Source of the DNA: Marsupella aquatica
Taxonomy: Eukaryota > Plantae > Marchantiophyta
Length of the DNA: 64,000 nucleotides
Direction: 5' to 3'
Assembly (NCBI GenBank): GCA_973895155.1
Contig: OZ316892.1
Span: 20,161,869-20,225,868 of the forward strand
Shown here: positions 1-64,000 of the stretch, in pieces
How the letters are laid out: every line of letters begins with the position of its first letter
Numbering within the stretch: position 1 is the stretch's first letter
The notes under the pieces: generated by a model
The model's input: only the letters and a program-made list of their open reading frames with translations
Database searches by the model: none
Told to the model about the DNA's origin: nothing
Program-made: the position numbers and the translations under genes

Positions 1-225
1 AGGTTCAGTTGATGCGACCAGTCGCGTCTAAGGTAGCTCTCTCATTGACTGGTTTTGTTAGAGGAGGTAAGGTTCCTTTTAGGACCAGTTGACGTGACTA
101 GTCGCGTCTGAGGTAGATCTCTCATTGACTGGTTCTGTTAGAGGAGGTAAGGTTTCATTTAGGATCAGTTGACGTGACCAGTCGCATCTGAGGTAGATCT
201 CTCATTGACTGGTTCTATTAGAGGA
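1..225. repeat. 80-bp tandem repeat, ~2.8 copies (truncated by window start); each unit carries the palindromic motif
   Basis: Units start at 1, 81 and 161 (aggwycagttga...); each contains tgaygygacyagtcgcrtct. Confidence 0.95.
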
Positions 226-364
226 CAAAGCAACATTTATGATTTGTCACGTTGTGACCCAAAAAAATCACAGTCTCAAAGAATTGTTTATACATTCTGA
301 TTAGTAGGCGCGACCAATCGCATAAAAATAATCTTTGGGATATATCATTTGGCTTAAAAGAGTC

Positions 365-916
365 ATGAGCAAACCTGGTCTAGAGAGCTTCAGATATCTA
401 TGCCTAATATTTGACGTTTTGGACAGAAGCCAAGATGGTCTACTGGCGGGATATTTTGTATTTGTTGAAATACTACTACCTGGACTTCCAAATTTCATTG
501 TCGCGGAATTGATATGGCCTCGGATCAAGGAGTCTTTTAATTCCTCGACTAATACAGGAAATTTCTCAATAAAGGAATTGGATGAGTTTGTAGGACTATC
601 TTCGGTGTGTCGCAGATGGCGCCACCTTGTTGGGAATACCTATGTTCTGGGTGTAATCAAGTTGAGTTTATTAGATTTGGCTTTCCCAGGAAATCCTACT
701 AAACCGATCGGAAATGAGTCTCTCTCATCGATAGTTCAAAGTTTCTTCCAGAAATACCCAAGAATTAAATTCATGGGGTCAATGTCCAGAGATCTTAGGG
801 AACTCTTCACGAAGACTTATGATGCTCTTCACCCTCTTGAAAAATGGAAATTTACAGTCAGATGCCACGAAGTTGGATACCTTGAGGGTGACATCTACAC
901 TTTTAAGGAATTCTAG
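365..916 (+). CDS. F-box-like protein 1
   Basis: LLPGLPNFIVAELIWP...LSSVCRRWRHLV matches the F-box start (LP) and end (VCrrW), with a longer spacer than usual. Confidence 0.6.
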   Translation: MSKPGLESFRYLCLIFDVLDRSQDGLLAGYFVFVEILLPGLPNFIVAELIWPRIKESFNSSTNTGNFSIKELDEFVGLSSVCRRWRHLVGNTYVLGVIKLSLLDLAFPGNPTKPIGNESLSSIVQSFFQKYPRIKFMGSMSRDLRELFTKTYDALHPLEKWKFTVRCHEVGYLEGDIYTFKEF

Positions 917-981
917 TTAACCTACGTGACCAAGCGCGTCGTATGTCTTCTAACAATGTTTTGTGATATGATAAAAGCAGG

Positions 982-1548
982 ATGAGCCAACTTTTGAATG
1001 AGGCTCGAGATTTCCTTTCATCTCATGAAAGGAAATAGAAAACAATATGGGATACGCTGGATGAAACCTCCTCTAGTCTCATTGGAGGAATACCAGATGT
1101 TTTGGTCATTTCAAACATTTGGCCAATACTCTACAAACACTTTATTTCAATTGAAGGATTGCGTAGATATTGACACCCCGATAACGATTTGGTTATCGAT
1201 AGGGTCTGAGACCTTATTCGGCTTGGAGCTTGTAGCAAGAAGTGGAACTTTTTAGTTACAAATACAAGGTTATGGGCTATCCTCAAACAAGCAAACCGGA
1301 TTGTCGATGACGCAAATGAAGCACTTTACTACATACCCAAAATTGACGAGTTGGAGTTTGACTCAGTCTGTCGAGTTATTCGATAGGGTATTTCTATGCT
1401 TCCAGAAATATATGTTCTTGGGACTACTACTTCTGACAAAATCGTATTATTTACGAACAAATATAACTATTTAGATGAGGAAGAACGAGATGTTCTACTC
1501 GAAAGGTTTGGTAGATTTTCTCAGAATCTAGGTGGTCCTAGTTCTTAA
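982..1548 (+). pseudogene. F-box-like protein 2 with in-frame stops
   Basis: Manual translation gives LIGGIPDVLVISNIWP...LGACSKKWNFLVTNTRLWA, paralogous to the 1583 ORF; three in-frame stops in the 5' part. Confidence 0.6.
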
Positions 1549-1582
1549 TGGATAGGTTCTTGTTCTTAATCTTTTCCATATT

Positions 1583-2113
1583 ATGTTGCAGTCCTTTGAT
1601 ATGAATCAAAAATCTCATCGTCAAATGATGATGGAGCGCATTGCACGTGCAAAGGTTATGAACCGAAACATGATATGGAGTCAAGCTAAAGACCTGATAC
1701 CCGGTCTTCCGGATGATATTGTCGAGAAATATATTTGGTCATTAGTCAAAGAGTTTTTCCACTGTCTTGGGAATTTGTCGGATAATGCGATTAAAAATCG
1801 GGTCATGGACTTGATCGCCATTCGAACAGTCAGTAAGAAGTGGTGCCACATAGTTACTTATAGTAGTACTTGGGCGAAGATCACCTTGGTAGCTTACGAC
1901 TTCACTGATAGACCAGGATATGAATCGCTTCGAAGGCATTTGACTTCACGGAGTGTAGCATTCAGATTTACAGAATCCATCAGAATTCTCCCGCCGTTGG
2001 ACATTATGGGTGGATTTGAAGGATCTAAACTTGACACGTTTAGGAACCTTTGGTTTTGGTTAGATGAAGATGAGCAAGAAGTTTGGGTCAGGATAAACGT
2101 TCCTAAAATGTAA
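1583..2113 (+). CDS. F-box-like protein 3
   Basis: LIPGLPDDIVEKYIW...IRTVSKKWCHIVTYSSTWA. Confidence 0.65.
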   Translation: MLQSFDMNQKSHRQMMMERIARAKVMNRNMIWSQAKDLIPGLPDDIVEKYIWSLVKEFFHCLGNLSDNAIKNRVMDLIAIRTVSKKWCHIVTYSSTWAKITLVAYDFTDRPGYESLRRHLTSRSVAFRFTESIRILPPLDIMGGFEGSKLDTFRNLWFWLDEDEQEVWVRINVPKM

Positions 2114-2188
2114 TTCGGCATGACGCGACCATGCGCGTGTTAGTATTTTATAATAAACGTTTAACTTTCAATATTTGTCTATTTCAGA

Positions 2189-4915
2189 ATGGATCCTACC
2201 GGAACTTCAAAGCGGAAAAGAGACTCATCTAAAGCTGCTTCTCGTAAGAAAGCCAAGACAAAAATGACTCCCGCGGAGACATCCATACTTGCATATCAAG
2301 GAAAGTCAATTAGAGAGAGAACAACGAAGACAAAGAGTATCCATCTCTTTGAATCGACTGAGATATCCGATTTTGGAATAGTCGTTCGCAATGGGGCTGT
2401 CCGTCTTGTGGTGGCAAAAAATGATAAAGCTACAATTTTGGAGAGATCACAAATTCTTGGGTGTTTCTTTGAGAAGAACATGAAAGTTAAAGAGTGTACA
2501 AAGGGATTGGTTCTGCTAGTCAGCGACGACCAGCAGGAGGACAAAACAAGCATTTGTTTGGATCGAACGCAATATGTAACCTTCAATCAGCCCAAAATCG
2601 ATGATCTTCTAGGTGCAAGGCATGCCTTGGAAAAGGTTACTAGTTTGAGAAGTGATGCTGCTTTTTAGTCCCTGTGAAGTGGGTTCAGTCGGAGGCCGAT
2701 AGAGATCCCGACTACAATGGGGTGCCCTACGATTCGGCGTCAAAGGAGGAGGACATTATGACCAGTCATTTTTGGATAGTCGAAGGCCAGCACACAATAA
2801 TGGCGTACAAATTGCTGAAAGAGGATGACAAAGTCAGCCAAGTTGTATGAGATGCTTGCGGTACTATAGAAGCTGTAATGTTTTGGGCAACGCTCAACAA
2901 CGACAATAATGTTCATTTGATGGGATTATCGAAAGCTCTGAACCACTGTCATCAAACATCAATGGAAGAAGGATAGTTTCTCACCATTGTACGATAGTGT
3001 CGTAATATCTGGAACTCATTTGGGTGGTCTGGATCACATTATCGTCATCCAAATTGGAAGGTATATAAATAACCCTCTTCGATCACATTATCGTTTAAAA
3101 TTTTGTCACGCGAACGGTCGCGTCAAGCTTAGAATTTTTCTCACGCGAACGGTCGCGTCAATCTTAGAATTGTCATGTTTCCATTGTTTTTCAGGTATTT
3201 ATGAGAGCTACGAGTTTTGTTTGCCCATGGGCTCAAATGGGGAAGAACGAAATGATGAAATTTGGAGAATTGGCTTCGTTTCTCTTTACGAAACATTCAA
3301 GAAGTGGATGGAGGTCTACAAACTATCAAGGACAGGAGAGCTTGTAATTTACAATGGAATTTTACACAGGGACGCCATCAAAATTGCGGATAATCCATCA
3401 TGTGCTTATCATCTTTTGAAGAAGACGTTCCGTTCTTGTCAAGGGTGCTCAAACTCGGTTCTTCGAAAGGTAGCGGAATATATTTTGAGCGGAAGACTGT
3501 CTATACTCAAAAACCGAAGCATCAAAGTGAAATCTGGGAAGGCAAGGAAGTCCTCTGAGGCTCCAGTGTTGTCAACGACCAGCATGAGTTTGGAGCAATT
3601 CTGTATAAAGAAGAAGACGAAAGTTGAGTTTGAGATTTTATTATTGAGTAAACTCAACGGGGATACATCCACCCGAACGGAGCTGAAAAGTCTGACAGAT
3701 TCAGCGCAGAAATTGCGGGTCAAAGAAATGATTGATCACTTTAAGCTCGACAAGATGGTGCTGAAGCAGTTGAGAGATGCGTTGAGTGGTTATCTGAAGA
3801 AGTGCTTAAATGTAAATATTAGTAATGATAATTTGTTGAAAGAGATCAACCTGATATTCTACAGGTTGGTGGAAGGAATACAGAAATCAGTTGATAGTCA
3901 AGGAAACCAACTAGTGCGGCCGGTCGGTGAGAGGCTGAAATTGCGATCCCTACAGGATATACAAAATGCTGGGTTTGCAGACTGTATCATACGTGAAGAC
4001 AAGAACCTTGCGAGCTTGATTTATTTTGATCCCTCATCAATGGGAGATTTACGTCCGCCAAATTGCTCATTCTATGAGGGGTTATTTTGTGCTACTAGCG
4101 AGATAGGGGCAAAACCACACCATGTGGTTATTATTGTAGCCTCTCCCGTTGAGTCTTACTTAATCAAATGGGAATTAGGGAAGTACACACACTATGTTGC
4201 TGTCGATAGCCATTATATTCAGAAGCGGCCAAAGGAGAAGAAGCTTATTGTAACCTATGCTTTTCACAGCTTGACCTTCAGCACAATGGGCGATCCACAA
4301 GCCCTCGAGTTCCAATTGGTCTCCAAATATCGGATTGAGAAGATAGCCAATTTTGAAGAGAGCGGCGAGTTCACGACACCTTCCCCATAAAAGATACTTC
4401 CATTCTTTTGAAAGTATTGTTAGTCAATTCGTCCAATGTGGGGAATGGGCTATATGCTTCGGTGAGGGAACGAACTTGATCCAGTGCTTAATGGTAAGTT
4501 TTAAGATTTATATTTTGGGGTTTTGATTTTAAGATTATTTAGATTATTATATTCTCAATTAATATTGTGAACTAATTTTGGCTTTTTTTACAGGATGCTG
4601 GATCCAATGTAAAATATTACTGCCCTGTGGCAACGCATAGGGAGTTGTCTTGTTTCTTGCAATACACCACGGCAACAATTGATACAACGTTGTCATTGAT
4701 TGACCCAGTACGGGCTAGTATAGAAAAATGTATAGATAAATTAATGAAGTACCGTCCATCCGTAATTGCTCTTAGGGCTGATATTTTGGATGTCCTCCAC
4801 AAACAACATATCCCTGATAATATTTGTAATCAATTATTGCAAGAGTATGCACTCTCTGAAGATTCCGATCGATTGTACATTCGACCAACGGAGTACCCTA
4901 GTGGGCCAATCCAAG
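2189..4915 (+). pseudogene. 5' part of a giant multi-exon gene: ParB/Srx-like region followed by a degenerate beta-class amino-methyltransferase-like region
   Basis: Predicted exons 2189-3060, 3195-4493 and 4594-4915 with GT-AG introns. Motifs: HFWIVEGQHT (~2766-2795), LIYFDPS (~4016-4036) and FVQCGEWAICFGEGT (~4428-4472). Contains frameshifts and stops. Confidence 0.45.
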
Positions 4916-5043
4916 GTAGGTTACTTTTGAAACCTCTTACTTTTTATTGCGTCACGCAAACATGCGCGTGGACATTCTTAACATTTCTTTTCACGCGAAT
5001 ATGCGCGTGAGTCATTCTTATCAAATGATCTGATTTTATTCAG

Positions 5044-6806
5044 ATCAAGTCGACTGCGGCTTCAATGTTGAGGATGCAGGGAGCAATGGTGATGCGGATG
5101 GTGAAGGTGAAGGTGACACGGAAGGTGACGCGGATGGGGATGTCAATGACCAAGATCCAGAGTGGATGACCGATACGCAGAACAACGTCGGAGATTCCGA
5201 CAATAGAGGAGATGAAGAGAGTGACGGAGAGGAGATGAAGGACGCTGAGGACACTGATGAAGAGGACGAGGAGATGGAGGGTTCTGAGGACATTGAGGAC
5301 TCTGATGAAGAGGCCACAAAGGAGCCTCGATATGAGGTGGACCGAGAGGAGGCGGCCCGGTAGGAGGAGGCTAGAGCGGAGGCGGCCCGGCAGGAGGAAG
5401 CCCGGCTGGAGGAGGCCCGGCAGGAGGCGGCCCGGTAAGAGGAGTTTCAAAAGAAGGAGGCGGCCCGGCAGGAGGAGGCCAGAGAGGAGGCGGTCTAGCA
5501 GGAGGAGGCCCGGCAGGAGGCGGCCCGGCAAGAGGAGCTTCAAAAGAAGAAGGCGTCCCGACAAGAGGCATCCCGACAAGAGGCATCCCAACAAGAGGCG
5601 GCCCGGCAAGAGGAGCTTCAAAAGAAGGAGACTAAGAAGAAAAAGGTGGTAGCTAGAAAAGCAACTACCGCGGAGAAGAAGGAGAAAGCCGAGGCTGAGA
5701 AAGCAGAGGCTGAGAAAGCTGAGGCTGAGAAAGCCGAGGCTGAGAAAGCCGAGGCTGAGAAAGCGGAGGCCGAGAAAGCGGAGGCTGAGAAAGCCCAGGC
5801 TGAGAAAGCGAAGGCAGAGGAAGCGGAGGCCGAGAAAGGGGAGGCCAAGAAAGTAGAGGCGGAGAAAATGGAGGCTGAGAAAGCAGAGGCGGAGAAAGCC
5901 CAGGCTGAGAAAGCCCAGGCTGAGAAAGAGGAGGCTGCGAGAGTCCTTTTAGTGACAGAGGCAAATCGGGCCAAGGCGGAGAGTGTGGCGGCTGAGAGGC
6001 TGCTGGCCGAGAGGATGGCGGACGAGACCGCAAGACCAGAGAGGGTGGAGGCGGAGAAGTTGGAGGCAAAAAAGGTCAATTCCGCAAGACTGGAGAGAGA
6101 AGAAGCCGCAAGACTGGAGGCAGCAAGGAAGGAGGCCAAGAGGGCCAAGGATCTTTCGCTTATTCCTGAGGCACAACGTCTACCAAAAATAAAGTTGAAT
6201 TTGAAGAAGCCTTCTTCACCCTCAGTTGCAGTTAAGAAGAAAATATTAGACTATTTTCTTCGCCCGGAGTTTGAATTTAACGATCCACCCTTAAGTACGG
6301 TCTTGTTGGATGATTGGAATAAATATTCACCGGAGCAGCTCTGAGTCCAAGCAGTCCTTGCTTTGCAATATTGGAAGGGTCTTTTGATTACCGAGGAGAA
6401 GACTGCCACTGCATCCAGAATGGAGACAATCATCAATAATGTTCGCTTTTCCGAGAATCGAGTGCAAGACCTGGGAACGTCTTTGGCACCAGACTCGGCT
6501 CAAGTCGTTAAGAAACTAACAGCTGACTTGATGCGACCGGGTTCGTGGTCTCAACCCCAAAATATTGCAGAGGTCACTCGCGCAGAAATTGTGGCACCGG
6601 ATATTTTGGAATCGGATTCCCAGATTGTGGAATATTTGAATCAAATGCCACAACCATTTGAAGGTCTTCCCGCCTCATCGCTCCAACCTTCGCAAATTGG
6701 TCTGGTGGAGCGATCACTGCGGTCTCGAGGAGGGCTGAAGGATGTTGTTGCGAAGGAGGCACCCAAGAGATCAGCTGTGAAAAGACCGGATCCACCCAAT
6801 CCAAAG
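5044..6806 (+). pseudogene. Acidic region plus coiled-coil repeat exon of the same gene (QEEAR and EAEKA pentapeptide repeats)
   Basis: ORFs 5166, 5646 and 6363 share one frame, broken by single stops. The splice acceptor at 5043 and donor at 6807 keep the phase. Confidence 0.6.
5345..5930 (+). repeat. Coding 15-bp minisatellites (gaggcggcccggcag-type, then gaggctgagaaagcn-type)
   Basis: Directly visible 15-bp periodicity. Confidence 0.9.
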
Positions 6807-6960
6807 GTCATTCGCAAGCTATAAGCTTAAAGTTTCTATTATAATAGATGTCATTATTTTATTATTGATTTGTTATTGTTTCTGTTTTCTGAGGTAGAAC
6901 CCTTAGGCTACAACCTCAGTACGTTATTTGAAGGCGTACTGAAATCTCTGTTTTTTGCAG

Positions 6961-7749
6961 TTTTTTGAAAATTTGGCTAGTCGAATAGATCAATGCCTTG
7001 ATCCTTCTAAGGATATGGAAGAGCTATTGACCAAGTTCTTACAACACTCGATCAAGAGGAAACATATGATGTGTCTGAGACCGCGCGAGTTGCTCACCGA
7101 TGATATAATTAACGCTTATTTGAGTTTTCTTGAACTAATTCTCGATAGAGTTGGAAAGTCAGACCTTGTCAAATTCTTCCAAACACACCATTTTGAGCTT
7201 CTCTCCATGGATCCTACCATTTTTGATGAGGAGAGAGCAGCTTGGACAAAGGAGTTTCCGCTAAAAATTAGTGAATACGACAAACTGGTCTTTCTAATAC
7301 ACAATGCTGTGAAAGAACATTGGTCATTGGTAGTTGTGTATCCGAAGGAGAAACGGCTTGAGTACCTAGATTCTCTAGTTCATAATCGACAAAATCCTGG
7401 GGTGCTAGATATTGTTGGGAAGTACTACGCCGACGAAATTGGCTGGAGAACTGGTGTCAACTTGGATCGCTCAGGTTGGGAACAGATATATTGGAATGAT
7501 ATTCCTCACCAGAGTGACGGCCACAATTATGGTGTGTTTATCTTGAGATACGCCAAGTGCTTGTGTCAAGGAAATGAAATTAATTTTTCCGCGGATCAAA
7601 TTGAGAAATTCCGTAGGGAGATAGTCTTGTCGTTATTTGACATGGACTTCCGCAAGCCGACGTCCGCAAGTAACCTAGTTATCGGGATCCGTGTTGCTAT
7701 GATTGACATTTCCGATGGAATTCCAGCACTGAACGACCGTCTTGTACAG
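6961..7749 (+). pseudogene. Ulp1/C48 SUMO-protease domain exon with the catalytic Cys replaced by Tyr
   Basis: LTDDIINAYL, HWSLVVV, YLDSL and IPHQSDGHNYGVF (canonical QxxxxDCG). Confidence 0.85.
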
Positions 7750-7833
7750 GTAATACACTTCATTTCAGTCTCTCTTTGTAGTCACGCGATCGTTCGCGTT
7801 ATAAACTTATTTTCAATTCTTAATGTTTTATAG

Positions 7834-8559
7834 AAGCCTATCCAGAAACCCCCTGATCGAGTATCGAAGGCACCAGTCCAGAAGTCTGGTGATCATCCGG
7901 AGGCGAGAAACAAACCGTTCTAGTACGTTCTCCAAACCCTGCGGCACAAAAATCACAGGTACAGACGGCGCCTAATCCATCGGCAAAGAAGTCACCGGTT
8001 TAGAAGAGACTTGTAATTTTCGATCTGAATCGGGTACTTATCTGGTCAGAGAAGATCAGCCCTGGGATGCCCATTCGGTCAAGGGGTGTGAGACATATGC
8101 ACAAGGTTATCTATCCAAGGCCTGATTTAATGGAATTTCTTGAGAAGGTGGCAGATCTATACGACATTGCGATCTGGTCGTGCATGTTCAAACGGAATAT
8201 TCTATCTTGTGTAAGGCTGATACTTCGACCCAAAGTTTTGAAACGTATTAAATTTATATGAGGACAAGAATCAACTCGACTTATTAGGAAGAATAATAAT
8301 GACATCCCCTTATTTGTCAAGTGTCTCTCCGACATAACCGCCGATATTAAAGATTACAACATCGAGAATGTCATTCTTATCGATGATGCTGCATATAAGA
8401 CGAGCCTTAATGACTTCTATTCATCGCTGTATCCCGATGCATATTTTGGGCTCGATGATGACCTATTTTTTAGAAAGAAACTATATCCATATCTATGCGA
8501 CATGTCAATTGACAAGTTGACAGTCCGTGAGCTCCTTAGTGGATATGGGATTCTAACGT
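7834..8559 (+). pseudogene. FCP1/NIF-like HAD phosphatase domain 1, interrupted by the Gypsy element and completed at 17364-17519
   Basis: KRLVIFDLNRVL, RPDLMEFL, IAIWS and NVILIDD. Removing the Gypsy plus one 4-bp TSD restores the frame (LT[F/V]SQENLEKDY). Confidence 0.75.
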
Positions 8560-9989
8560 TGTCGTGGGGATTCCTTTTAGAAGGCTAGAATCTATATTGT
8601 GTTATTTGAGTTTATGTGAAGAGGGTTTTACTTAAAAGCTTCATAGTAGTACTATTAGAGCATATATGTTACATTCTATATGTAGTGTGTACATTCTACA
8701 ATGGTACACAGTAGTTCCACCAATTACGCATAGTAGTTTCACCAACTACGCATAGTAGTTGCACCAATTACGTATAGTAGTTTCACCAACTACGCATAGT
8801 AGTTGCACCAATTACGCATAGTAGTTTCACCAACTACGCATAGTAGTTTCATCAATTACGCGTAATAATTCCACCAACTACGCACAGTAGTTCCACCAAC
8901 TATGAATAGTACTAGCACACTTATAGGTGCTTGATGCTTGCCACTTGGCTTCCATCCAAGGGTCAAGGCATCGATCCATGCCCTTTTGGAAAACACAAAG
9001 GGGCACTATAAATAAAGTGAAGAGGAGGACACTCTCCTCATTTGCATTGTTTGATCTATCGTGTTGGACTCGCAACACTATAAGGAACTCTTCCCCTCTT
9101 GTGCACATGTCTTATTTATTATTTACCTCCATGTTTGGGTACTAACTTGATTGTTAGTCTTAGAACTATTTTATGTTTTATGTTTATTAGTCTTGAGATC
9201 AATTTAGTGTGCTTGTAATGAATAATATGATAAATGGAGTACCTAGAGTTTATCCCCCACCTGCTGTGCCATTTGTCAATCCTTTCTTAATTAGAATTCA
9301 TTGTCTTAGCAAGCATACCATGAGAATGCATCTTCTTTATCATTTTGAGTTTGAGTTAATGGAAACAGTTATGAATAGCGATGCACCATTTGTATACCCG
9401 ATTGTTGTTTATGGAAATGAATGGAATGTAACTATTTTTATTTTATATTAGATGGATTTTAATAGACAATCCGTAAATGTACCGGAGTTAGATTTGAATA
9501 GGCTTCCTAATAATGTGTCTGATTTTCCTTCATCTATTGACATTAGAGTGGTATGCCCTAAGAAGTTTGATTGTAGAGATGTTTTAGTTAGAAAGTATGG
9601 AGATGAAAGATACAATGTTATGTTTAGGATGCCAGAACCTGTGATTATATCATCTATGGTAAATCTTAAGATCATAGTCTTTATTTTCTATAATTGACTT
9701 ATCTAATTGTAGGATTCGTTGAAAATTGCAATCTATGACTTGACTTGGGAAGTAAGTTATGTGGAAAGAGGATAGGCCGATTCGAGGCTTAGTGTGAGGA
9801 AGCCGCTCATCGTAGAGTGGGACAAAGGCTGTGAGAGATATTTTAGAGGATAACGGTGAGAGAAATTGATCGACAAAGGGGATTGCAAGGGTAATGTGAG
9901 GTGAGAAAAGGCGTATTTTGGAAAGGTTTCTTCCAAGATAGGAAAAACAAGAGCTCGGTGCTTCCCAAGAACTGAAGATTCCCCCAACA
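8560..9989 (+). repeat. Gypsy 5' LTR (1430 bp)
   Basis: tgtcgtgggga...cccccaaca; matches 15820-17359. Confidence 0.95.
8708..8900. repeat. 22-bp tandem array inside the 5' LTR
   Basis: Unit tagtagtttcaccaactacgca. Confidence 0.9.
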
Positions 9990-9993
9990 TAAG

Positions 9994-10011
9994 TGGCGAC
10001 CATACTGGGGA
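9994..10011 (+). other. Primer-binding site (probably tRNA-Arg type)
   Basis: TGGCGACCATACTGGGGA, 4 nt after the LTR end. Confidence 0.7.
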
Positions 10012-10156
10012 ACTCTTGGGGCCTATTTTTGGAAGAAAAAAGGAAGTATTGCATTACTAGAAGAGGCTAACTTGCTTTACTAGACAATTGGTCTAGGGAC
10101 ACCTAGGTGGTGGGCGCCTATTCATTGCGAGAGAGTAAACAAGTTGATATATAGCA

Positions 10157-12217
10157 ATGCCTAACAGTACTGACATAGGAGACTCAAGTATGTCCCCCAA
10201 CACTATGGACATGGATACCATGTCTAGAATGTTGTTAACTTTGATGCAGAGTATGAAACAAACCGATACAACAAAAAATCAAAAGAGAGAGCAAGCACAT
10301 TGTGCAACAAGATGCTTGAGGAAGGTTCTTGAGAAGAATGGGCAATTTGATGGTCGTAATGTAACTCGTTACATGAAGACCTATTGGCAAGAGGCTACTA
10401 TTGAGCAACTTTCAGAAGAGGTTGCAATTCGTCAATTTTCAACATTGGCGGAGCCAGAATTAAAAGGGATCGTTGATGCTATAGTTCTTGAGGCATCAAA
10501 AGACAAGACATGGAGGTGTTTTGAGAAATGCATGAAGGAGAAATTCCAATTGGAGGATGCTGATCGAATTACACAAGTGACATTTTGTGATTGGGTCCAT
10601 GAGAGGAACAAGAAATTGGGGCCACAAGAACTATTGCGAGAGTTCAACAAGAAGTTCAATCAACTTCTAGATTCAGAGGCACAAGTCATCCGGATGCAGA
10701 GGTGTATTCTATTTCTTAGAGCTGTAGATGAGAAGCTAAGGGATGAGTTGGAGAATGCTTTGGATCTAATTGATCCAGATCGTACTGACTCTTCTACAAA
10801 TTGGGAGAACATTGAGAAGGCAGTGATGAAGGTAAGTCATCGACATAGAAGAAGAGACTTGGATCAAGAAGCTATCAGTGGAGTTCCAAGTCAAACCAAG
10901 ACATCAATCACTACAAGGATGGGTAATACTACTAGTGGGGGTGAGAAGAAGGAGATCAAGTCCACAGCACAAGAAGGCAAAGGAGGAGCAGTTGAAGAGC
11001 TTACTAATTTGATGAGGAACTTGACCATTCTTACAACCCAAGTTCTAAACCAGACGCAAGCAACCAAGACTACAACAACAACAAATCGCACATGGAATTG
11101 CATGTGGTGTGACAGCAAGGAGCATAGAAGAAATGATTGCACTGAACTTTCTGCAGCACTTCAAAATCGACTTGTGAAGTTTGTTGGTGAGCAAGGACAA
11201 AAGAAGCTTGCATACTACAACACTGAGGAACTTATACCACTCAACAATAATCGTGGAGGAATGAGAGCCTTAGTGGAGAAAAAGTTGGCAACAGAAGGAG
11301 TAGACACAGCAACAACTGTAATCGAGCCTAACGTTTTTGCTGCAACAAGTTGTTTTTCAGAAAAGGTACTTGATGAGACAGGAAAGAAAAAGCTTGCTGA
11401 CTACATTCGTCAACAAACTAGATGGGATGCTCCTGTGTTAATAGCCCCAATTACTGCAGAAGTTGGAGCTACATGGGAAGCAAGAGTGGAGGACAAGCGC
11501 AAAACTCCTTCAAGTGATGAGCCAAGAGGAAAGATGCCAAGAAGAGAAACTTCAGATTCACCAATGGAGGAAGAGAAGAAGAATGAGAAGTCAACCAAAA
11601 AGGGACCTGGGTGGATACTAGGCCGTGATGTGGAACAAACAATTGAACCAGAGAGAATTGCTGATAAGTTTTGAAAGCAAGAAGCCCGTGGTTTTACAAA
11701 TGAGGAGTTATTTGGGAGTTTGAGGAAAGACATACAAGAAGCAATTCTTACAAGATCAAAGAAGAAACGTTTTTACAAAGAGGGTCCTCATGCTCTAGCT
11801 GGGGAGATGAAGGATTCAGATAATGAAGGAGAAACTAAGAGCGTGAGCATTTGTGCAGTACAAGTTGAAGACAACAAAGTTGAGGTAGATTCCTATCATG
11901 CTAAATCTATAAAAGAAATGGAGTCATATTGGGCAAGAGCTTGTGATGAAGTTGAGGTGGAGCTGATTGGAGTCAAAGGTCCTATCAAGGCACTTATTGA
12001 TTCAGGATCAGAGGTGAATCTAATGTCAAGGGAGCTCTACAACCAAGGAAGGTGGAAGGTGGATCGAGACATCCAATGGAAGGTGAAATCAGTGAATGCA
12101 AATCACAATTCTTTGTGGGGAGCTTGTCCTGATGTGAAGCTTAAGGTAGGAAATGTGCTTGAAGACATCAATGTCTTTGTTCATGATTCCTTACCTTATC
12201 CACTTCTTCTAGGATAA
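10157..12217 (+). pseudogene. gag: Gag with zinc knuckle, followed by aspartic protease
   Basis: CMWCDSKEHRRNDC (CX2CX4HX4C), premature TGA at 11672-11674, and ALIDSGSEVN protease motif. Confidence 0.9.
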
Positions 12218-12635
12218 CCTTTCATTACAGAATGGAGACTAGAGACTAAGGTTCTTGATGATGGCACTCATATGGCCAAAGTCAAGAGTAAGGATAATCT
12301 TTGTGTTATCCAATTTCCAACAGTTCGCCCGGATCATGTGAGAAATAGGAAGGAGCTGAGAGCAAGTGAAGAGATGAAGGACCAAGAAAATTTCTGATTG
12401 GCATCCCGTTAATGAGGGTGAGCAGGCAGGATGCCAATGTGAGTGACTCACCAAACATAAGATTTTCCTCGTCTTCGTTTGTAGCTATAGGGAGAGATAG
12501 AGAGGTTTCATATATGCAAGTTAGAGAGGCATCAAGAAAATTGAAAAAGAGAATTGAAAGAAGTAAGGCTATGTTAGTTAGTCAAGGTGTTATGGATTTA
12601 AGTGATAACATAGAGGGTGTGCTAGATGAACAAGG

Positions 12636-15600
12636 TTGTTGTCGACTTTGCAGCAAGTTATAGTAGATTTGAATGATGGAAAGGGTGAGATAGAAGTAGG
12701 CCCATTGCTATATCAGCATATAGAAGAGTTGGTTGAGGTGAACACAAAGTACAAGACAATAGATAAGAAGGTTAGACCAGCAGCCACACCTCTACCAGCT
12801 GATGCAAGAGATATTTTAAGAAGTGCTAGCAAGGAGCCTAGTTTGAGAGATAAAAGAAAAATTGGACATACATTCACAGAAGATACTTTGAACCAATTGC
12901 AAATTGGTGATGATGGACTACTTACCATGATCGATAAGGAGGCATTCAAAAAGATGATCAAAGAGCATGGGAGGGCATTTTCCTTTTCTATGGAGGAGAT
13001 AGGATGTGTGGATCCACAGAAGGTAACACCAATGGTTATTTTTACAGTTCCACACATACCATCGGATTTGAAGCCAATTTCAGTTCCAAGAGCACTAACA
13101 CCAAAGTTGATAGCATTGTTGAAAGAGAAGTTAGATGCTAAGATACTTGAGAGATCAGATGCACCATACTCCAATCGGTGGTTCACAGTGCAGAGAAGAA
13201 TGGGAAGCTACGTTTCATTCAAGACATGCAGCCACCAAACAAAGTCACAATTCGGAATGTTGGAGTTGGACCTGTGGTAGATGAGTATGCTGAAGACTTT
13301 GCTGGGAGGGCCATCTATTCCATTGGAGACTTGTACTCAGGGTATGATCAATTCCAACTTTCTCAAAGTAGTAGGGATATCACCACCATGAGAACTCCAC
13401 TTGGACTTTTGCGTATGTGCACCTTGCCACAAGGTGCTACTAATTCTGTTGCACATATGCAAAATGCTATGAACAAGATTTTGGAGTCTTTCATTCCACA
13501 TAAAACTAGACCATTCCTTGATGATATGCCAATCAAAGGATGTTTGGAAGAACTCAAGGATGAGACACTTCGAAAGGATGGGATACGTCAATTTGTTTGG
13601 GAACACATGAAGGATGTAGGGGCTATACTAAAGAAGTTGATTGAGGTGGGAGTTACACTCTCAGGAGAAAAATCAGCATTTGGCTTGAGAGAAGTCAAAG
13701 TGGTTGGGCAGATGTGTGGGCCCTATGGAAGAAAGCCAAGTAAGGAGAAGGTGGAAGCAATCAGCCAAATGGAGGATTGTCAAACAACTTCAGAGGTACG
13801 AAGGTTTCTAGGAGGTTGTATCTTCTACAGAATATGGATATCACATTTTTCACATGTTTCACATCCATTATATGGCTTGCTTAAGAAGAATGTAAGATTT
13901 ATATGGAAAAGTGAACATGTAGAAGCAATGCAGCACTTGAAAGAAGCTTTGTTAAGTCCACCTGTGCTTCGCCCATTGAAGTATGATGGTGTACATCCAA
14001 TAGTTCTTACAATAGATGCAAGTCCATATGGAGCAAGATGGGCATTGGGACAAGATGATGATGATGGGCATAGAACAGCTGCTCGTTTTGGAGCAAAGAT
14101 CTTTAACGAAAGACAACAGAAGTATCCGCATATAAAGAGAGAGCTTTGGGGAGCAAAACTAGCACTTAGGCAAGAGAGAAATTACTTGATAGGAGCTAAC
14201 ATGATTCTAGAAACTAATTGCTTACCCTTACTTGGGATGATTATAAACTGTGATACTCCCAACATTGCTATGCTTAGGTGGATAGCTTTTATCCGAATGT
14301 TTAATCCAGAACTGAAGCACATAATTGGAAAAGATAATCCAGTGGCTAATATGTTGTCAAGAGCTAGATATAAATCAGGGAAGCATAGTATTGAGTGTTC
14401 ACATGGTGAGATTGAGGGACAAATTAAGGGGTTGTTATTCTATGAAGATCTATATTCAGGAGAGTTGCTAATTATAGGACGTTATTTGAGTACATTGGAG
14501 AGAGACACTAGATGGAGTGATGAAGAATTCAGCAAGATTCGAAAGAAGGCTTACAAGTTCTTGGTTCGAGATGGATACTTATGGAGGCGTCCAAAGGCAA
14601 GGAGTCAAGTACCTCTGAGAGTGCTTGATACTGAGGGAGAGAAAGTTCAAGTATTACAAGAGGCACATGATCTTGAAGCAGCAGGGCATCGTGGAGTTCA
14701 CGCTACATATGAAAAGTTAAGAAGATTCTACCGGTGGGCTGGAATGTATATGGATGTTCGAGAATATGTTGGATCTTGTGAGATTTGCCAATACTACTCA
14801 AAGATTCAACATAGAGATGGCTTGAACCCTACACATCCTCTATCTTTACATTTTCAATGGGGTATAGATATCGTTCATATGCCACCAGGGATTAGAGGTG
14901 CAAAATATTTAGTGTTAGCTAGAGAAGACTTGTCTTCGTATGTGGAAGGGAGGACATTATCTTCTAACAAGATTGAAGTCGTATGCAGGTTTGTGTTAGA
15001 AGATATCATTGCTAGACATGGATGTTTTAGGCGCATGAGAGCTGACCGTGGAGAGTTAGATAGCAAAGAGGCAAAGGCATTCTTCAAGAAATTTCATATC
15101 CGCTTAAAGCTAAATACATCTTACAATCCAGAAGCAAACGGCAAGAGTGAGAGAGGTCATCCACCAATTGTTAATGCCTTAGTCAAATCATGCAAGGGAA
15201 AGGCATCAAGATGGCCAGACTTACTACCTTTAGCTCTATTAGCAGATAGAATAACTTGTAGTTCAGTGACAGGATATGCACCGGCAAAATTAGTAAGTGG
15301 GCATCTACCTTTAATGCCATTAGAGAAGAATGTTTTTAGTTGACTGGGAAGATCAGATATCACATGAAGAGCTACTTGCAAGGAGGATGGAACATTTCCA
15401 AACAACTCCAGAAAAGATTGACATTGCAATGGAGAAAGTGAAGCAAGCACGAGAGAAGAATAAGGTCAGATTTGATAAGACTCATCGATTGAGACCTATT
15501 CAAATCAAAGAAGGAGATTGGGTTCTTATTGCAGAAGGAGGGTTGGAGCAACAACATTCGACAAAAGCTAAGTTTATGAGAAGATGAAGAGGGCCATTTG

Positions 15601-15761
15601 TGGTTGTTACTATTCACCCAAATGCAACATACACAGTTCGAGAGTTAGATGGAGCAATTCATCAAGTTCCTTATGCAGGCAAGAGGGTTAAGCTTTTCAA
15701 ACAACGTTTGAAATTTCATTTACAAGATGTGTATGATTTGAGTGATGTAGAGGACTTTTGA
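12636..15761 (+). pseudogene. pol: Pol: RT, RNase H and integrase, with frameshifts at ~13190 and ~15335
   Basis: DLYSGYDQF, LPQG, FLDD, DASPYG, HHCC, GIDI/RADRG/NGKSE and a GPF motif. Confidence 0.95.
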
Positions 15762-15819
15762 AGCTGGGTCATAAGGTTGGTGTAGACCGGAGGCTGCACA
15801 GGTTTAGTGGGGGGTGATA

Positions 15820-17359
15820 TGTCGTGGGGATTCCTTTTAGAAGGCTAGAATCTATATTGTGTTATTTGAATTTATGTGAAGAGGGTTTTACTTAAAAGCT
15901 TCATAGTAGTACTATTAGAGCATATATGTTACATTCTATATGTAGTGTGTACATTCTATAATGGTACATAGTAGTTCCACCAATTACGCATAGTAGTTTC
16001 ACCAACTACGCATAGTAGTTTCACCAACTACGCATAGTAGTTTCACCAACTACGCATAGTAGTTGCACCAATTACGTATAGTAGTTTCACCAACTATGCA
16101 TAGTAGTTGCACCAATTACGTATAGTAGTTTCACCAACTATGCATAGTAGTTGCACCAATTACGCATAGTAGTTTCACCAACTACGCATAGTAGTTGTAC
16201 CAATTACGCATAGTAGTTCCACCAATTACGCGTAATAATTCCACCAACTACGCACAGTAGTTCCACCAACTATGAATAGTACTAGCACACTTATAGGTGC
16301 TTGATGCTTGCCACTTGGCTTCCATCCAAGGGTCAAGGCATCGATCCATGCCCTCTTGGAAAACACAAAGGGGCACTATAAATAAAGTGAAGAGGAGCAC
16401 ACTCTCCTCATTCGCATTGTTTGATCTATCATGTTGGACTTGCAACACTATAAGGAACTCTTCCCCTCTTGTGCACATGTCTTGTTTATTATTTACCTCC
16501 ATGCTTGGGTACTAACTTGATTGTTAGTCTTAGAACTATTTTATGTTTTATGTTTATTAGTCTTGAGATCAATTTAGTGTGCTTGTAATGAATAATATGA
16601 TAAATGGAGTACCTAGAGTTTATCCCCCACCTGTTGTGCCATTTGTCAATCCTTTCTTAATTAGAATTCATTGTCTTAGCAAGCATACCATGAGAATGAA
16701 TCTTCTTTATCATTTTGGATTTGAGTTAATGGAAACAGTTATGAATAGCGATGCACCATTTGTATACCCGATTGTTGTTTATGGAAATGAATGGAATGTA
16801 ACTATTTTTATTTTATATTAGATGGATTTTAATAGACAATCCATAAATATACCGAAGTTAGATTTGAATAGGCTTCCTAATAATGTGTCTGATTTTCCTT
16901 CATCTATTGACATTAGAGTGGTATGCCATAAGAAGGTTGATTGTAGAGATGTTTTAGTTAGAAAGTATGGAGATGAAAGATACAATGTTATGTTTAGGAT
17001 GCCAGAACCTGTGATTATATCATCTATGGTAAATCTTAAGATCATAGTCTTTATTTTCTATAATTGACTTATCTAATTGTAGGATTCGTTGAAAATTGCA
17101 ATCTATGACTTGACTTGGGAAGTAAGTTATGTGGAAAGAGGATAGGCCGATTCGAGGCTTAGTGTGAGGAAGCCGCTCATCGTAGAGTGGGACAAAGGCT
17201 GTGAGAGATATTTTAGAGGATAACGGTGAGAGAAATTGATCGACAAAGGGGATTGCAAGGGTAATGTGAGGTGAGAAAAGACGTATTTTGGAAAGGTTTC
17301 TTCCAAGATAGGAAAAACAAGAGCTCGGTGCTTCCCAAGAACTAAAGATTCCCTCGACA
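15820..17359 (+). repeat. Gypsy 3' LTR (1540 bp), preceded by PPT agtggggggtgata
   Basis: Direct repeat of the 5' LTR, 110 bp longer (five extra 22-bp units). Confidence 0.95.
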
Positions 17360-17670
17360 ACGGTCTCTCAAGAAAATCTTGAGAAAGATTATATTGATAA
17401 GACGAATCTTTGGAGGAGAAATGTGATCATTCGTAATCACGGGAATAAAGACCATTTAGAAAAGTTTGACGAATTTATGAAATACTTATCTGCCGAAAAA
17501 GACCGTGCTATAAAAGCCCGGGATAAGTCCAATAAGTAAACGTTTATTGTTTATTATCAATTATTATTTATAAATTGATTAAAATTGAACTTTATATTTT
17601 GGGAGTGACGCGCCTGGTCACGTGGTTGTTTGCAATTGCATAATATGAGAATCAAATTGTTCATTTACAG

Positions 17671-17999
17671 GTGTCTAAGTGGAGTAGGTTGCGTCAACTT
17701 CTAGTTTTAGGACTGGAAAACTTCCTGTGCTCTGTTTCAAAATATACTCCTCAGCTCAAGTTGACACCCGGAATGCGTATCGGATCTCTATGTGTCGTTC
17801 CGAGGCCGCATCTTCATGATCTTATAAAATTATGTTATGATCATTTTGATGTGATGGTCTGGTCTATTCTCGACGATAAACTGGTTTATCAGATACTTTC
17901 AGAAGTGTTGTCGAGCACCGACCTGTCGCAGCTGATATATGTGTTCACGCGGGATCATTGCTGGAATCTTGGTTATGTGAAGAAAAATTATAAGACTGT
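17671..17999 (+). pseudogene. FCP1-like domain 2, N-terminal half (C-terminal half at 43917-44292, minus strand)
   Basis: LLVLGLENFL, PRPHLHDLI, VMVWS and HCWNLGYVKKNYKT; cut at the CACTA TIR. Confidence 0.7.
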
Positions 18000-18854
18000 C
18001 ACTAGAAGAATCCGAGGTGAACTGAGACCGCAATATATGACTCATTTTGGCTCATGTGACTTCATTGTGACTCAATGTGACTTGACCCACGCTGTGACCC
18101 TTGGAGTTGCAAAAGTTGAGACCAAAAAATGGAAGTCACTATTGATACTGGGCTTTGCAACTTGCTTGATACCCATTTGTGACTGATCTGTGACTTTATT
18201 GTGGAGTCTAGCCTTGTTTCGACGTGACTGCAATATGACTTCAGCGAGTCACATCGTAAGTCACATACATGACTTACCCGCATTCAACAACGACTAGCGT
18301 GTGACTATTTAGTGTCACAGGAGAGACCAATGGAGACCTTGGCCCGCGTCACACAACAGAACCATTTGGGACTCTATATACTCATGTTTATAACTAATAA
18401 GGTTCACATGCAAGTTATAACCATGACTAATGAACACAGAGGGACAGTTCATAAGGAGAGAGAGCACTCGACATTACAATACATAGAAACCTGATGTTCT
18501 AACTTTAGAAATATAACACATTGAATACAGGAAATGAACATAGCATGAATGACATCCACATGAAACAAAGCATCATATAAGCAGATCCTACATAAAACAT
18601 TCATAAGAATTAAACACAATCACAATCTTGCTAAAAAATGAAGATCATTTGAATTCCAATGGAATAGTTTACAATGTGATCAATGTAATTTAGACAAAAC
18701 AGGAACTCATAATTGATGACTGTAGGATGAGATAACTGAAAGCACATGCATGATACTATGAATCTCCAAGAGGACATGATTCTTGTACTGCTTCTTGACA
18801 TCTAAAATCTACATAACATGACTCACACTACAAACAAATAATGGCATGACATTG

Positions 18855-21800
18855 TTATGGATCCTCTATGAACTTGCTTGGCCATAATACCAAAGAACCT
18901 GCAGCATCTCCAAGTGTCTTTTGAGGAGGATCATCATTTGTGTTTGGAATGGGAAGGACAGCTTTAGGTTTCACTAGTAATGTGACTAACACTACTGAAT
19001 AACCTGGGGGAATCCTCTTGCCATGGAACGTTGTGGAACCAACCTGCACTTTGGCAAATCCTACTCGTGTTCCACTCTCATCAACAGCTAACAAGCCACT
19101 TTGTCCCTCAGCATTAGGTGCTTTCCCCACTTCCACCTTAGATCTTTCTGCCAGCACTGTTCTTGGAGGTTTGTATGAAACCTTTGACGTGGCTCTGCTC
19201 CCACCAGCAGACTTGCTTCGTGTGCGCATGCTTCCTCTCTTCACAGTAGTGAAGCTAGGCTCAGTAGGTTCCTCTGTTAGGACTGTCACAGTAGCAGGTT
19301 CATCACCTGGGAGTGTCATACCAACTAACTCTTTGGTTGGATTTATCTCAACAAGAGGCACACCTGTCATTGAGAATGATACATTCTGCAAATCATTTAT
19401 CTCTGCAATGGAGTCAAGATCTACATAGCATGAATCTGGCTCAATGGTATCATTGTCATGCTTGCTGATATCCTCATTTGCCCCAACATTGATATCATCC
19501 ACTCCCTTGCCAATGTCATCCTCATCCAAACATGGTTGACTGCCCTCTGTCAAACAAGTTGCTTGTACAGACTGCAACTTTGTTGCCTCTAAATTACAGC
19601 GAGTATTTGCCAAGTTCTCATACTTCTTCTCTGTAGCACCTGTCTTATTCTCTATGGACACAACAACCACAATATATGTTACTGAAAATAACACATTCAA
19701 CAAACAATGTCAATTCAAACTATACATTTAATAATCATATCCCACACAGTTGTAAAGGCCTTACCTTCAAGCCTACATGTCGTTGGCATGCCAGAAGAGT
19801 GCATCGACTTTTCCACCTCAAGTGGTGATGGTGGAACTCCTGCAGAATTGGAATCAATTTTATCTCTCACCGACACAACAGCTTCCATTAATGTCTTGAA
19901 GTTCACATGGAACAAGTCAGTCAATGAATTCAAACGTTCATTGATCTCTGGAAGACATGTTTCGACAGCCTTCAAACGACCACTTATCTTTGTAAGTGAA
20001 GATCCACCTCCCTACATGACACAGGGGTATAGGTTCAATCACTCCATATGAAATGTTGGGCAATATATGCACAATCAATGTTATATACAGTGTACACCTG
20101 AAATTCAACGCAGGTCATTCAATTACCAATCAGAACTCATATAACTTACATGCTTGGAGGATTCAGATGCACCCTCTTGAGCCCGGGTGTTCACAATTTC
20201 AGCCCTCAACTCTTCTTTTGAAGGGCTTTGCCCCAATTGGGCTTTCTGCACATGCATGGCAAACACAAGTTATCGATCAATATTCAGGGAACGTACACTA
20301 AAAAACAAAGTTTACATGTATGGGTTTACACTAAAAAATAGTACATAGTGTAGCATAAATTACATAGCTAGGCCATTCATTCTTACCAAACGTTTAGCTG
20401 TCGGTGCAGTGCCGGTCCTTCCTGTCAGATTAGGGTTCTGAACACTCAACCTGGCCTCGGTCATCTGTGAACTCTTCTTTTTTGAAGCATCTGTTACAAA
20501 ATAAGCTACTAACCTTGCCCACACTTTATCATCACAACTGGCTGGTGGAGGCATATCTGGCTTCTCCCCACCTTCCTTCCAAGCCTTATGCATTCTCCAC
20601 CTCTCTTGCTTGATAATTTTACCTGCTGTACTCTCTAGGCAACCTATGTCCACGCCATCATCACTGCCCACATAATTCCATTTGGCAGCAACATTTTCAC
20701 ATACAGTCTTCCAATCTTTTGGATGCTGTTTTTTAAAATTAATAACACTCACATCTAACCAACGCAATACTTCAGCTTTCAAATCAGCATGCCATCGGTT
20801 CTTGCGAGGACACTCAGCATCCACCCATTGTCTCTCATTCAACTTTACGTTCCCTTTTTTTGTCACCTCCCCTCGTGCACTGCTCTCGGTAGTACTGGGC
20901 GTTGTATTGGCCACCCCTTCATTCACCCTACCTGGGGTTCTGAAGCCACCTGGGAAAATACAATGCCATTCATGCTTGAGAACTACATATAGCAGAATGG
21001 ATGACGGCAACATTCAATGCTTCACTTCAAGAAAAATTCTTCAAACATACATACCTGTAGCTCTGCCTGTAGATGCCTGTGCAGGGACTGCACTCTGAAA
21101 TTGTTGCGACCCTGGACCACCTGTCCAGCCTAGTACAGGGGCCGGATGATGTCACTTTCTAGGTATGTGTGTGCAAACATATGTACTGAAAACTAAGTAC
21201 AAACTGTAGGAAAACAACTGAACATTCACCGACATACCTGTCCCCCTTCCGTGCTGCATCTGCATAGGGGCATTAGTGAATACTTGAGTCGATGGTTCGA
21301 CTGTCCAACCTGCACACATACATTTTCTATCATTATACATGTGCAGAGTCCCCCCCACGTGAATGGACTCCACATATAATGAGTTCTTCCATTGCTGACA
21401 AGATCAGACATTACCTGCTCCTCTTCCAGCGTTTGTAGGTATTGAATTTTGATATCCCTGCCAATTACCTTCACCACCTTCCCAACCTTGTTCATTCCAC
21501 GACCCACCACCATCCTCCCAACCTGGTTCAACCCATGTCTGTCCTTGTGGACATTGGAACTGATCATTACTAGCATTTGCCCAATCAGGTTGGGCAGAAT
21601 CTGCATGCAATGGCAGGTGGACAGAATTTCATGTTGTCTGAATCCAACACATCCCAAACAATGTCAAAAATTGATATGCAGTCTGAAATTCAGGAGTGCC
21701 ATGCCTTCACAAAGAACTGGCATATAGATATATACTCACATCCCCATGGTTGAGGTGGACGTCCATACCCACGAGATTGTGGGTTTGGACCTGCTCTGCC

Positions 21801-22560
21801 TCTACCACGGGCATAACCTAGAGCTTGCCCCCTGCCATAGTATTGGGCACCAGCCTGGGATCTACCACTACTACCACCTCGCCAACCTTGATCAGAGGTC
21901 AGCCCCCCCTGCTGGTATGGTGCATGCACAGGCTTCAAAGGCAAAACAGAACTGGCAGGACGCTGCATCACATCACCAACTACAATGTCAGGAACTAAGC
22001 AAGGTACATATGTGTAGTACTGAACATATGAAACCTCTAAACAAGAGTTTTTAACTCAAAACCTTGTTGGGAAAACTACTTACATGTTTCTTTTGGGGCT
22101 GCTCTGCAATGTATTCATCTTCATAACCCCCATCCTCATCCATTTCCTCTGGAAAATACTCATCATCTGCATCTTCTTGTCTAGTGTCTGCACCCACCTG
22201 TGCAGCATCAATGTCATCTCCACATTCTGCCATTGTAGGTACGACCTTCTTGCTCAACCTGTCACTCTGACACACAGGCCCAGAGATAGTGCTGGTCACC
22301 CTTCTTGCGTACTCCTTTTGTTTCTTTGAAAATGCTGTGGCTCTGCGACATTCCAATATGAGAATACAGTCACAATTTCAGTGCCACATTGAACTATTCA
22401 TGTCACACAAACTCAGCGGAGGGGTGTAGTTGAGAATCGTTCCCTTACAATTCAGCCACATCCTTTTCCAGATCCAGTTCTGCGATTTTGGCTTTCACGT
22501 ATGCTCGTTGTTCCATAGCTTTCCTTTCATACTCACACATCTCTGTGTCACTCTGTTCCA
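18855..22560 (-). CDS. TnpA-like multi-exon protein (Transposase_24-like and C-terminal Tnp1/En-Spm-like domains); exon bounds approximate
   Basis: PPPASCDDKVWARLVAYF...SSQMTEAR...GRTG and FHGKRIPPGYSVVLV...LGDAAGSLVLWP. Confidence 0.7.
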
Positions 22561-22717
22561 TCCTACTGGACCACAAAAACATGTCATCTATGGTCACCCC
22601 GTATAACACAATGCAACCACAATCACCAGGCATCCATCCATACATCTGTGTTGCTTCAGAATTACTTTATTACACATCCTTCCCCTCACTAATGTCCATG
22701 CAAACAATTCACATTAC

Positions 22718-25700
22718 TCATGGCACAGGCACACTGTTGGCATCTGCATCTCTGAATTCGCCTCCTTCAGCAAATGCATCTACCCTTGTCACAGGAATGA
22801 AGTCCCCGCTATCATGAACTACAGGCACTTGGTCTGAACGCCGATGATCAAAGGCACTATGAGAGTGTAAATGAAACTCAAGGTTTGATCCTTCCATCCG
22901 ACGTTGCCTGGCCTGTTTATGACACACTACACGCCAACCTGGGGAGTCTTCCACATCCAGGAAGAAAGCTTGCTCCACCTGACTAGGAAACACAAATGGC
23001 TCAGACCATTCGGGCAATTTCCCTCTGAAATTGGCCAGCAAGAAACCGTCGTTGTCTCTCTTCATGGTAGCCCTGTTACCAAGCCAATCCTGCCGCACCC
23101 ATGAACCTTTCATAAGAATCACAGGACTGGACACCGCCCCATAGTCTAGAGCCCATATGTCAACTAATTCTCCCACATATCCCATCTCCATCCAGGCCCT
23201 GTCGTGATTGTGGCTCTGTTGCTCAAATACAGTGATGAGCCCGCAGTCATTCGTCACCCTGTAGGCACTGTCACCATCCTTCACTCGGAAGTGATTCCCA
23301 TATGCTCTCATCCGTTTATAAGTCTTCACTTTCAGGCTAGGGGCATTAGACAGTAGGTAAACATCTGCATCCATGTCTGGGTGGGTCTCGTGATGCTCTC
23401 TAATTGCCACTCTGATCCACTCCATGAAACCTGGAAAAGTTGTTCTTGCAGTGGGATGGGCCGCCTTCAATGACTCATACTCCCTGAACGAACAACCACA
23501 CAGCATTAGCTTGGGTAAACATGAACAGGCTGAAGGAGAAAACCACACGAACACAACATTTAAGCTCATGAACTGGATTATAGCACATGTATGCACTCAC
23601 TGTATCCAGGGTTCCATCACTACAGTGTTGTGCAATACAAAGTCATGTGCCAAGTCTCTCATAGATATGGTCAGGTTCTTTGTGGTTGCAGCCCCTTCCA
23701 GTACTTCACCTATCACCCCTTCCTCCTCATCAGAATTCCACACCCTGGTCTTCACATGCTCATATTGTGCTATGTATTCGGTCAGAAATCCTAGAGTCTC
23801 ATCCTTGATGTAACCTTTAGCCATGCTTGCTTCAGGTTTGTAATATGTTCTCACGTGACCTTTGAGTAGCTTCATGTACCGTTCCAAAGGGTACAACCAA
23901 CGAGCACTCACAGGCCCAAATTGGTGTAGCTCTTCCACAACATGGACAAGTAGGTGGGTCATGACATCAAAAAATGCGGGAGGAAAATAAATCTCCAGGT
24001 CACACAGCACCTGAGCGACATCTTCTGTCAGTTGTGGGAAGTGTGTTTCATCCCAAACCTTCACACAAATACGATGAAACACATCACTGAGTCGCATGAT
24101 CACAGTACGAACAGGCTTCTGCAACAGGCCCCTCAGGCATAAAGGCAACACCTGTTGCATCAACATATGGTAGTCATGGCTTTTCATACTACCAAGCTTT
24201 CTAGTCATGATATGCTTCTTGAAAGCACTGCCATAGTTTGAAGGAACCTTCAAAGAACTCAACCTCTGCACAAATAGTTCCCACTCTGTGTCTGTCAGAA
24301 CATAGGGCGCTTGGTACTTCAAGAGCACATCAGCTCTGTGGGCATGTGGCCTCAACCAAAGATGGGGTTTCATTCCCCTCTGTTCAAGATCCAATCTCAC
24401 TGAACCAGTGTCTTTCTCTCCACACAAGAATCTGAGTAGACTCTCACAAATATTCTTTTCAATGTGCATAACATCAATGTTATGTTTGCTTGGCTCAAAC
24501 TCCTGCATCGTTGCAATGCAAAAGCGTCAGGAAATGCCTCAAGTTTAGTCTCTCTCTTCGAAATGAATGCACATGCTCTGAACCAAAACATGTATCCCAA
24601 TTAGCATCAACTCCAAGAGGCTTACCCTCCAGTACTTGAGCTCCAAGTCCAATATGCTCAGTCTTTTTACACCATATCGCTTTATTGGATCACTCACTCC
24701 ATCTTCCCTGCCCCCTCATTTGATATAGTCATCCCTCAGTGCTCCCCACTACCTGATCTCCTCTTTGGTCACTCGTGCCGGGGGTCCACGTTGCTCAATC
24801 TCATTGTCAAAGTGTGCAATCAGTGCCTGTCTTTCTCTGTAAGGGTGATCTGCCTTCAGAAAACGACGATGGCCCATGTATATCACTTTCTGCAGGGCTC
24901 TGGAGTACTCACTGGTGACATTGCGCCCACAGATAGTACAAGCACAATATCCTTTTGTTGTTTGGCCTGATATCATCCCATGGGCTGGGTAGTCAGCTAT
25001 AGTCAGAATGACAATGGCTCTAAGGATGAATGGGTTTAACCTCCCAAGCCTCTGTAGGACATCATATGTGAGAACTCCTTCCTCCCAAAGCTTTCTCAAT
25101 TCCTCCACTAGGGGAGCCAGAAACACATCTATGTTGGCAGATACAGCACTGTCTGGCCCTGGTATCAGTAGGACCATCAGAAAAAAAAATCGCTTTGTAG
25201 TCATCCAAGGAGGAAGGTTATAATTCAAAATAGTTACAGGCCAGCACGAAAATTTGTTGTTCTTGTCTCCAAATGGGTTTACCCCATCCAATGACAGCCC
25301 AAGTCTGACATTCCTCGGCTCAGCAGCAAATTCGGGATACATCTCATCTATGAGTTTCCATTGCCTTGAATCTGCAGCATGTCGTTGTAGCCCATCATCA
25401 CTTTTCTTGTCAGTTGCCCAAGTCATCATCTCCGAGATGGCACGGCTTCTGAACATCCGCTGAAGTCTGGGAATGAGTGGAAAATGACGAAGTACCTTGG
25501 CGGGAACCATAGACTTTCCTAAGTTCCGATACCTGTGCTTCCCACACTTAGGGCATGTCAACGATTCTTTATACTCCTTTCTGAAAAGAACATGCCCATC
25601 AGGACAGGCATGGATCGAATCATAGTTCAATCCAAGATTAGATATGCATCTTTTTGCCTCGTACATGTTTTTGGGCAAAATATTACCATCTGGTAGCACA

Positions 25701-26395
25701 GTTGTTCACAAGAATGCCAACAACTCAGAAACCAAAATGTTGGGGACATTGTGGTTGCCGCAAATGTTCAGGAACATGATGACAAATCCCAGTTTAGAAC
25801 ATTTGCTACCGGGGTACAAAGACTTCCTGCCTTCCTGTATTTGCAGGGGAGAGCCAAACATCCCATCATGCCCAGGGGTTTCCTGCCCTATCTCAAACTC
25901 ATCAAGAGGCTCTTCGACAGGGGGCACACTTGCATCTGCAGCCGTATCCTCTTCATTGTCCAGCCCATCATGAAATGCATCCAAGTCTTGGAAGATGTCT
26001 CTCACCATCTCTTCCACATGAATTCCTTCGTCACGTGGTGCTGCCTGAGCACCATCCCATTGGAGAGCTGACAACCCACAGAGACCAGCTACAACATTTT
26101 CAAATGCACCAGGCAGAACCTCACTTGCCCGTCTTGCAGCATTGGCAGCATCAAATTCTAACCTCCACTCCTCGTCGGAAGAATCTTCCTCTACAGGATC
26201 ATTCCAAACTCGATGTCGTGGATCTCTTCCATGAACCGCGATATGCCGCCAAACCTCATTCAGACCCCTGGTACGGGATCCTTGGCAGATTGCACAAGGA
26301 CATCTCATCCTACTGGCTCCTGAAAGTCTGGTTCGTAACCTTTCACGCTGCCAAAGCTTATTATCATGGCGTGATATCCTTGTGGGATGATGCAA
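22718..26395 (-). pseudogene. CACTA transposase TnpD (Tnp2/Transposase_21, DUF4218, DUF4216) with premature stops
   Basis: CPCAIC, LSLDGVNPF, DYPAHG, DVMHIEKN, KSHDYH, WLYPLER and EPFVFPSQVEQAFF; stops at ~25706 and ~24749. Confidence 0.93.
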
Positions 26396-26882
26396 AGGCA
26401 GTGCCTGTGCCCTGGGCTGGGTCTAGGGAGGGTGGTGACCAGGGTGCATTGTAACAGGCTGGGAGCTCTGCAGTCATGGACAGCAGTGAACAAGGATGCC
26501 TAATGGTGGTATTTGTGTTCCATATATCCCTGATTGTATCTGCCAAAAGAGTTAACATAACGTGTACTAAATTCTCACAAACCCTAAACCACCCCAAAAG
26601 AAAAAAACAGGTTCGCAAGTAGTGTACCTATTGTCAAGTGAATGACACAAAATTCCTAAATGTTGGAGGGTGTCACCACCTCCTCTGCTGTCCTCAAATG
26701 TACCGCCTCTGCATGTACGTTTACAGTGACACCCCCAGGCAGTAGGAAACAACAATCCGCCAACAGTAAAATAAGCCCAACTGCCACCAACCATAACAAG
26801 GTACATTAGTTCAAAGATCACATTTATTTCAATGATCTGATTTATACAAAAAAACTTGTGTCCAAACTGATGCTACTACTCC

Positions 26883-27761
26883 TCACTTTGATTCAGAATC
26901 GCTAATGACCCATTCCTCACTTGTTGTCTCATAGTCCTCTCTGTAAGGATCCTGACCCTTCCGTGGCCAGGCCTCAAAAAGATCATAGTCCATTGGGTTT
27001 TGACGCTTCCCAGCTACTACTGATTCCACAAGCCAAGCATATGAAACCACAAACACATTATGGGACATGACATAAAAGCGAATGTCTCCCTTCCCAAACT
27101 TGCGGCAGGCTTTGGGATATGACTTAGTAATGACATGAGTGGTGTCCTCTGTTATATTCTCCTCCACTGTCCCACCTAGGTCAAGCACTGTGGACTTGTA
27201 CACTTTGCACTTAACCTCTCCAATTCCCGCCTCCACAAATACCATGCTCAGCCCTTTCAGAATGGGGGTTGGTTGCTTCGTCTCCTCAGCCAACATACAC
27301 TTCAGCCTTGTAGAGCTCTGTCCTTTGTTGAGTACAGGTCCATATTGGAGATCAGCAAGCCGTGCCTTTGCTTCCCAGACTTCTTGTTCAGCCCAAGCTT
27401 ATGCAGAAGCTTCTTCATCCTCCCACAACTCATATTGCTCAGTATCCTGTACAATCTTATGTGCTATGGAATCTGTGATCCAAGAGGCCTCAACTACTTT
27501 TAGGCCTTGCTTAGTAATTGCAGAATTCATGTAGGACCATGACCACTTCTTTATCACTGATAGCCATGTCCCTGCAACAACATGTGTAGTCTCTGGAGTG
27601 ATGTCCTGAACTACAGTGCCATGGAGCTCAGAGAATCGTTTCTGTACAGTTGGCCAATGCACTTTGGTCAACCCATGCTGGCCATGGACCAAAATCGCTC
27701 TGACCCCTGTAAACACTGCTGGGTGGTCACACTTTCTACGTTTACCAGGCTCCATGTACAC
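26883..27761 (-). pseudogene. Tandem BRCT-domain protein with one in-frame TAA at 27399-27401
   Basis: Both ORFs are in the same frame. LHGTVVQDITPETTHVV...VVEASWITDSI and LGGTVEENITEDTTHVI...VVSYAWLVESV are BRCT signatures. Confidence 0.8.
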
Positions 27762-28347
27762 ACACTCTACGTGATGACAGTGAATTTTGGAAGAATGGGT
27801 TCACCTGACAATACAAGGACAACAAAATTCCTGCTTTTTGAGTTGATCTGGCCCACTGGTGCTCAGGTCCGATTTTGATAGGTACAAGGGATATGTGAAC
27901 AATACGTACTAGGCACCTGCACGGATGCAGGACATTGTTTGAATATATACTACAAAATCCATATCCGTGGTGAAATGAAGTGCAACCAACTTGTCATGGC
28001 ACATACATATTTTGTTGTAAAGGAGGATACATTCAATGACAAACTTATAGGGCAATTTGATTAATTGCATGCCTGATAATTTATACGCTTACAACTTAGA
28101 AGTCCTGTTTTAATTTAGCAGTCTGATGAAAGTGTTTATGAAAATGACCACTCAGCCTAAATACTTCCAAGAAGGCTTGTAAGGATAAGTTTGTATAGGC
28201 ATGTACCCAGCCACTGACGCCAGAGCACAAGATAAGTGCTGCCTATATAAACTCGCCTACCCAACTCCTTTTCAAAATTGGAATCTCTGCAATCTCAAAA
28301 AATAGTACATCCACATCAGGTGCACTGTGCATGTACAATGTTCAGCT

Positions 28348-29028
28348 TCACAGCCAAGATATGTGATCTCTCACAGGAGTGCGCGAGGTAGGATCAATGG
28401 TATGGCGATGACAATAAAATATCCATCGATCAACACCATGTGCAGAGTGATCATAGATTTCTCTGTCACAAGCATAACCCTCTGCTTGATGATCTTTCAG
28501 GCAATGATAGTGCCACATAGTGGGACACCTAGCACAGTGGACTATGTCAGTCCAGTAGTCATCATCATGCTCACCACATGCCTTGCACCTATGAAGTGGG
28601 CAAGCTGTGGCATGAGCAGGCAAACACTCAAAACAGAAAAATCTCACACAAAAATGGTCTGGACATTTCCTAACATTTGCTGCAGCATCAACAGAGCCCT
28701 CATAGGACCCCAACTTCCCACACTGTGCACACTTAGCCTGCTTCTCCAAACAATCAGTGCACATCCAGTCTCCCTGGTGTGTTGACGGGAGGCCCACCCC
28801 TGGACAGTTGTTTTCTGCAGCAAGGTCAGACTCCGGGTTGAGGTGGAAATGCCTCATGCAAGGGCCCTCACAAATGACCAGGCCCCCACCATCGTCACAA
28901 ATGGCACAACAATGAGCTGCCTTCTGGAAAATCTGACTTGCAGAGAAGTTAGTAGCATCTGCCCCAAGTACACCTGTGTTTCTCACCTCTGTCACACGCT
29001 TTTTGGCTTGAATTTTAGGCCGTGCCAT
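28348..29028 (-). CDS. EDM2/NSD-type composite PHD-finger protein
   Basis: CAICDDGGGLVICEGPCMRHFH...WMCTDC...CAQCGKLGS...CPLHRCKAC...CARCPTMWHYHCL; open ATG-to-stop ORF. Confidence 0.8.
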   Translation of the reverse strand: MARPKIQAKKRVTEVRNTGVLGADATNFSASQIFQKAAHCCAICDDGGGLVICEGPCMRHFHLNPESDLAAENNCPGVGLPSTHQGDWMCTDCLEKQAKCAQCGKLGSYEGSVDAAANVRKCPDHFCVRFFCFECLPAHATACPLHRCKACGEHDDDYWTDIVHCARCPTMWHYHCLKDHQAEGYACDREIYDHSAHGVDRWIFYCHRHTIDPTSRTPVRDHISWL

Positions 29029-29726
29029 GCCTGCGCATGAGATAGACTCTACAATTTAGCAGACTGCACAGAAAGTAAAATATATTTAGCATTTAAGGTA
29101 CAAAGGCATTTGCTACTGCAATGAATTGGAATGGCCACACAAGGATGCAGAGCACACATACTTTTGGTATGTTGAGCCCACACACAAAACTGATCCCCTA
29201 ATACAATTTCTCCACCAACACCTCAATTTTAATTGTGGCTATGATTCACCAAAGGAGATCTGCAACAACATTTCATGCATTTGAATCACATACAATAGTC
29301 GTGACATGTAAAACAGGCATTCTTCGAAGAGGATTGGTATGAAGCAGTGTCATAAGGGTTGAAATTTATACATCCTAAATAGGTTATGATAGTGGCTGAG
29401 ACAAATAAGTGAGGCATAAATCATTTTGCATATTATCACATGGCCCATTAATTCATTCAACGTTGCAATGTTCACCAGGTTAAAGCAGTCATGAAAGCAG
29501 TCTTTCAATAGAGACTTTTATGCGAGTTTGCTAGCCTCTTAAATTAGGATATTTTGCTTAGTGCAGGCATAATAGGATATAAGTTATGTACTGTTGACCC
29601 TAAACCCTGGACCCAAAATTGCTCATACATCAAAATTTTAAGTAAATATCCTCTGTGTTGAAGTCAGAGTGTTAAGCTATAGGTCAATGGTATCTGGTCT
29701 GTGCATGCGGTGTGACAAGTGGTCCT

Positions 29727-30176
29727 CTAGAGCATGTGATCCAAACATGTGTAGACACCAAAGTCACCGGTGGTGGGGTCTGGGAGGGCAGGACAAGTGA
29801 CATCACCAGGCACACTGCAGGATGGCGAGTGGTTCCAGATGATACATTGTGCTCTGTGCAAAAATCGGCATCCAAGAGAACGGTCATCCAATTCTGGGCC
29901 AGAAGCCCTACAGGCAGGACAGTCATATTGGCAACTGTGTACACACCCTTGGCACCTAATTTGTGGCGGGTCATGTACAAGAGACACAAATACCAAGGAT
30001 GTCGGGAAGGGTACTGAAGCAGGTAGAGGCCGGCTGTAGTTGTTCCTGGAAACAACAGGGTACTCAAAGTACCATGCAGACTGGGCTGGAAGGATCCCAA
30101 GTCTGACATACTCAAGGCGCAACATCTCTGCCTTGCGTGCAAGTCGCACATGTTCAGCGTTGCGGGTCCTCACCAT
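29727..30176 (-). CDS. Small Cys/His-rich (PHD/zinc-finger-like) protein
   Basis: CQGC...CPAC...GCRFLHRAQC...TCLDH; open ATG-started ORF in the CACTA orientation. Confidence 0.4.
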   Translation of the reverse strand: MVRTRNAEHVRLARKAEMLRLEYVRLGILPAQSAWYFEYPVVSRNNYSRPLPASVPFPTSLVFVSLVHDPPQIRCQGCVHSCQYDCPACRASGPELDDRSLGCRFLHRAQCIIWNHSPSCSVPGDVTCPALPDPTTGDFGVYTCLDHML

Positions 30177-31184
30177 AAGTGTTGCTTTCGTTGTGATGTC
30201 CTCTGTTCACGTCCTTTGATGAGCAAGGTGAGCAGGAGGTCGACTTGCCTCGCCAACAGCAACCACCTAAACTAATCAGTTCCCACTCATTGTCTTGGTT
30301 CCAACTACAGGTCATAGTATACACATAGCATGAAACGTGCATAGTACATATTTGATTCTGAGTTTATGAGTTTCCTAAGACAAAGAGCTTGGTGATAAAC
30401 CCATATTCTCGACAGACATGTATATCAATCATATTAAACTCCTGTTTTTTCATCCAGAAAGACCGAAAGTCTCACCTTGCAGGTTGCAGCAGAGAGAAAA
30501 TTCACTGGTTGTCGTGTTGTGCAAGTGAACCTCCACTGATGCCCCGGTGTAGCCCCTCAGATGCAGGTGACACTTACCAACTCCCAAGTTGCCTGGTCTA
30601 ACAGAAAATGCTTATATCTTCAGAACTTTATAGAGCAAGTACATGATCACATACTTCTGGATCTATTCATATTTGGAACTCTTGCCAACTACAACTCCCA
30701 TTATGCACAAGCTCACATCAACAGAGAAAGATATAGAATGCATACTTACTATGGCTCTAAGCACCTTCACTACCTTGTTGAACCCAGTCCTGAAGTCTTT
30801 TCAGCGTGTTTGTTGTGCTGTCTCCTTTGGCACCCAACACCTTAGTCCTTGATGTAACAGAATGCGATTTTACAAGTTAGATGCTTTGGAACCTTCTATG
30901 GTCTTAGCTGAATTGATGTCATCGTAAGTGGTGAAAGACAAGGAAGACGAAAGCTGGTTGAAGAGCTGTGGACAACACACTAGCATGAAGTGCTTCAACC
31001 AATCCACTGCCAAACGGAACTCTTACACAGTCACATTCTTTTAGTAAACAAAAACTCAGTCAAACTTCAGAATCAAAGTACAGACTCTGAAGGACCAAAG
31101 GAGGATGTTGTGAGTTTCTCTGTTGTTTAATGTGTTACCCTTCTAGTTTCGAAGTTAGCAAATGCTGAATAATGTGTCTACCAG

Positions 31185-31527
31185 ATCTTCGAAAAGAAGC
31201 CCACCACAATTAAGAACTTCTGTATCTGGGTCCACGTATCAGAGTCGTACAGGTTATCACAACATGTACAAGGAATATTGTGATACCACAAGAAACGGAG
31301 CTGCAGAGCAGATGTATGATGAGATGGCTTCTTGTCATAGAGTTCGGTTCCCTTGCATCCAGATCATGAAGACTACGACAGTCCCTGTCTCTCTGTGCAA
31401 GCGAGAAAGTACCAAGCAGTTCCATGATTCAAAGATCAAGTTCCCCTTGACGTACTGCAAGATTCAACCTCCATTGCGAAAGCTAAAGAAGACTTACAAG
31501 GCCACCAAGCCCAACACAATTGTTTGA
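31185..31527 (+). pseudogene. RPL18A: Captured fragment of 60S ribosomal protein L18a (eL20), C-terminal exon
   Basis: [32 protein letters not shown] and [18 protein letters not shown]; starts after a cag acceptor; frameshift near 31230. Confidence 0.9.
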
Positions 31528-34500
31528 GTAGTGCGGGTGCAGGTTCCCAATTTTGAGACAATTTGGCTCATTTTATGTCCCGAGGGAATCCTGGAGTTTA
31601 TGTATTGAGTTTCTAGGTGAAGATGCTTAATATAAGGAAATTCAATTATCACTTCGTTCCCAACTTCTATTAATTGAAAATACACAAGCTGGAAGCAAGA
31701 AGACAAGCCACAATCTAGCATCTTAGCCAAACACAATCGTCCCGACAAAGCAAAACTCAGCTGGACAGAAGTCACTCGGATCCACAAAAAATTGAAGATT
31801 CACCTCCAAGCCGGAGGCTGATCACTTCAGTACAACAGCTTCTAGACGGAACAAACTCTGCTCAGCCCCACAGAAACACAAATGTTAAGGCTCCAAGTCA
31901 GAGCTCACAAACAAAACTCAGATAAATAACATTCAAAATCTGTCCAGGTTTGTGCAAAGTGTACATATTCATTCTTCTGGAATGAACACGCAATGCATAC
32001 ATCACCTAGACACAGTCATTATAAATCATTGGGCGATTGGGGACCACTAAGCAGGTGTGTTCCTATTTCGAGGCTACAGGAAAGGATAGAGTGACACCAA
32101 ACTCAAGAGTACACCAAAAGAAAAACAGCAAGAACCAAAGTCAATCATGTGTGGATAAACTGCACATGGGAAGTTCCCCTGAAGAAGCATCAGTTGCTAA
32201 CATTGTCACCCGAACCACACCTAGTTTATGACCTCAATGTCTTCAGCCTCAATATCCAATCCTCAGCCCCCTGGTGCTTCCGTGTTTGTTCTGAAAATTT
32301 CTGTGATGAAATAATTATTCAATACATTCAATAGGAGTTCAGACAATCTGAAGAGGACTTTGGACTTGAATGGGGGACAGCGTGGCCATATAGTTATCCT
32401 TGTGGCCTTCAGCTACGTGTCTCACGCTGAATTTCACTTTCCAGTTTCGAGAGTTGTGAAGGTCTAGTTTTAGTAACTTCCTCCTGACTCGACTTGGGAG
32501 CATTCTCTGTATTTGCTAGCTTGTAGTTAGCTTTGACTCCTTTCAGCTTAGTTGACGACCCTCTTGAGATATTAACAATTAATATCAAAGGCATTGAAAC
32601 AAAGCGGGTGGCAGTTTCAGTATCTCAGGCAATGCAAAATTAATCCATACTTAATCAGCCCTGGCCACACATTCCTTCAAAGCCCCTCATACTAGCAAGC
32701 AGGTCTGGCCTGTGAATCTTGTAGTGCTTAACGATACAAAGCCTTCCCAAGTACCAATTCAAAAGTAGCAGAAATAGATCGAAAGCTAGTTCCGATGATA
32801 GCTCCCAAAAGCTTTCCTCAGCCCGATTCCTATGCACATCAGAGGAGCTCAAACCATTTAGAAATGAGATCACAGATTACTCTTGACAATCTCAAAAATG
32901 CCACAACCTAAGCACTGACAGCTCCGTCCCCCCATTCTAATTTCTCCGACAAGTTTGCCTTAAAGCACATCCACTCGTAGTTCAAGCAGATTCAGAATCA
33001 TCATAGACAATAGAGTGTTCTACCATAGCCCACGGTAGGTCCACGGCCATCGTAACAAACGCTCCACACCCGGGGCTTATTAGTATTGCTCACTTTTAAG
33101 AAGGGCAGTTTTCGCAAAAGCAGTCTAATTGCCTAGACTGCACTAGAAAAGTTGGAGGCAATATCACAGCGGAGCATTCTGCGTCTAAGGGAGAGCGACG
33201 CCGTTCAGGAGATAGATGCGCGAGAGAGTGAAGATGGTGGGGAGCGGAAGACGGGTTGGGACTGGACCCTTGGTGCCGGTGGGTAATATGTGGGGTTTCA
33301 ATGAACAATGGGCCAGTTTGAGGAGGATTAAGAAGCGCGCACCCCACGTTCTTGTGTGGTGGTTGGGTGGGGTTTTGTTTGATAGAAGAAGAAATCACCA
33401 TTCTCTTATGGAAGAAAGAAAATCGCAGGAAACAGTGGGCGGGAGAACAAGGCATGTAATAGAGAACAACGAGGCATGTAATAGAGTACTTGCGGTTACT
33501 CTAACGGTGCACGAACACTCACCTTTGTCTTCCGCTTTGTCTGCTGTGGCCAACAAATCCCAGAGCGCTGCCGAGCTTGGTGGTTGCTTGATGGTTGAAA
33601 GTGCGTAGCTCACGTCCCTACCTCAATGTCCAACTCAATGTGGGATGCAGCAGCTTCTCTTGGTCGCATCTCCTCTTCGTCGCATCTCCTCTTGGTTGCA
33701 TCTCCTCCTTGTCGCAGCTCCTCTTGGGGTTCACAGCTAGCGCGCAGCAGCGCTCGATGGTTGACAATGCGCAGCTGAGCTAGGAGAAGAACTGAATGAC
33801 TGTGGCTGCTCTTCTCTGCAGTCCAAGCACCCGGCTGGCAGAATGCTACGACACCTGAAAGAAGCGCACTTTCAGCTGCATGGCCGGGACTAGTAGAAAC
33901 CGTTGACGGTGAAGGGCATTCTCGGTTTGGACCTCCTCTCTCCAACCCCTTCTAACCCGCACCTCCAAAGTTGATTCGGGAGTTGATTAGCAATAACGTC
34001 GCTCCTATGCCAAAGGCACCAAGAACCAAGCCAAAAGAAAGGGTTTAGCAAAGGGAGAGCGATGTAGTGTGCACTGATCAATGACTCAAAGTTGACGTCG
34101 AACCCTCCATTGCGCTAGCTATTGGCGATTGCCACACAGAGAGCAGCCGTATGTAGCAAACTGTAATGCAGATACTCCCGTCAAAGGTCGATGCGTCACA
34201 CTCAGCTTTAGAGGAAGGATAAACGATTGAGCAGCATTGCATTGTGCAAAAATGTTGGAGAAGCACATTGCTTCCAGGCCCGAGCTCACCTCCTTCCCCT
34301 TTCACCACTTCGCAACTCCTCCAAGAGACATTCACTCAAGGGCACATCACGCAGTTGCTTGCCCTCCTCAGAAGCTCAACACCACAGCCACCAAAGTTGT
34401 CAGCTCCCACTGCAACTGAACAGGTCACTACCAAAAGCCCGCTCCCACCGCAGCTGAACAAGTGAGCGACACAAGAGTGTAGGACCTCCGCCAAGCCCAG

Positions 34501-36076
34501 GGCAGCAGCTCAATGAAACTCAATTTGCAACTCGTCTCACTCTCGCTCTTGCTGCAAAGAAAAAAAAGCGCAGGTCAAACTCCTTTGTGGCCTCAGTCCC
34601 CACCGCTTTCCCCAAGCTATGGACAACTACTAGCAGCTTGCGCTCACAGCATGACATCCAGGTCTTTAGCCAACTGCACACTGGAAACCGAGAGAAGTGA
34701 GCGCAGTCACGCAAGGCCAAAAAAGACCAAAGTTGAGCCAAAGCAAAACTTTACTAATGTATTTACAGTCAAGCATGAGGGCAATCAGGTAAGCAGAAGA
34801 CCACGCATTCCCGCAAAGAGTTGTAGGTTCTCGTCACTTCCTCGCCTCTATATAGAAGGTCGATCGTTGTATCTCGGGTACCCAATGATAGTGGAGATGA
34901 ATGCAAATAGGCCTCACCAATCGCCAGTCATCCGCGATAAACCTCCCGACAACCTTTGTAAACTCTGGACCCAGCCTCAACCTCACTCAGCACAGTAGCA
35001 AAACCTAGCAATGTCACCGCTGCAATGTTTTGTGCTTGCATTAAGCAGCCTCCTAAACCCACAGCTCCTTCCACTGCCAACAAAATGCCAATGACTCAAC
35101 CCTCATTCCAACCCCGAGCTCCCAATAGTAGCGAGAATCCAAGCCTTTGACTGCAAGCGCACAGCGGAGACAAGACACTCAAAGAAGCTCGATAGGATTC
35201 ACTCAGGAAACCTAGGGCCCAAGCCTGACGATGTTCGGCTCTTCCTTCTCGCTCGCCAAATGCCGACACTCTGTGCGCGCGAAGGCACTCGTCGTTTCTC
35301 CCAAGGGTTTTGGCACAAGGGGTTTGGGAAAAACAGTCAATGGGCAAAGGCATTACCATGTAACACGTGGAAACTTGTGGCATGGTCCATTAGGTGAAGG
35401 GGTTCATGAAGCCAATTGAGGGCAACACGCATTACAAGGAAGAGTAGGTAGAAGTGGTCTTGCGGCAAAGGCATTGCATTGTACCCTTAACAAAAAGAGT
35501 CCCTAATATTGGGCTGTTCAATATTCCTAGATGAAGGGAGTTGCAACCATTTGAAATTGGCCAAGGGGTATATTTGGAGACAGAATGCTGCCAAATGATG
35601 TTAGTGGGTTCAGTGTGTGTCTTTCTCTTTGTATGATGGAGTAACCAGTGGCCTGCATCATGGCGCGCGACTTGCAATTGCACCGACCTCCGGTACATAT
35701 ACCTATAATCATTTTGTCAATCATACATATAAAGTATATATGTATGGGTTGGATTTGGGATGTGGGTCGGCATTATTATTTAATAAGAGCCAAAGTTATA
35801 TTGTTCTTATATATGTGCAACCATGGTGATAAATATGGCAGAAAGCGCTATTATAATTGTGCTGAGTCACTTATAAAACTTCAAAATAATTGCCTACACT
35901 AAGTTACAATTGCAACACTCCAAATAGTTATAGATATGACTCTCCAAAAATTCACCAAAACTTAGTTGAGAAGGTGTAACAAAGATGACACCAATAACCT
36001 TGGAGTCACTAATTTCCAAAGGTCTCAAGTAAGTCATGTAAGGGAGGGTCTCAGATAGGGCCGGTTTCTTCTAGTG

Positions 36077-36877
36077 TCCATAGTGGACTCTTACCCTCCC
36101 TAGTCATGGTGGTCGTGTGGGTCATCGGGAGACTGCCTCATGTATATAGACCATTTTTTGAGAAGCAATTGGGAGCAGCTTTAGGAAGAGTACTTTCTCC
36201 AAGCGCCTTCATTTACTGCATGTGCTTTGTCTGACCCAACTCATCACTCCACGCCTCTTGAGCATAGGCACCTTCACCGAACTTGTCATTTAGCCTAGGC
36301 TGGAGAATATTGTCATGTTGTCCAGACCCTTTCTCCCACCACGCGAGCTCCTCTTGGTGAGGCCACCTTGAGTCCCCTAAAGTCATGATTTCCATCCACA
36401 ACCCTATGATGAGCTTCGCCCTTATTTGTGGAGAATTTTGAGCCCAAGGAGGATCTTCAGTTTTGTATGGAATATTTCACCTTAGTTTGCCGTACTCCAT
36501 GCTCCACGTTGTTCTGTTGGGGGCCCCTTGGACTATATTTTTGAGTATTTTTGTGACATATTCTCCCCTGAAGACCCTTAGTTAGGTTTTCAGTTTTCTT
36601 GTCATTTTTCCAATGTACTGTACATAGCACGACGCTTGTCGTCTGTTTATTAAACGGTAACTACGCATATTTCCACTTCTTCACAACCAATATTGTTTTA
36701 ATCGTATCACGGGGACGTGGAGGGATGCTATTCAGACTTCATTATGCTATGAATAAGTATATTTGTTTCCGCTCCCGGAATGACATTTTTTGATCAAGTC
36801 TGCCTACTTTCTCACCCTTCACTATTTTTGATTAAGTCCTATGGATTGCACTTTCCTCTTGGTCTCTAGTGGAGTGC
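36077..36877 (+). mobile_element. Degenerate fragment of the CRE-like LINE family
   Basis: Clear DNA similarity to the reverse complement of ~45300-46030 (e.g. ctcttaccctccctagtcatggtggtcgtgtgggtca). Confidence 0.85.
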
Positions 36878-38770
36878 TGTCACCACTCCTTTGGATCACA
36901 AGACCGACCAGACCTTGTAAACCTCTCTCAAGAATCCACTTGGTGGGTCCTCTCACGAAAAAAACATACCAAAACGGCTATGGGAAGAACACAACTATGA
37001 AAGCACCAACATCATAACACATAACGCACTTTGGAGAGTCAATCTGAATCCGTATCTCTTAGTGACGAGCAATGCATTGCATGAGTAACCTGGCCTCCTG
37101 CCGTCTACTCAACTCCTGCCTTACTAGGACAATGACAGTTACTTCTCACCTCACTACTCCATAGTACTTCCTTCTCTATGCTACGAGCTACGTTTCATCA
37201 ACTCTAGACCGAGTTCCCCCCGATTCACTACGGAGCTCCCACCTAAATACCAAAAGAAAACACACCAAAGCACCCCTCACGGGGTTACAACAATGGCGGC
37301 TACCCTAGCGGCGCCGCTAAAACCCTACACAATAAATTCCTAACCTAAAACATGTGGCACACACATGTTACCTAAAAACCCTAAACTAACTATGGGACCA
37401 ACGGTGCCTTTGACGATGCCAAACAACAATTCGGAATTTGTAGTCACGGGAAGTGAGGGGGCCCTCCCATGGTCAAAACCTAAATTATTTCAAACAACTC
37501 CCCTGAGGGGAACCTGGACAGCCCTATTCCTCCTGAACACGGATCCGTAAATGGTACTCAAAACGGATCTCGAATAGCCAAGATATGACCGTTTAAGTTT
37601 TTACAGGATAGGTACGTTTCCCTCTGTTTCGTCCATACAACACCAGGGGGCCCTGGCTTCTCCCACAATAGGGGTCCCCGGCTTTGCTATTGCCGTCTCC
37701 ACTTCTGGGAAAAACTAGGGTCCATGGCTGTTGGATGTATGGACGTTTGTACGATCCGACATTGAGAAACATTGTCAAAACATAATCTAACGTATGTCGT
37801 GCGCATAAAAATTGTTACACAACATACATCGCTTGACACACATATCTAAGCATAGTCACAATCAATATCACAAACATAAGAGAATGGAGTACAAGTGGAA
37901 CTCTTATCCACACATGTCCAAAACCCACAATCACCCCCCTAGTTGGGAGTGAGGTCCCCTAACTCTAGCTAGCCATAAGTTCTACAAGGTTGATATACAC
38001 CTTTTAAAGTATGGAGATCAGGAGGCCGGGTGCAAGTGAGCCCCATCGATCACCTTCCTGCAATCTATACCTTCCATGAGAACACCAATGGTAACTAGTC
38101 GGCTTCATCGGCATTGAGGACACAACCATGATCCACTAGGAATCAAATTTAATGGTGGTGTCAAACACGACTGTGTCATCCTCTAGAACACTTATCACAA
38201 ATCAACATAATGATTGCTCCTTGAGAAGATCCACACAACATACACTTCAAGTCGACATGAACATGAGCCAAATTTGGATGACATGGTGCACAATTGCGCA
38301 CATGATCCTTCAAAATCATACCATCACGTCCTTCCAACATTAGGACACCAGAAGATAACACTTCGCACACGTAAGATTGTCCGACCTGCGGTCACATCAA
38401 GTGTCATTGGTGCTGTTTGCTGCAAATAAACAAAATCACCACGATAAAATCGTTGAATCCTTGACCGATAACCTCCTCCACGAAGGTTGGGCGATGGCAA
38501 GGTTGTCAAAGGCCATGGGCACGACTCTCTCAAAAACTTGTGCCCTTTTTGAACACACCATGACCCAAACATCGGGATCATCCAAATCCACAACAATCAT
38601 CACATCGCGATGAATAGCCGCTGACAAATCTGGCTCTCTATCATAGAGCAAGAAATAAGATGAGAAAGATGTAAGTGATGCTTGTCGACTGAAACGATAA
38701 CCCATAGCTAACCAAGGTAGCTAGAGATCCCAATCTCCCAAATGACCAACCTACAAGCCATACTTACGTA
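36878..38770 (-). mobile_element. Truncated Gypsy: integrase C-terminus with PHD finger, PPT and 3' LTR (~36878-37929)
   Basis: WDL*LPWLAMGYRFSRQASL...LLYDREP and CMLCG...MLICDKCSRG; minus-strand aggggggtgat followed by TG at 37929. Confidence 0.75.
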
Positions 38771-40480
38771 CAACTCTGCCTCAGCTGTTTATTCCAATCA
38801 CTCGATTTAGCCTCGCATTAGACTTAAAAGTTGGTTGGTGAGGTCCCTTCTCTTTAGTTTCTTCTCGTTCTCCTACTGTCCTTATCGATTCCTTCCCCCC
38901 AAATCTTGATTGTCCTTATGAAAGTTTTTGGATGTGCGTTCGGGCCTCTTATGTTTCCTCTCATGCGCACGACTCGCGCCTGTGTCTGTGCCAATTCTTC
39001 TCTCTCTCTTCCTTTAGTCTCAGCGTTACTTTCTCAGTCTCTCTCTCTCTCTCTTCCTTTAGTCGCAGCGTTACTTTCTCAGTCTCTGCGACTATTCTTG
39101 CCTCTATTCTTTTTCTATGTGCTTTGTCATCCCATCAACGAGATGCTTCGGTCGTTGAAGGGCGTAAGGTGTTCTTCGTTTCCACCTTGGTCCTGTATTT
39201 ATGGATTTCAATTCTTCTTGTTTCTCTCGTTCCTTTCGCAGTCCTTATCGTCTTTCTGTTAAGCGACGATTTTGCTCTCAACTCCTTCCTTCCTTCAATC
39301 GATTTGTGTCTGTCCTTATCTATTTGTCTCAATTTATCTTTCAATCATCCGTTCTCTTCCGTCTCTCCTGTGCTACGCTCTTCTCTTTAGATTCTTCCTC
39401 TCTTTTCCTTTCTCTATTCAGTACTCCGTTTTTCAGTGAGAATTATAATGCGATAGATTTTGACTCGGTCTTGGATCGGGGTTCAATTTCATACTCTTCT
39501 CCATTCCATTCTCTGATCCCTGTAGGCCGGAAGTAAAACACTGTCCTTCAATCCTTATTGTTTCTCTCTCAGTTTTCAATTAGCTTTTTCGCCTGCCTCC
39601 TTAGATTACCTTCGGTGACACAGTCCTAGGATAGGTAGGAGTCCTTTCTTCTCCCTGTCTTTATGAGTTTCCTCTGCGCGCTCAGTTCTCCTCTACCATC
39701 TCATTGCACTTTCAATTTTGTTTGTGCCTTGGGCCTGCTCGACTTCTCTCTTCGATTCTCTATTCCAATCCTCTATGCTGTCTGTCTCAATCGAATGTCT
39801 TTCTTCTTCTTGTGTCTCAATCGAATGTCTTTCTTCTTCTTGAGTTGCTGGCGCCCTGCAGTTTTGTCTTATCTTTTCTCCTTCTTCTCTCTAGCTCGAA
39901 TTACTCCGACTCTGGCTTGACGGTGCAATCCAGGTCCAAATCGTCCTTCCTTCCTGAGCTAATTCAACATCTCTGAATGGACTACTTGTTTTGCATCGAC
40001 CTCTGGGTCTTATGATTTTGCTGCCCGACGCTCTGAAATTTGGAGCTAGTGACTGCTTTATCAAAAAGGGATGGCGCAATCTTTACTCCTATGTAAAACA
40101 ACTTCCACAGGCAACTGCTACTTTTACCAAATTCGTGGAGTCGGAAACAAAGGAATTAGTGCTTCATATCCTCTGTTTCGTTTCTTCATTCGGGCCACGG
40201 TAATCTAGGGACCTTATGAGGTTGCGATCTCCCTTCTCAAAACGATGTGAGTCTGTTTGAATCTTCACGGATGCTACTTGCAGGGGTCGTTCTCTCATGA
40301 ATTCCCTATTGCTGTTTTTATGAGGTAGTTCTATTCTGTTTCTTAAGTGTGCTTCCTTTCCTTTCTTCTTACGATCGATTTTTGTGTTTCTTATCCACGA
40401 TGTCCTTATGGATCTCCTTTGCTTCTACTGGCTTGCCATAGTCTCTGCAGATTCAACTCGCGATAGCTGTGCGGGATCGA
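38771..40480 (-). mobile_element. Highly degenerate retroelement-like (gag-like) remnant
   Basis: Purine-rich minus strand with K/R/E-rich fragments; no diagnostic motif. Confidence 0.3.
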
Positions 40481-40875
40481 TTTTCCATGCACGTGGAAGC
40501 AAATTTCTGGTGGATTCCAATCTATTGGCCGACGTATCATCGGCGAAGGATAAAGTTCTTAGACGTGGAAAATTTGGTGTACGCATCGGCACCTGACATG
40601 CGCCTTCTGAGGTCCTGCAGACAATGTGTATTGTAGAGTCACGGACAGAAACGAGTGCTTGCATACAAATTAACACCTTGTGGAACCTTTGGGAAAAGCA
40701 TTGGCACCCGACATGCACCTTCTGAGGTCCAGCAGAAAATGTGCATTGTAGCACTCAAAGACAGAAACGCGTGCTGGTTTACCTTTAATTTGGCTAATTT
40801 TGGCCACTAAAATAACCGTGGAATAGGGGTCAGACTAGCCAGAGCAGCCTATACACAGAGTACAAGAAACGTTTT

Positions 40876-41197
40876 CTTTTTGCCTTGAAAACCGAAAGCA
40901 GGCCCATCCAACAGAGGATAGACGTCCTGCTTTGGAGCATGCATTTCTATGTAGGGCAGCCACAACGGGACAATACCCGGGGATCCGACAAGGACCCAAA
41001 CCAGGAGGGAGAGAGGATTAAACCAGAACCCAAAGTGGGCAACCAGGGCTGAGGAGATAATCAATACTCCCACCACTACACCCCACCCACACACACACAC
41101 ATACCCTCCACACCCCTTATGTGTGGAGGGAGGATTGAACCTGGGACCTCTCGGTTCTAGGCTCATCCTCTGGCCAACTGACCAAAGCCAGTTAGTT
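40876..41197 (-). mobile_element. tRNA-derived SINE (322 bp) with 15-bp TSD
   Basis: TSD tacaagaaacgtttt at 40861-40875 and 41198-41212; A-box-like tggtcagttgg, B-box ggttcaatcc and A-rich tail; empty site in the paralogous copy at ~50826-50841. Confidence 0.88.
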
Positions 41198-41841
41198 TAC
41201 AAGAAACGTTTTTGTACAACTGCCAGCCTACTGAAAGTGTGGGGCACAAAAATCCATCATACTATTGACAGTGTACAGGACTCGGCCTAGACTGCCGAAA
41301 AAGAGCCAATACACCCAACCAATAATTTACTTTCTCTGTTTCTTTTAGAACTACTTGTTGACGACCATGTGCTTGCTCACAGGAACTTCTAGGAAGCTGC
41401 ATTTAGGTCTCGGTTGCTCATGTCGGTTGACTTATGACCCATGTTGGGGCAGCCGTGTTTCCTTTTAAACAAATGCCATCCAACAAATACCTTAACATCA
41501 CAGTCAGTGGCTAGAACAAATCACAACTGAATCGCTTTGTTGGTGTCAACAGTCGGGACACGGTAGACCATATAACAATTATGGGGTGACGGAGAGAGAT
41601 CAGGGTCCCAGTATAGTGGCTTAATTTGCGTCATCTCCCTTCTTGAGTGATCGGATCGGGGATTGGATTCAAAATTATTTTGGGATGCATAATTACTGCA
41701 AATAGTTATCTACATACAGTCTGTAGAGGTTTCCGAGGTACCGGTAAATGATTCCTCACTACTGACGTCGAGGATCTGGTGTTTTGCTATTACTCCTGTG
41801 CGAATCAACGTGTTCATCTAGAGGAAGGTATTATTAACTTA

Positions 41842-42800
41842 CTAGCTCAATACCCGTGCGTTGCACAAAAAAAGTCAAATCGGCCATTAAAAAAATGTCA
41901 TTTCAGAGGTCGTTGAGAGAAAATATGTCATATCGGCCAACAGGTCGTGGAGAGAAAAGATGTCGTGTCAGCCAAGAGGTCGTTGAGAAAAAATGTGTCG
42001 TGTCGGCCAAGAAGTCGTTTGAGAAAAAAGATGTCATGTCGGCCAAGATGTCGTCAAGAAAAAAATTGTCAGGTCGGCCAAGATGTCATTGAGAAAAAGA
42101 TGTTGTGTTGGCAAAGATGTCATTGAGAGAAAAGATGTTGTGTCAGCCAAGACATTGTTGAGGGAAAATACCTGTGCATTGCACAAAAGATGTCGTGTTG
42201 CTCAAGATGTTGTTATGTGAAAGATGTCATGAAATAAAAAGATGTTGAACATTAAGTAAAAAGAAGTAATTTTGCCAAAGATGCCATTATGTGAAAGATG
42301 GTGATAAGAAAAAGGTGTCATTTTGCCAAAGATATCGTGAAGTAAAAGATGTTATAAGAAAAAAGATGTCGTTTCACCCAAGTTGTCGTTATGGGAAAGA
42401 TGTTATGAAGTAAAAAGTCAAGGAGATCGAGAAGGAGCAAGTCTTTTTCTTTGTTTTGTTTTTCACCCAAAATACCCTTGCATTTGATTTACTAAAAGAT
42501 ATTGTTTGTGAAAAGATGTCAATGCATAACAGATGAGGTTGTGCTAAAGATGTAGTTGAGAAAAATTACCATGTTGCTAAAGATAGCTTGAGTAAAAGAT
42601 TTTGTTTGTTAGAAAGATCTCAATTGATGCATAAAAGATGTTGTTGAGTAAAAGATATCATGACTCAAAAGAGAGGCCACATCAACCACCAAAGTACAAC
42701 ACAGTGACAATGATTTTTCTCTTTGTTTTTGTCATTTTTTCCTTTCAAAACTCAACAAACCACCCCCCCTTTGGTTCCCTCTGTTTGATTACTTTTTGGT
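41842..42800 (-). mobile_element. Non-autonomous Helitron-like element (3' end)
   Basis: Minus-strand gtgcaacgcac hairpin followed by ...gagCTAG|T at 41842; internal aagatgtcgt short repeats. Confidence 0.6.
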
Positions 42801-43101
42801 CTCTTTTTCTCTCATTGATTAGATTATGCCCTACAACCCCAATTTAAGGAAAACCGAACTTTGGAAATTCCAAAAATCACTAAATATTATTATTTTAATA
42901 AAAGGGGGCGACATGACGCGTGGCTGCGCGTGAAACTCTGAAAATGACTGCAACGTCACATTTTAACCAATCCAACTTGACGGGACCAAGAGACATGCTC
43001 ACGCGAATAATAATAATAGAGAAATAAATCTTTGAGATCCTTTATATATGATAACCAGTATATAAGGAGTTTACAAATGGTTTCTAGAACGACAATACAA
43101 A

Positions 43102-43850
43102 TTAATCTGATCTCATGCCGACTATTATTTTGGAAGCGTCCAAAATTGGACGTCTGTTAAATTGCTCTACTAGATATCTATCTCCATGCCTCTGAATCAC
43201 AGGGTCTTCCCATAGAGTATGATTATAATCATAATCTCTAAAAATAGATTTAACTGACCAATCAGGATAATCTCTTCCATTGGCAATGACAAGTGGCTCA
43301 CAAGAGTTTGCTAGCTTGCTAAGATACGGAATCAACAAGTTAATCAAGAAACTGTCGTCGACCGACCCAAAATATTTGGGCAGAAATAATGATCCAACAA
43401 CAAGATCTAAACAAGCATGAAATGCATCGGATTTGATAAGCATTATATTTTGCTGCAGATACGCCTTCGTATAAATTCCAACCTTCTCAAAACACTTCAA
43501 AAATATCCACTTATTTGATGTTATCCCATCGCATAAGTAACAATGAGACTGATCCCAAATATACTTAAATGAGGCCATTTCCATTGCAGTAAAAATAGAT
43601 GCTAAAATCTGATCTAAAAGGTTCTTCCCAAGAGAGGACCAGATCTCTACATCGAAATTCTCAAAATAGAATCTCAAGAATTTGTGAAGATGAGGCCTTG
43701 GAAAAACGTATATATTCCCAATCCGAATTCTAGTTGAGACCGCCATCAGTCAGGAATGCAGTGCAGTGTAACAGAGTACATGCTCCACATCTAAAACTAT
43801 GAGCCCATTTTCTCTACTGCAATGAATCTCTTGTAGAGAAACACAAGAAG
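43102..43850 (-). pseudogene. FCP1-like domain 3 with one in-frame stop at 43750
   Basis: LIVLDVEHVL, PRPHLHKFL, VEIWSS and DDSFLINLLIPYL. Confidence 0.7.
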
Positions 43851-43916
43851 ATGCATGAGCCCGTATGGATGTAGTCACGCGAATGGTCGCGTCACATATT
43901 ACAGAGACAACATCCT

Positions 43917-44292
43917 CTACACTCTGGCCATTAAGTGATGTTTGTTGAAGTGCTTGATAAGAACTTGATCCGCATGTCTCTGCATGTACAGATGCTCCCA
44001 TATATCCTCGTTCAGATCCCAATCTCGATGTAGATTTCTAATCGACCAGATGGGATAATCAAACTTGTTAGCGAACGCAAGACAAAGCCCTGAATTTGAT
44101 AGCTTTCGTAAATATGGAATGAGGTCATCCCTCAAAAATACATCATCCAACGATCCTTGAAATGACTTAGCGAACAATAATCCGCATACAGCTGTCTGGC
44201 ATGTATGGGAAGGACAGGCATCAATCTGGATTATATTCTCTGGTCGCTAATCTTGAAACATATCACGTAGTCTCTCGATAGATTTGAAGACA
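43917..44292 (-). pseudogene. FCP1-like domain 2, C-terminal half
   Basis: VFKSIERLRDMFQD*RPENIIQIDA...DDVFLRDDLIPYL. Confidence 0.7.
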
Positions 44293-46970
44293 ACATGTCC
44301 TCTACCTCCATGAGAGATGAAAGTAAAAAAGGGCGATCCTCAATAAGAAAATGATCAGCCAACAATGAGAAGGCGGCCGCCCACGCACCCAAAAAGGCCA
44401 AAGGTGAAAGGCTCTCAATGGAAGTAAGCCCAAAACCACCCTGCGAAATAGGAAGACTGAGTTGTTGATGAAGCCACGGAGATGAGAGCAACATACCCGG
44501 CCCCAAAAGAAAGGCCAGGGTCTGACGAATGGAGACATCAAATGCTCGAAGGTGGAGACAAAGATCCTCGGTAGGGGGATGCGTCCTAGCCAGATAAGAC
44601 GCACGAGGGTGGATGCACCTCAACAACATCCCAAATGCTGCCTGAGAATCTGCTAACTTAGGGAGCATAGGAGTAGAGGCTAAGGCAACCTGTAGAGAGT
44701 CAGCGATGAAAGAGGAGCAAAAGGAGGCGGTACCGACTGGGGAGCCAAGGACCCGAAGACCATCGGCTGGACATAAGAACCCTGGGGGAAGCGCAAGATC
44801 AGAGGGTAACCCAGCTGGACTCCATGCACGACTCTTCACAGGCTGAACTCGTAAACCGAGGCCCATCAAATGGGTGGAAAGAGTGGCAAGGATAGAAGTA
44901 ACCGCGGCAGGAGGACCAATGATGTGGGTGTCATCTGAAAGGGAGGGGAAGATACACTGGGGGTGGGCCATGGCGGCTTCCCGTAAAGCTGTAAAATGGG
45001 CAATGGCAAAAAGAGGCCCACCCAAAGGGTCACCCTGACGAGTACCTTCTGCAGAGGAAAGAGTGGTATACACACCTGTAGAGGAGTGATGACTATAGAA
45101 GAGTGGGGCCTTGAGTCCATAAAAACAACGGACAAAGGGGATCAGGGACTGGATGTCTGGATCCGCCGCCCTCAAAGCACGAAAAATGGCTGCCCGAGAA
45201 ACCGTATTAAAAGCGTTAGAGACATCAACCTGGAGGACAACCCAATCAGGATGGAGATCCAAGGTAGCTCGAATACCCGCAATAACTGTCTCACAACCGC
45301 CAGGAACGCCAACAGCAAACTGATGCGGAGAGAGATGATCCGATAGTGCAGAGCGAAACTGTGAGGAAAGTGTGCGAGACACAAGCCGAAGAAAAACCTC
45401 CCCAATAGCAATTGGCCGAACACCCGGTGAAGACTTAGCCATGGCCAATAAACGAGAAGCACTCAAGAGCCAAGAGATGGGAGGAGGCAAACGACCGGCT
45501 GCAATACACTGGCAAAAGGAGAAGAAAACTGGAAAACCCAACTGAGGATCCTCAGGGGGGAATAAATCCCAAAAATGCTCAAAGACATAGCCGGAGGGGC
45601 CACCAGCAACGCAACGCGGGGCATGGAGGAAGGCATAGGTGAAGTGGTCCCGACTAAACTGAAGATCCTCCTCAGGCTCAAAATCATCTACGAACAAAGG
45701 GAGCTGATCATGGGGCTGCGGATGGAGATCCTGAAGGGCCGACGAGGTGACCTCGCCTGGGGGGGGCTGGTGTGGTGGAAGAAAGGGCCTGGACAGCCCG
45801 ACGATATTCACCAGCCTGGGCTAAACGACAAGAGCGACGAAGACGTCTATGCTCAGGGGGATGAGAGTGGCGGGTTGGGTCAGACAAAGCACTGGCGATA
45901 AAAGACCGGGCGCGAAGAAAGTACTCTTCCTAAAGTTGCTCCCAATCTCCCCGCAAAAAACGATGGATACGAGAGGCAGTCTCATGGTGACCCACACGAC
46001 CACCATGACTAGGGAGGGTAAGAGACCACTAAGCATCAGTAAAGACCAGTAAGAGACCTCCATAGGATGCGCCAAGATAAGCTGCATGAGTTGCAACAAG
46101 GAGGATCGAACTAAAGGGCGCAGCACCAGAGGAATGTGGTTATAAAGGCGAGGTCTAATGTACCCTGGATGGTAGGCTGGAAGGGGGTCTAGAGTGCGAA
46201 CCCAGCTCCATGCCTGCTCGGGAGCCTCCAAGGAGGGAGGGGCAGAGCTAACCGGGTCAATAGGGGGCTGAGGCTGGGATTGTGCTTGCTGGCGACGATG
46301 GCACCGGCCCCGCCCACGATGATGAGGGAGGGAGATGCCAACCCATCCACAGTCAGGAAAAGTATGCAGGGGACGCTCGTCCGAGGAGGGAGCAGGGAAA
46401 GACTAGACAGGAGGTGGGGGTGGAACAGATGTGGACGAGGAGGCCGGAGGAGGATGATGAATGGGTGGAGAGGGAATGGGGTGGGGAGAGGAGCCAGGGC
46501 GACGATGGGGTGGGCAGTAGATGGGGGGGACTGGTAGAGCATCAGGCATGGGGTCATCACGAAGATGAGAGAGATCCAGTGAAGAAGAGGAAACACGAAG
46601 ACGGCCACGAGGGGGAGGGGAGGACGGGGGAGAAGTGTGGGGTGGGGCTGGGCGCTTGCCCCGCGCCAACACTCTCAACGCAGACATGACAAGCCGCAAT
46701 CCGATAAAAGCAAAAACGCATCAAGAAGCGACAAAAGGCCCAACCGAGGCAGGTGAAAAGAAAGGGGAGGCGATGGAGAGAGCCCACCGCATCAGGCCGA
46801 GAAACGGCGCCACCGCTAGCCTAGGAAACCGTTGAGCAGGTGCAGGAACAGTAAGGAACAAAGCTGAAGCGCCCGTCGAGCTGTCTGTTGGGGAGGCGAC
46901 GCGAGTGAAGATCCGTCCTTTGGATTGAGCATGCGGCTACAACTCCCGAAGGTGACAACCAATTGGAGGA
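44293..46970 (-). mobile_element. CRE-like non-LTR retrotransposon, 3'-truncated at the inversion breakpoint; RT ORF 45811 to 44293
   Basis: VRPIAIGEVFLRLV, QFAVG..GGCE, DVSNAFN, QGDPLG, SLSDDTHI, LGSPVG and LPISQGGFGL; no APE domain seen. The 5' limit is approximate. Confidence 0.8.
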
Positions 46971-47014
46971 GAAAGCGATGGCCTAAAGCCGATGTGACAC
47001 GCTCATACGTTGAC

Positions 47015-48420
47015 CCAAATCGAGTCGTGAAGACGCCAAGATTGCCAAACGCGCAGCCAATGTGAAAAAATGGCGAAACCTAAATCGGACGTAACTCGCT
47101 CAATTGGTGACCCTTGGGGGCGCAATTCATATCGATTTTCACCGCCTCACCAAGATCTTTCCAAAGCCGTCAAGAACACCCAGATCCAAAACTCCTGGAG
47201 AAAGTTACGACTCAAATTGAGTCGCGAAATCGCCAAAATCGTCAAACTCGCAAAAAAAGTGAAAAAACGGCGAAACCTAAATCCGATGTAACTCGGTCAT
47301 AGGGTGACCGTTTGGGGCGCAAGTCGTATCGATCTTCACCGCCTCGCCAATATCTTTCCAAAGCCGTCAAGAACACCTAGATCCAAAACTCCTGGAGAAA
47401 GTTATGACTCAAATTGAGTCACGAAATCGCCAAAATCGTCAAACTCGCAAAAAAAGTGAAAAAACGGCGAACCTAAATCCGATGTAACTCGGTCATAGGG
47501 TGACCGTTTGGGGCGCAAGTCGTATCGATCTTCACCGCCTCGCCAATATCTTTCCAAAGCCGTCAAGAACACCTAGATCCAAAACTCCTGGAGAAAGTTA
47601 TGACTCAAATTGAGTCACGAAATCGCCAAAATCGTCAAACTCGCAAAAAAAGTGAAAAAACGGCGAACCTAAATCCGATGTAACTCGGTCATAGGGTGAC
47701 CGTTTGGGGCGCAAGTCGTATCGATCTTCACCGCCTCGCCAATATCTTTCCAAAGCCGTCAAGAACACCTAGATCCAAAACTCCTGGAGAAAGTTATGAC
47801 TCAAATTGAGTCACGAAATCGCCAAAATCATCAAACGCGCAAAAAAAGTGAAAAAACGACGAAACCTAAATCCGATGTAACTCGGTCATAGGGTGACCGT
47901 TTGGGGCGCAAGTCGTATCGATCTTCACCGACTCACCAATATCTTTCCAAAGCCGTCAAGAACTCCCAGATCCGAAACTCCTGGAGAAAGTTACGACCCA
48001 AATTGAGTCACGAAATCGCCCAAATCGCCAAACGCACAGAAAAAGTGAAAAAAATGGCGAAACTTAAATCCGATGTAACTCGCTCATACGGTAACCGTTT
48101 GGGGCGCAAGTCGTATCGATCTTCACCGCCTCGCCAAGATCTTTCCAAAGCCGTCAAGAACTCCCAAATCCGAAACTCCCGGAGAAAGTTACGACCCAAA
48201 TTGAGTCGCGAAATCGTCAAAATCGCCAAACGTGCAGAAAAAGTGAAAAAACGGCGAAACTTAAATCCGATGTAATTCGCTCATACGGTGACCGTTTGGG
48301 GCGCAAGTCGTATCGATCTTCACCGCCTCGTCAAGATCTTTCCAAAGTCGTCAAGAACTCCCAAATCCGAATCTCCCGGAGAAAATTATGACCCAAATTG
48401 AGTCGCAAAATCTCAAAACT
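47015..48420. repeat. ~197-bp satellite-like tandem array, ~7 copies
   Basis: The cytaaatc anchor recurs at 47079, 47276, 47472, 47668, 47865, 48063 and 48260. Confidence 0.97.
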
Positions 48421-48949
48421 GTCCCGTAAAGCCTACACTGATCACCTACTCAGGACTAACACAAAACTCATACTTACATGGGGTGACTTGGAAAGCTAGA
48501 AAGGCATATAGTGCACATGCGACTTGACAGACCGCTCTTCTAGGTGCGTCACAAGTCACAACCTACAATAGATGAGCAACCGTGACCTTGGCGTCCTAAG
48601 GGCATCTTCCCAGAAGTTCAGAGGAGCAACTGCATGGTCGTCAACAAATAGTCCTCAAACCAAAACAAAATTATTGGATGGGTGTCTTGGCTCTTTTGGC
48701 TGGTCTAAGCTGACACAGTCAAAAAATATGATTGGTTTATGTGCCGATAGTTTCGGTAGGCCAGTACTTAGCTTGTACTAGAGCTTCGTGCATGTTTTCA
48801 CAGAAATCCTAAACTATAATACAAGGTTGGGCATTTTTATGAAGTGGTCGTAGTTCAAATTTGAAGTGTTCAAAAAACATTAATCATATCAAAGAAAAGG
48901 AATAAAGGTTATATTAAATTTAGTGTTAAAAAAAATAAAAAATTGCATT

Positions 48950-50182
48950 CCAAACAAGAGGGGAATCAAATGGGAGACACAAAAGGAGGGACCCAATGGG
49001 GCACACAAAACAAGAGAGGGAATGTACATGCATGAGTATCAAGGAGGATCCTGACCCATACACATGAAATACAAAAATACATAATATATATGATACTATG
49101 TATTATTGCAAGTATTACAATATTGCAAAATATAATAATAATAATTTAATTTAAATAGGTTAATTAAACACAATAGGTTAGATGACAAAGGAAAATGTCA
49201 AAAGCTATAATAAAATGTTACTTTTTTATAGTAGTCATTCAAATTTGCAATAATTATCCCAAAAATGAAAAACATGAAAGAATGATTTCCTTTGTGAATG
49301 AAAATGGAGAGCAATGTTTACAAGCAAAAAATGAATTTAATAATACAAAGAAAATAAGGAGGGTCTCTAGCAATGCAAGAGTATCAAGGAGACCTCCCTT
49401 TACCATGTACCACTATAATCTTGATTGCGTCCCTCTACAAACTAAAAAAAAGTGACAATCAATCTTGAATGTTCATCCATTCACCCCTTCTAAAAAAAAG
49501 TTTCTGCCCAAGCTACCCCTTAACCTTCCCATACCTACCACAATGAAAAAATTAATCAAAAATGTATTAAATTTATTCATATATAAATAATTGTAATTTT
49601 TTGCCCGAGATGTACTTAACAAGATCTTTTACTTCACAACATCTTTGAGTAATGACATACTTTATCTATTGACCATTTTGTACTTAACAACATCTTAATA
49701 CTTAAGTACATCTTTGGCATAACGACATCATTGGCAACATGACATCTACTTATTTGACACAATTTTTTACTTGATAACCTTTTGGGTAACATGCCATCTT
49801 TGGCAAAATGATTTCTTTTTCTTAACAACATTTTTTTTCTTCATGACATCTTTCACATAAGAACATCATTCTTAGGAAACACAACATATAATTCTCATAA
49901 GAGCATTTTGGGTGCCACAACACTTTCTTCTTAGCGACATCTTGGGGGACATGACATCTTGGGCGCCACAACATCTGTTTTCTTAACAATATCTTGGGCG
50001 CCATGATATCTTTATTTCAATGACATTTTGGGCGACACAACATCTTTTTTCTTAACGACATCTTTTGTGCAATGCACGGGTATTTTCCCTCAACGATGTC
50101 TTGGCCGACACAATATCTTTTTCTCTCAACCACCTCTTAGCTGACACGACTTCTTTTGTGCAACGCACAAGTATTGAGCTAG
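48950..50182 (+). mobile_element. Helitron-like element (second copy, 3' end CTAG at 50179-50182)
   Basis: ttgtgcaacgcacaa hairpin followed by gtattgagCTAG|T; same downstream flank as the 41842 copy. Confidence 0.6.
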
Positions 50183-51344
50183 TAAGTTAATAATACCTTC
50201 CTCTAGATGATCACATTGATTTGCACGGGAGTAATAGCAAAACACCAGATCCTCGACGTCAGTAAAGTGAGGAATCATTTACCAGTACCTCGGAAACCTC
50301 TAGACTGTACGTATATAACTATTTGCCGTTGTTATGCATTCCAAAATAATTTTGAATCCGATTCCTGATCCGATCACTCGAGACAGGAGATGAAGCAAAC
50401 TAAGCAACTATACAGGGACCTGATCTCTCTCCGTCACCCCATAATTGTTATATGAACTCTACCGTATCTCGATTGTTGACACCAACAAAGTGATTCGGTT
50501 GTGACTTGTACTAGCCACTGACTGTGATGTTAAGGTAATGTTTGATGGTATGTGTTTAAAAGGAAACACGGCTGCCCCAATATGGGTCATAGTTAATTCA
50601 ATCGACATGAGCAACTGAGACCTAAATGCAGCTTCCTAGAAGTTCCTATGAGCAAGCGCATGGTCGTCAAGTTGTTCGAAAAGAAACAGAAAAAGAAAAA
50701 TATTGGTCGGGGGAATTGGCTCTTTTTCGGCAGTCTAGGCTGAGTCCTGTACATTGTCAACAGTATGATGAATTTATGTGCCCCACACTTTCAGTAGGCT
50801 AGCTGGCACTTTTTTTAGCTTGTACGAAAAAGTTTCTTGTACTTTGTGGATAGGTTGCTCTGGCTAGTCTGACCCCTATTCCACGGTTAGACCAGTGGCC
50901 AAAATTAGCCAAATTCCACTTTCATGAGAATCCTGACCTACTTCTAGCTAAGAGCTGTTTGATACATGCACAGAATTATAGCTTGGTAAGTTTCCGACGG
51001 CACTGCAGTCGCATCTCATTAATTCTTCTGTCCGTCCGTGGTTTTTAAAGAATGCGATTGTGATATACACTCAGCAGTGCCCGACTATACAGCTGGTTTG
51101 CGCATTGCCTGGCCATGGATTTCCACTCCATCGCAGTGCACGTGCTCCTTGGACCTTGATGCATCCTATCCTGTTCAACATAGACTTCCACGTTGATGTC
51201 TCATTCACTTTTATACATTGAACGCTGGACAGAATTAAGATAATGATACCTTACACTACATGGCCACGTTGATACCCGAACGGAAGTAATAAGAAAACAC
51301 TCCCATGTAAACTTCTACAGAGTGTAGATAAGTACTTACCTATC

Positions 51345-51560
51345 CCAAATTTATTCCGAATCCGATCACTGGAGACGGGACATGAAGCAAACCAGTGATA
51401 CGGGGATTCTGATTCTTAATTAATTTCCGTCACGGCATAATTGTTATATGAAGTCTAGTGTGTCTCGGCTGTTGACACCAACACAGCGTCCTGCAGAGCG
51501 TTTCAGCTGTGATTAGTTGTTCTATGATCGGCTTATGATGTTAAGGTGTATTTTTAAAGG
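51345..51560 (+). repeat. Diverged direct repeat of ~50345-50565
   Basis: Shared ccgatcact..gagac.gga..tgaagcaaac, cataattgttatatgaa and gttgacaccaac blocks. Confidence 0.8.
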
Positions 51561-53271
51561 TAAACCAGCACGCGTTTCTGTCTTTGATTAATTGCTACAA
51601 TCCACATTTTCTGCTGGACCTCAGAAGGTGCATGTCAGGCGCCGATGTGTACACCAAATTTTCCACGTCTAAGAACTTTATCATTGGCCGATGATACGTC
51701 GGCCGATTCTACCAGAAATCTGCTTCCACAAGCAATAATTAATCCACTTCGCTGAGTGTATAAGAAAGGGGTGGCAGGAGAAAACCATATAGTACTTCTA
51801 GCTGGTTATCTGGGATAGTGGACGCCACCTAACTGCAGTCCTGCGCGGGTACTACATTTTTCCGAGAAACCGACTCATGTGATGAGCCTGCCAAATACGA
51901 TGTCTTGATCGTTGCTCGACAACGTTTATGTCTCAGCTCACGGTGCCAACTGACAGATCGAAGAAGCTGCAAGTGCGGGAGGGGGCCCGGGTGGACATCA
52001 GGTCAGATCGATTCTGCACCTGCATCAGTTGCCGGATCGATGGAGATATGCTGATTGTCACCAAGACTGTTGATGAACTTTACTAAAGAACAGTGCTTTG
52101 AGGGGTCAGGTACACTTCAGACTCCCCGGCCCAATTCTCGGACCTTCGCAGATTGAATGCATAAGACGGAAGCACACAAGACGCAGAAGGACGCTTAGAT
52201 AGGAGGATTTATGGGCGGGCCCAATGGAGTGGCCATTTCTCGATAGCAGCAGTCTGGTTCCGGCCGAAAACTACACTTACGAGCCTGCAGCTGCAGTAGT
52301 CCCACGAGGTATACCATGCTATGTCCTTCACCGACCCTTCCTTGAGTGCGTTGTTTTTCGTGTACAAGTCTAGCTGAAGAACACATTGAGAGCCATTCAT
52401 TTAAAAATACTATCCATTCTCAGTCCGACCTAGTGACGGATGGGCCGATGCATTATCTTCTGTTAGGAGGGCCGGACTACTGCCATCCACCTCGGTTGGT
52501 CAGTTTCACAACACTAATGGCTATCATCTGAGGGAGAGCTTTTGAAACTCTGCTCTTTCTTTGACTACTGTCATCCACGGCTGTTGTTAAGTTTTTACCA
52601 GACTCATGGCTATCATATATCTGAGAGAGAGCATGTCACGTACGCTAGATTCGTCGTCAGGTCCTGGTATCGTTACCGAATCATGTGCTATTTTACCGAG
52701 CTAATTTCTGGGTTATTGGACATTAGTTGATCGAGAGCTTACGCTGTCGGCTCATTGGGGCCGATTATATGCTAGTTACGAGTCCTGTCTCAATGTAGCT
52801 GGATATGCACGACCATAATCTGGTGGGTTTTGTCTAACAGGTCGAATATCCGTCCAAACTTGATTGTCTTCACTAGGGGGTATAGAGGCGCTGACCCTGA
52901 TCGCGTACGTACGTGGACAAAGGCTTGAAACCACAGTGGGTGTGCACCCCATACCAATTTTGTGTGAAACTGTATACGGATTCACAGGGAAGCCAAAAAC
53001 GTCTTTGTAGTCGGCCACATATTCTGTACGGCAGGCTGGAAACTGCTATAGCAAGGTATATTGCCTCTAGCTATCCATTTCCGTTTCTAAACACAAGTTG
53101 CCAGTTCACCCTATACATCGATCCGAGATTTGATAGTCACTGAGTTGTTTGCAAAGGGTTACTATGTATTGACAAGTCTGTTCCCCGTTGCAAAAGTGTA
53201 GGTCCTCAGTCTAAGAGGTACATTTCGCTGATCACATTTCATTGAATGTCTTATCCACATCATTCAGAATC

Positions 53272-56200
53272 ATGGCAACTGTGGCAGTGGTCACCGAGGT
53301 TGTGACGTTGGTGAGCGGGATCGTCACCATATGCAAAACAATCTCCGACATTGCGTCCAATTTAGAGGCTCTCGGAGGGACATCGGCCAATTTTCCGTCT
53401 GACATTGAAACCCTTCACAAAAGGATCAAGGCTGTTGAGGAGAAACTCAGCATTCGTGGGGAACGCGTGAATGGCAACGTGGTGAAGAAGTTGGAGACTG
53501 CGAAAGCCACACTGTTGAAAGCAGAGTCGGACATACAAGATCTGAAGAAAAGATTTGAGAGCAATAAGTGTTGCTTCCTGCGATGGTGGTTGTCTGTCAA
53601 ATTATACATGAATTCATTCTCAGCTAAACTCGATGAACCATTGCATCTGTGAACAAGGCCTTAGACGATGTCATCAAAATCATGAAGGACGATATAGAAC
53701 TAAGAACTCTTGCGCAACAGGATGCCGACCTTCAGCCTATCCCTACAAGAATTTCCGATATCGATGACCTTTATGTTCCAATGGAGGAGGTACAGACTGC
53801 TGTCATCGCAGCAGTTGAAAAATTGGATGGCCCTCCGATAGTATTGCTGCATGGTGGTGTAGGTAAAGGGAAATCTACTCTAGCTAGATATGTACATAAA
53901 ATTTATCAAAACAGAAAAGAAGTATTTCAATACGTGCTCCTAGTCAATTGTGCAGGTAGCTCCAAACTGGATCCTTCGAACAAGCAGTATGAAATCTTAA
54001 GGAGACTTTCTCCCGCCAGCTTAACCACTAACCCAGAGCGAGAAAATAGTGACTTTAAGTTTAGGATTGCAGAATCCCTCCATGAGTTTTTCCTGAGTGG
54101 CAGCAAGATCTTAATTATTCTGGACGATATTTCCGACCCTCATTTCATACATGAGATGTTTGAAAGCTTCTCAAGGTGGTACCCAAGTGAAGTACTTGGT
54201 TACTTCCCAATATCGCAATTTGTGTCACAGCTGTACGAATTACTCTTTTCCTATTCTTATGAGTGATCGCAAACATGATGAGGCGAAGACCATTCTTGCA
54301 ACCCTTGTTGGACTGAAGGACAACTTAATTCCTCAAAAGTTACAGGTCCGTTTCTGAAATTCAGTTTCAGCCCTTTTTGTTGGTTTGTTCCTTACCATGT
54401 TCCAGAGTTTACATTGGACTTTACAATTTACAGCAGTTCCGGTATTCCTATTTCGTTTTTGTGTAGCATTGAATCATTTAACAAGTTATTATATGTTAAA
54501 CCTTCTTTATCAATATTGGTTTTGCAGCATTTAACAAGTCGTGCATTATTTTCTTTGACATGCAGCGCATTGGAGATCAGATGATAAAGGCTACAGGTGG
54601 CAACCCATTAGCTCTCGCTTGTTTGGCGAGTAATTTTGCTAACAACCAAGACAAGACAGATGTGCGTGCATGGATGGAAGCCTACAAAGCACTGTGTCAG
54701 ATACTTGGCGATCCAGAGAAAAATATTGTCCTCGGGGGCAATTCTGATGATACTCCACCAAGAAGTCTTTGGGCTGCTATGAAAATCTGCATTGATTATT
54801 TGGAGAGCCGAAATGCTAAAGATATTTTGTTCTTGATGTACGCTTGTGAAGGAGAATCAGTCCCAGAGGAGGTGTTAAGAATTCTGCATGCTACTGCAAA
54901 GACTTCGGGTGGCATGTTTTCCAAGTCAATTGCAGAATTACGGTCCAGGGAACTCTTGAAGGACAGTACGAATACAATTGCACCCAAGTTGAATTTTGAT
55001 AGTAGGGACCAAATAAAGTCCAAGTCATGGTCCATGTTGACTACACTGAAGCTCTACATTGACAAGCATATGGCTAGTGACCAGGAAATGAGGTCCCTTT
55101 TCAGTTTCTTGCAAGGGGACGGTGAAATTCAAGCGGATTCTAGTATCAAACATGAACGGGGCTCTGAAGTAGAACCAATGCAGAACGGGCAGACCAAAGT
55201 GGCCATTGCTCTGTGTGCATTGTACTTCGATGGCGATCACACAGATAAAATCGTAAAAGAAGCTGCAACTTGGGCTTGCAAGGCGTCGCATATGAACGAC
55301 TGGAATGCTACTATCAAAGACAGGAGACGAAAGGCCATTGAGCCCCTAATCTGGTTGCTGGACCAGACAGAAGACGACGATCCTACATGGAGAGAATCAC
55401 ATATCGAGTGTTTGAGACAGGTACCTTCTGCTGCCCCTGCTTCCTTCCCTGTCGAGTTTCACACAATACTCAGAATTCATTCGTTTCTGTTGTTAACGTA
55501 GTACCATATTGAATTTGCTGGAACTAAATAATGTCTTCACTACGACATATGGTCTGTACCATTCCCCGTACCATTCGTGAAACAGAATGTCTATGTTTTG
55601 TAAGTATGGAGCCCGCTATTGAGTCATGGTCATAAAATTATCAAAACTCTAAAACGGCAATGTTAAAGATAAGAAATTCGTGAAAGAACAGCTTGCATTT
55701 GTCGCTTGAGCGATCTTTCTGGTTTACAGCAAAAGAACAGAAACAAAATTAGAAATAGAAATATGCACTGATTTGTACTCGCATATTCCAACATGGCCTC
55801 AATGGAGTGTTCTGATATTTTTCTTTACCTTCCAGTTTGCCATAGTTCCAAACGAGACAGATTTGTTTTAGCGAGATTCCAACAATCGATTCTCGGTCCC
55901 CATGTAATTGTATGACTTATTATTGTGTTTCATAATTACAGATATTTCTGAGGTACATTTGTGTCAACGAGCTTGATGACAGCAACATCTGTATCCTGTT
56001 GAATTTGACGAGCTGTCGATCAGCACAATTGGCAATGCTCGTCGCTCTTGCCAACATTCTAGACATCGAAGAAATACCTTTGCTAAAAAGTGATCGTCTG
56101 ACTTTTATGGAACCACTAGTGCACATTTTGAGATCCAATGCAGATTTCAAACCAAATATTCAGAATGCTGCTTGGAACGCACTAGATAAAGTTGCCCGGA

Positions 56201-58065
56201 AAGCTCGTCAGGAAATGCAATCAGATTCCATCGTAGAAAGCACGCCAGATCTTTTGCCCACATTAGAACGCTCTCTTCAAGATTCAGATGGGCGTGCAGA
56301 AGATGCTGCGGCAATTTTGGGGACGCTGTCAGGTGTCGGTCGTAAATCAATTAGACAACACATTCTCACAGAAAGTGGGGCCGCGTTGCTTGAAAGCCTT
56401 GTGAAGTCTCTCTCCAAGGACAAGAACCCTAAACTACAGCAAAATGCAGCATCGGTTTTAAGCAATCTAGCATGTGGACTTGACACAGTCAAGCTTAGAA
56501 TTGTGGGTGAGGGTGGGGCGCTGGAGGGCCTCGTGGGGGCTATGTCAAAGGATCGGAATCCAGAATTGCAAGTAGTCGCAGCGGGGGTGTTGCACAATCT
56601 AGCAAGTGCACAGGAGACAATCAAGCTCAGAATTTTGGGTGTAGATGGGGTGCTGCAGGGCCTCGTGTGGGCTCTGACAGAGAACCGGAATCCCAAATTG
56701 CAAGAAGTGGCAGCGACTGCATTGCACAATCTAGCCATGGGAGGGGAGTCCATCAAACTCCAAATTTTGGGTGCAAATGGGGCACTAGAAAGCCTGGTTA
56801 AGTGTCACTCGAACCACCAGAATCCTAAACTACAGGAAAATGCAGCACGCTGTTTAACAAGTCTAGCAGCTGGACAAGAGACAATCAAGCTCAGAATTTT
56901 GGGTGAAGATGGGGCGCTGAATGGCTTCGTGGAGGCTCTATCAAAGGACCGGAGTCCCAAATTGCGAGAAGCGGCAGCTGCAGCATTGCAAAGTCTAGCC
57001 ATGGGAGGGGAGTCCATCAAACTTCAAATTTCTGGTGCAGATGGCGCACTTGCAGGCCTGGTCAAGTGTCTCTCCAACGAGAACCCCAAAGTACAGGAAA
57101 GTGCAGCCTTGGCTTTGACAACTCTATCAGGTGGACAGGAGACAATCCAGCTCAGAATTTTGGGTGAAAGTGGTGCGCTGGATGGCCTCGTGGGGGCTCT
57201 GTCAAAGGACAGGAATCCCAAATTAAAAGCAGCAGCGGCGCAGGCGTTCCTAAATCTAGCTGCAGCAAGGGAGTCTTTGAAACTCCAAATTTTGGGTGCA
57301 AATGGGGCACTTGCAGGCCTGGTCCAGTCTCTCTCCGAGGACAGGTACCCTAAATTACAGGAAAATGCAGCATGGGCTTTAAGCAATCTAGCAAAAGGAG
57401 GGAAGAAGATCAAGATCAGAATTTTGGAGGAAGAGGAGGCGCTCGAGGGTCTCGTGGAGGCTCTGTCAAAGAACAGAAATCCCAAATTGCAAGAAGCTGC
57501 AGCAGGGGCGTTGGTTAATTTAGCTACAGGAGGGGAGTCCATCAAACTCCAAATTTCAGGTGCAGATGGGGTACTCGCAGGCCTGGTCAAGTCTCTCTCC
57601 TACAAGAACCTTGAGCTACAGGAAAATGTAGTACTGGCTTTAAGCAACCTAGCAAAAGGAGGGGAGAAGATCAAACTCAGAATTTTGGAGGAAGATGGGG
57701 CCCTCGAGGGCCTTTTGGGGGCTCTGTCAAAGGACAGGAACCCCAAATTGCAAGAAGCAGCAGCGGCGGCGTTGCACAATCTAGCCATTGGAGGGGACTC
57801 AACGAAACTCACAATTGTGAACAAGGAAGGTGCACTTGCAGGTCTTCTGAGGGCTTACTCGGAAGGCAACAATCCTCGTTTGCGGAAAAGTGCTGCGTCC
57901 GCTTTGGTCAAATTGGCGAATACACGAGACCCATCAATCAAGACAAAGGTGAGGTCCGAGCAGGGCTGGGGTGGCTGCTCTAACCAAATCTGCAGTGGAG
58001 GTCACTCTGAGTTTCGGAAGGAAGCACATCTGGCTTTGAAGAATCTTGACGTCGATAAACCTTAG
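53272..58065 (+). pseudogene. Atypical NLR-like gene: N-terminal helical (RPW8/4-helix-bundle-like) domain, NB-ARC and ARM repeats; two frameshifts in exon 1
   Basis: Exons 53272-54345, 54566-55420 and 55942-58065. P-loop GGVGKGKST, Walker B LIILDD, RNBS-B YLVTS, GLPL-like GGNPLAL, and 12 repeats of 43-44 aa. Confidence 0.85.
56385..57950 (+). repeat. Coding ARM-repeat array, 12 units of ~132 bp
   Basis: aagcttagaattgtggg (56491) and aagctcagaattttggg (56623) are 132 bp apart; consensus ALxGLVxxLSxxxNPKLQExAAxxLxxLA. Confidence 0.95.
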
Positions 58066-61000
58066 GTCTGGAAATGGCTGGACAGGTCACTTTTAAGACT
58101 CGGCTCGTGAATACCAACTAGAGCAATGCTATGTGGCATATTTTACTACCTCACTAGCTTGGAATTTATCAGTTGGGAAGGACTGGTACGTCCAAGGTCC
58201 AGGTCCAAGGTCCAAGGTCCAACTCCTATCGTGCAACGCAATCTTGGATTTCTCAAAGTCATAAGAAGGTCAATTGTCTATATCAGAGTCACCCGAAGGC
58301 TTCAATATCAATGATCGGGGCTTAGTGTTCGCTTGTCTAACAAGAACAGTTTCTCACTTGTATTCAGGTTAGTCTCCCAAGCTTGGGAACAACAAGACAA
58401 ACTGGAGCATCTGCTAGCAAGTAGGGCAATTCTCTTTGAACGAGGGGTAGACAGGCAATGCTACAACTCCAGGGTGTCTAGACAATTGGTCCTGTCCACG
58501 CCAGACTTGATGGTTACATTCACAATCATCACTGATTCAGGGTACTCCATGTTGGTGCCTTCCCTTTATAAGCGAAGGCCTCTCCCACTGCTCGGACAGC
58601 AACTCGCTCAGCTAGAAGTTCCTTGCTCACGAATACCTTGCTTCTTTGGTTCGTTGAGAATTACCAAGTTAGAGATAAGAAATCTTGTAACTGGTTGCTC
58701 AAATATTTCTTCGCTAGTGCTCCTTGTATTTTCGCAAGACGACTGCTTTCCTCCTTTACTAGCAAGCTCACTTTCCTGCTTGTTCTGTTTGTAACTTCAC
58801 CCATTTGACATTCCGTAGACTTGAAAATGCATTCACACTCGGTTGTCCGTTGCTGACGGCCATCTCAGGAGTTTGAAAGGACTCTCGGGAGAAAGGTTTA
58901 CATGGTGCTCAATTCCTCCGGCCTCAATGGGCAGTGCATTTTCCGTTTGTACTGTGTGTCCCACATGTTTTGTGGTAATTAACCTTCCATGATTCAATTT
59001 TTGGTTTGCGATTCAACGGATCATGATTGTTTTCTTTTCTTCTTTTCTTTTGTTTTGGGGGGGGGGAACACCCAAAACTTTTTAATTTTGATAAGACCGC
59101 GAAAACCCCACGGTCTGGGGAAACAGATAAGCAGACAGAACCTGGATCATGATCGTTTTGATCATATTCTAGTGGATTTACGTCATCAACTGTCATTGAC
59201 CTTCCATCACAAACCCAGACTAGTTATTTTTGCATGCTCTAGCTGATGTGAATAATATATAGGCGGGTATGTTGGAGGTGGCGTTTTGCAAGTCTGACAA
59301 CATATGTTGAGCTCTTTCAAGCAGGTTACAATCCTCACAGAACTACAACCAGTCCCTTAAATTGATACTATACAATACCAACACGTCCTCAATTGATCTC
59401 GTATGGTCCAGTATATTTTATTCAGGGTGAAACATATTCCCACAGATAACTTATAAAACACCTGATCAGGCTATCTAACTCTGGTAGGAGCTTTCGTTCA
59501 TCATGAAGAAAAACGCAGAGGGTAAGATTATCTATTCACCACACATGATAAAATTTCCCCAGTTCATTTTACAGAAGATGAGAGCAATTTCTAAAGACTG
59601 TTATTTATCACTTAAACAGGACGAACCATCTTCTCATGGGGACTAAACCACTATCTACGTTGTGAGCAATGAGTTCAATTTCGCTTGCAAGGTAGGTTTG
59701 GCATGGTGCATTGACTAGCAGACACAAATTGACTAGAGGCAGAATTTTCTTAGATTCAAGGATAACTTGAAAGACATGGAAGAGTGCAATGCCTCGTTTT
59801 AGCTCTTCGAGTCTTGCCAGCTAGAAAAGTGTGGAATCGGGGAATCGTTTTAATACCTGAGAGATTCAAAATCGGACCTTGGCCCACCATGTCACCCGAA
59901 GGTCCGCAGGTCTGCAGACTGAAGAAGATGGGGATTGCGCTGCGCTCTCTGGGATTCTGGTGAGTCCGTTGATTCTCATTGTTTTGCAATTCACTCTTTT
60001 ACAAACGGCAAAGCTAACAAAGTGCATTTGGAATTCGAGGAGCACCGCACGTCGCTGAAGCCCCTTCATGTGACTATGGCAAGCGCGTCTCTTGTACATT
60101 GCCAGTGGAGGTGCGGGCTCTCAAATCACCACGCTAAGTTGAGCCCCCTCTAATTCTGCTGAAAGTTCGTGAAAGACTACTGAACCGGCTCGGGCTGCAA
60201 GACCCTCAATGCCGTATGTGAGGTGCTCCTCGACAAAGGAGGAGGGGCCCCAAGTCCTGCGAGCTGCAGTGTCGGCAGCGACAGGTTTGTCAACGCATGT
60301 AATATGAGTGCGGCTCCAAAGGGCAGGCGCAGGTTAGTGTAGCATCACATAATTATGTGTGTTGCACAGGGGGGGCAATCTTTGCTACACTTCGGAGACA
60401 AAGGATTATTGATCCTTGCGCTTCGGGGTTGTTCCTGAAACGTGAACATCAGCCAGAAACCCATGTCGAATGTGTTGTCCACTCGGGCTAAAGCTCATGT
60501 GGGATGGAAAATGAGCCACATGAAAGCGATTGAAATTCGACTAACGCGGAGAGAATATGCACGATCCAAAGGACTTCAAACTTTGGCTTACATGCGGTTA
60601 GCCCTCAATCAAGATCAAGCGGAAACATCCGGGAATATAAACCCATCCTGCACAGGCTATATCTGCGACTCTTCCGACCGTGGCGCACTTTGCAGCATGA
60701 GCAATAGAAATCTTATATTCAGATCGGTAGAAGCCAAGAACACTAACAATCTTCATGAGAAAATTTCACGTCGCCGTTGTTTTTAATGTCAGCTTCGCAG
60801 AGTAGGGAAATGATCCGTTGCTCAATTGGAGCTAGGAGACGAACAATCAACTCGTTTCAAACTGCGCATCCCGAGTGATAGAGAGACCAAAGCCAAGAGG
60901 AGCGCAAGCAAACGCCTGCATCGACAACGCTTGTTCGAGAACGAATAGCCTAGTCAAAACATGTGCCCATTTGACTTGATTCCAGGAAAAACGCAAGAAA

Positions 61001-63249
61001 GTTCACCCAATGGAACTCCGCGAACTCTTTCGACTCAAACACTTAAAGCATACTTAAGAAATGTGAACGGAAGGGTGCGGTCAAAAAGCAAGCAACGAAA
61101 AACAGTCTGGAGTACATCACATTCTGCTATACGGGCACCGGAGCTAGCTTGAAGCTCGACCGCCCTGAAAGAAGATCATGATAGTGCAAACTGCAATCAG
61201 AGCGTCACGATCGAAAGGTGTAGAAACCACCATGAAAGGAAACATTACCTGCAGCTAGCATCGACGGAGGCTTTCGTATGTTGAATATAAGGCTCCAATC
61301 GCCAATCTTCGTCTCACTTGGAAATTGAACGACTTGAGTACATGACAATGAGGAGAATGAAGAAAGGGTCCAGACAGAAATGGTTGAAACCAAGTGCGAA
61401 TACGGGCAGACAAGTTCATGGTGAAAGGGATCTCAGCGCGTACATTCATGAAGTTGTGCAGGTCGGCCAGAAAGTTAGGGAGGACCTTCTCAATTGATGA
61501 AGCCCGGTGGCATTGATAAAACTGAGTACATTTAATGTGTGTTATGCCACCTCTGGTGATGTGAAACTAACCATAAGGTCATCACGTGTTCTCAGTATTC
61601 ACGAACTGTATCATACTGGGAATACAGCAGCATTGGATGCAAGCCAAAACAACAGAAAGGTCGACGTGCTACAAGGTCGTGCTACAAAGCAAGGGATTGA
61701 GGAAAACAAGCAGGGCAAGGCACAATAATTACACCGACGTTCAAATGAAGAGGAAAAAAACTGCTCGAACCGATTTCAAGCATGAAGTCAAGGGATTGAA
61801 GCAGATGGTTGGATAAGTGAAAACAGACACGACACAGAACGAAATGTGAACAGCAGAAGAAGAAGAACCGAGAGCGTTCTGCTCCTCAGAAGCAATCGAA
61901 AGAAGTCTACTGACAACAGCCAAGGACTGCAAGACACTGCTCAATACAAACTCAAAATACATGCATGCAAACACCTATTGGTTGAACTCACTCGCTGTTA
62001 ATTGCAACGACAACTCTACAACCACCTCAGTTCTTTTGTATCTACAATTTGTGAACCCCCCGATGTTCACAAAACCTGCTCGAAATGCTTAGAATGGCAC
62101 GTACTCTCAGTCCAAACCTCCATTGACTTCGGCCCTATCTGTTGCCTGTGTTGCCCTCCCTCCCACCAGCTCTCGCCTCCAAAAGCTCCACACTGCAAGC
62201 TTTTCCAGCGTTGCCATGGAGAGGCGGGGAGACGCTGGAAAAGGTTGCAGTGTCTAGCTTTTCCCTCGCCCTCCAAAAGCTCCCTCAGTGCCAGTAAATT
62301 CCCTAACATTGCCCGCTCAAATTCTATTTTTGACCCCTAATTTGTTTTCCACCCCAAACTGGCAGCCCATGCCAGACCCCTTGACGGAGGAATAAAAATT
62401 CTGAGATTAACGTTTGAGATAGACTAAAATCACTACAAAAAAAAAATCTCGAGTGTGTTACAGGATGAAAATGCTAAACTATATAAATATCACCATTGTT
62501 CTCGGCCATTTATTAGATCCTGGGTTGGATCGGTGGCTTTAAAGGGGGCCTAAAATGAGACCTGGAAGACCTTTGTACAGGCGGAAATTCAAGGGAAAAA
62601 CTCCTCACCATTGGATTCAGACGATCATATAATGCGATCTTGCACCAGCTAGCACACAGGACAATAGTGGGGGAAGGTCACGAGGCTTGGCATGAAGATC
62701 TTAATTCTAGATCAACTGGGCGTGCTTGCACTGTAAAGGTATTGGGCAAAGAGAGTTGATTTCCCAGAATTTCTGACTCTCCAAATTCCACTTGAAATTT
62801 CCACCTCGAGGTGCTTCCTACCTACCGCTTGTGGCTTTTCTTTTGACTCCTCCTCCATCCAATGCACGCTTTATCTTTCAATTGTCTTTTAGGAATGTAA
62901 TCTATCACTTTGACCATATTCTGGAATGATAACACTTCCACTTTGGCAACATTTTGCAATCCATGAGCATAGTCGGTGCTTTCATGCATGCCTCCTTGTA
63001 CAGTACATGAGGTTCTAAGAATGATATGTTTGTTTTGTTTACCGTTGTCCCTTCCTAAGTGCATTTTTTCAGAGAAAATTACAATTTACAATTTCCTTGC
63101 ATGAGGTAGACTCTTGTGCAGTGCACACTCTGTAAGTGTATTATGTTGCTCTTCAGAAGTTTTGACAGGGTTTTTTAGTTCCTACATGCAAAGAACCTAG
63201 TACCTATTTAAACACCTGTCCATAATAATTTGTATGTTATGTTGCACTT

Positions 63250-64000
63250 TGTTAGATATTGTTCTAGTCTTGTGACTCATGAGCTAACCATAGTTAGTCT
63301 AACTCGGGTTAGGACTTAGCTAATGTTTGCGGTAGTGCTGTTGTGCATATAGCCAGGGCTGATGCCAGACCCTGGGGGAACTTAGGCTCATTGTTACGGA
63401 GCTAGTTGAGAGATAGGGAGAGCTTGTGCTGTGGAAGCTTGGTATGGCCGGTCGGCCTAGAGTGCAGTAAAGCTCTTGTGTGTTCCCGTGGACGTAGCCT
63501 CATGTGGAGGTGAACCACGTATCTCTCTGTGTCGACTATTGTGCGTTGGATGGTTCATGGGCTTGCCGTTACGAATGTCGTCTATGCTCAACAAGTGGTA
63601 TCAGAGCATGCTTGGGAGGTGACGAGGTTTTTTCGTGACAGGTTTTTCCAGCGTTCATTGTCGATAGTACATTCGGAGTTTCGTCGCATGAAACTCGAAT
63701 GTGTGTGGCTGAGCGGATAGGTTAGTGAGAGGGATTTCTAACGGTAGTTAGAACTCGCTGATCGGTATCCGTGGTGCGGAGGAATTGAAGTTTGCGTCGT
63801 TCAGGGTTTATTCGTGTTCGACGGTATTTCGGGAAAGAGACCAGAGTTTGCGTTTTTCAATGGTGTGAGCGGTGCGGTACGGGAGGGATCGCACATTCTA
63901 GCTCAAGTTGAAGGTTGAAGCGAGCTGGTCGTTTCGGTAGCTAGATTGCTGTCGAGTTGTTACCGAGTGCGTCGTGACGAGTGAAGGAGACGTTCAGGTT
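63250..64000 (+). mobile_element. 5' end of a Ty1/Copia-type LTR retrotransposon (LTR ~63250-63593, PBS 63596-63607)
   Basis: TGTT...AACA termini, cccgtggacgtag...gaaccacgta LTR motif, and tRNA-iMet PBS tggtatcagagc. Confidence 0.8.

Follow-up and report, generated by a model that had tools for sequence, protein, structure and literature searches.

Among transposon proteins, only VANC has been shown to bind the element that encodes it and to demethylate it (Petroll et al.). In Arabidopsis, the motifs of VANDAL elements are family-specific, lie in introns, between genes and in non-coding terminal DNA, and are gained and lost with tandem repeats, and the loss of methylation caused by VANC has been demonstrated (PMC5735166, PMC10398659); these motifs are 8–9 bp long, non-palindromic and arrayed in one orientation (PMC5735166). 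The same role has been proposed for ParB-type accessory genes of algal transposons, which are not known to have a defined target. The giant DNA transposon Sola1-1_Ec32 of Ectocarpus encodes an accessory protein with ParB-like and N4C/N6A methyltransferase domains, and its authors propose that accessory proteins of this kind, similar ones of which occur in green and red algae, bind and modify their own transposon (PMC12477816). In Plavaka elements of the red alga Bostrychia (PAG2/PAG3), a ParB-like gene predicted to bind its own element lies near inverted repeats, PAG3 joins ParB to a 2OG-oxygenase, PAG2 joins the N6-adenine methylase of the cassette to SET, and the repeats form tandem arrays beside PAG3 (bioRxiv 10.1101/2025.02.11.637652). 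Fusion of ParB to an N6_N4_Mtase domain is a known phage architecture (bioRxiv 10.1101/2025.10.10.680097).

We analyzed a 64-kb stretch of Marsupella aquatica DNA (the window), in which one mobile element carries 14 copies of a 20-bp palindrome. Algal transposons have already been reported to carry ParB-methyltransferase accessory genes, as well as ParB genes with inverted repeats next to them, so this element would be a land-plant version of the proposed system. It shares with Sola1-1_Ec32 the ParB-like and methyltransferase pair, a likeness at the level of domain content, but it is a land-plant element that has lost the catalytic motif and also encodes Ulp1, F-box proteins and three NIF domains, and the palindrome is defined and element-wide, whereas no target site is described for Sola1-1_Ec32 in the part of the source used here (PMC12477816). 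Unlike in Plavaka, a single gene holds both the ParB-like and the methyltransferase fold, and the palindromes are dispersed over introns and gaps; no match to a Plavaka-type SET or 2OG-oxygenase was obtained in the element ORFs scanned. Like the VANC motifs, the palindrome occupies non-coding DNA and tandem repeats, here as seen within the window, although its symmetry and the candidate binder are different. Our main reading, to which we assign a probability of roughly 0.5, is that the palindrome labels the element's predicted non-coding DNA and likely docks a dimer of the ParB-like/methyltransferase-fold protein, which would recognise copies of the element and help to keep them active. The features of the locus are as follows.

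1..225, + strand: tandem repeat with an 80-bp unit, truncated at the window edge (2.8 units visible); each unit holds one palindrome (10, 90 and 170)
306..325: degenerate palindrome (4 mismatches), 5' of the first F-box ORF
332..916, + strand: F-box-like ORF 1, 5' end uncertain (Pfam F-box E 0.018, below cut-off)
922..941: degenerate palindrome just past the stop of ORF 1
982..1548, + strand: F-box-like ORF 2, stop-interrupted (Pfam F-box-like E 0.0044, below cut-off)
1598..2113, + strand: F-box-like ORF 3 (Pfam F-box E 0.0029, below cut-off)
2121..2140: palindrome between F-box-like ORF 3 and the main gene
2189..3060, + strand: exon 1 of the main gene, with a PH-like region at the N terminus and the second half of the ParB-like region (tblastn of the intact relative P0021)
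3061..3195, + strand: predicted intron, palindromes 3106 and 3141 in a 35-bp tandem duplication
3196..4915, + strand: exons 2–3, helical region, then predicted beta-class amino-methyltransferase fold with degenerate catalytic motif (~3930–4700)
4916..5043, + strand: predicted intron, palindromes 4952 and 4991
5044..6824, + strand: acidic tract and coiled-coil exon of 15-bp repeats
6961..7749, + strand: Ulp1/Peptidase_C48 domain (Pfam E 9.6e-16)
7750..7833, + strand: predicted intron, palindrome 7782
7834..8559, + strand: NIF (HAD) domain 1, end interrupted by the Gypsy element (Pfam E 1e-11)
8560..17359: nested Gypsy insertion (LTR pair)
17540..17670, + strand: predicted intron or gap, palindrome 17606
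17671..17999, + strand: NIF domain 2, first half, truncated at 18000 by the end of the CACTA (Pfam E 5.5e-07)
40493..42700, − strand: likely right terminal region, array of ~17-bp repeats whose core differs, followed by unique DNA; no palindrome
42914..43005: palindrome 42914 and half-site 42999, 3' of the last stop
43102..43816, − strand: NIF domain 3 (Pfam E 1.6e-12)
43817..43901, − strand: probable intron, palindrome 43875 (GTAATA donor, TTGCAG acceptor, matching phase)
43902..44295, − strand: NIF domain 2, second half, in the inverted right part of the element (complementary to the first half in alignment)

A sequence-only reading had listed about 14 palindromes and a half-site at 42999, and mismatch scan, matrix scan and inspection recovered all of them at the positions given. 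Eleven matches to TSACGCG-N6-CGCGTSA with at most 2 mismatches start at 10, 90, 2121, 3106, 3141, 4952, 4991, 7782, 17606, 42914 and 43875, compared with 0.17 ± 0.40 expected from 100 shuffles. At 170 there are 3 mismatches, and inspection gives 4 each for the copies at 306 and 922; the matrix scan placed 922 13th (16.4 bits) and 306 14th (15.0 bits), with the next best at 8.8, a ranking that is partly circular because the matrix was derived from the same sites. Two other 3-mismatch matches, at 5126 (an exon of the element) and 28992 (CACTA), were not supported by the matrix, and a spacer of 5 or 7 instead of 6 gave no match with fewer than 3 mismatches in the window. The same reading had not noticed the palindrome in the Gypsy, CACTA and NLR regions, and within the window it is confined to the element: the 53,205 bases outside the element gene region contain none within 2 mismatches. 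Its arms are conserved, as had been proposed, but the 6-bp spacer is not freely variable, since half-site positions 8–10 are constrained (A in 21/28, C or A in 24/28, and C or T in 26/28). The refined consensus is thus the degenerate 20-bp sequence TSACGCGAMY-RKTCGCGTSA.

The degenerate positions are paired between halves in 23 of 55 cases, against 22.7 ± 3.4 expected, so there is no excess pairing, and the independent variation of the halves fits a double-stranded dimer site and not a hairpin or a MITE. An RNA or single-stranded DNA hairpin acting in splicing or 3' end formation is therefore highly improbable and, with no covariation between halves, largely refuted. All 3 copies tested do fold (z −2.2 to −3.8), and six palindromes lie 32–47 bases upstream of a predicted 3' splice site, but any palindrome folds, short introns force the splice-site distance, position 2 is paired in only 3/11 copies, and it is the sequence that is conserved and not the pairing. 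Most palindromes being in introns, each could also be the footprint of a tiny separate mobile or intron-generating element. We find this scarcely credible: the palindromes are inside introns and not at their edges, they occur in gene gaps as well, and a search for the target-site duplications of a separate MITE, which the sequence-only reading had named as evidence against itself, found 0 of 11 copies abutted by a direct repeat of 2–9 bases, with flanks 29–31% identical, i.e., unrelated. The footprint explanation is thus largely refuted too.

All 10 independent palindrome clusters fall within the 15% of positions predicted to be non-coding (0.15^10 = 6e-9), in intervals that we drew ourselves and with introns called by splice consensus and reading frame rather than by RNA; 9 of these 12 intervals hold a palindrome and 3 do not. 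The earlier claim that copies lie in introns, gaps and the 80-bp repeat of one element is upheld to this extent, with the qualification that the introns are predictions and that the palindrome at 43875 also overlaps an open frame. Some copies are embedded in the 80-bp and 35-bp tandem repeats; one 35-bp unit is skipped in contigs from other element copies, and the summed contig depth of the 80-bp repeat relative to the element body is ~10x in runs X2 and X3 and ~4x in run X4; run X5 contributes a small share, at low depth. That the palindromes instead bind a transposase which the element encodes beyond the window, as a means of end pairing or self-regulation, with the ParB-like gene as unrelated cargo, is in our view unlikely. 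One palindrome array does lie in an upstream tandem repeat, and all 4 CACGCGC words of the window are within palindromes, this word being bound by the transposase-derived FHY3/FAR1 (PMC6000157); however, the exact word is missing from 10 of the 14 copies. The scanned 2.2-kb terminal region, the more usual location of transposase sites, has its own 17-bp repeat family and no palindrome, the palindromes being in introns and gaps. We consider it distinctly unlikely that the palindromes are host transcription-factor elements acquired for expression in some cell type. Their core is like that of the plant CGCG-box, which has CGCG, and two of them lie 40–50 bases upstream of start codons. The core is also like FHY3/FAR1 sites (PMC6000157), but the fixed symmetric 20 bp exceeds the length of such host sites, the majority of palindromes are in internal introns or past stop codons, and the host NLR gene region and the other repeats of the window lack them. 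We conclude that the palindrome is probably a site for an element-encoded protein.

The element is multi-copy, large and mobile, and the window copy is dead through deletion, stops, nested insertions and an inversion. Contigs from other element copies join 17,996 to 44,295, which indicates that the right part of the window copy was inverted at the CACTA break and that the palindromes at 42.9–43.9 kb are part of this one element. Both breaks show a duplicated TGT, and a loose contig end lies behind 44295 in runs X2 and X3, its X2 form matching 17967–17996 at 30/30 letters. Exon 1 lacks ~130 codons at 2642–2644, with loose contig ends at 2642 and 2644, and exons 2–3 carry a frameshift near 4406 and a predicted intron without palindrome (4494–4593). 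A second copy of the right terminal region lies at about 49600–51729, and the right end of the element is placed only by the divergence point of the two copies. A Helitron-type end was rejected there as unsupported: a hairpin ~30 bases inside the shared right end has z −3.4 and −0.2 in the two copies and no CTRR follows it. The left end of the element is beyond the window edge; the window contains no transposase, Pfam identified no Mutator-type transposase or VANC family among the element ORFs scanned, and Rfam and tRNA searches gave no matches.

The methyltransferase half of the product named in the sequence-only reading was borne out by structure prediction. The main gene is predicted to encode the permuted Rossmann fold that is typical of amino (N6A/N4C) DNA methyltransferases of the beta class: in the model of relative P0001 (54% identical, pLDDT 78), the best 20 VIA matches of residues 246–452 are all beta-class amino-methyltransferases (Z 13.2 to 7.8), led by M.MboIIA (Z 13.2, rmsd 3.4, 171 aligned), and Foldseek matches CcrM at E 5.7e-05. 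The catalytic motif is lost in 9/9 sequences: (D/N/S)PP(Y/F/W), which we take to be located by its position after the first strand, occurs in 0 of the 9 covering the region and reads DPSS in the window copy. An enzyme active via an unusual motif, with palindromes as substrates or loading sites for self-marking of the element by 4mC or 6mA, is therefore very unlikely. Among the fold matches there are indeed enzymes of the N4C type, such as PvuII (Z 10.9) and rotifer N4CMT (Z 10.5), 4mC at CG sites in Marchantia is made by a beta-class enzyme, and the first Asp of motif IV is kept in 8/9 sequences, but the positions after this Asp vary freely and the SAM-binding loop (motif I, FxGxG) reads F-[GS]-[EK]-G in 6/6 relatives and FGEG in the window, seemingly a reduced form. 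A full HMMER scan found 17 relatives of exon 2, word-indexed protein searches with this exon found none, PDB sequence searches gave nothing useful, and an Atlas search gave no match above 0.82. Named relatives of the main-gene protein are only from the liverwort Calypogeia, and the viral contigs, metagenome contigs and phage records searched contained none, so these lend no support to a giant-virus origin.

The ParB half fared less well, and the N-terminal part is weakly ParB-like by sequence. Profile matches of the window region are sub-threshold (Pfam ParBc_2, E 0.015; phrog_1033, E 0.027), as is that of P0020 (phrog_1033, E 0.17, profile 12–99), and the intact relative P0021 matches no ParB profile. 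The exon-1 model has pLDDT ~30 across the ParB-like part and is poor outside residues 44–170; Foldseek returned nothing at E 0.001, and VIA gave only PH-type folds (Z 5.9 or less, a weak lead), with no ParB folds among the matches listed. In Calypogeia P0004, the end of the ParB-like region and the start of the methyltransferase region are within one annotated protein. The parS sequence is unlike the 20-bp CG-rich palindrome, and no ParA-like ORF is present among those scanned in the window portion of the element. Domain order and a dimer-type palindromic site are as in phage ParB-N6_N4_Mtase and bacterial ParB-parS, but spliceosomal introns are present and box II reads GQHT in 3/3 sequences instead of GxxR with its conserved Arg (bioRxiv 10.1101/2025.10.10.680097). 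The best language-model neighbours of intact exon 1 are DUF3723 proteins (PF12520; Atlas 0.93, with only 149 shared features), cargo of the fungal Starship mobile elements with unknown function (PMC9156397); this likeness is a lead only, with no Pfam match to DUF3723 and with fewer shared features than is usual for members of one family.

We slightly favor the ParB-like/methyltransferase-fold protein specifically as the binder of the palindrome. One subunit would read each 10-bp half, and the methyltransferase fold, its catalytic motif lost, may serve as a module that binds DNA or covers bases. The Ulp1 protease, the NIF pseudo-phosphatases and the F-box proteins, whether fused to it or encoded alongside, could then alter host chromatin proteins at the bound element, in parallel to VANC acting for VANDAL, and anti-silencing as the purpose of the putative binding protein is a tentative proposal. 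The Ulp1 domain of the window copy has the His and Asp of the His-Asp-Cys triad and a Tyr at the Cys position, the Cys codon being present in contigs of three runs. The catalytic motif of FCP1/SCP-type NIF phosphatases is DxDxT/V, and the three NIF domains read DLNRV, GLENF and DVEHV at these positions, none of which fits. The element offers a precise candidate pair, namely a 20-bp palindrome and a protein of which intact relatives exist, and its lineage is near the tractable model Marchantia; this makes the proposal of ParB-type self-recognition directly testable. If it is true, plant epigenome work would gain a new sequence-specific tool, and bacterial ParB-methyltransferase fusions would prove to have been reused in land-plant chromatin conflict.

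The CpG observed/expected ratio of the element coding DNA is 0.81 (0.74–0.89), and those of the Gypsy, CACTA, RT element and NLR gene in the window are 0.29, 0.32, 0.58 and 0.54. This is compatible with anti-silencing, but other explanations exist, and the element could, for example, have arrived recently from a host that lacks CG methylation. Doubtful, but able to account for the undepleted CpG of the family, is a second, independently evolved land-plant anti-silencing system derived from a phage-type ParB-methyltransferase fusion, in which the catalytically dead protein would load on the palindromes, spread or bridge, bring the SUMO protease and pseudo-phosphatases, and keep the whole element free of 5mC. 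Retention of CpG is not centred on the palindromes, since the non-coding DNA around them has a ratio of only 0.49 (19 CpGs). Moreover, 8 of 56 palindrome CpGs have decayed to TG or CA, which indicates that the palindromes of the window copy were methylated; this copy was methylated after its death. At position 175 other copies have a C that restores the CG core, at depths of 12991/12991 in run X2, 7360/8205 in X3 and 1708/1937 in X4.

In a pattern scan of the 64-kb window, the palindrome gave 11 matches at 2 or fewer mismatches versus 0.17 expected, which confirms the observation made in the sequence-only reading. A twelfth copy has 3 mismatches, and the looser copies at 306 and 922 scored well above background in a scan with a matrix made from the same sites. 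When spacing variants were scanned, the palindrome was found with a 6-base spacing only. The spacer had been described as variable; its length is fixed, but its sequence is not free, because the middle positions are also constrained in the 28 half-sites (consensus TSACGCGAMY-RKTCGCGTSA). Among the 11 non-tandem copies, degenerate positions were paired in 23 of 55 cases versus 22.7 ± 3.4 with the halves shuffled. The lack of excess pairing indicates that each half follows the consensus independently, which, judged from sequence, is what would be expected of a double-stranded site under a two-fold symmetric protein, unlike a hairpin, and a palindrome acting as a hairpin is thus very improbable. 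That each copy is a tiny mobile element, a MITE with its own target-site duplications, is scarcely credible: no such duplication abuts the palindrome at any of 11 copies, and their flanks are unrelated to one another. Eight of the 9 core mismatches are CpG transitions.

The left start of the element lies beyond the window edge. From left to right, the following features were recognized:

leftmost visible part of the element, before the F-box-like ORFs: 80-bp tandem array
after the 80-bp array: three F-box-like ORFs, all below the Pfam cut-off
from 2189: long interrupted main gene, with exon 1, then a 398-codon exon (no Pfam family matched), an acidic, coiled-coil stretch, and finally the Ulp1 and NIF domains
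8560-17359: nested Gypsy element
from 18000: CACTA end

Contigs from the X2 and X3 sequencing runs, which cover other copies of the element, exit the window sequence behind 44295, and the X2 sequence past this point is the reverse of 17967-17996 (30/30 letters). TGT is duplicated at both breaks, and the NIF pieces found there complement each other to make up a single NIF domain. Together, these results show that 44295 to approximately 40493 is the right part of the same element, inverted, probably by aberrant CACTA transposition. The far sites had looked like a separate locus, a reading set aside on the X2 join and the complementary NIF halves. The flanks of the CACTA ends at 18000 and 36076 do not match, and the TGT duplication connects 17999 with 44295, pointing to inversion by aberrant transposition. 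An additional CACTA-like end lies at 33141. Upstream of the CACTA transposase, at 26886-29055 (minus strand), are ORFs of the BRCT and NSD-type PHD-finger kinds.

All 14 sites lie inside predicted non-coding intervals of the element, upholding the non-coding placement noted earlier, and 9 of the 12 such intervals contain a site. Ten independent site clusters in 15% of positions would arise by chance with a probability of 6e-9, for intervals that we drew ourselves and predicted without RNA. Between 917 and 2188, the three F-box-like ORFs and then the main gene follow one another at gaps of just 49-75 bases, and every start codon is preceded by a 3' splice-site-like tract; these genes possibly share one promoter and an alternatively spliced leader. 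The motif-free gap upstream of Ulp1 (6880-6940) holds two other short inverted repeats, one of which has a word in common with the 80-bp repeat.

Contigs over both element parts came from four runs with three organism labels in three studies. Summed depth over the element in X2, X3 and X4 reached thousands (single diverged contigs, tens to low hundreds) and contig depth was similar across both parts; the sum is not a copy number and supports 'multi-copy' only. The element is multi-copy. Relative to the other copies, the one in the window shows mostly cytosine-deamination-type changes, in all contexts (16 CG, 18 CHG and 13 CHH among 47 listed; many more exist). At position 175 the CG core is intact in other copies, some of which skip one of two 35-bp units.

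Searching 1.84 billion proteins with HMMER returned 17 exon-2 relatives. The 4 named ones are all from the liverwort Calypogeia fissa, as is the exon-1 relative P0020, which points to a liverwort or a similar plant as the likely host. A Calypogeia protein runs across the exon 1-2 junction, supporting their fusion; compared with intact exon-1 relatives, exon 1 of the window copy lacks approximately 130 codons. In a structure search with the predicted model of the exon-2 relative P0001 (pLDDT 78), residues 246-452 matched DNA methyltransferases of the beta class (N6A/N4C; Z 13.2, rmsd 3.4, 171 aligned) and also viral methyltransferases in BFVD. All 9 sequences compared have lost the catalytic motif, and an active methyltransferase is quite unlikely. 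Sequence profiles assign the N-terminal region to ParB only weakly (Pfam E 0.015; PHROG E 0.027 and 0.17): the exon-1 relative P0021 has no ParB profile match, the box II Arg is replaced by Thr, and the exon-1 structure model is unusable for this part. The exon-1 Atlas neighbours are fungal DUF3723 proteins (score 0.93) with few shared features. None of the 3 NIF domains has the catalytic motif; for Ulp1, other copies carry the Cys codon.

We propose, with a probability of about 0.5, that the element's ParB-like/methyltransferase-fold protein binds the sites as a dimer and labels family copies as self. The dimer would dock on the palindromes with the dead methyltransferase fold serving as binding module, the bound protein would flag family copies, and the Ulp1, NIF and F-box products may act on host proteins. 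The interpretation given in the sequence-only reading is partly supported, by the non-coding placement, the symmetric double-stranded behaviour and the methyltransferase-like fold, while its ParB-like call is weak. Binding by the element's transposase, encoded beyond the window, is doubtful, although each of the 4 occurrences of CACGCGC across the window falls inside a site; binding by host factors is unlikely.

Arabidopsis VANC/VANDAL (PMC5735166) is alike in the layout of sites, a likeness by analogy that falls short of establishing VANDAL membership, and the same ParB-like and methyltransferase domain pair occurs in an Ectocarpus Sola1 accessory protein (PMC12477816) and in phage fusions (bioRxiv 10.1101/2025.10.10.680097). 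Red-algal PAG3 is described as a ParB with adjoining inverted repeats (bioRxiv 10.1101/2025.02.11.637652), and retrotransposons with adenine methyltransferases and other eukaryotic amino-methyltransferases appear more distantly alike. By analogy, the element would be a variant of the already proposed ParB-methyltransferase self-binding kind. A literature search covering mainly papers outside subscription journals found no land-plant case or defined target site; supplements of the Bostrychia and Ectocarpus papers may describe repeats.

With sites masked, CpG o/e of the element's coding sequence is 0.81 (bootstrap 0.74-0.89), even though the window copy has already decayed, versus 0.29 in the Gypsy, 0.32 in the CACTA, 0.58 in the reverse transcriptase element and 0.54 in the NLR gene. 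The family thus avoided long-term CpG erosion; the pattern is equally expected if it arrived recently from a host with less methylation. The non-coding DNA around the sites has a CpG o/e of 0.49 and 8 of 56 site CpGs have decayed, which count against a simple reading.

The reverse transcriptase element (44299-48418) is non-LTR, presumably CRE-like by resemblance, and follows a 197-bp tandem array whose CpG o/e is 1.56. The LTRs of the Gypsy (8560-17359) carry a 22-bp tandem array (9 units in one, 14 in the other), and their CWG content is very low (o/e 0.27). Repeat arrays of approximately 17 bp with the core AAGATGT/ACATCTT, candidate transposase sites, line the terminal region of the element on its inner side at 41881-42700 and 49591-50200 (17 and 8 exact cores, single strand throughout). 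The right terminal region recurs without genes at 49600-51729 and 48545-48764; a SINE-like insert at approximately 40876-41210, which has a B-box-like word as well as a duplication of 13-15 bases, is missing from the second terminal-region copy. The NB-ARC gene at 53270-58065 has a long ARM-repeat array (132-bp period) instead of LRRs.

What the first reader, a model, noticed from the sequence alone, without database searches (positions are those of the whole stretch)
53272..58065. NLR-like receptor with a highly homogeneous ARM array and hypervariable positions
Seen: 12 repeats similar even at DNA level, largely alternating between two subtypes. The scaffold is conserved, but the residues after AA vary: SVLSN, GVLHN, TALHN, RCLTS, AALQS, LALTT, QAFLN, WALSN, GALVN, LALSN, AALHN, SALVK. 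Established: ARM helix 3 forms the ligand groove; NB-ARM proteins exist in plants (rice RLS1); fungal NLRs such as HET-E diversify by shuffling highly conserved repeats with variable positions. Inference: a plant non-LRR immune receptor that generates specificity by repeat recombination and is coupled to an RPW8/4-helix-bundle-like executioner.
Basis: partly seen in the sequence, partly recalled or inferred. Interest (0 to 1): 0.8.

Follow-up and report, generated by a model that had tools for sequence, protein, structure and literature searches.

The report
Shuffled armadillo repeats, broken liverwort receptor
A frameshifted copy of a likely liverwort immune-receptor gene carries 12 armadillo repeats of two alternating types, one a hybrid of both, whose fastest-changing residues are predicted to line the binding groove, so its family likely makes new recognition specificities by repeat shuffling, as some fungal receptors do.

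Summary
The array is real: 12 ARM units with the listed motifs. 'Highly homogeneous' overstates it: R1-R11 are 54-84% alike as DNA. The first break recurs in contigs of three runs from two studies, so this copy is likely dead. Intact relatives are liverwort four-helix/NB-ARC/ARM proteins, likely of the known CC-NB-ARM class that includes rice RLS1. New here: (1) repeat 2 is a clean A/B hybrid, the trace of an unequal crossover; (2) three helix-3 sites have dN/dS of about 10, 3 and 3, and site-model tests give p 0.003-0.013, backed by null simulations; (3) the four closest relatives carry arrays of period 1, 2 or 3 that vary on the same helix face; (4) this subclade lacks the MHD-equivalent His. 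This resembles fungal high-internal-conservation NLRs. Ligand, cell death and allelic repeat-number variation are untested. The scan noted a similar broken copy elsewhere in this genome (e1-10632140).

The parts
53272..54345 (+). Exon 1: N-terminal helical domain and first part of NB-ARC; broken by two frameshifts
   Evidence: tblastn of P0006 gives three HSPs in frames +1/+3/+1; GT donor at 54346
53272..53637 (+). N-terminal four-helix (CC/MLKL/RPW8-like) domain, putative executioner
   Evidence: AF2 helices 2-34, 41-61, 68-96, 99-121, pLDDT 68, pTM 0.44; intact relative P0035 helices 2-26, 31-57, 63-92, 105-141; generic four-helix matches only, best Z 11.1
53638..53652 (+). Frameshift 1 (one base short of paralogues) and premature TGA at 53650-53652; the product would be 126 aa
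   Evidence: contigs crossing without a gap in X1, X3, X4 (records 2, 27; records 9, 17); divergent contigs carry the extra base (table 4)
53802..54143 (+). NB-ARC core; P-loop GGVGKGKS at 53853-53876, Walker B LIILDD
   Evidence: Pfam NB-ARC 38.6 bits vs cut-off 23.5, E=9.2e-10; motifs
54159..54161 (+). Frameshift 2 (one extra base in a T run)
   Evidence: at >=97% likeness the open form holds depth 0 of 112 in X2, 24 of 62 in X3, 30 of 100 in X4 (table 4)
54346..54565 (+). Intron 1, GT-AG, phase 0 (inferred)
   Evidence: no RNA data
54566..55420 (+). Exon 2: GLPL-like GGNPLALA, winged helix with degenerate MHD-equivalent (WSMLTT), helical linker
   Evidence: 62% identity to P0006 372-660; alignment
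55421..55941 (+). Intron 2, GT-AG, phase 0 (inferred)
55942..58065 (+). Exon 3: 707 open codons plus TAG; degenerate ARM units, then the array
56425..57870 (+). ARM units R1-R11 in the order B, A/B hybrid, A, B, A, B, A, B, A, B, divergent A; hypervariable helix-3 columns 10, 13, 17 (and 7)
56557..56688 (+). R2, hybrid repeat: A type in helix 3, B type after; crossover between about 56593 and 56617
   Evidence: 6 A then 12 B diagnostic sites, none out of order; arrangement p 1.1e-4
57871..58062 (+). R12 and C-terminal cap; about ten codons out of frame between compensating 1-base differences at 57970 and 57999
   Evidence: table 4 (X4), table 4 (57999 in X3 and X4); the other frame reads VAALTKSAV, a helix-2-like stretch

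Best explanation
This is a frameshifted, likely non-functional copy of a multi-copy liverwort four-helix/NB-ARC/ARM gene, whose intact relatives likely work as intracellular immune receptors with an ARM array that is predicted to bind an extended peptide and likely changes specificity by unequal crossing-over and positive selection. Shown: architecture, both breaks, A/B alternation, one hybrid repeat, excess amino-acid change at three helix-3 sites, and arrays of period 1, 2 or 3 in relatives. Inferred: helix 3 lines the ligand groove; binding releases the NB-ARC switch; the proteins oligomerise; the four-helix domain damages membranes and kills the cell. My odds by step: copy dead 0.85; unequal crossover 0.9; diversifying selection 0.8; immune cell-death role of the family 0.6.
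For: Breaks. Family: the three NB-ARC+ARM hits are C. fissa. Of 20 of the 48 exon-2 hits looked up, 16 are liverwort proteins, 1 is an insect repeat protein and 3 are unnamed. A relative's NB-ARC model matches tomato NRC1 at Z 29.0, rmsd 3.2, 325 aligned. Hybrid R2. Selection: columns 10, 13, 17 have omega 9.7, 2.6, 3.2; M1a-M2a p 0.011, M7-M8 p 0.003, M8a-M8 p 0.013. Neutral simulations reach the observed M1a-M2a value in 0 of 150 without and 2 of 150 with recombination; the signal survives removal of R2, R11 and R1. Columns 10, 13, 14, 17 align with W, S, N, S of the designed-ArmRP motif EALWALSNIASG, and peptide binding perturbs helix 3 there (PMC10684580, one passage). Helix-3 variability in the window and in paralogues correlates (rho 0.77, p 2e-4). 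Rice RLS1 (CC-NB-ARM) causes HR-like death (PMC10030324, passages). Fungal TPR/ANK NLRs show selected sites on the concave face (PMC4986451, passages).
Against: No ligand, expression or cell-death data. The window array only touches the looser HIC cut-off (Psim 0.70) and misses the 85% one. Wider site sets are not above omega 1: the recalled dArmRP library positions give 1.23, p 0.37, and the seven columns most variable in paralogues give about 1. A-type repeats alone are not significant (2dL 1.9). The 7/10/13/17 set was chosen after seeing the data. Beyond R2, evidence of conversion is weak: PHI-type p 0.036, 0.018, 0.16; third positions 0.10 and 0.35; no identical tract survives Bonferroni. 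Codon models are my own code on 11 short sequences with relative branch lengths fixed. Near-identical contigs differ in exon 3 by 8 non-synonymous and 11 synonymous changes, fewer than neutral (p 0.002-0.012), so the array may still be, or until lately was, constrained.
Confidence: 0.6

Rival explanations
1. Neutral history: an ARM dimer was tandemly duplicated, surface positions drifted under weak constraint, and the copy is decaying. There is no recognition code.
For: The gene is broken; overall omega is 0.64; exposed helix-2 sites also drift at omega 1.15; wider groove sets are at about 1; conversion tests are weak.
Against: Column 10 holds 8 residues in 11 repeats at omega about 10; null simulations seldom reach this (best site 1 of 150 and 0 of 150). 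The same helix face varies in four paralogues with different repeat periods, and in P0007 most of the differences among units that are 82-96% alike fall there. Exon 3 is open for 707 codons.
Confidence: 0.13
2. The family is a variable sensor with a non-pathogen role: self/non-self recognition between individuals, or guarding host proteins in senescence or development, as first described for RLS1.
For: RLS1 was first tied to chloroplast degradation in senescence (PMC10030324, passage). Characterised fungal HIC NLRs act in allorecognition (PMC13449251, abstract). The subclade lacks the MHD-equivalent His, which may mean a non-standard switch.
Against: Multi-copy, fast-turnover genes with diversifying sites fit an arms race with microbes; RLS1 also takes part in HR-like death and disease resistance.
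Confidence: 0.14
3. The locus still has a job in broken form: a 126-aa four-helix-only product, an NB-less ARM protein from a downstream start, or a donor of repeats to intact paralogues.
For: Exons 2 and 3 are open; break 1 is shared by runs of two studies whose exon-3 contigs differ by about 1-1.5% with a synonymous excess. C. fissa P0001 is annotated as a similar N-truncated ARM protein. Fungal NWD pseudogenes keep near-intact repeats (PMC13449251, passage).
Against: The stop lies 694 bases before the first intron, a likely nonsense-mediated-decay target (general knowledge). The contigs with the synonymous excess may belong to an intact near-paralogue. R12 is also damaged.
Confidence: 0.1
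4. The breaks are assembly errors and the gene is intact.
For: Break 2 lies in a T run, and contigs at >=97% likeness with the open form exist in X3 and X4.
Against: Break 1 is not in a homopolymer, is crossed without a gap by contigs of X1, X3 and X4, and no contig at >=97% likeness is listed as restoring it. X1 may be the source sample, but X3 and X4 come from another study.
Confidence: 0.03

Closest known systems
Plant CC-NB-ARM class (rice RLS1, LOC_Os02g10900; cluster in PMC12512272 Table S3)
   Same: Helical N-terminus, NB-ARC, ARM in place of LRR. The published cluster holds RLS1, 5 M. polymorpha and 11 M. paleacea rows, some with domain strings like my hits P0049/P0058 and P0051 (a match by domain string, not by sequence).
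   Different: RLS1 is described with three ARM motifs and an MHDV-like motif. Here there are 12 internally similar units in a two-type array with selected groove sites and no MHD His. No angiosperm protein was among the 20 of 48 exon-2 hits I looked up. This copy is broken.
Fungal high-internal-conservation NLRs (Podospora HET-E/HET-D WD40; Pa_2_10340 NB-ARC-TPR; Pa_3_8560 NACHT-ANK)
   Same: STAND ATPase with similar tandem repeats, selected sites on the concave face, recombination between repeats, frequent pseudogenes, TE-rich setting, exchangeable N-terminal domains (here).
   Different: ARM repeats in a land plant; lower identity in this copy; higher-order periods of 2 and 3; allelic length polymorphism and intergenic exchange not shown here.
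Designed armadillo repeat proteins and importin-alpha
   Same: Best PDB sequence matches (E 4e-31); same helix-3 motif with the conserved Asn in 8 of 12 units.
   Different: Natural, 43-44 aa, fused to NB-ARC; pocket residues vary instead of a fixed Trp.
CC-MAEPL, RPW8 (CCR) and MLKL-type executioner domains
   Same: N-terminal four-helix bundle with a hydrophobic first helix; ESM Atlas leads at 0.84-0.87.
   Different: No Pfam RPW8, Rx_N or MLKL_N hit; no literal MAEPL (a MAEPL profile was not available); no such domain in the top 50 fold matches.

Membership tests
Plant CC-NB-ARM (RLS1 class) | NB-ARC domain | tested here: met
   Pfam above cut-off; relative's model Z 29.0 to NRC1 NB-ARC
Plant CC-NB-ARM (RLS1 class) | C-terminal ARM repeats, no LRR | tested here: met
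Plant CC-NB-ARM (RLS1 class) | N-terminal coiled-coil / four-helix bundle | tested here: met
   four helices in two AF2 models; modest confidence for the window's own fragment (pTM 0.44)
Plant CC-NB-ARM (RLS1 class) | NB-ARC groups with RLS1 in a tree | tested here: inconclusive
   No RLS1 sequence was on hand; my tree has liverwort rows only. Indirect: published cluster holds RLS1 with Marchantia NB-ARM-TPR genes.
Plant CC-NB-ARM (RLS1 class) | MHD-type motif in the winged helix | tested here: not met
   WSMLTT in the window; His absent in all 5 rows of its subclade, present in most of the other 16
Plant CC-NB-ARM (RLS1 class) | Intact reading frame (functional member) | tested here: not met
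   two frameshifts and an early stop
HIC NLRs (works-like comparison) | Psim >= 0.70 (PMC13449251 section 17) | tested here: met
   0.70 single, 0.76 dimer, borderline; P0006 trimer 0.91, P0007 0.74, P0008 0.76, P0025 0.65 single and 0.72 dimer (my calculation, not T-REKS)
HIC NLRs (works-like comparison) | >= 85% identity over 100 aa (PMC4986451) | tested here: not met
   window protein identity at most 77%; reached by P0007 (82-96%) and by same-type units of P0006 (mean 84% at lag 3)
HIC NLRs (works-like comparison) | Positive selection on the concave binding face | tested here: met
   placement by alignment to designed ArmRP and helical periodicity, not by a model of the array
HIC NLRs (works-like comparison) | Repeat-number polymorphism between alleles; intergenic repeat exchange | not testable with these tools
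   contigs are short, none spans the array, and paralogues confound joints; no genome held
RPW8 (CCR) domain | Pfam PF05659 match or specific structural match | tested here: inconclusive
   no Pfam hit; Atlas 0.84 lead; not listed in fold searches
Cell-death executioner NLR | N-terminal domain triggers cell death | not testable with these tools
   needs a bench assay

The most novel reading that the evidence does not exclude
A leafy-liverwort subclade of CC-NB-ARM receptors is a natural programmable armadillo binder. Each repeat reads a short step of an extended microbial peptide through three or four helix-3 residues. Arrays of period 1, 2 or 3 are rebuilt by unequal crossing-over, broken copies like this one serve as repeat reservoirs, the executioner is swappable (four-helix or alpha/beta-hydrolase), and the switch works without the MHD His. 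This would be a fungal-style variable immune repertoire in a land plant, with a decodable peptide-recognition code.
Probability: 0.25. Interest if true: 0.85.

Novelty: new variant of a known kind. Interest (0 to 1): 0.56.

Why it matters
Plant immune specificity is studied almost wholly in LRR receptors, and CC-NB-ARM proteins are known mainly from one rice gene. If liverwort members diversify by shuffling similar ARM units with a few selected groove residues, plants have evolved the fungal HIC strategy on a different repeat. ARM-peptide binding is modular and well studied in designed proteins, so the arrays could be read to predict ligands. Marchantia polymorpha has a named relative (MpNBS-LRR15) and an accession panel, though its array looks less homogeneous (Psim 0.61 on the 4 consecutive units my profile found). 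This particular copy is broken, which lowers its own value.

Tried and rejected
No whole genome was held, so paralogue DNA and synteny were unavailable; no second copy lies in the window. No RNA holder was listed: no evidence either way. An intron rescuing either break was rejected because P0006 aligns straight across both. Joints that skip or go back by about 200-500 bases in the array at 85% likeness (table 5) have other letters between or unknown and vanish at 97%, so I do not count them as allelic length variants. A profile search with four N-terminal domains returned only three of its own inputs. Foldseek on the N-terminal model found nothing at E <= 0.001; the wide search gave generic bundles at Z <= 11.1. 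Enrichment of allelic changes at groove columns (2 of 7) is not significant (p 0.13). P0027, P0045 and P0050 were dropped as spurious repeat hits. Literature: Calypogeia+NLR 0 papers; NB-ARC+ARM repeat+bryophyte+immune receptor 0; NLR+liverwort+armadillo+NB-ARC 2; NB-ARM variants since 2017, 37 papers, listings mostly on rice senescence; HIC terms, 8 listed, all fungal, none holding 'armadillo repeats'. The cross-kingdom HIC survey used WD40, ANK, TPR and LRR only and left out other alpha-solenoid repeats such as HEAT (PMC13449251 section 20). I found no description of HIC-like ARM arrays in liverwort NLRs in these searches; subscription papers (such as Urbach and Ausubel 2017, recalled) and preprint supplements were not visible. 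PMC11228518 did not give groove position numbers; the 26-41 numbering is recalled.
Full report
Observation. Pfam Arm scores E=1.7e-46, and NB-ARC scores above its cut-off upstream; no LRR family was hit. DNA identity among R1-R11 is 54-84%, and R12 is 40-47% like the others. Mean identity is 63% between neighbours and 75% two units apart, so there are two types. Psim is 0.70 for single units and 0.76 for dimers. That equals the looser published HIC cut-off of 0.70 (PMC13449251 section 17) and misses the 85% one (PMC4986451, passages). 'Moderately homogeneous' is fairer than 'highly'.

Gene model, and what was missed. tblastn of the closest full-length protein, Calypogeia fissa P0006 (1490 aa), gives three exons, 53272-54345, 54566-55420 and 55942-58065, with GT-AG phase-0 introns (no RNA). 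Exon 1 changes frame twice. After 53638 one base is missing and TGA follows at 53650; at 54159-61 there is one base too many. Contigs cross break 1 without a gap in X1, X3 and X4, three runs of two studies (records 2 and 27; records 9 and 17). More divergent contigs carry the missing base (table 4), and none at 97% or more is listed with it. For break 2, near-identical contigs with the open form hold depth 0 of 112 in X2, 24 of 62 in X3 and 30 of 100 in X4; the X3 contig that matches the window reaches 30 bases past it, one short of the tool's bridging rule. R12 has a further compensating pair at 57970 and 57999. Up to 10 different contigs share one difference at a single place in X3 (table 3), so the family is multi-copy. 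The neighbourhood is transposon-rich. The copy is most likely a young pseudogene. Against full decay: 19 listed exon-3 differences in near-identical contigs are 8 non-synonymous and 11 synonymous, below the neutral share (p 0.002-0.012); three rows of that table were not shown, and the contigs may come from an intact near-paralogue.

Family. The exon-2 protein found 48 representatives at E <= 0.001 among 1.84 billion. I looked up 20 of them: 16 are from Calypogeia, Marchantia or Riccia, 1 is an insect repeat protein, and 3 are unnamed. One cluster includes M. polymorpha MpNBS-LRR15. Most have NB-ARC and ARM, some also TPR. A published NB-ARC cluster named CC-NB-ARM contains rice RLS1, 5 M. polymorpha and 11 M. 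paleacea rows, plus ferns and lycophytes (PMC12512272, passages and Table S3 rows, 90 of 96 term hits seen). RefPlantNLR also notes the rice NB-ARM protein and ARM-type repeats in Selaginella (PMC8559963, passages). The architecture is therefore known. I could not place the window gene with RLS1 directly. In my 21-row liverwort tree the window pairs with P0006 (97/93) inside a 100/100 subclade with P0007, P0008 and P0025. These five carry the longest runs of similar units that my profile found, 9-15 (the profile was built from the window's repeats, so it favours them). All five lack the His of the MHD-equivalent, which most of the other 16 rows keep. P0007 has a weak DUF676 alpha/beta-hydrolase-like N-terminus (E 0.008) on an NB-ARC sister to four-helix P0008, which suggests an effector swap.

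Recombination. Twenty-two diagnostic bases defined on R3-R10 type R1 as B at all 22. R2 reads A at 6 sites, then B at 12, with none out of order (p 1.1e-4). The simplest cause is an out-of-register crossover between an A and a B unit that removed or added one repeat, at about 56593-56617. Broader tests are weak: PHI-type p 0.036, 0.018 and 0.16 by window size, 0.10 and 0.35 on third positions, and no identical tract passes Bonferroni. Paralogues show independent expansions: period 3 in P0006 (84% at lag 3), period 1 in P0007 (82-96%) and P0008, period 2 in P0025.

Selection. On 11 repeats by 44 codons (R12 left out), overall omega is 0.64. Columns 10, 13 and 17 give 9.7, 2.6 and 3.2, and the other helix-3 positions 8/9/11/12/15/16 give 0.26. 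M1a-M2a p is 0.011, M7-M8 0.003 and M8a-M8 0.013 (own code). Neutral simulations reach the observed M1a-M2a value in 0 of 150 without and 2 of 150 with recombination, the best-site value in 1 and 0 of 150, and the top-three sum in 0 and 1 of 150. Dropping R2, R11 and R1 leaves omega near 2.9 for columns 7/10/13/17; B units alone are significant, A units alone are not. That four-column set was chosen after seeing the data, and seven-column sets do not exceed 1. The signal is thus real but rests on about three sites. They align with W, S and S around the conserved Asn in the designed-ArmRP helix EALWALSNIASG and lie on one helix face. Helix 3 is where peptide binding is seen in designed ArmRPs (PMC10684580, one passage). 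The variability profile of helix 3 is shared with paralogues (rho 0.77). I did not fold the array itself.

N-terminal domain. AlphaFold gives four helices for the window's fragment (pLDDT 68, pTM 0.44) and for intact P0035. Fold searches return generic bundles only. The Atlas lists MLKL_N, Rx_N and RPW8 clusters at 0.84-0.87, lead level. Helix 1 is hydrophobic without a literal MAEPL; MAEPL-type CC domains kill cells in Nicotiana and Marchantia (PMC11218826, passages). A four-helix executioner is plausible; RPW8 specifically is not shown.

Mechanism and rivals. Best reading (0.6): intact members are sensor-executioner receptors. A ligand in the ARM groove releases NB-ARC, the protein oligomerises and the four-helix domain triggers death; unequal crossing-over and selection at a few groove sites renew specificity. 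This copy has been lost, as is common in such families (PMC13449251, abstract, passages and sections 12, 17, 20). Rivals: a non-pathogen sensing role (0.14), neutral duplication and drift (0.13), a residual role of the broken copy (0.10), assembly error (0.03).

Novelty. A new variant of a known kind: the CC-NB-ARM class is in print, and HIC NLRs are reported in plants for other repeat types, but I found no account of HIC-like, positively selected ARM arrays in liverwort NLRs. The Marchantia pangenome paper links NLRs to adaptation and does not contain the word armadillo (PMC11906373, passages). After I had logged my reading, the scan's index showed a note on a similar broken copy elsewhere in this genome (e1-10632140); it is unchecked and not counted as support. 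Interest 0.56.

Noticed in passing
P0006, P0007, P0008, P0025 and window 54566-55420: The subclade with long, internally similar ARM arrays has lost the His of the MHD-equivalent motif.
   Followed up: partly
P0007 residues 1-300: Alpha/beta-hydrolase-like (DUF676, weak) N-terminus on an NB-ARC sister to four-helix P0008: likely effector-domain swap.
   Followed up: partly
P0025: Period-2 ARM array with very variable helix-3 sites and an ACT-domain match near residue 1285-1318, a possible integrated domain.
   Followed up: no
P0001, P0002: Annotated liverwort proteins with the family's ARM (and, in P0002, TPR) part but no NB-ARC: truncated members or partners.
   Followed up: no
window 10148-15343: Ty3/gypsy-like retroelement: RT, RNase H, integrase, in interrupted frames.
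   Followed up: partly
window 22718-29055 (- strand): CACTA-like Tnp2 transposase and DUF4218, with BRCT and PHD-like ORFs beside them as possible cargo.
   Followed up: partly
window 6943-7833; 17644-18186; 43102-43749: Ulp1 protease ORF and two NIF-phosphatase-like ORFs, likely transposon cargo.
   Followed up: no
window 44231-45820 (- strand): Reverse transcriptase ORF, non-LTR-like by appearance.
   Followed up: no
window 47011-48412; 8710-8911 and 15967-16281: A 197-bp satellite of 7 copies, and two arrays of the same 22-bp unit flanking the gypsy element.
   Followed up: no
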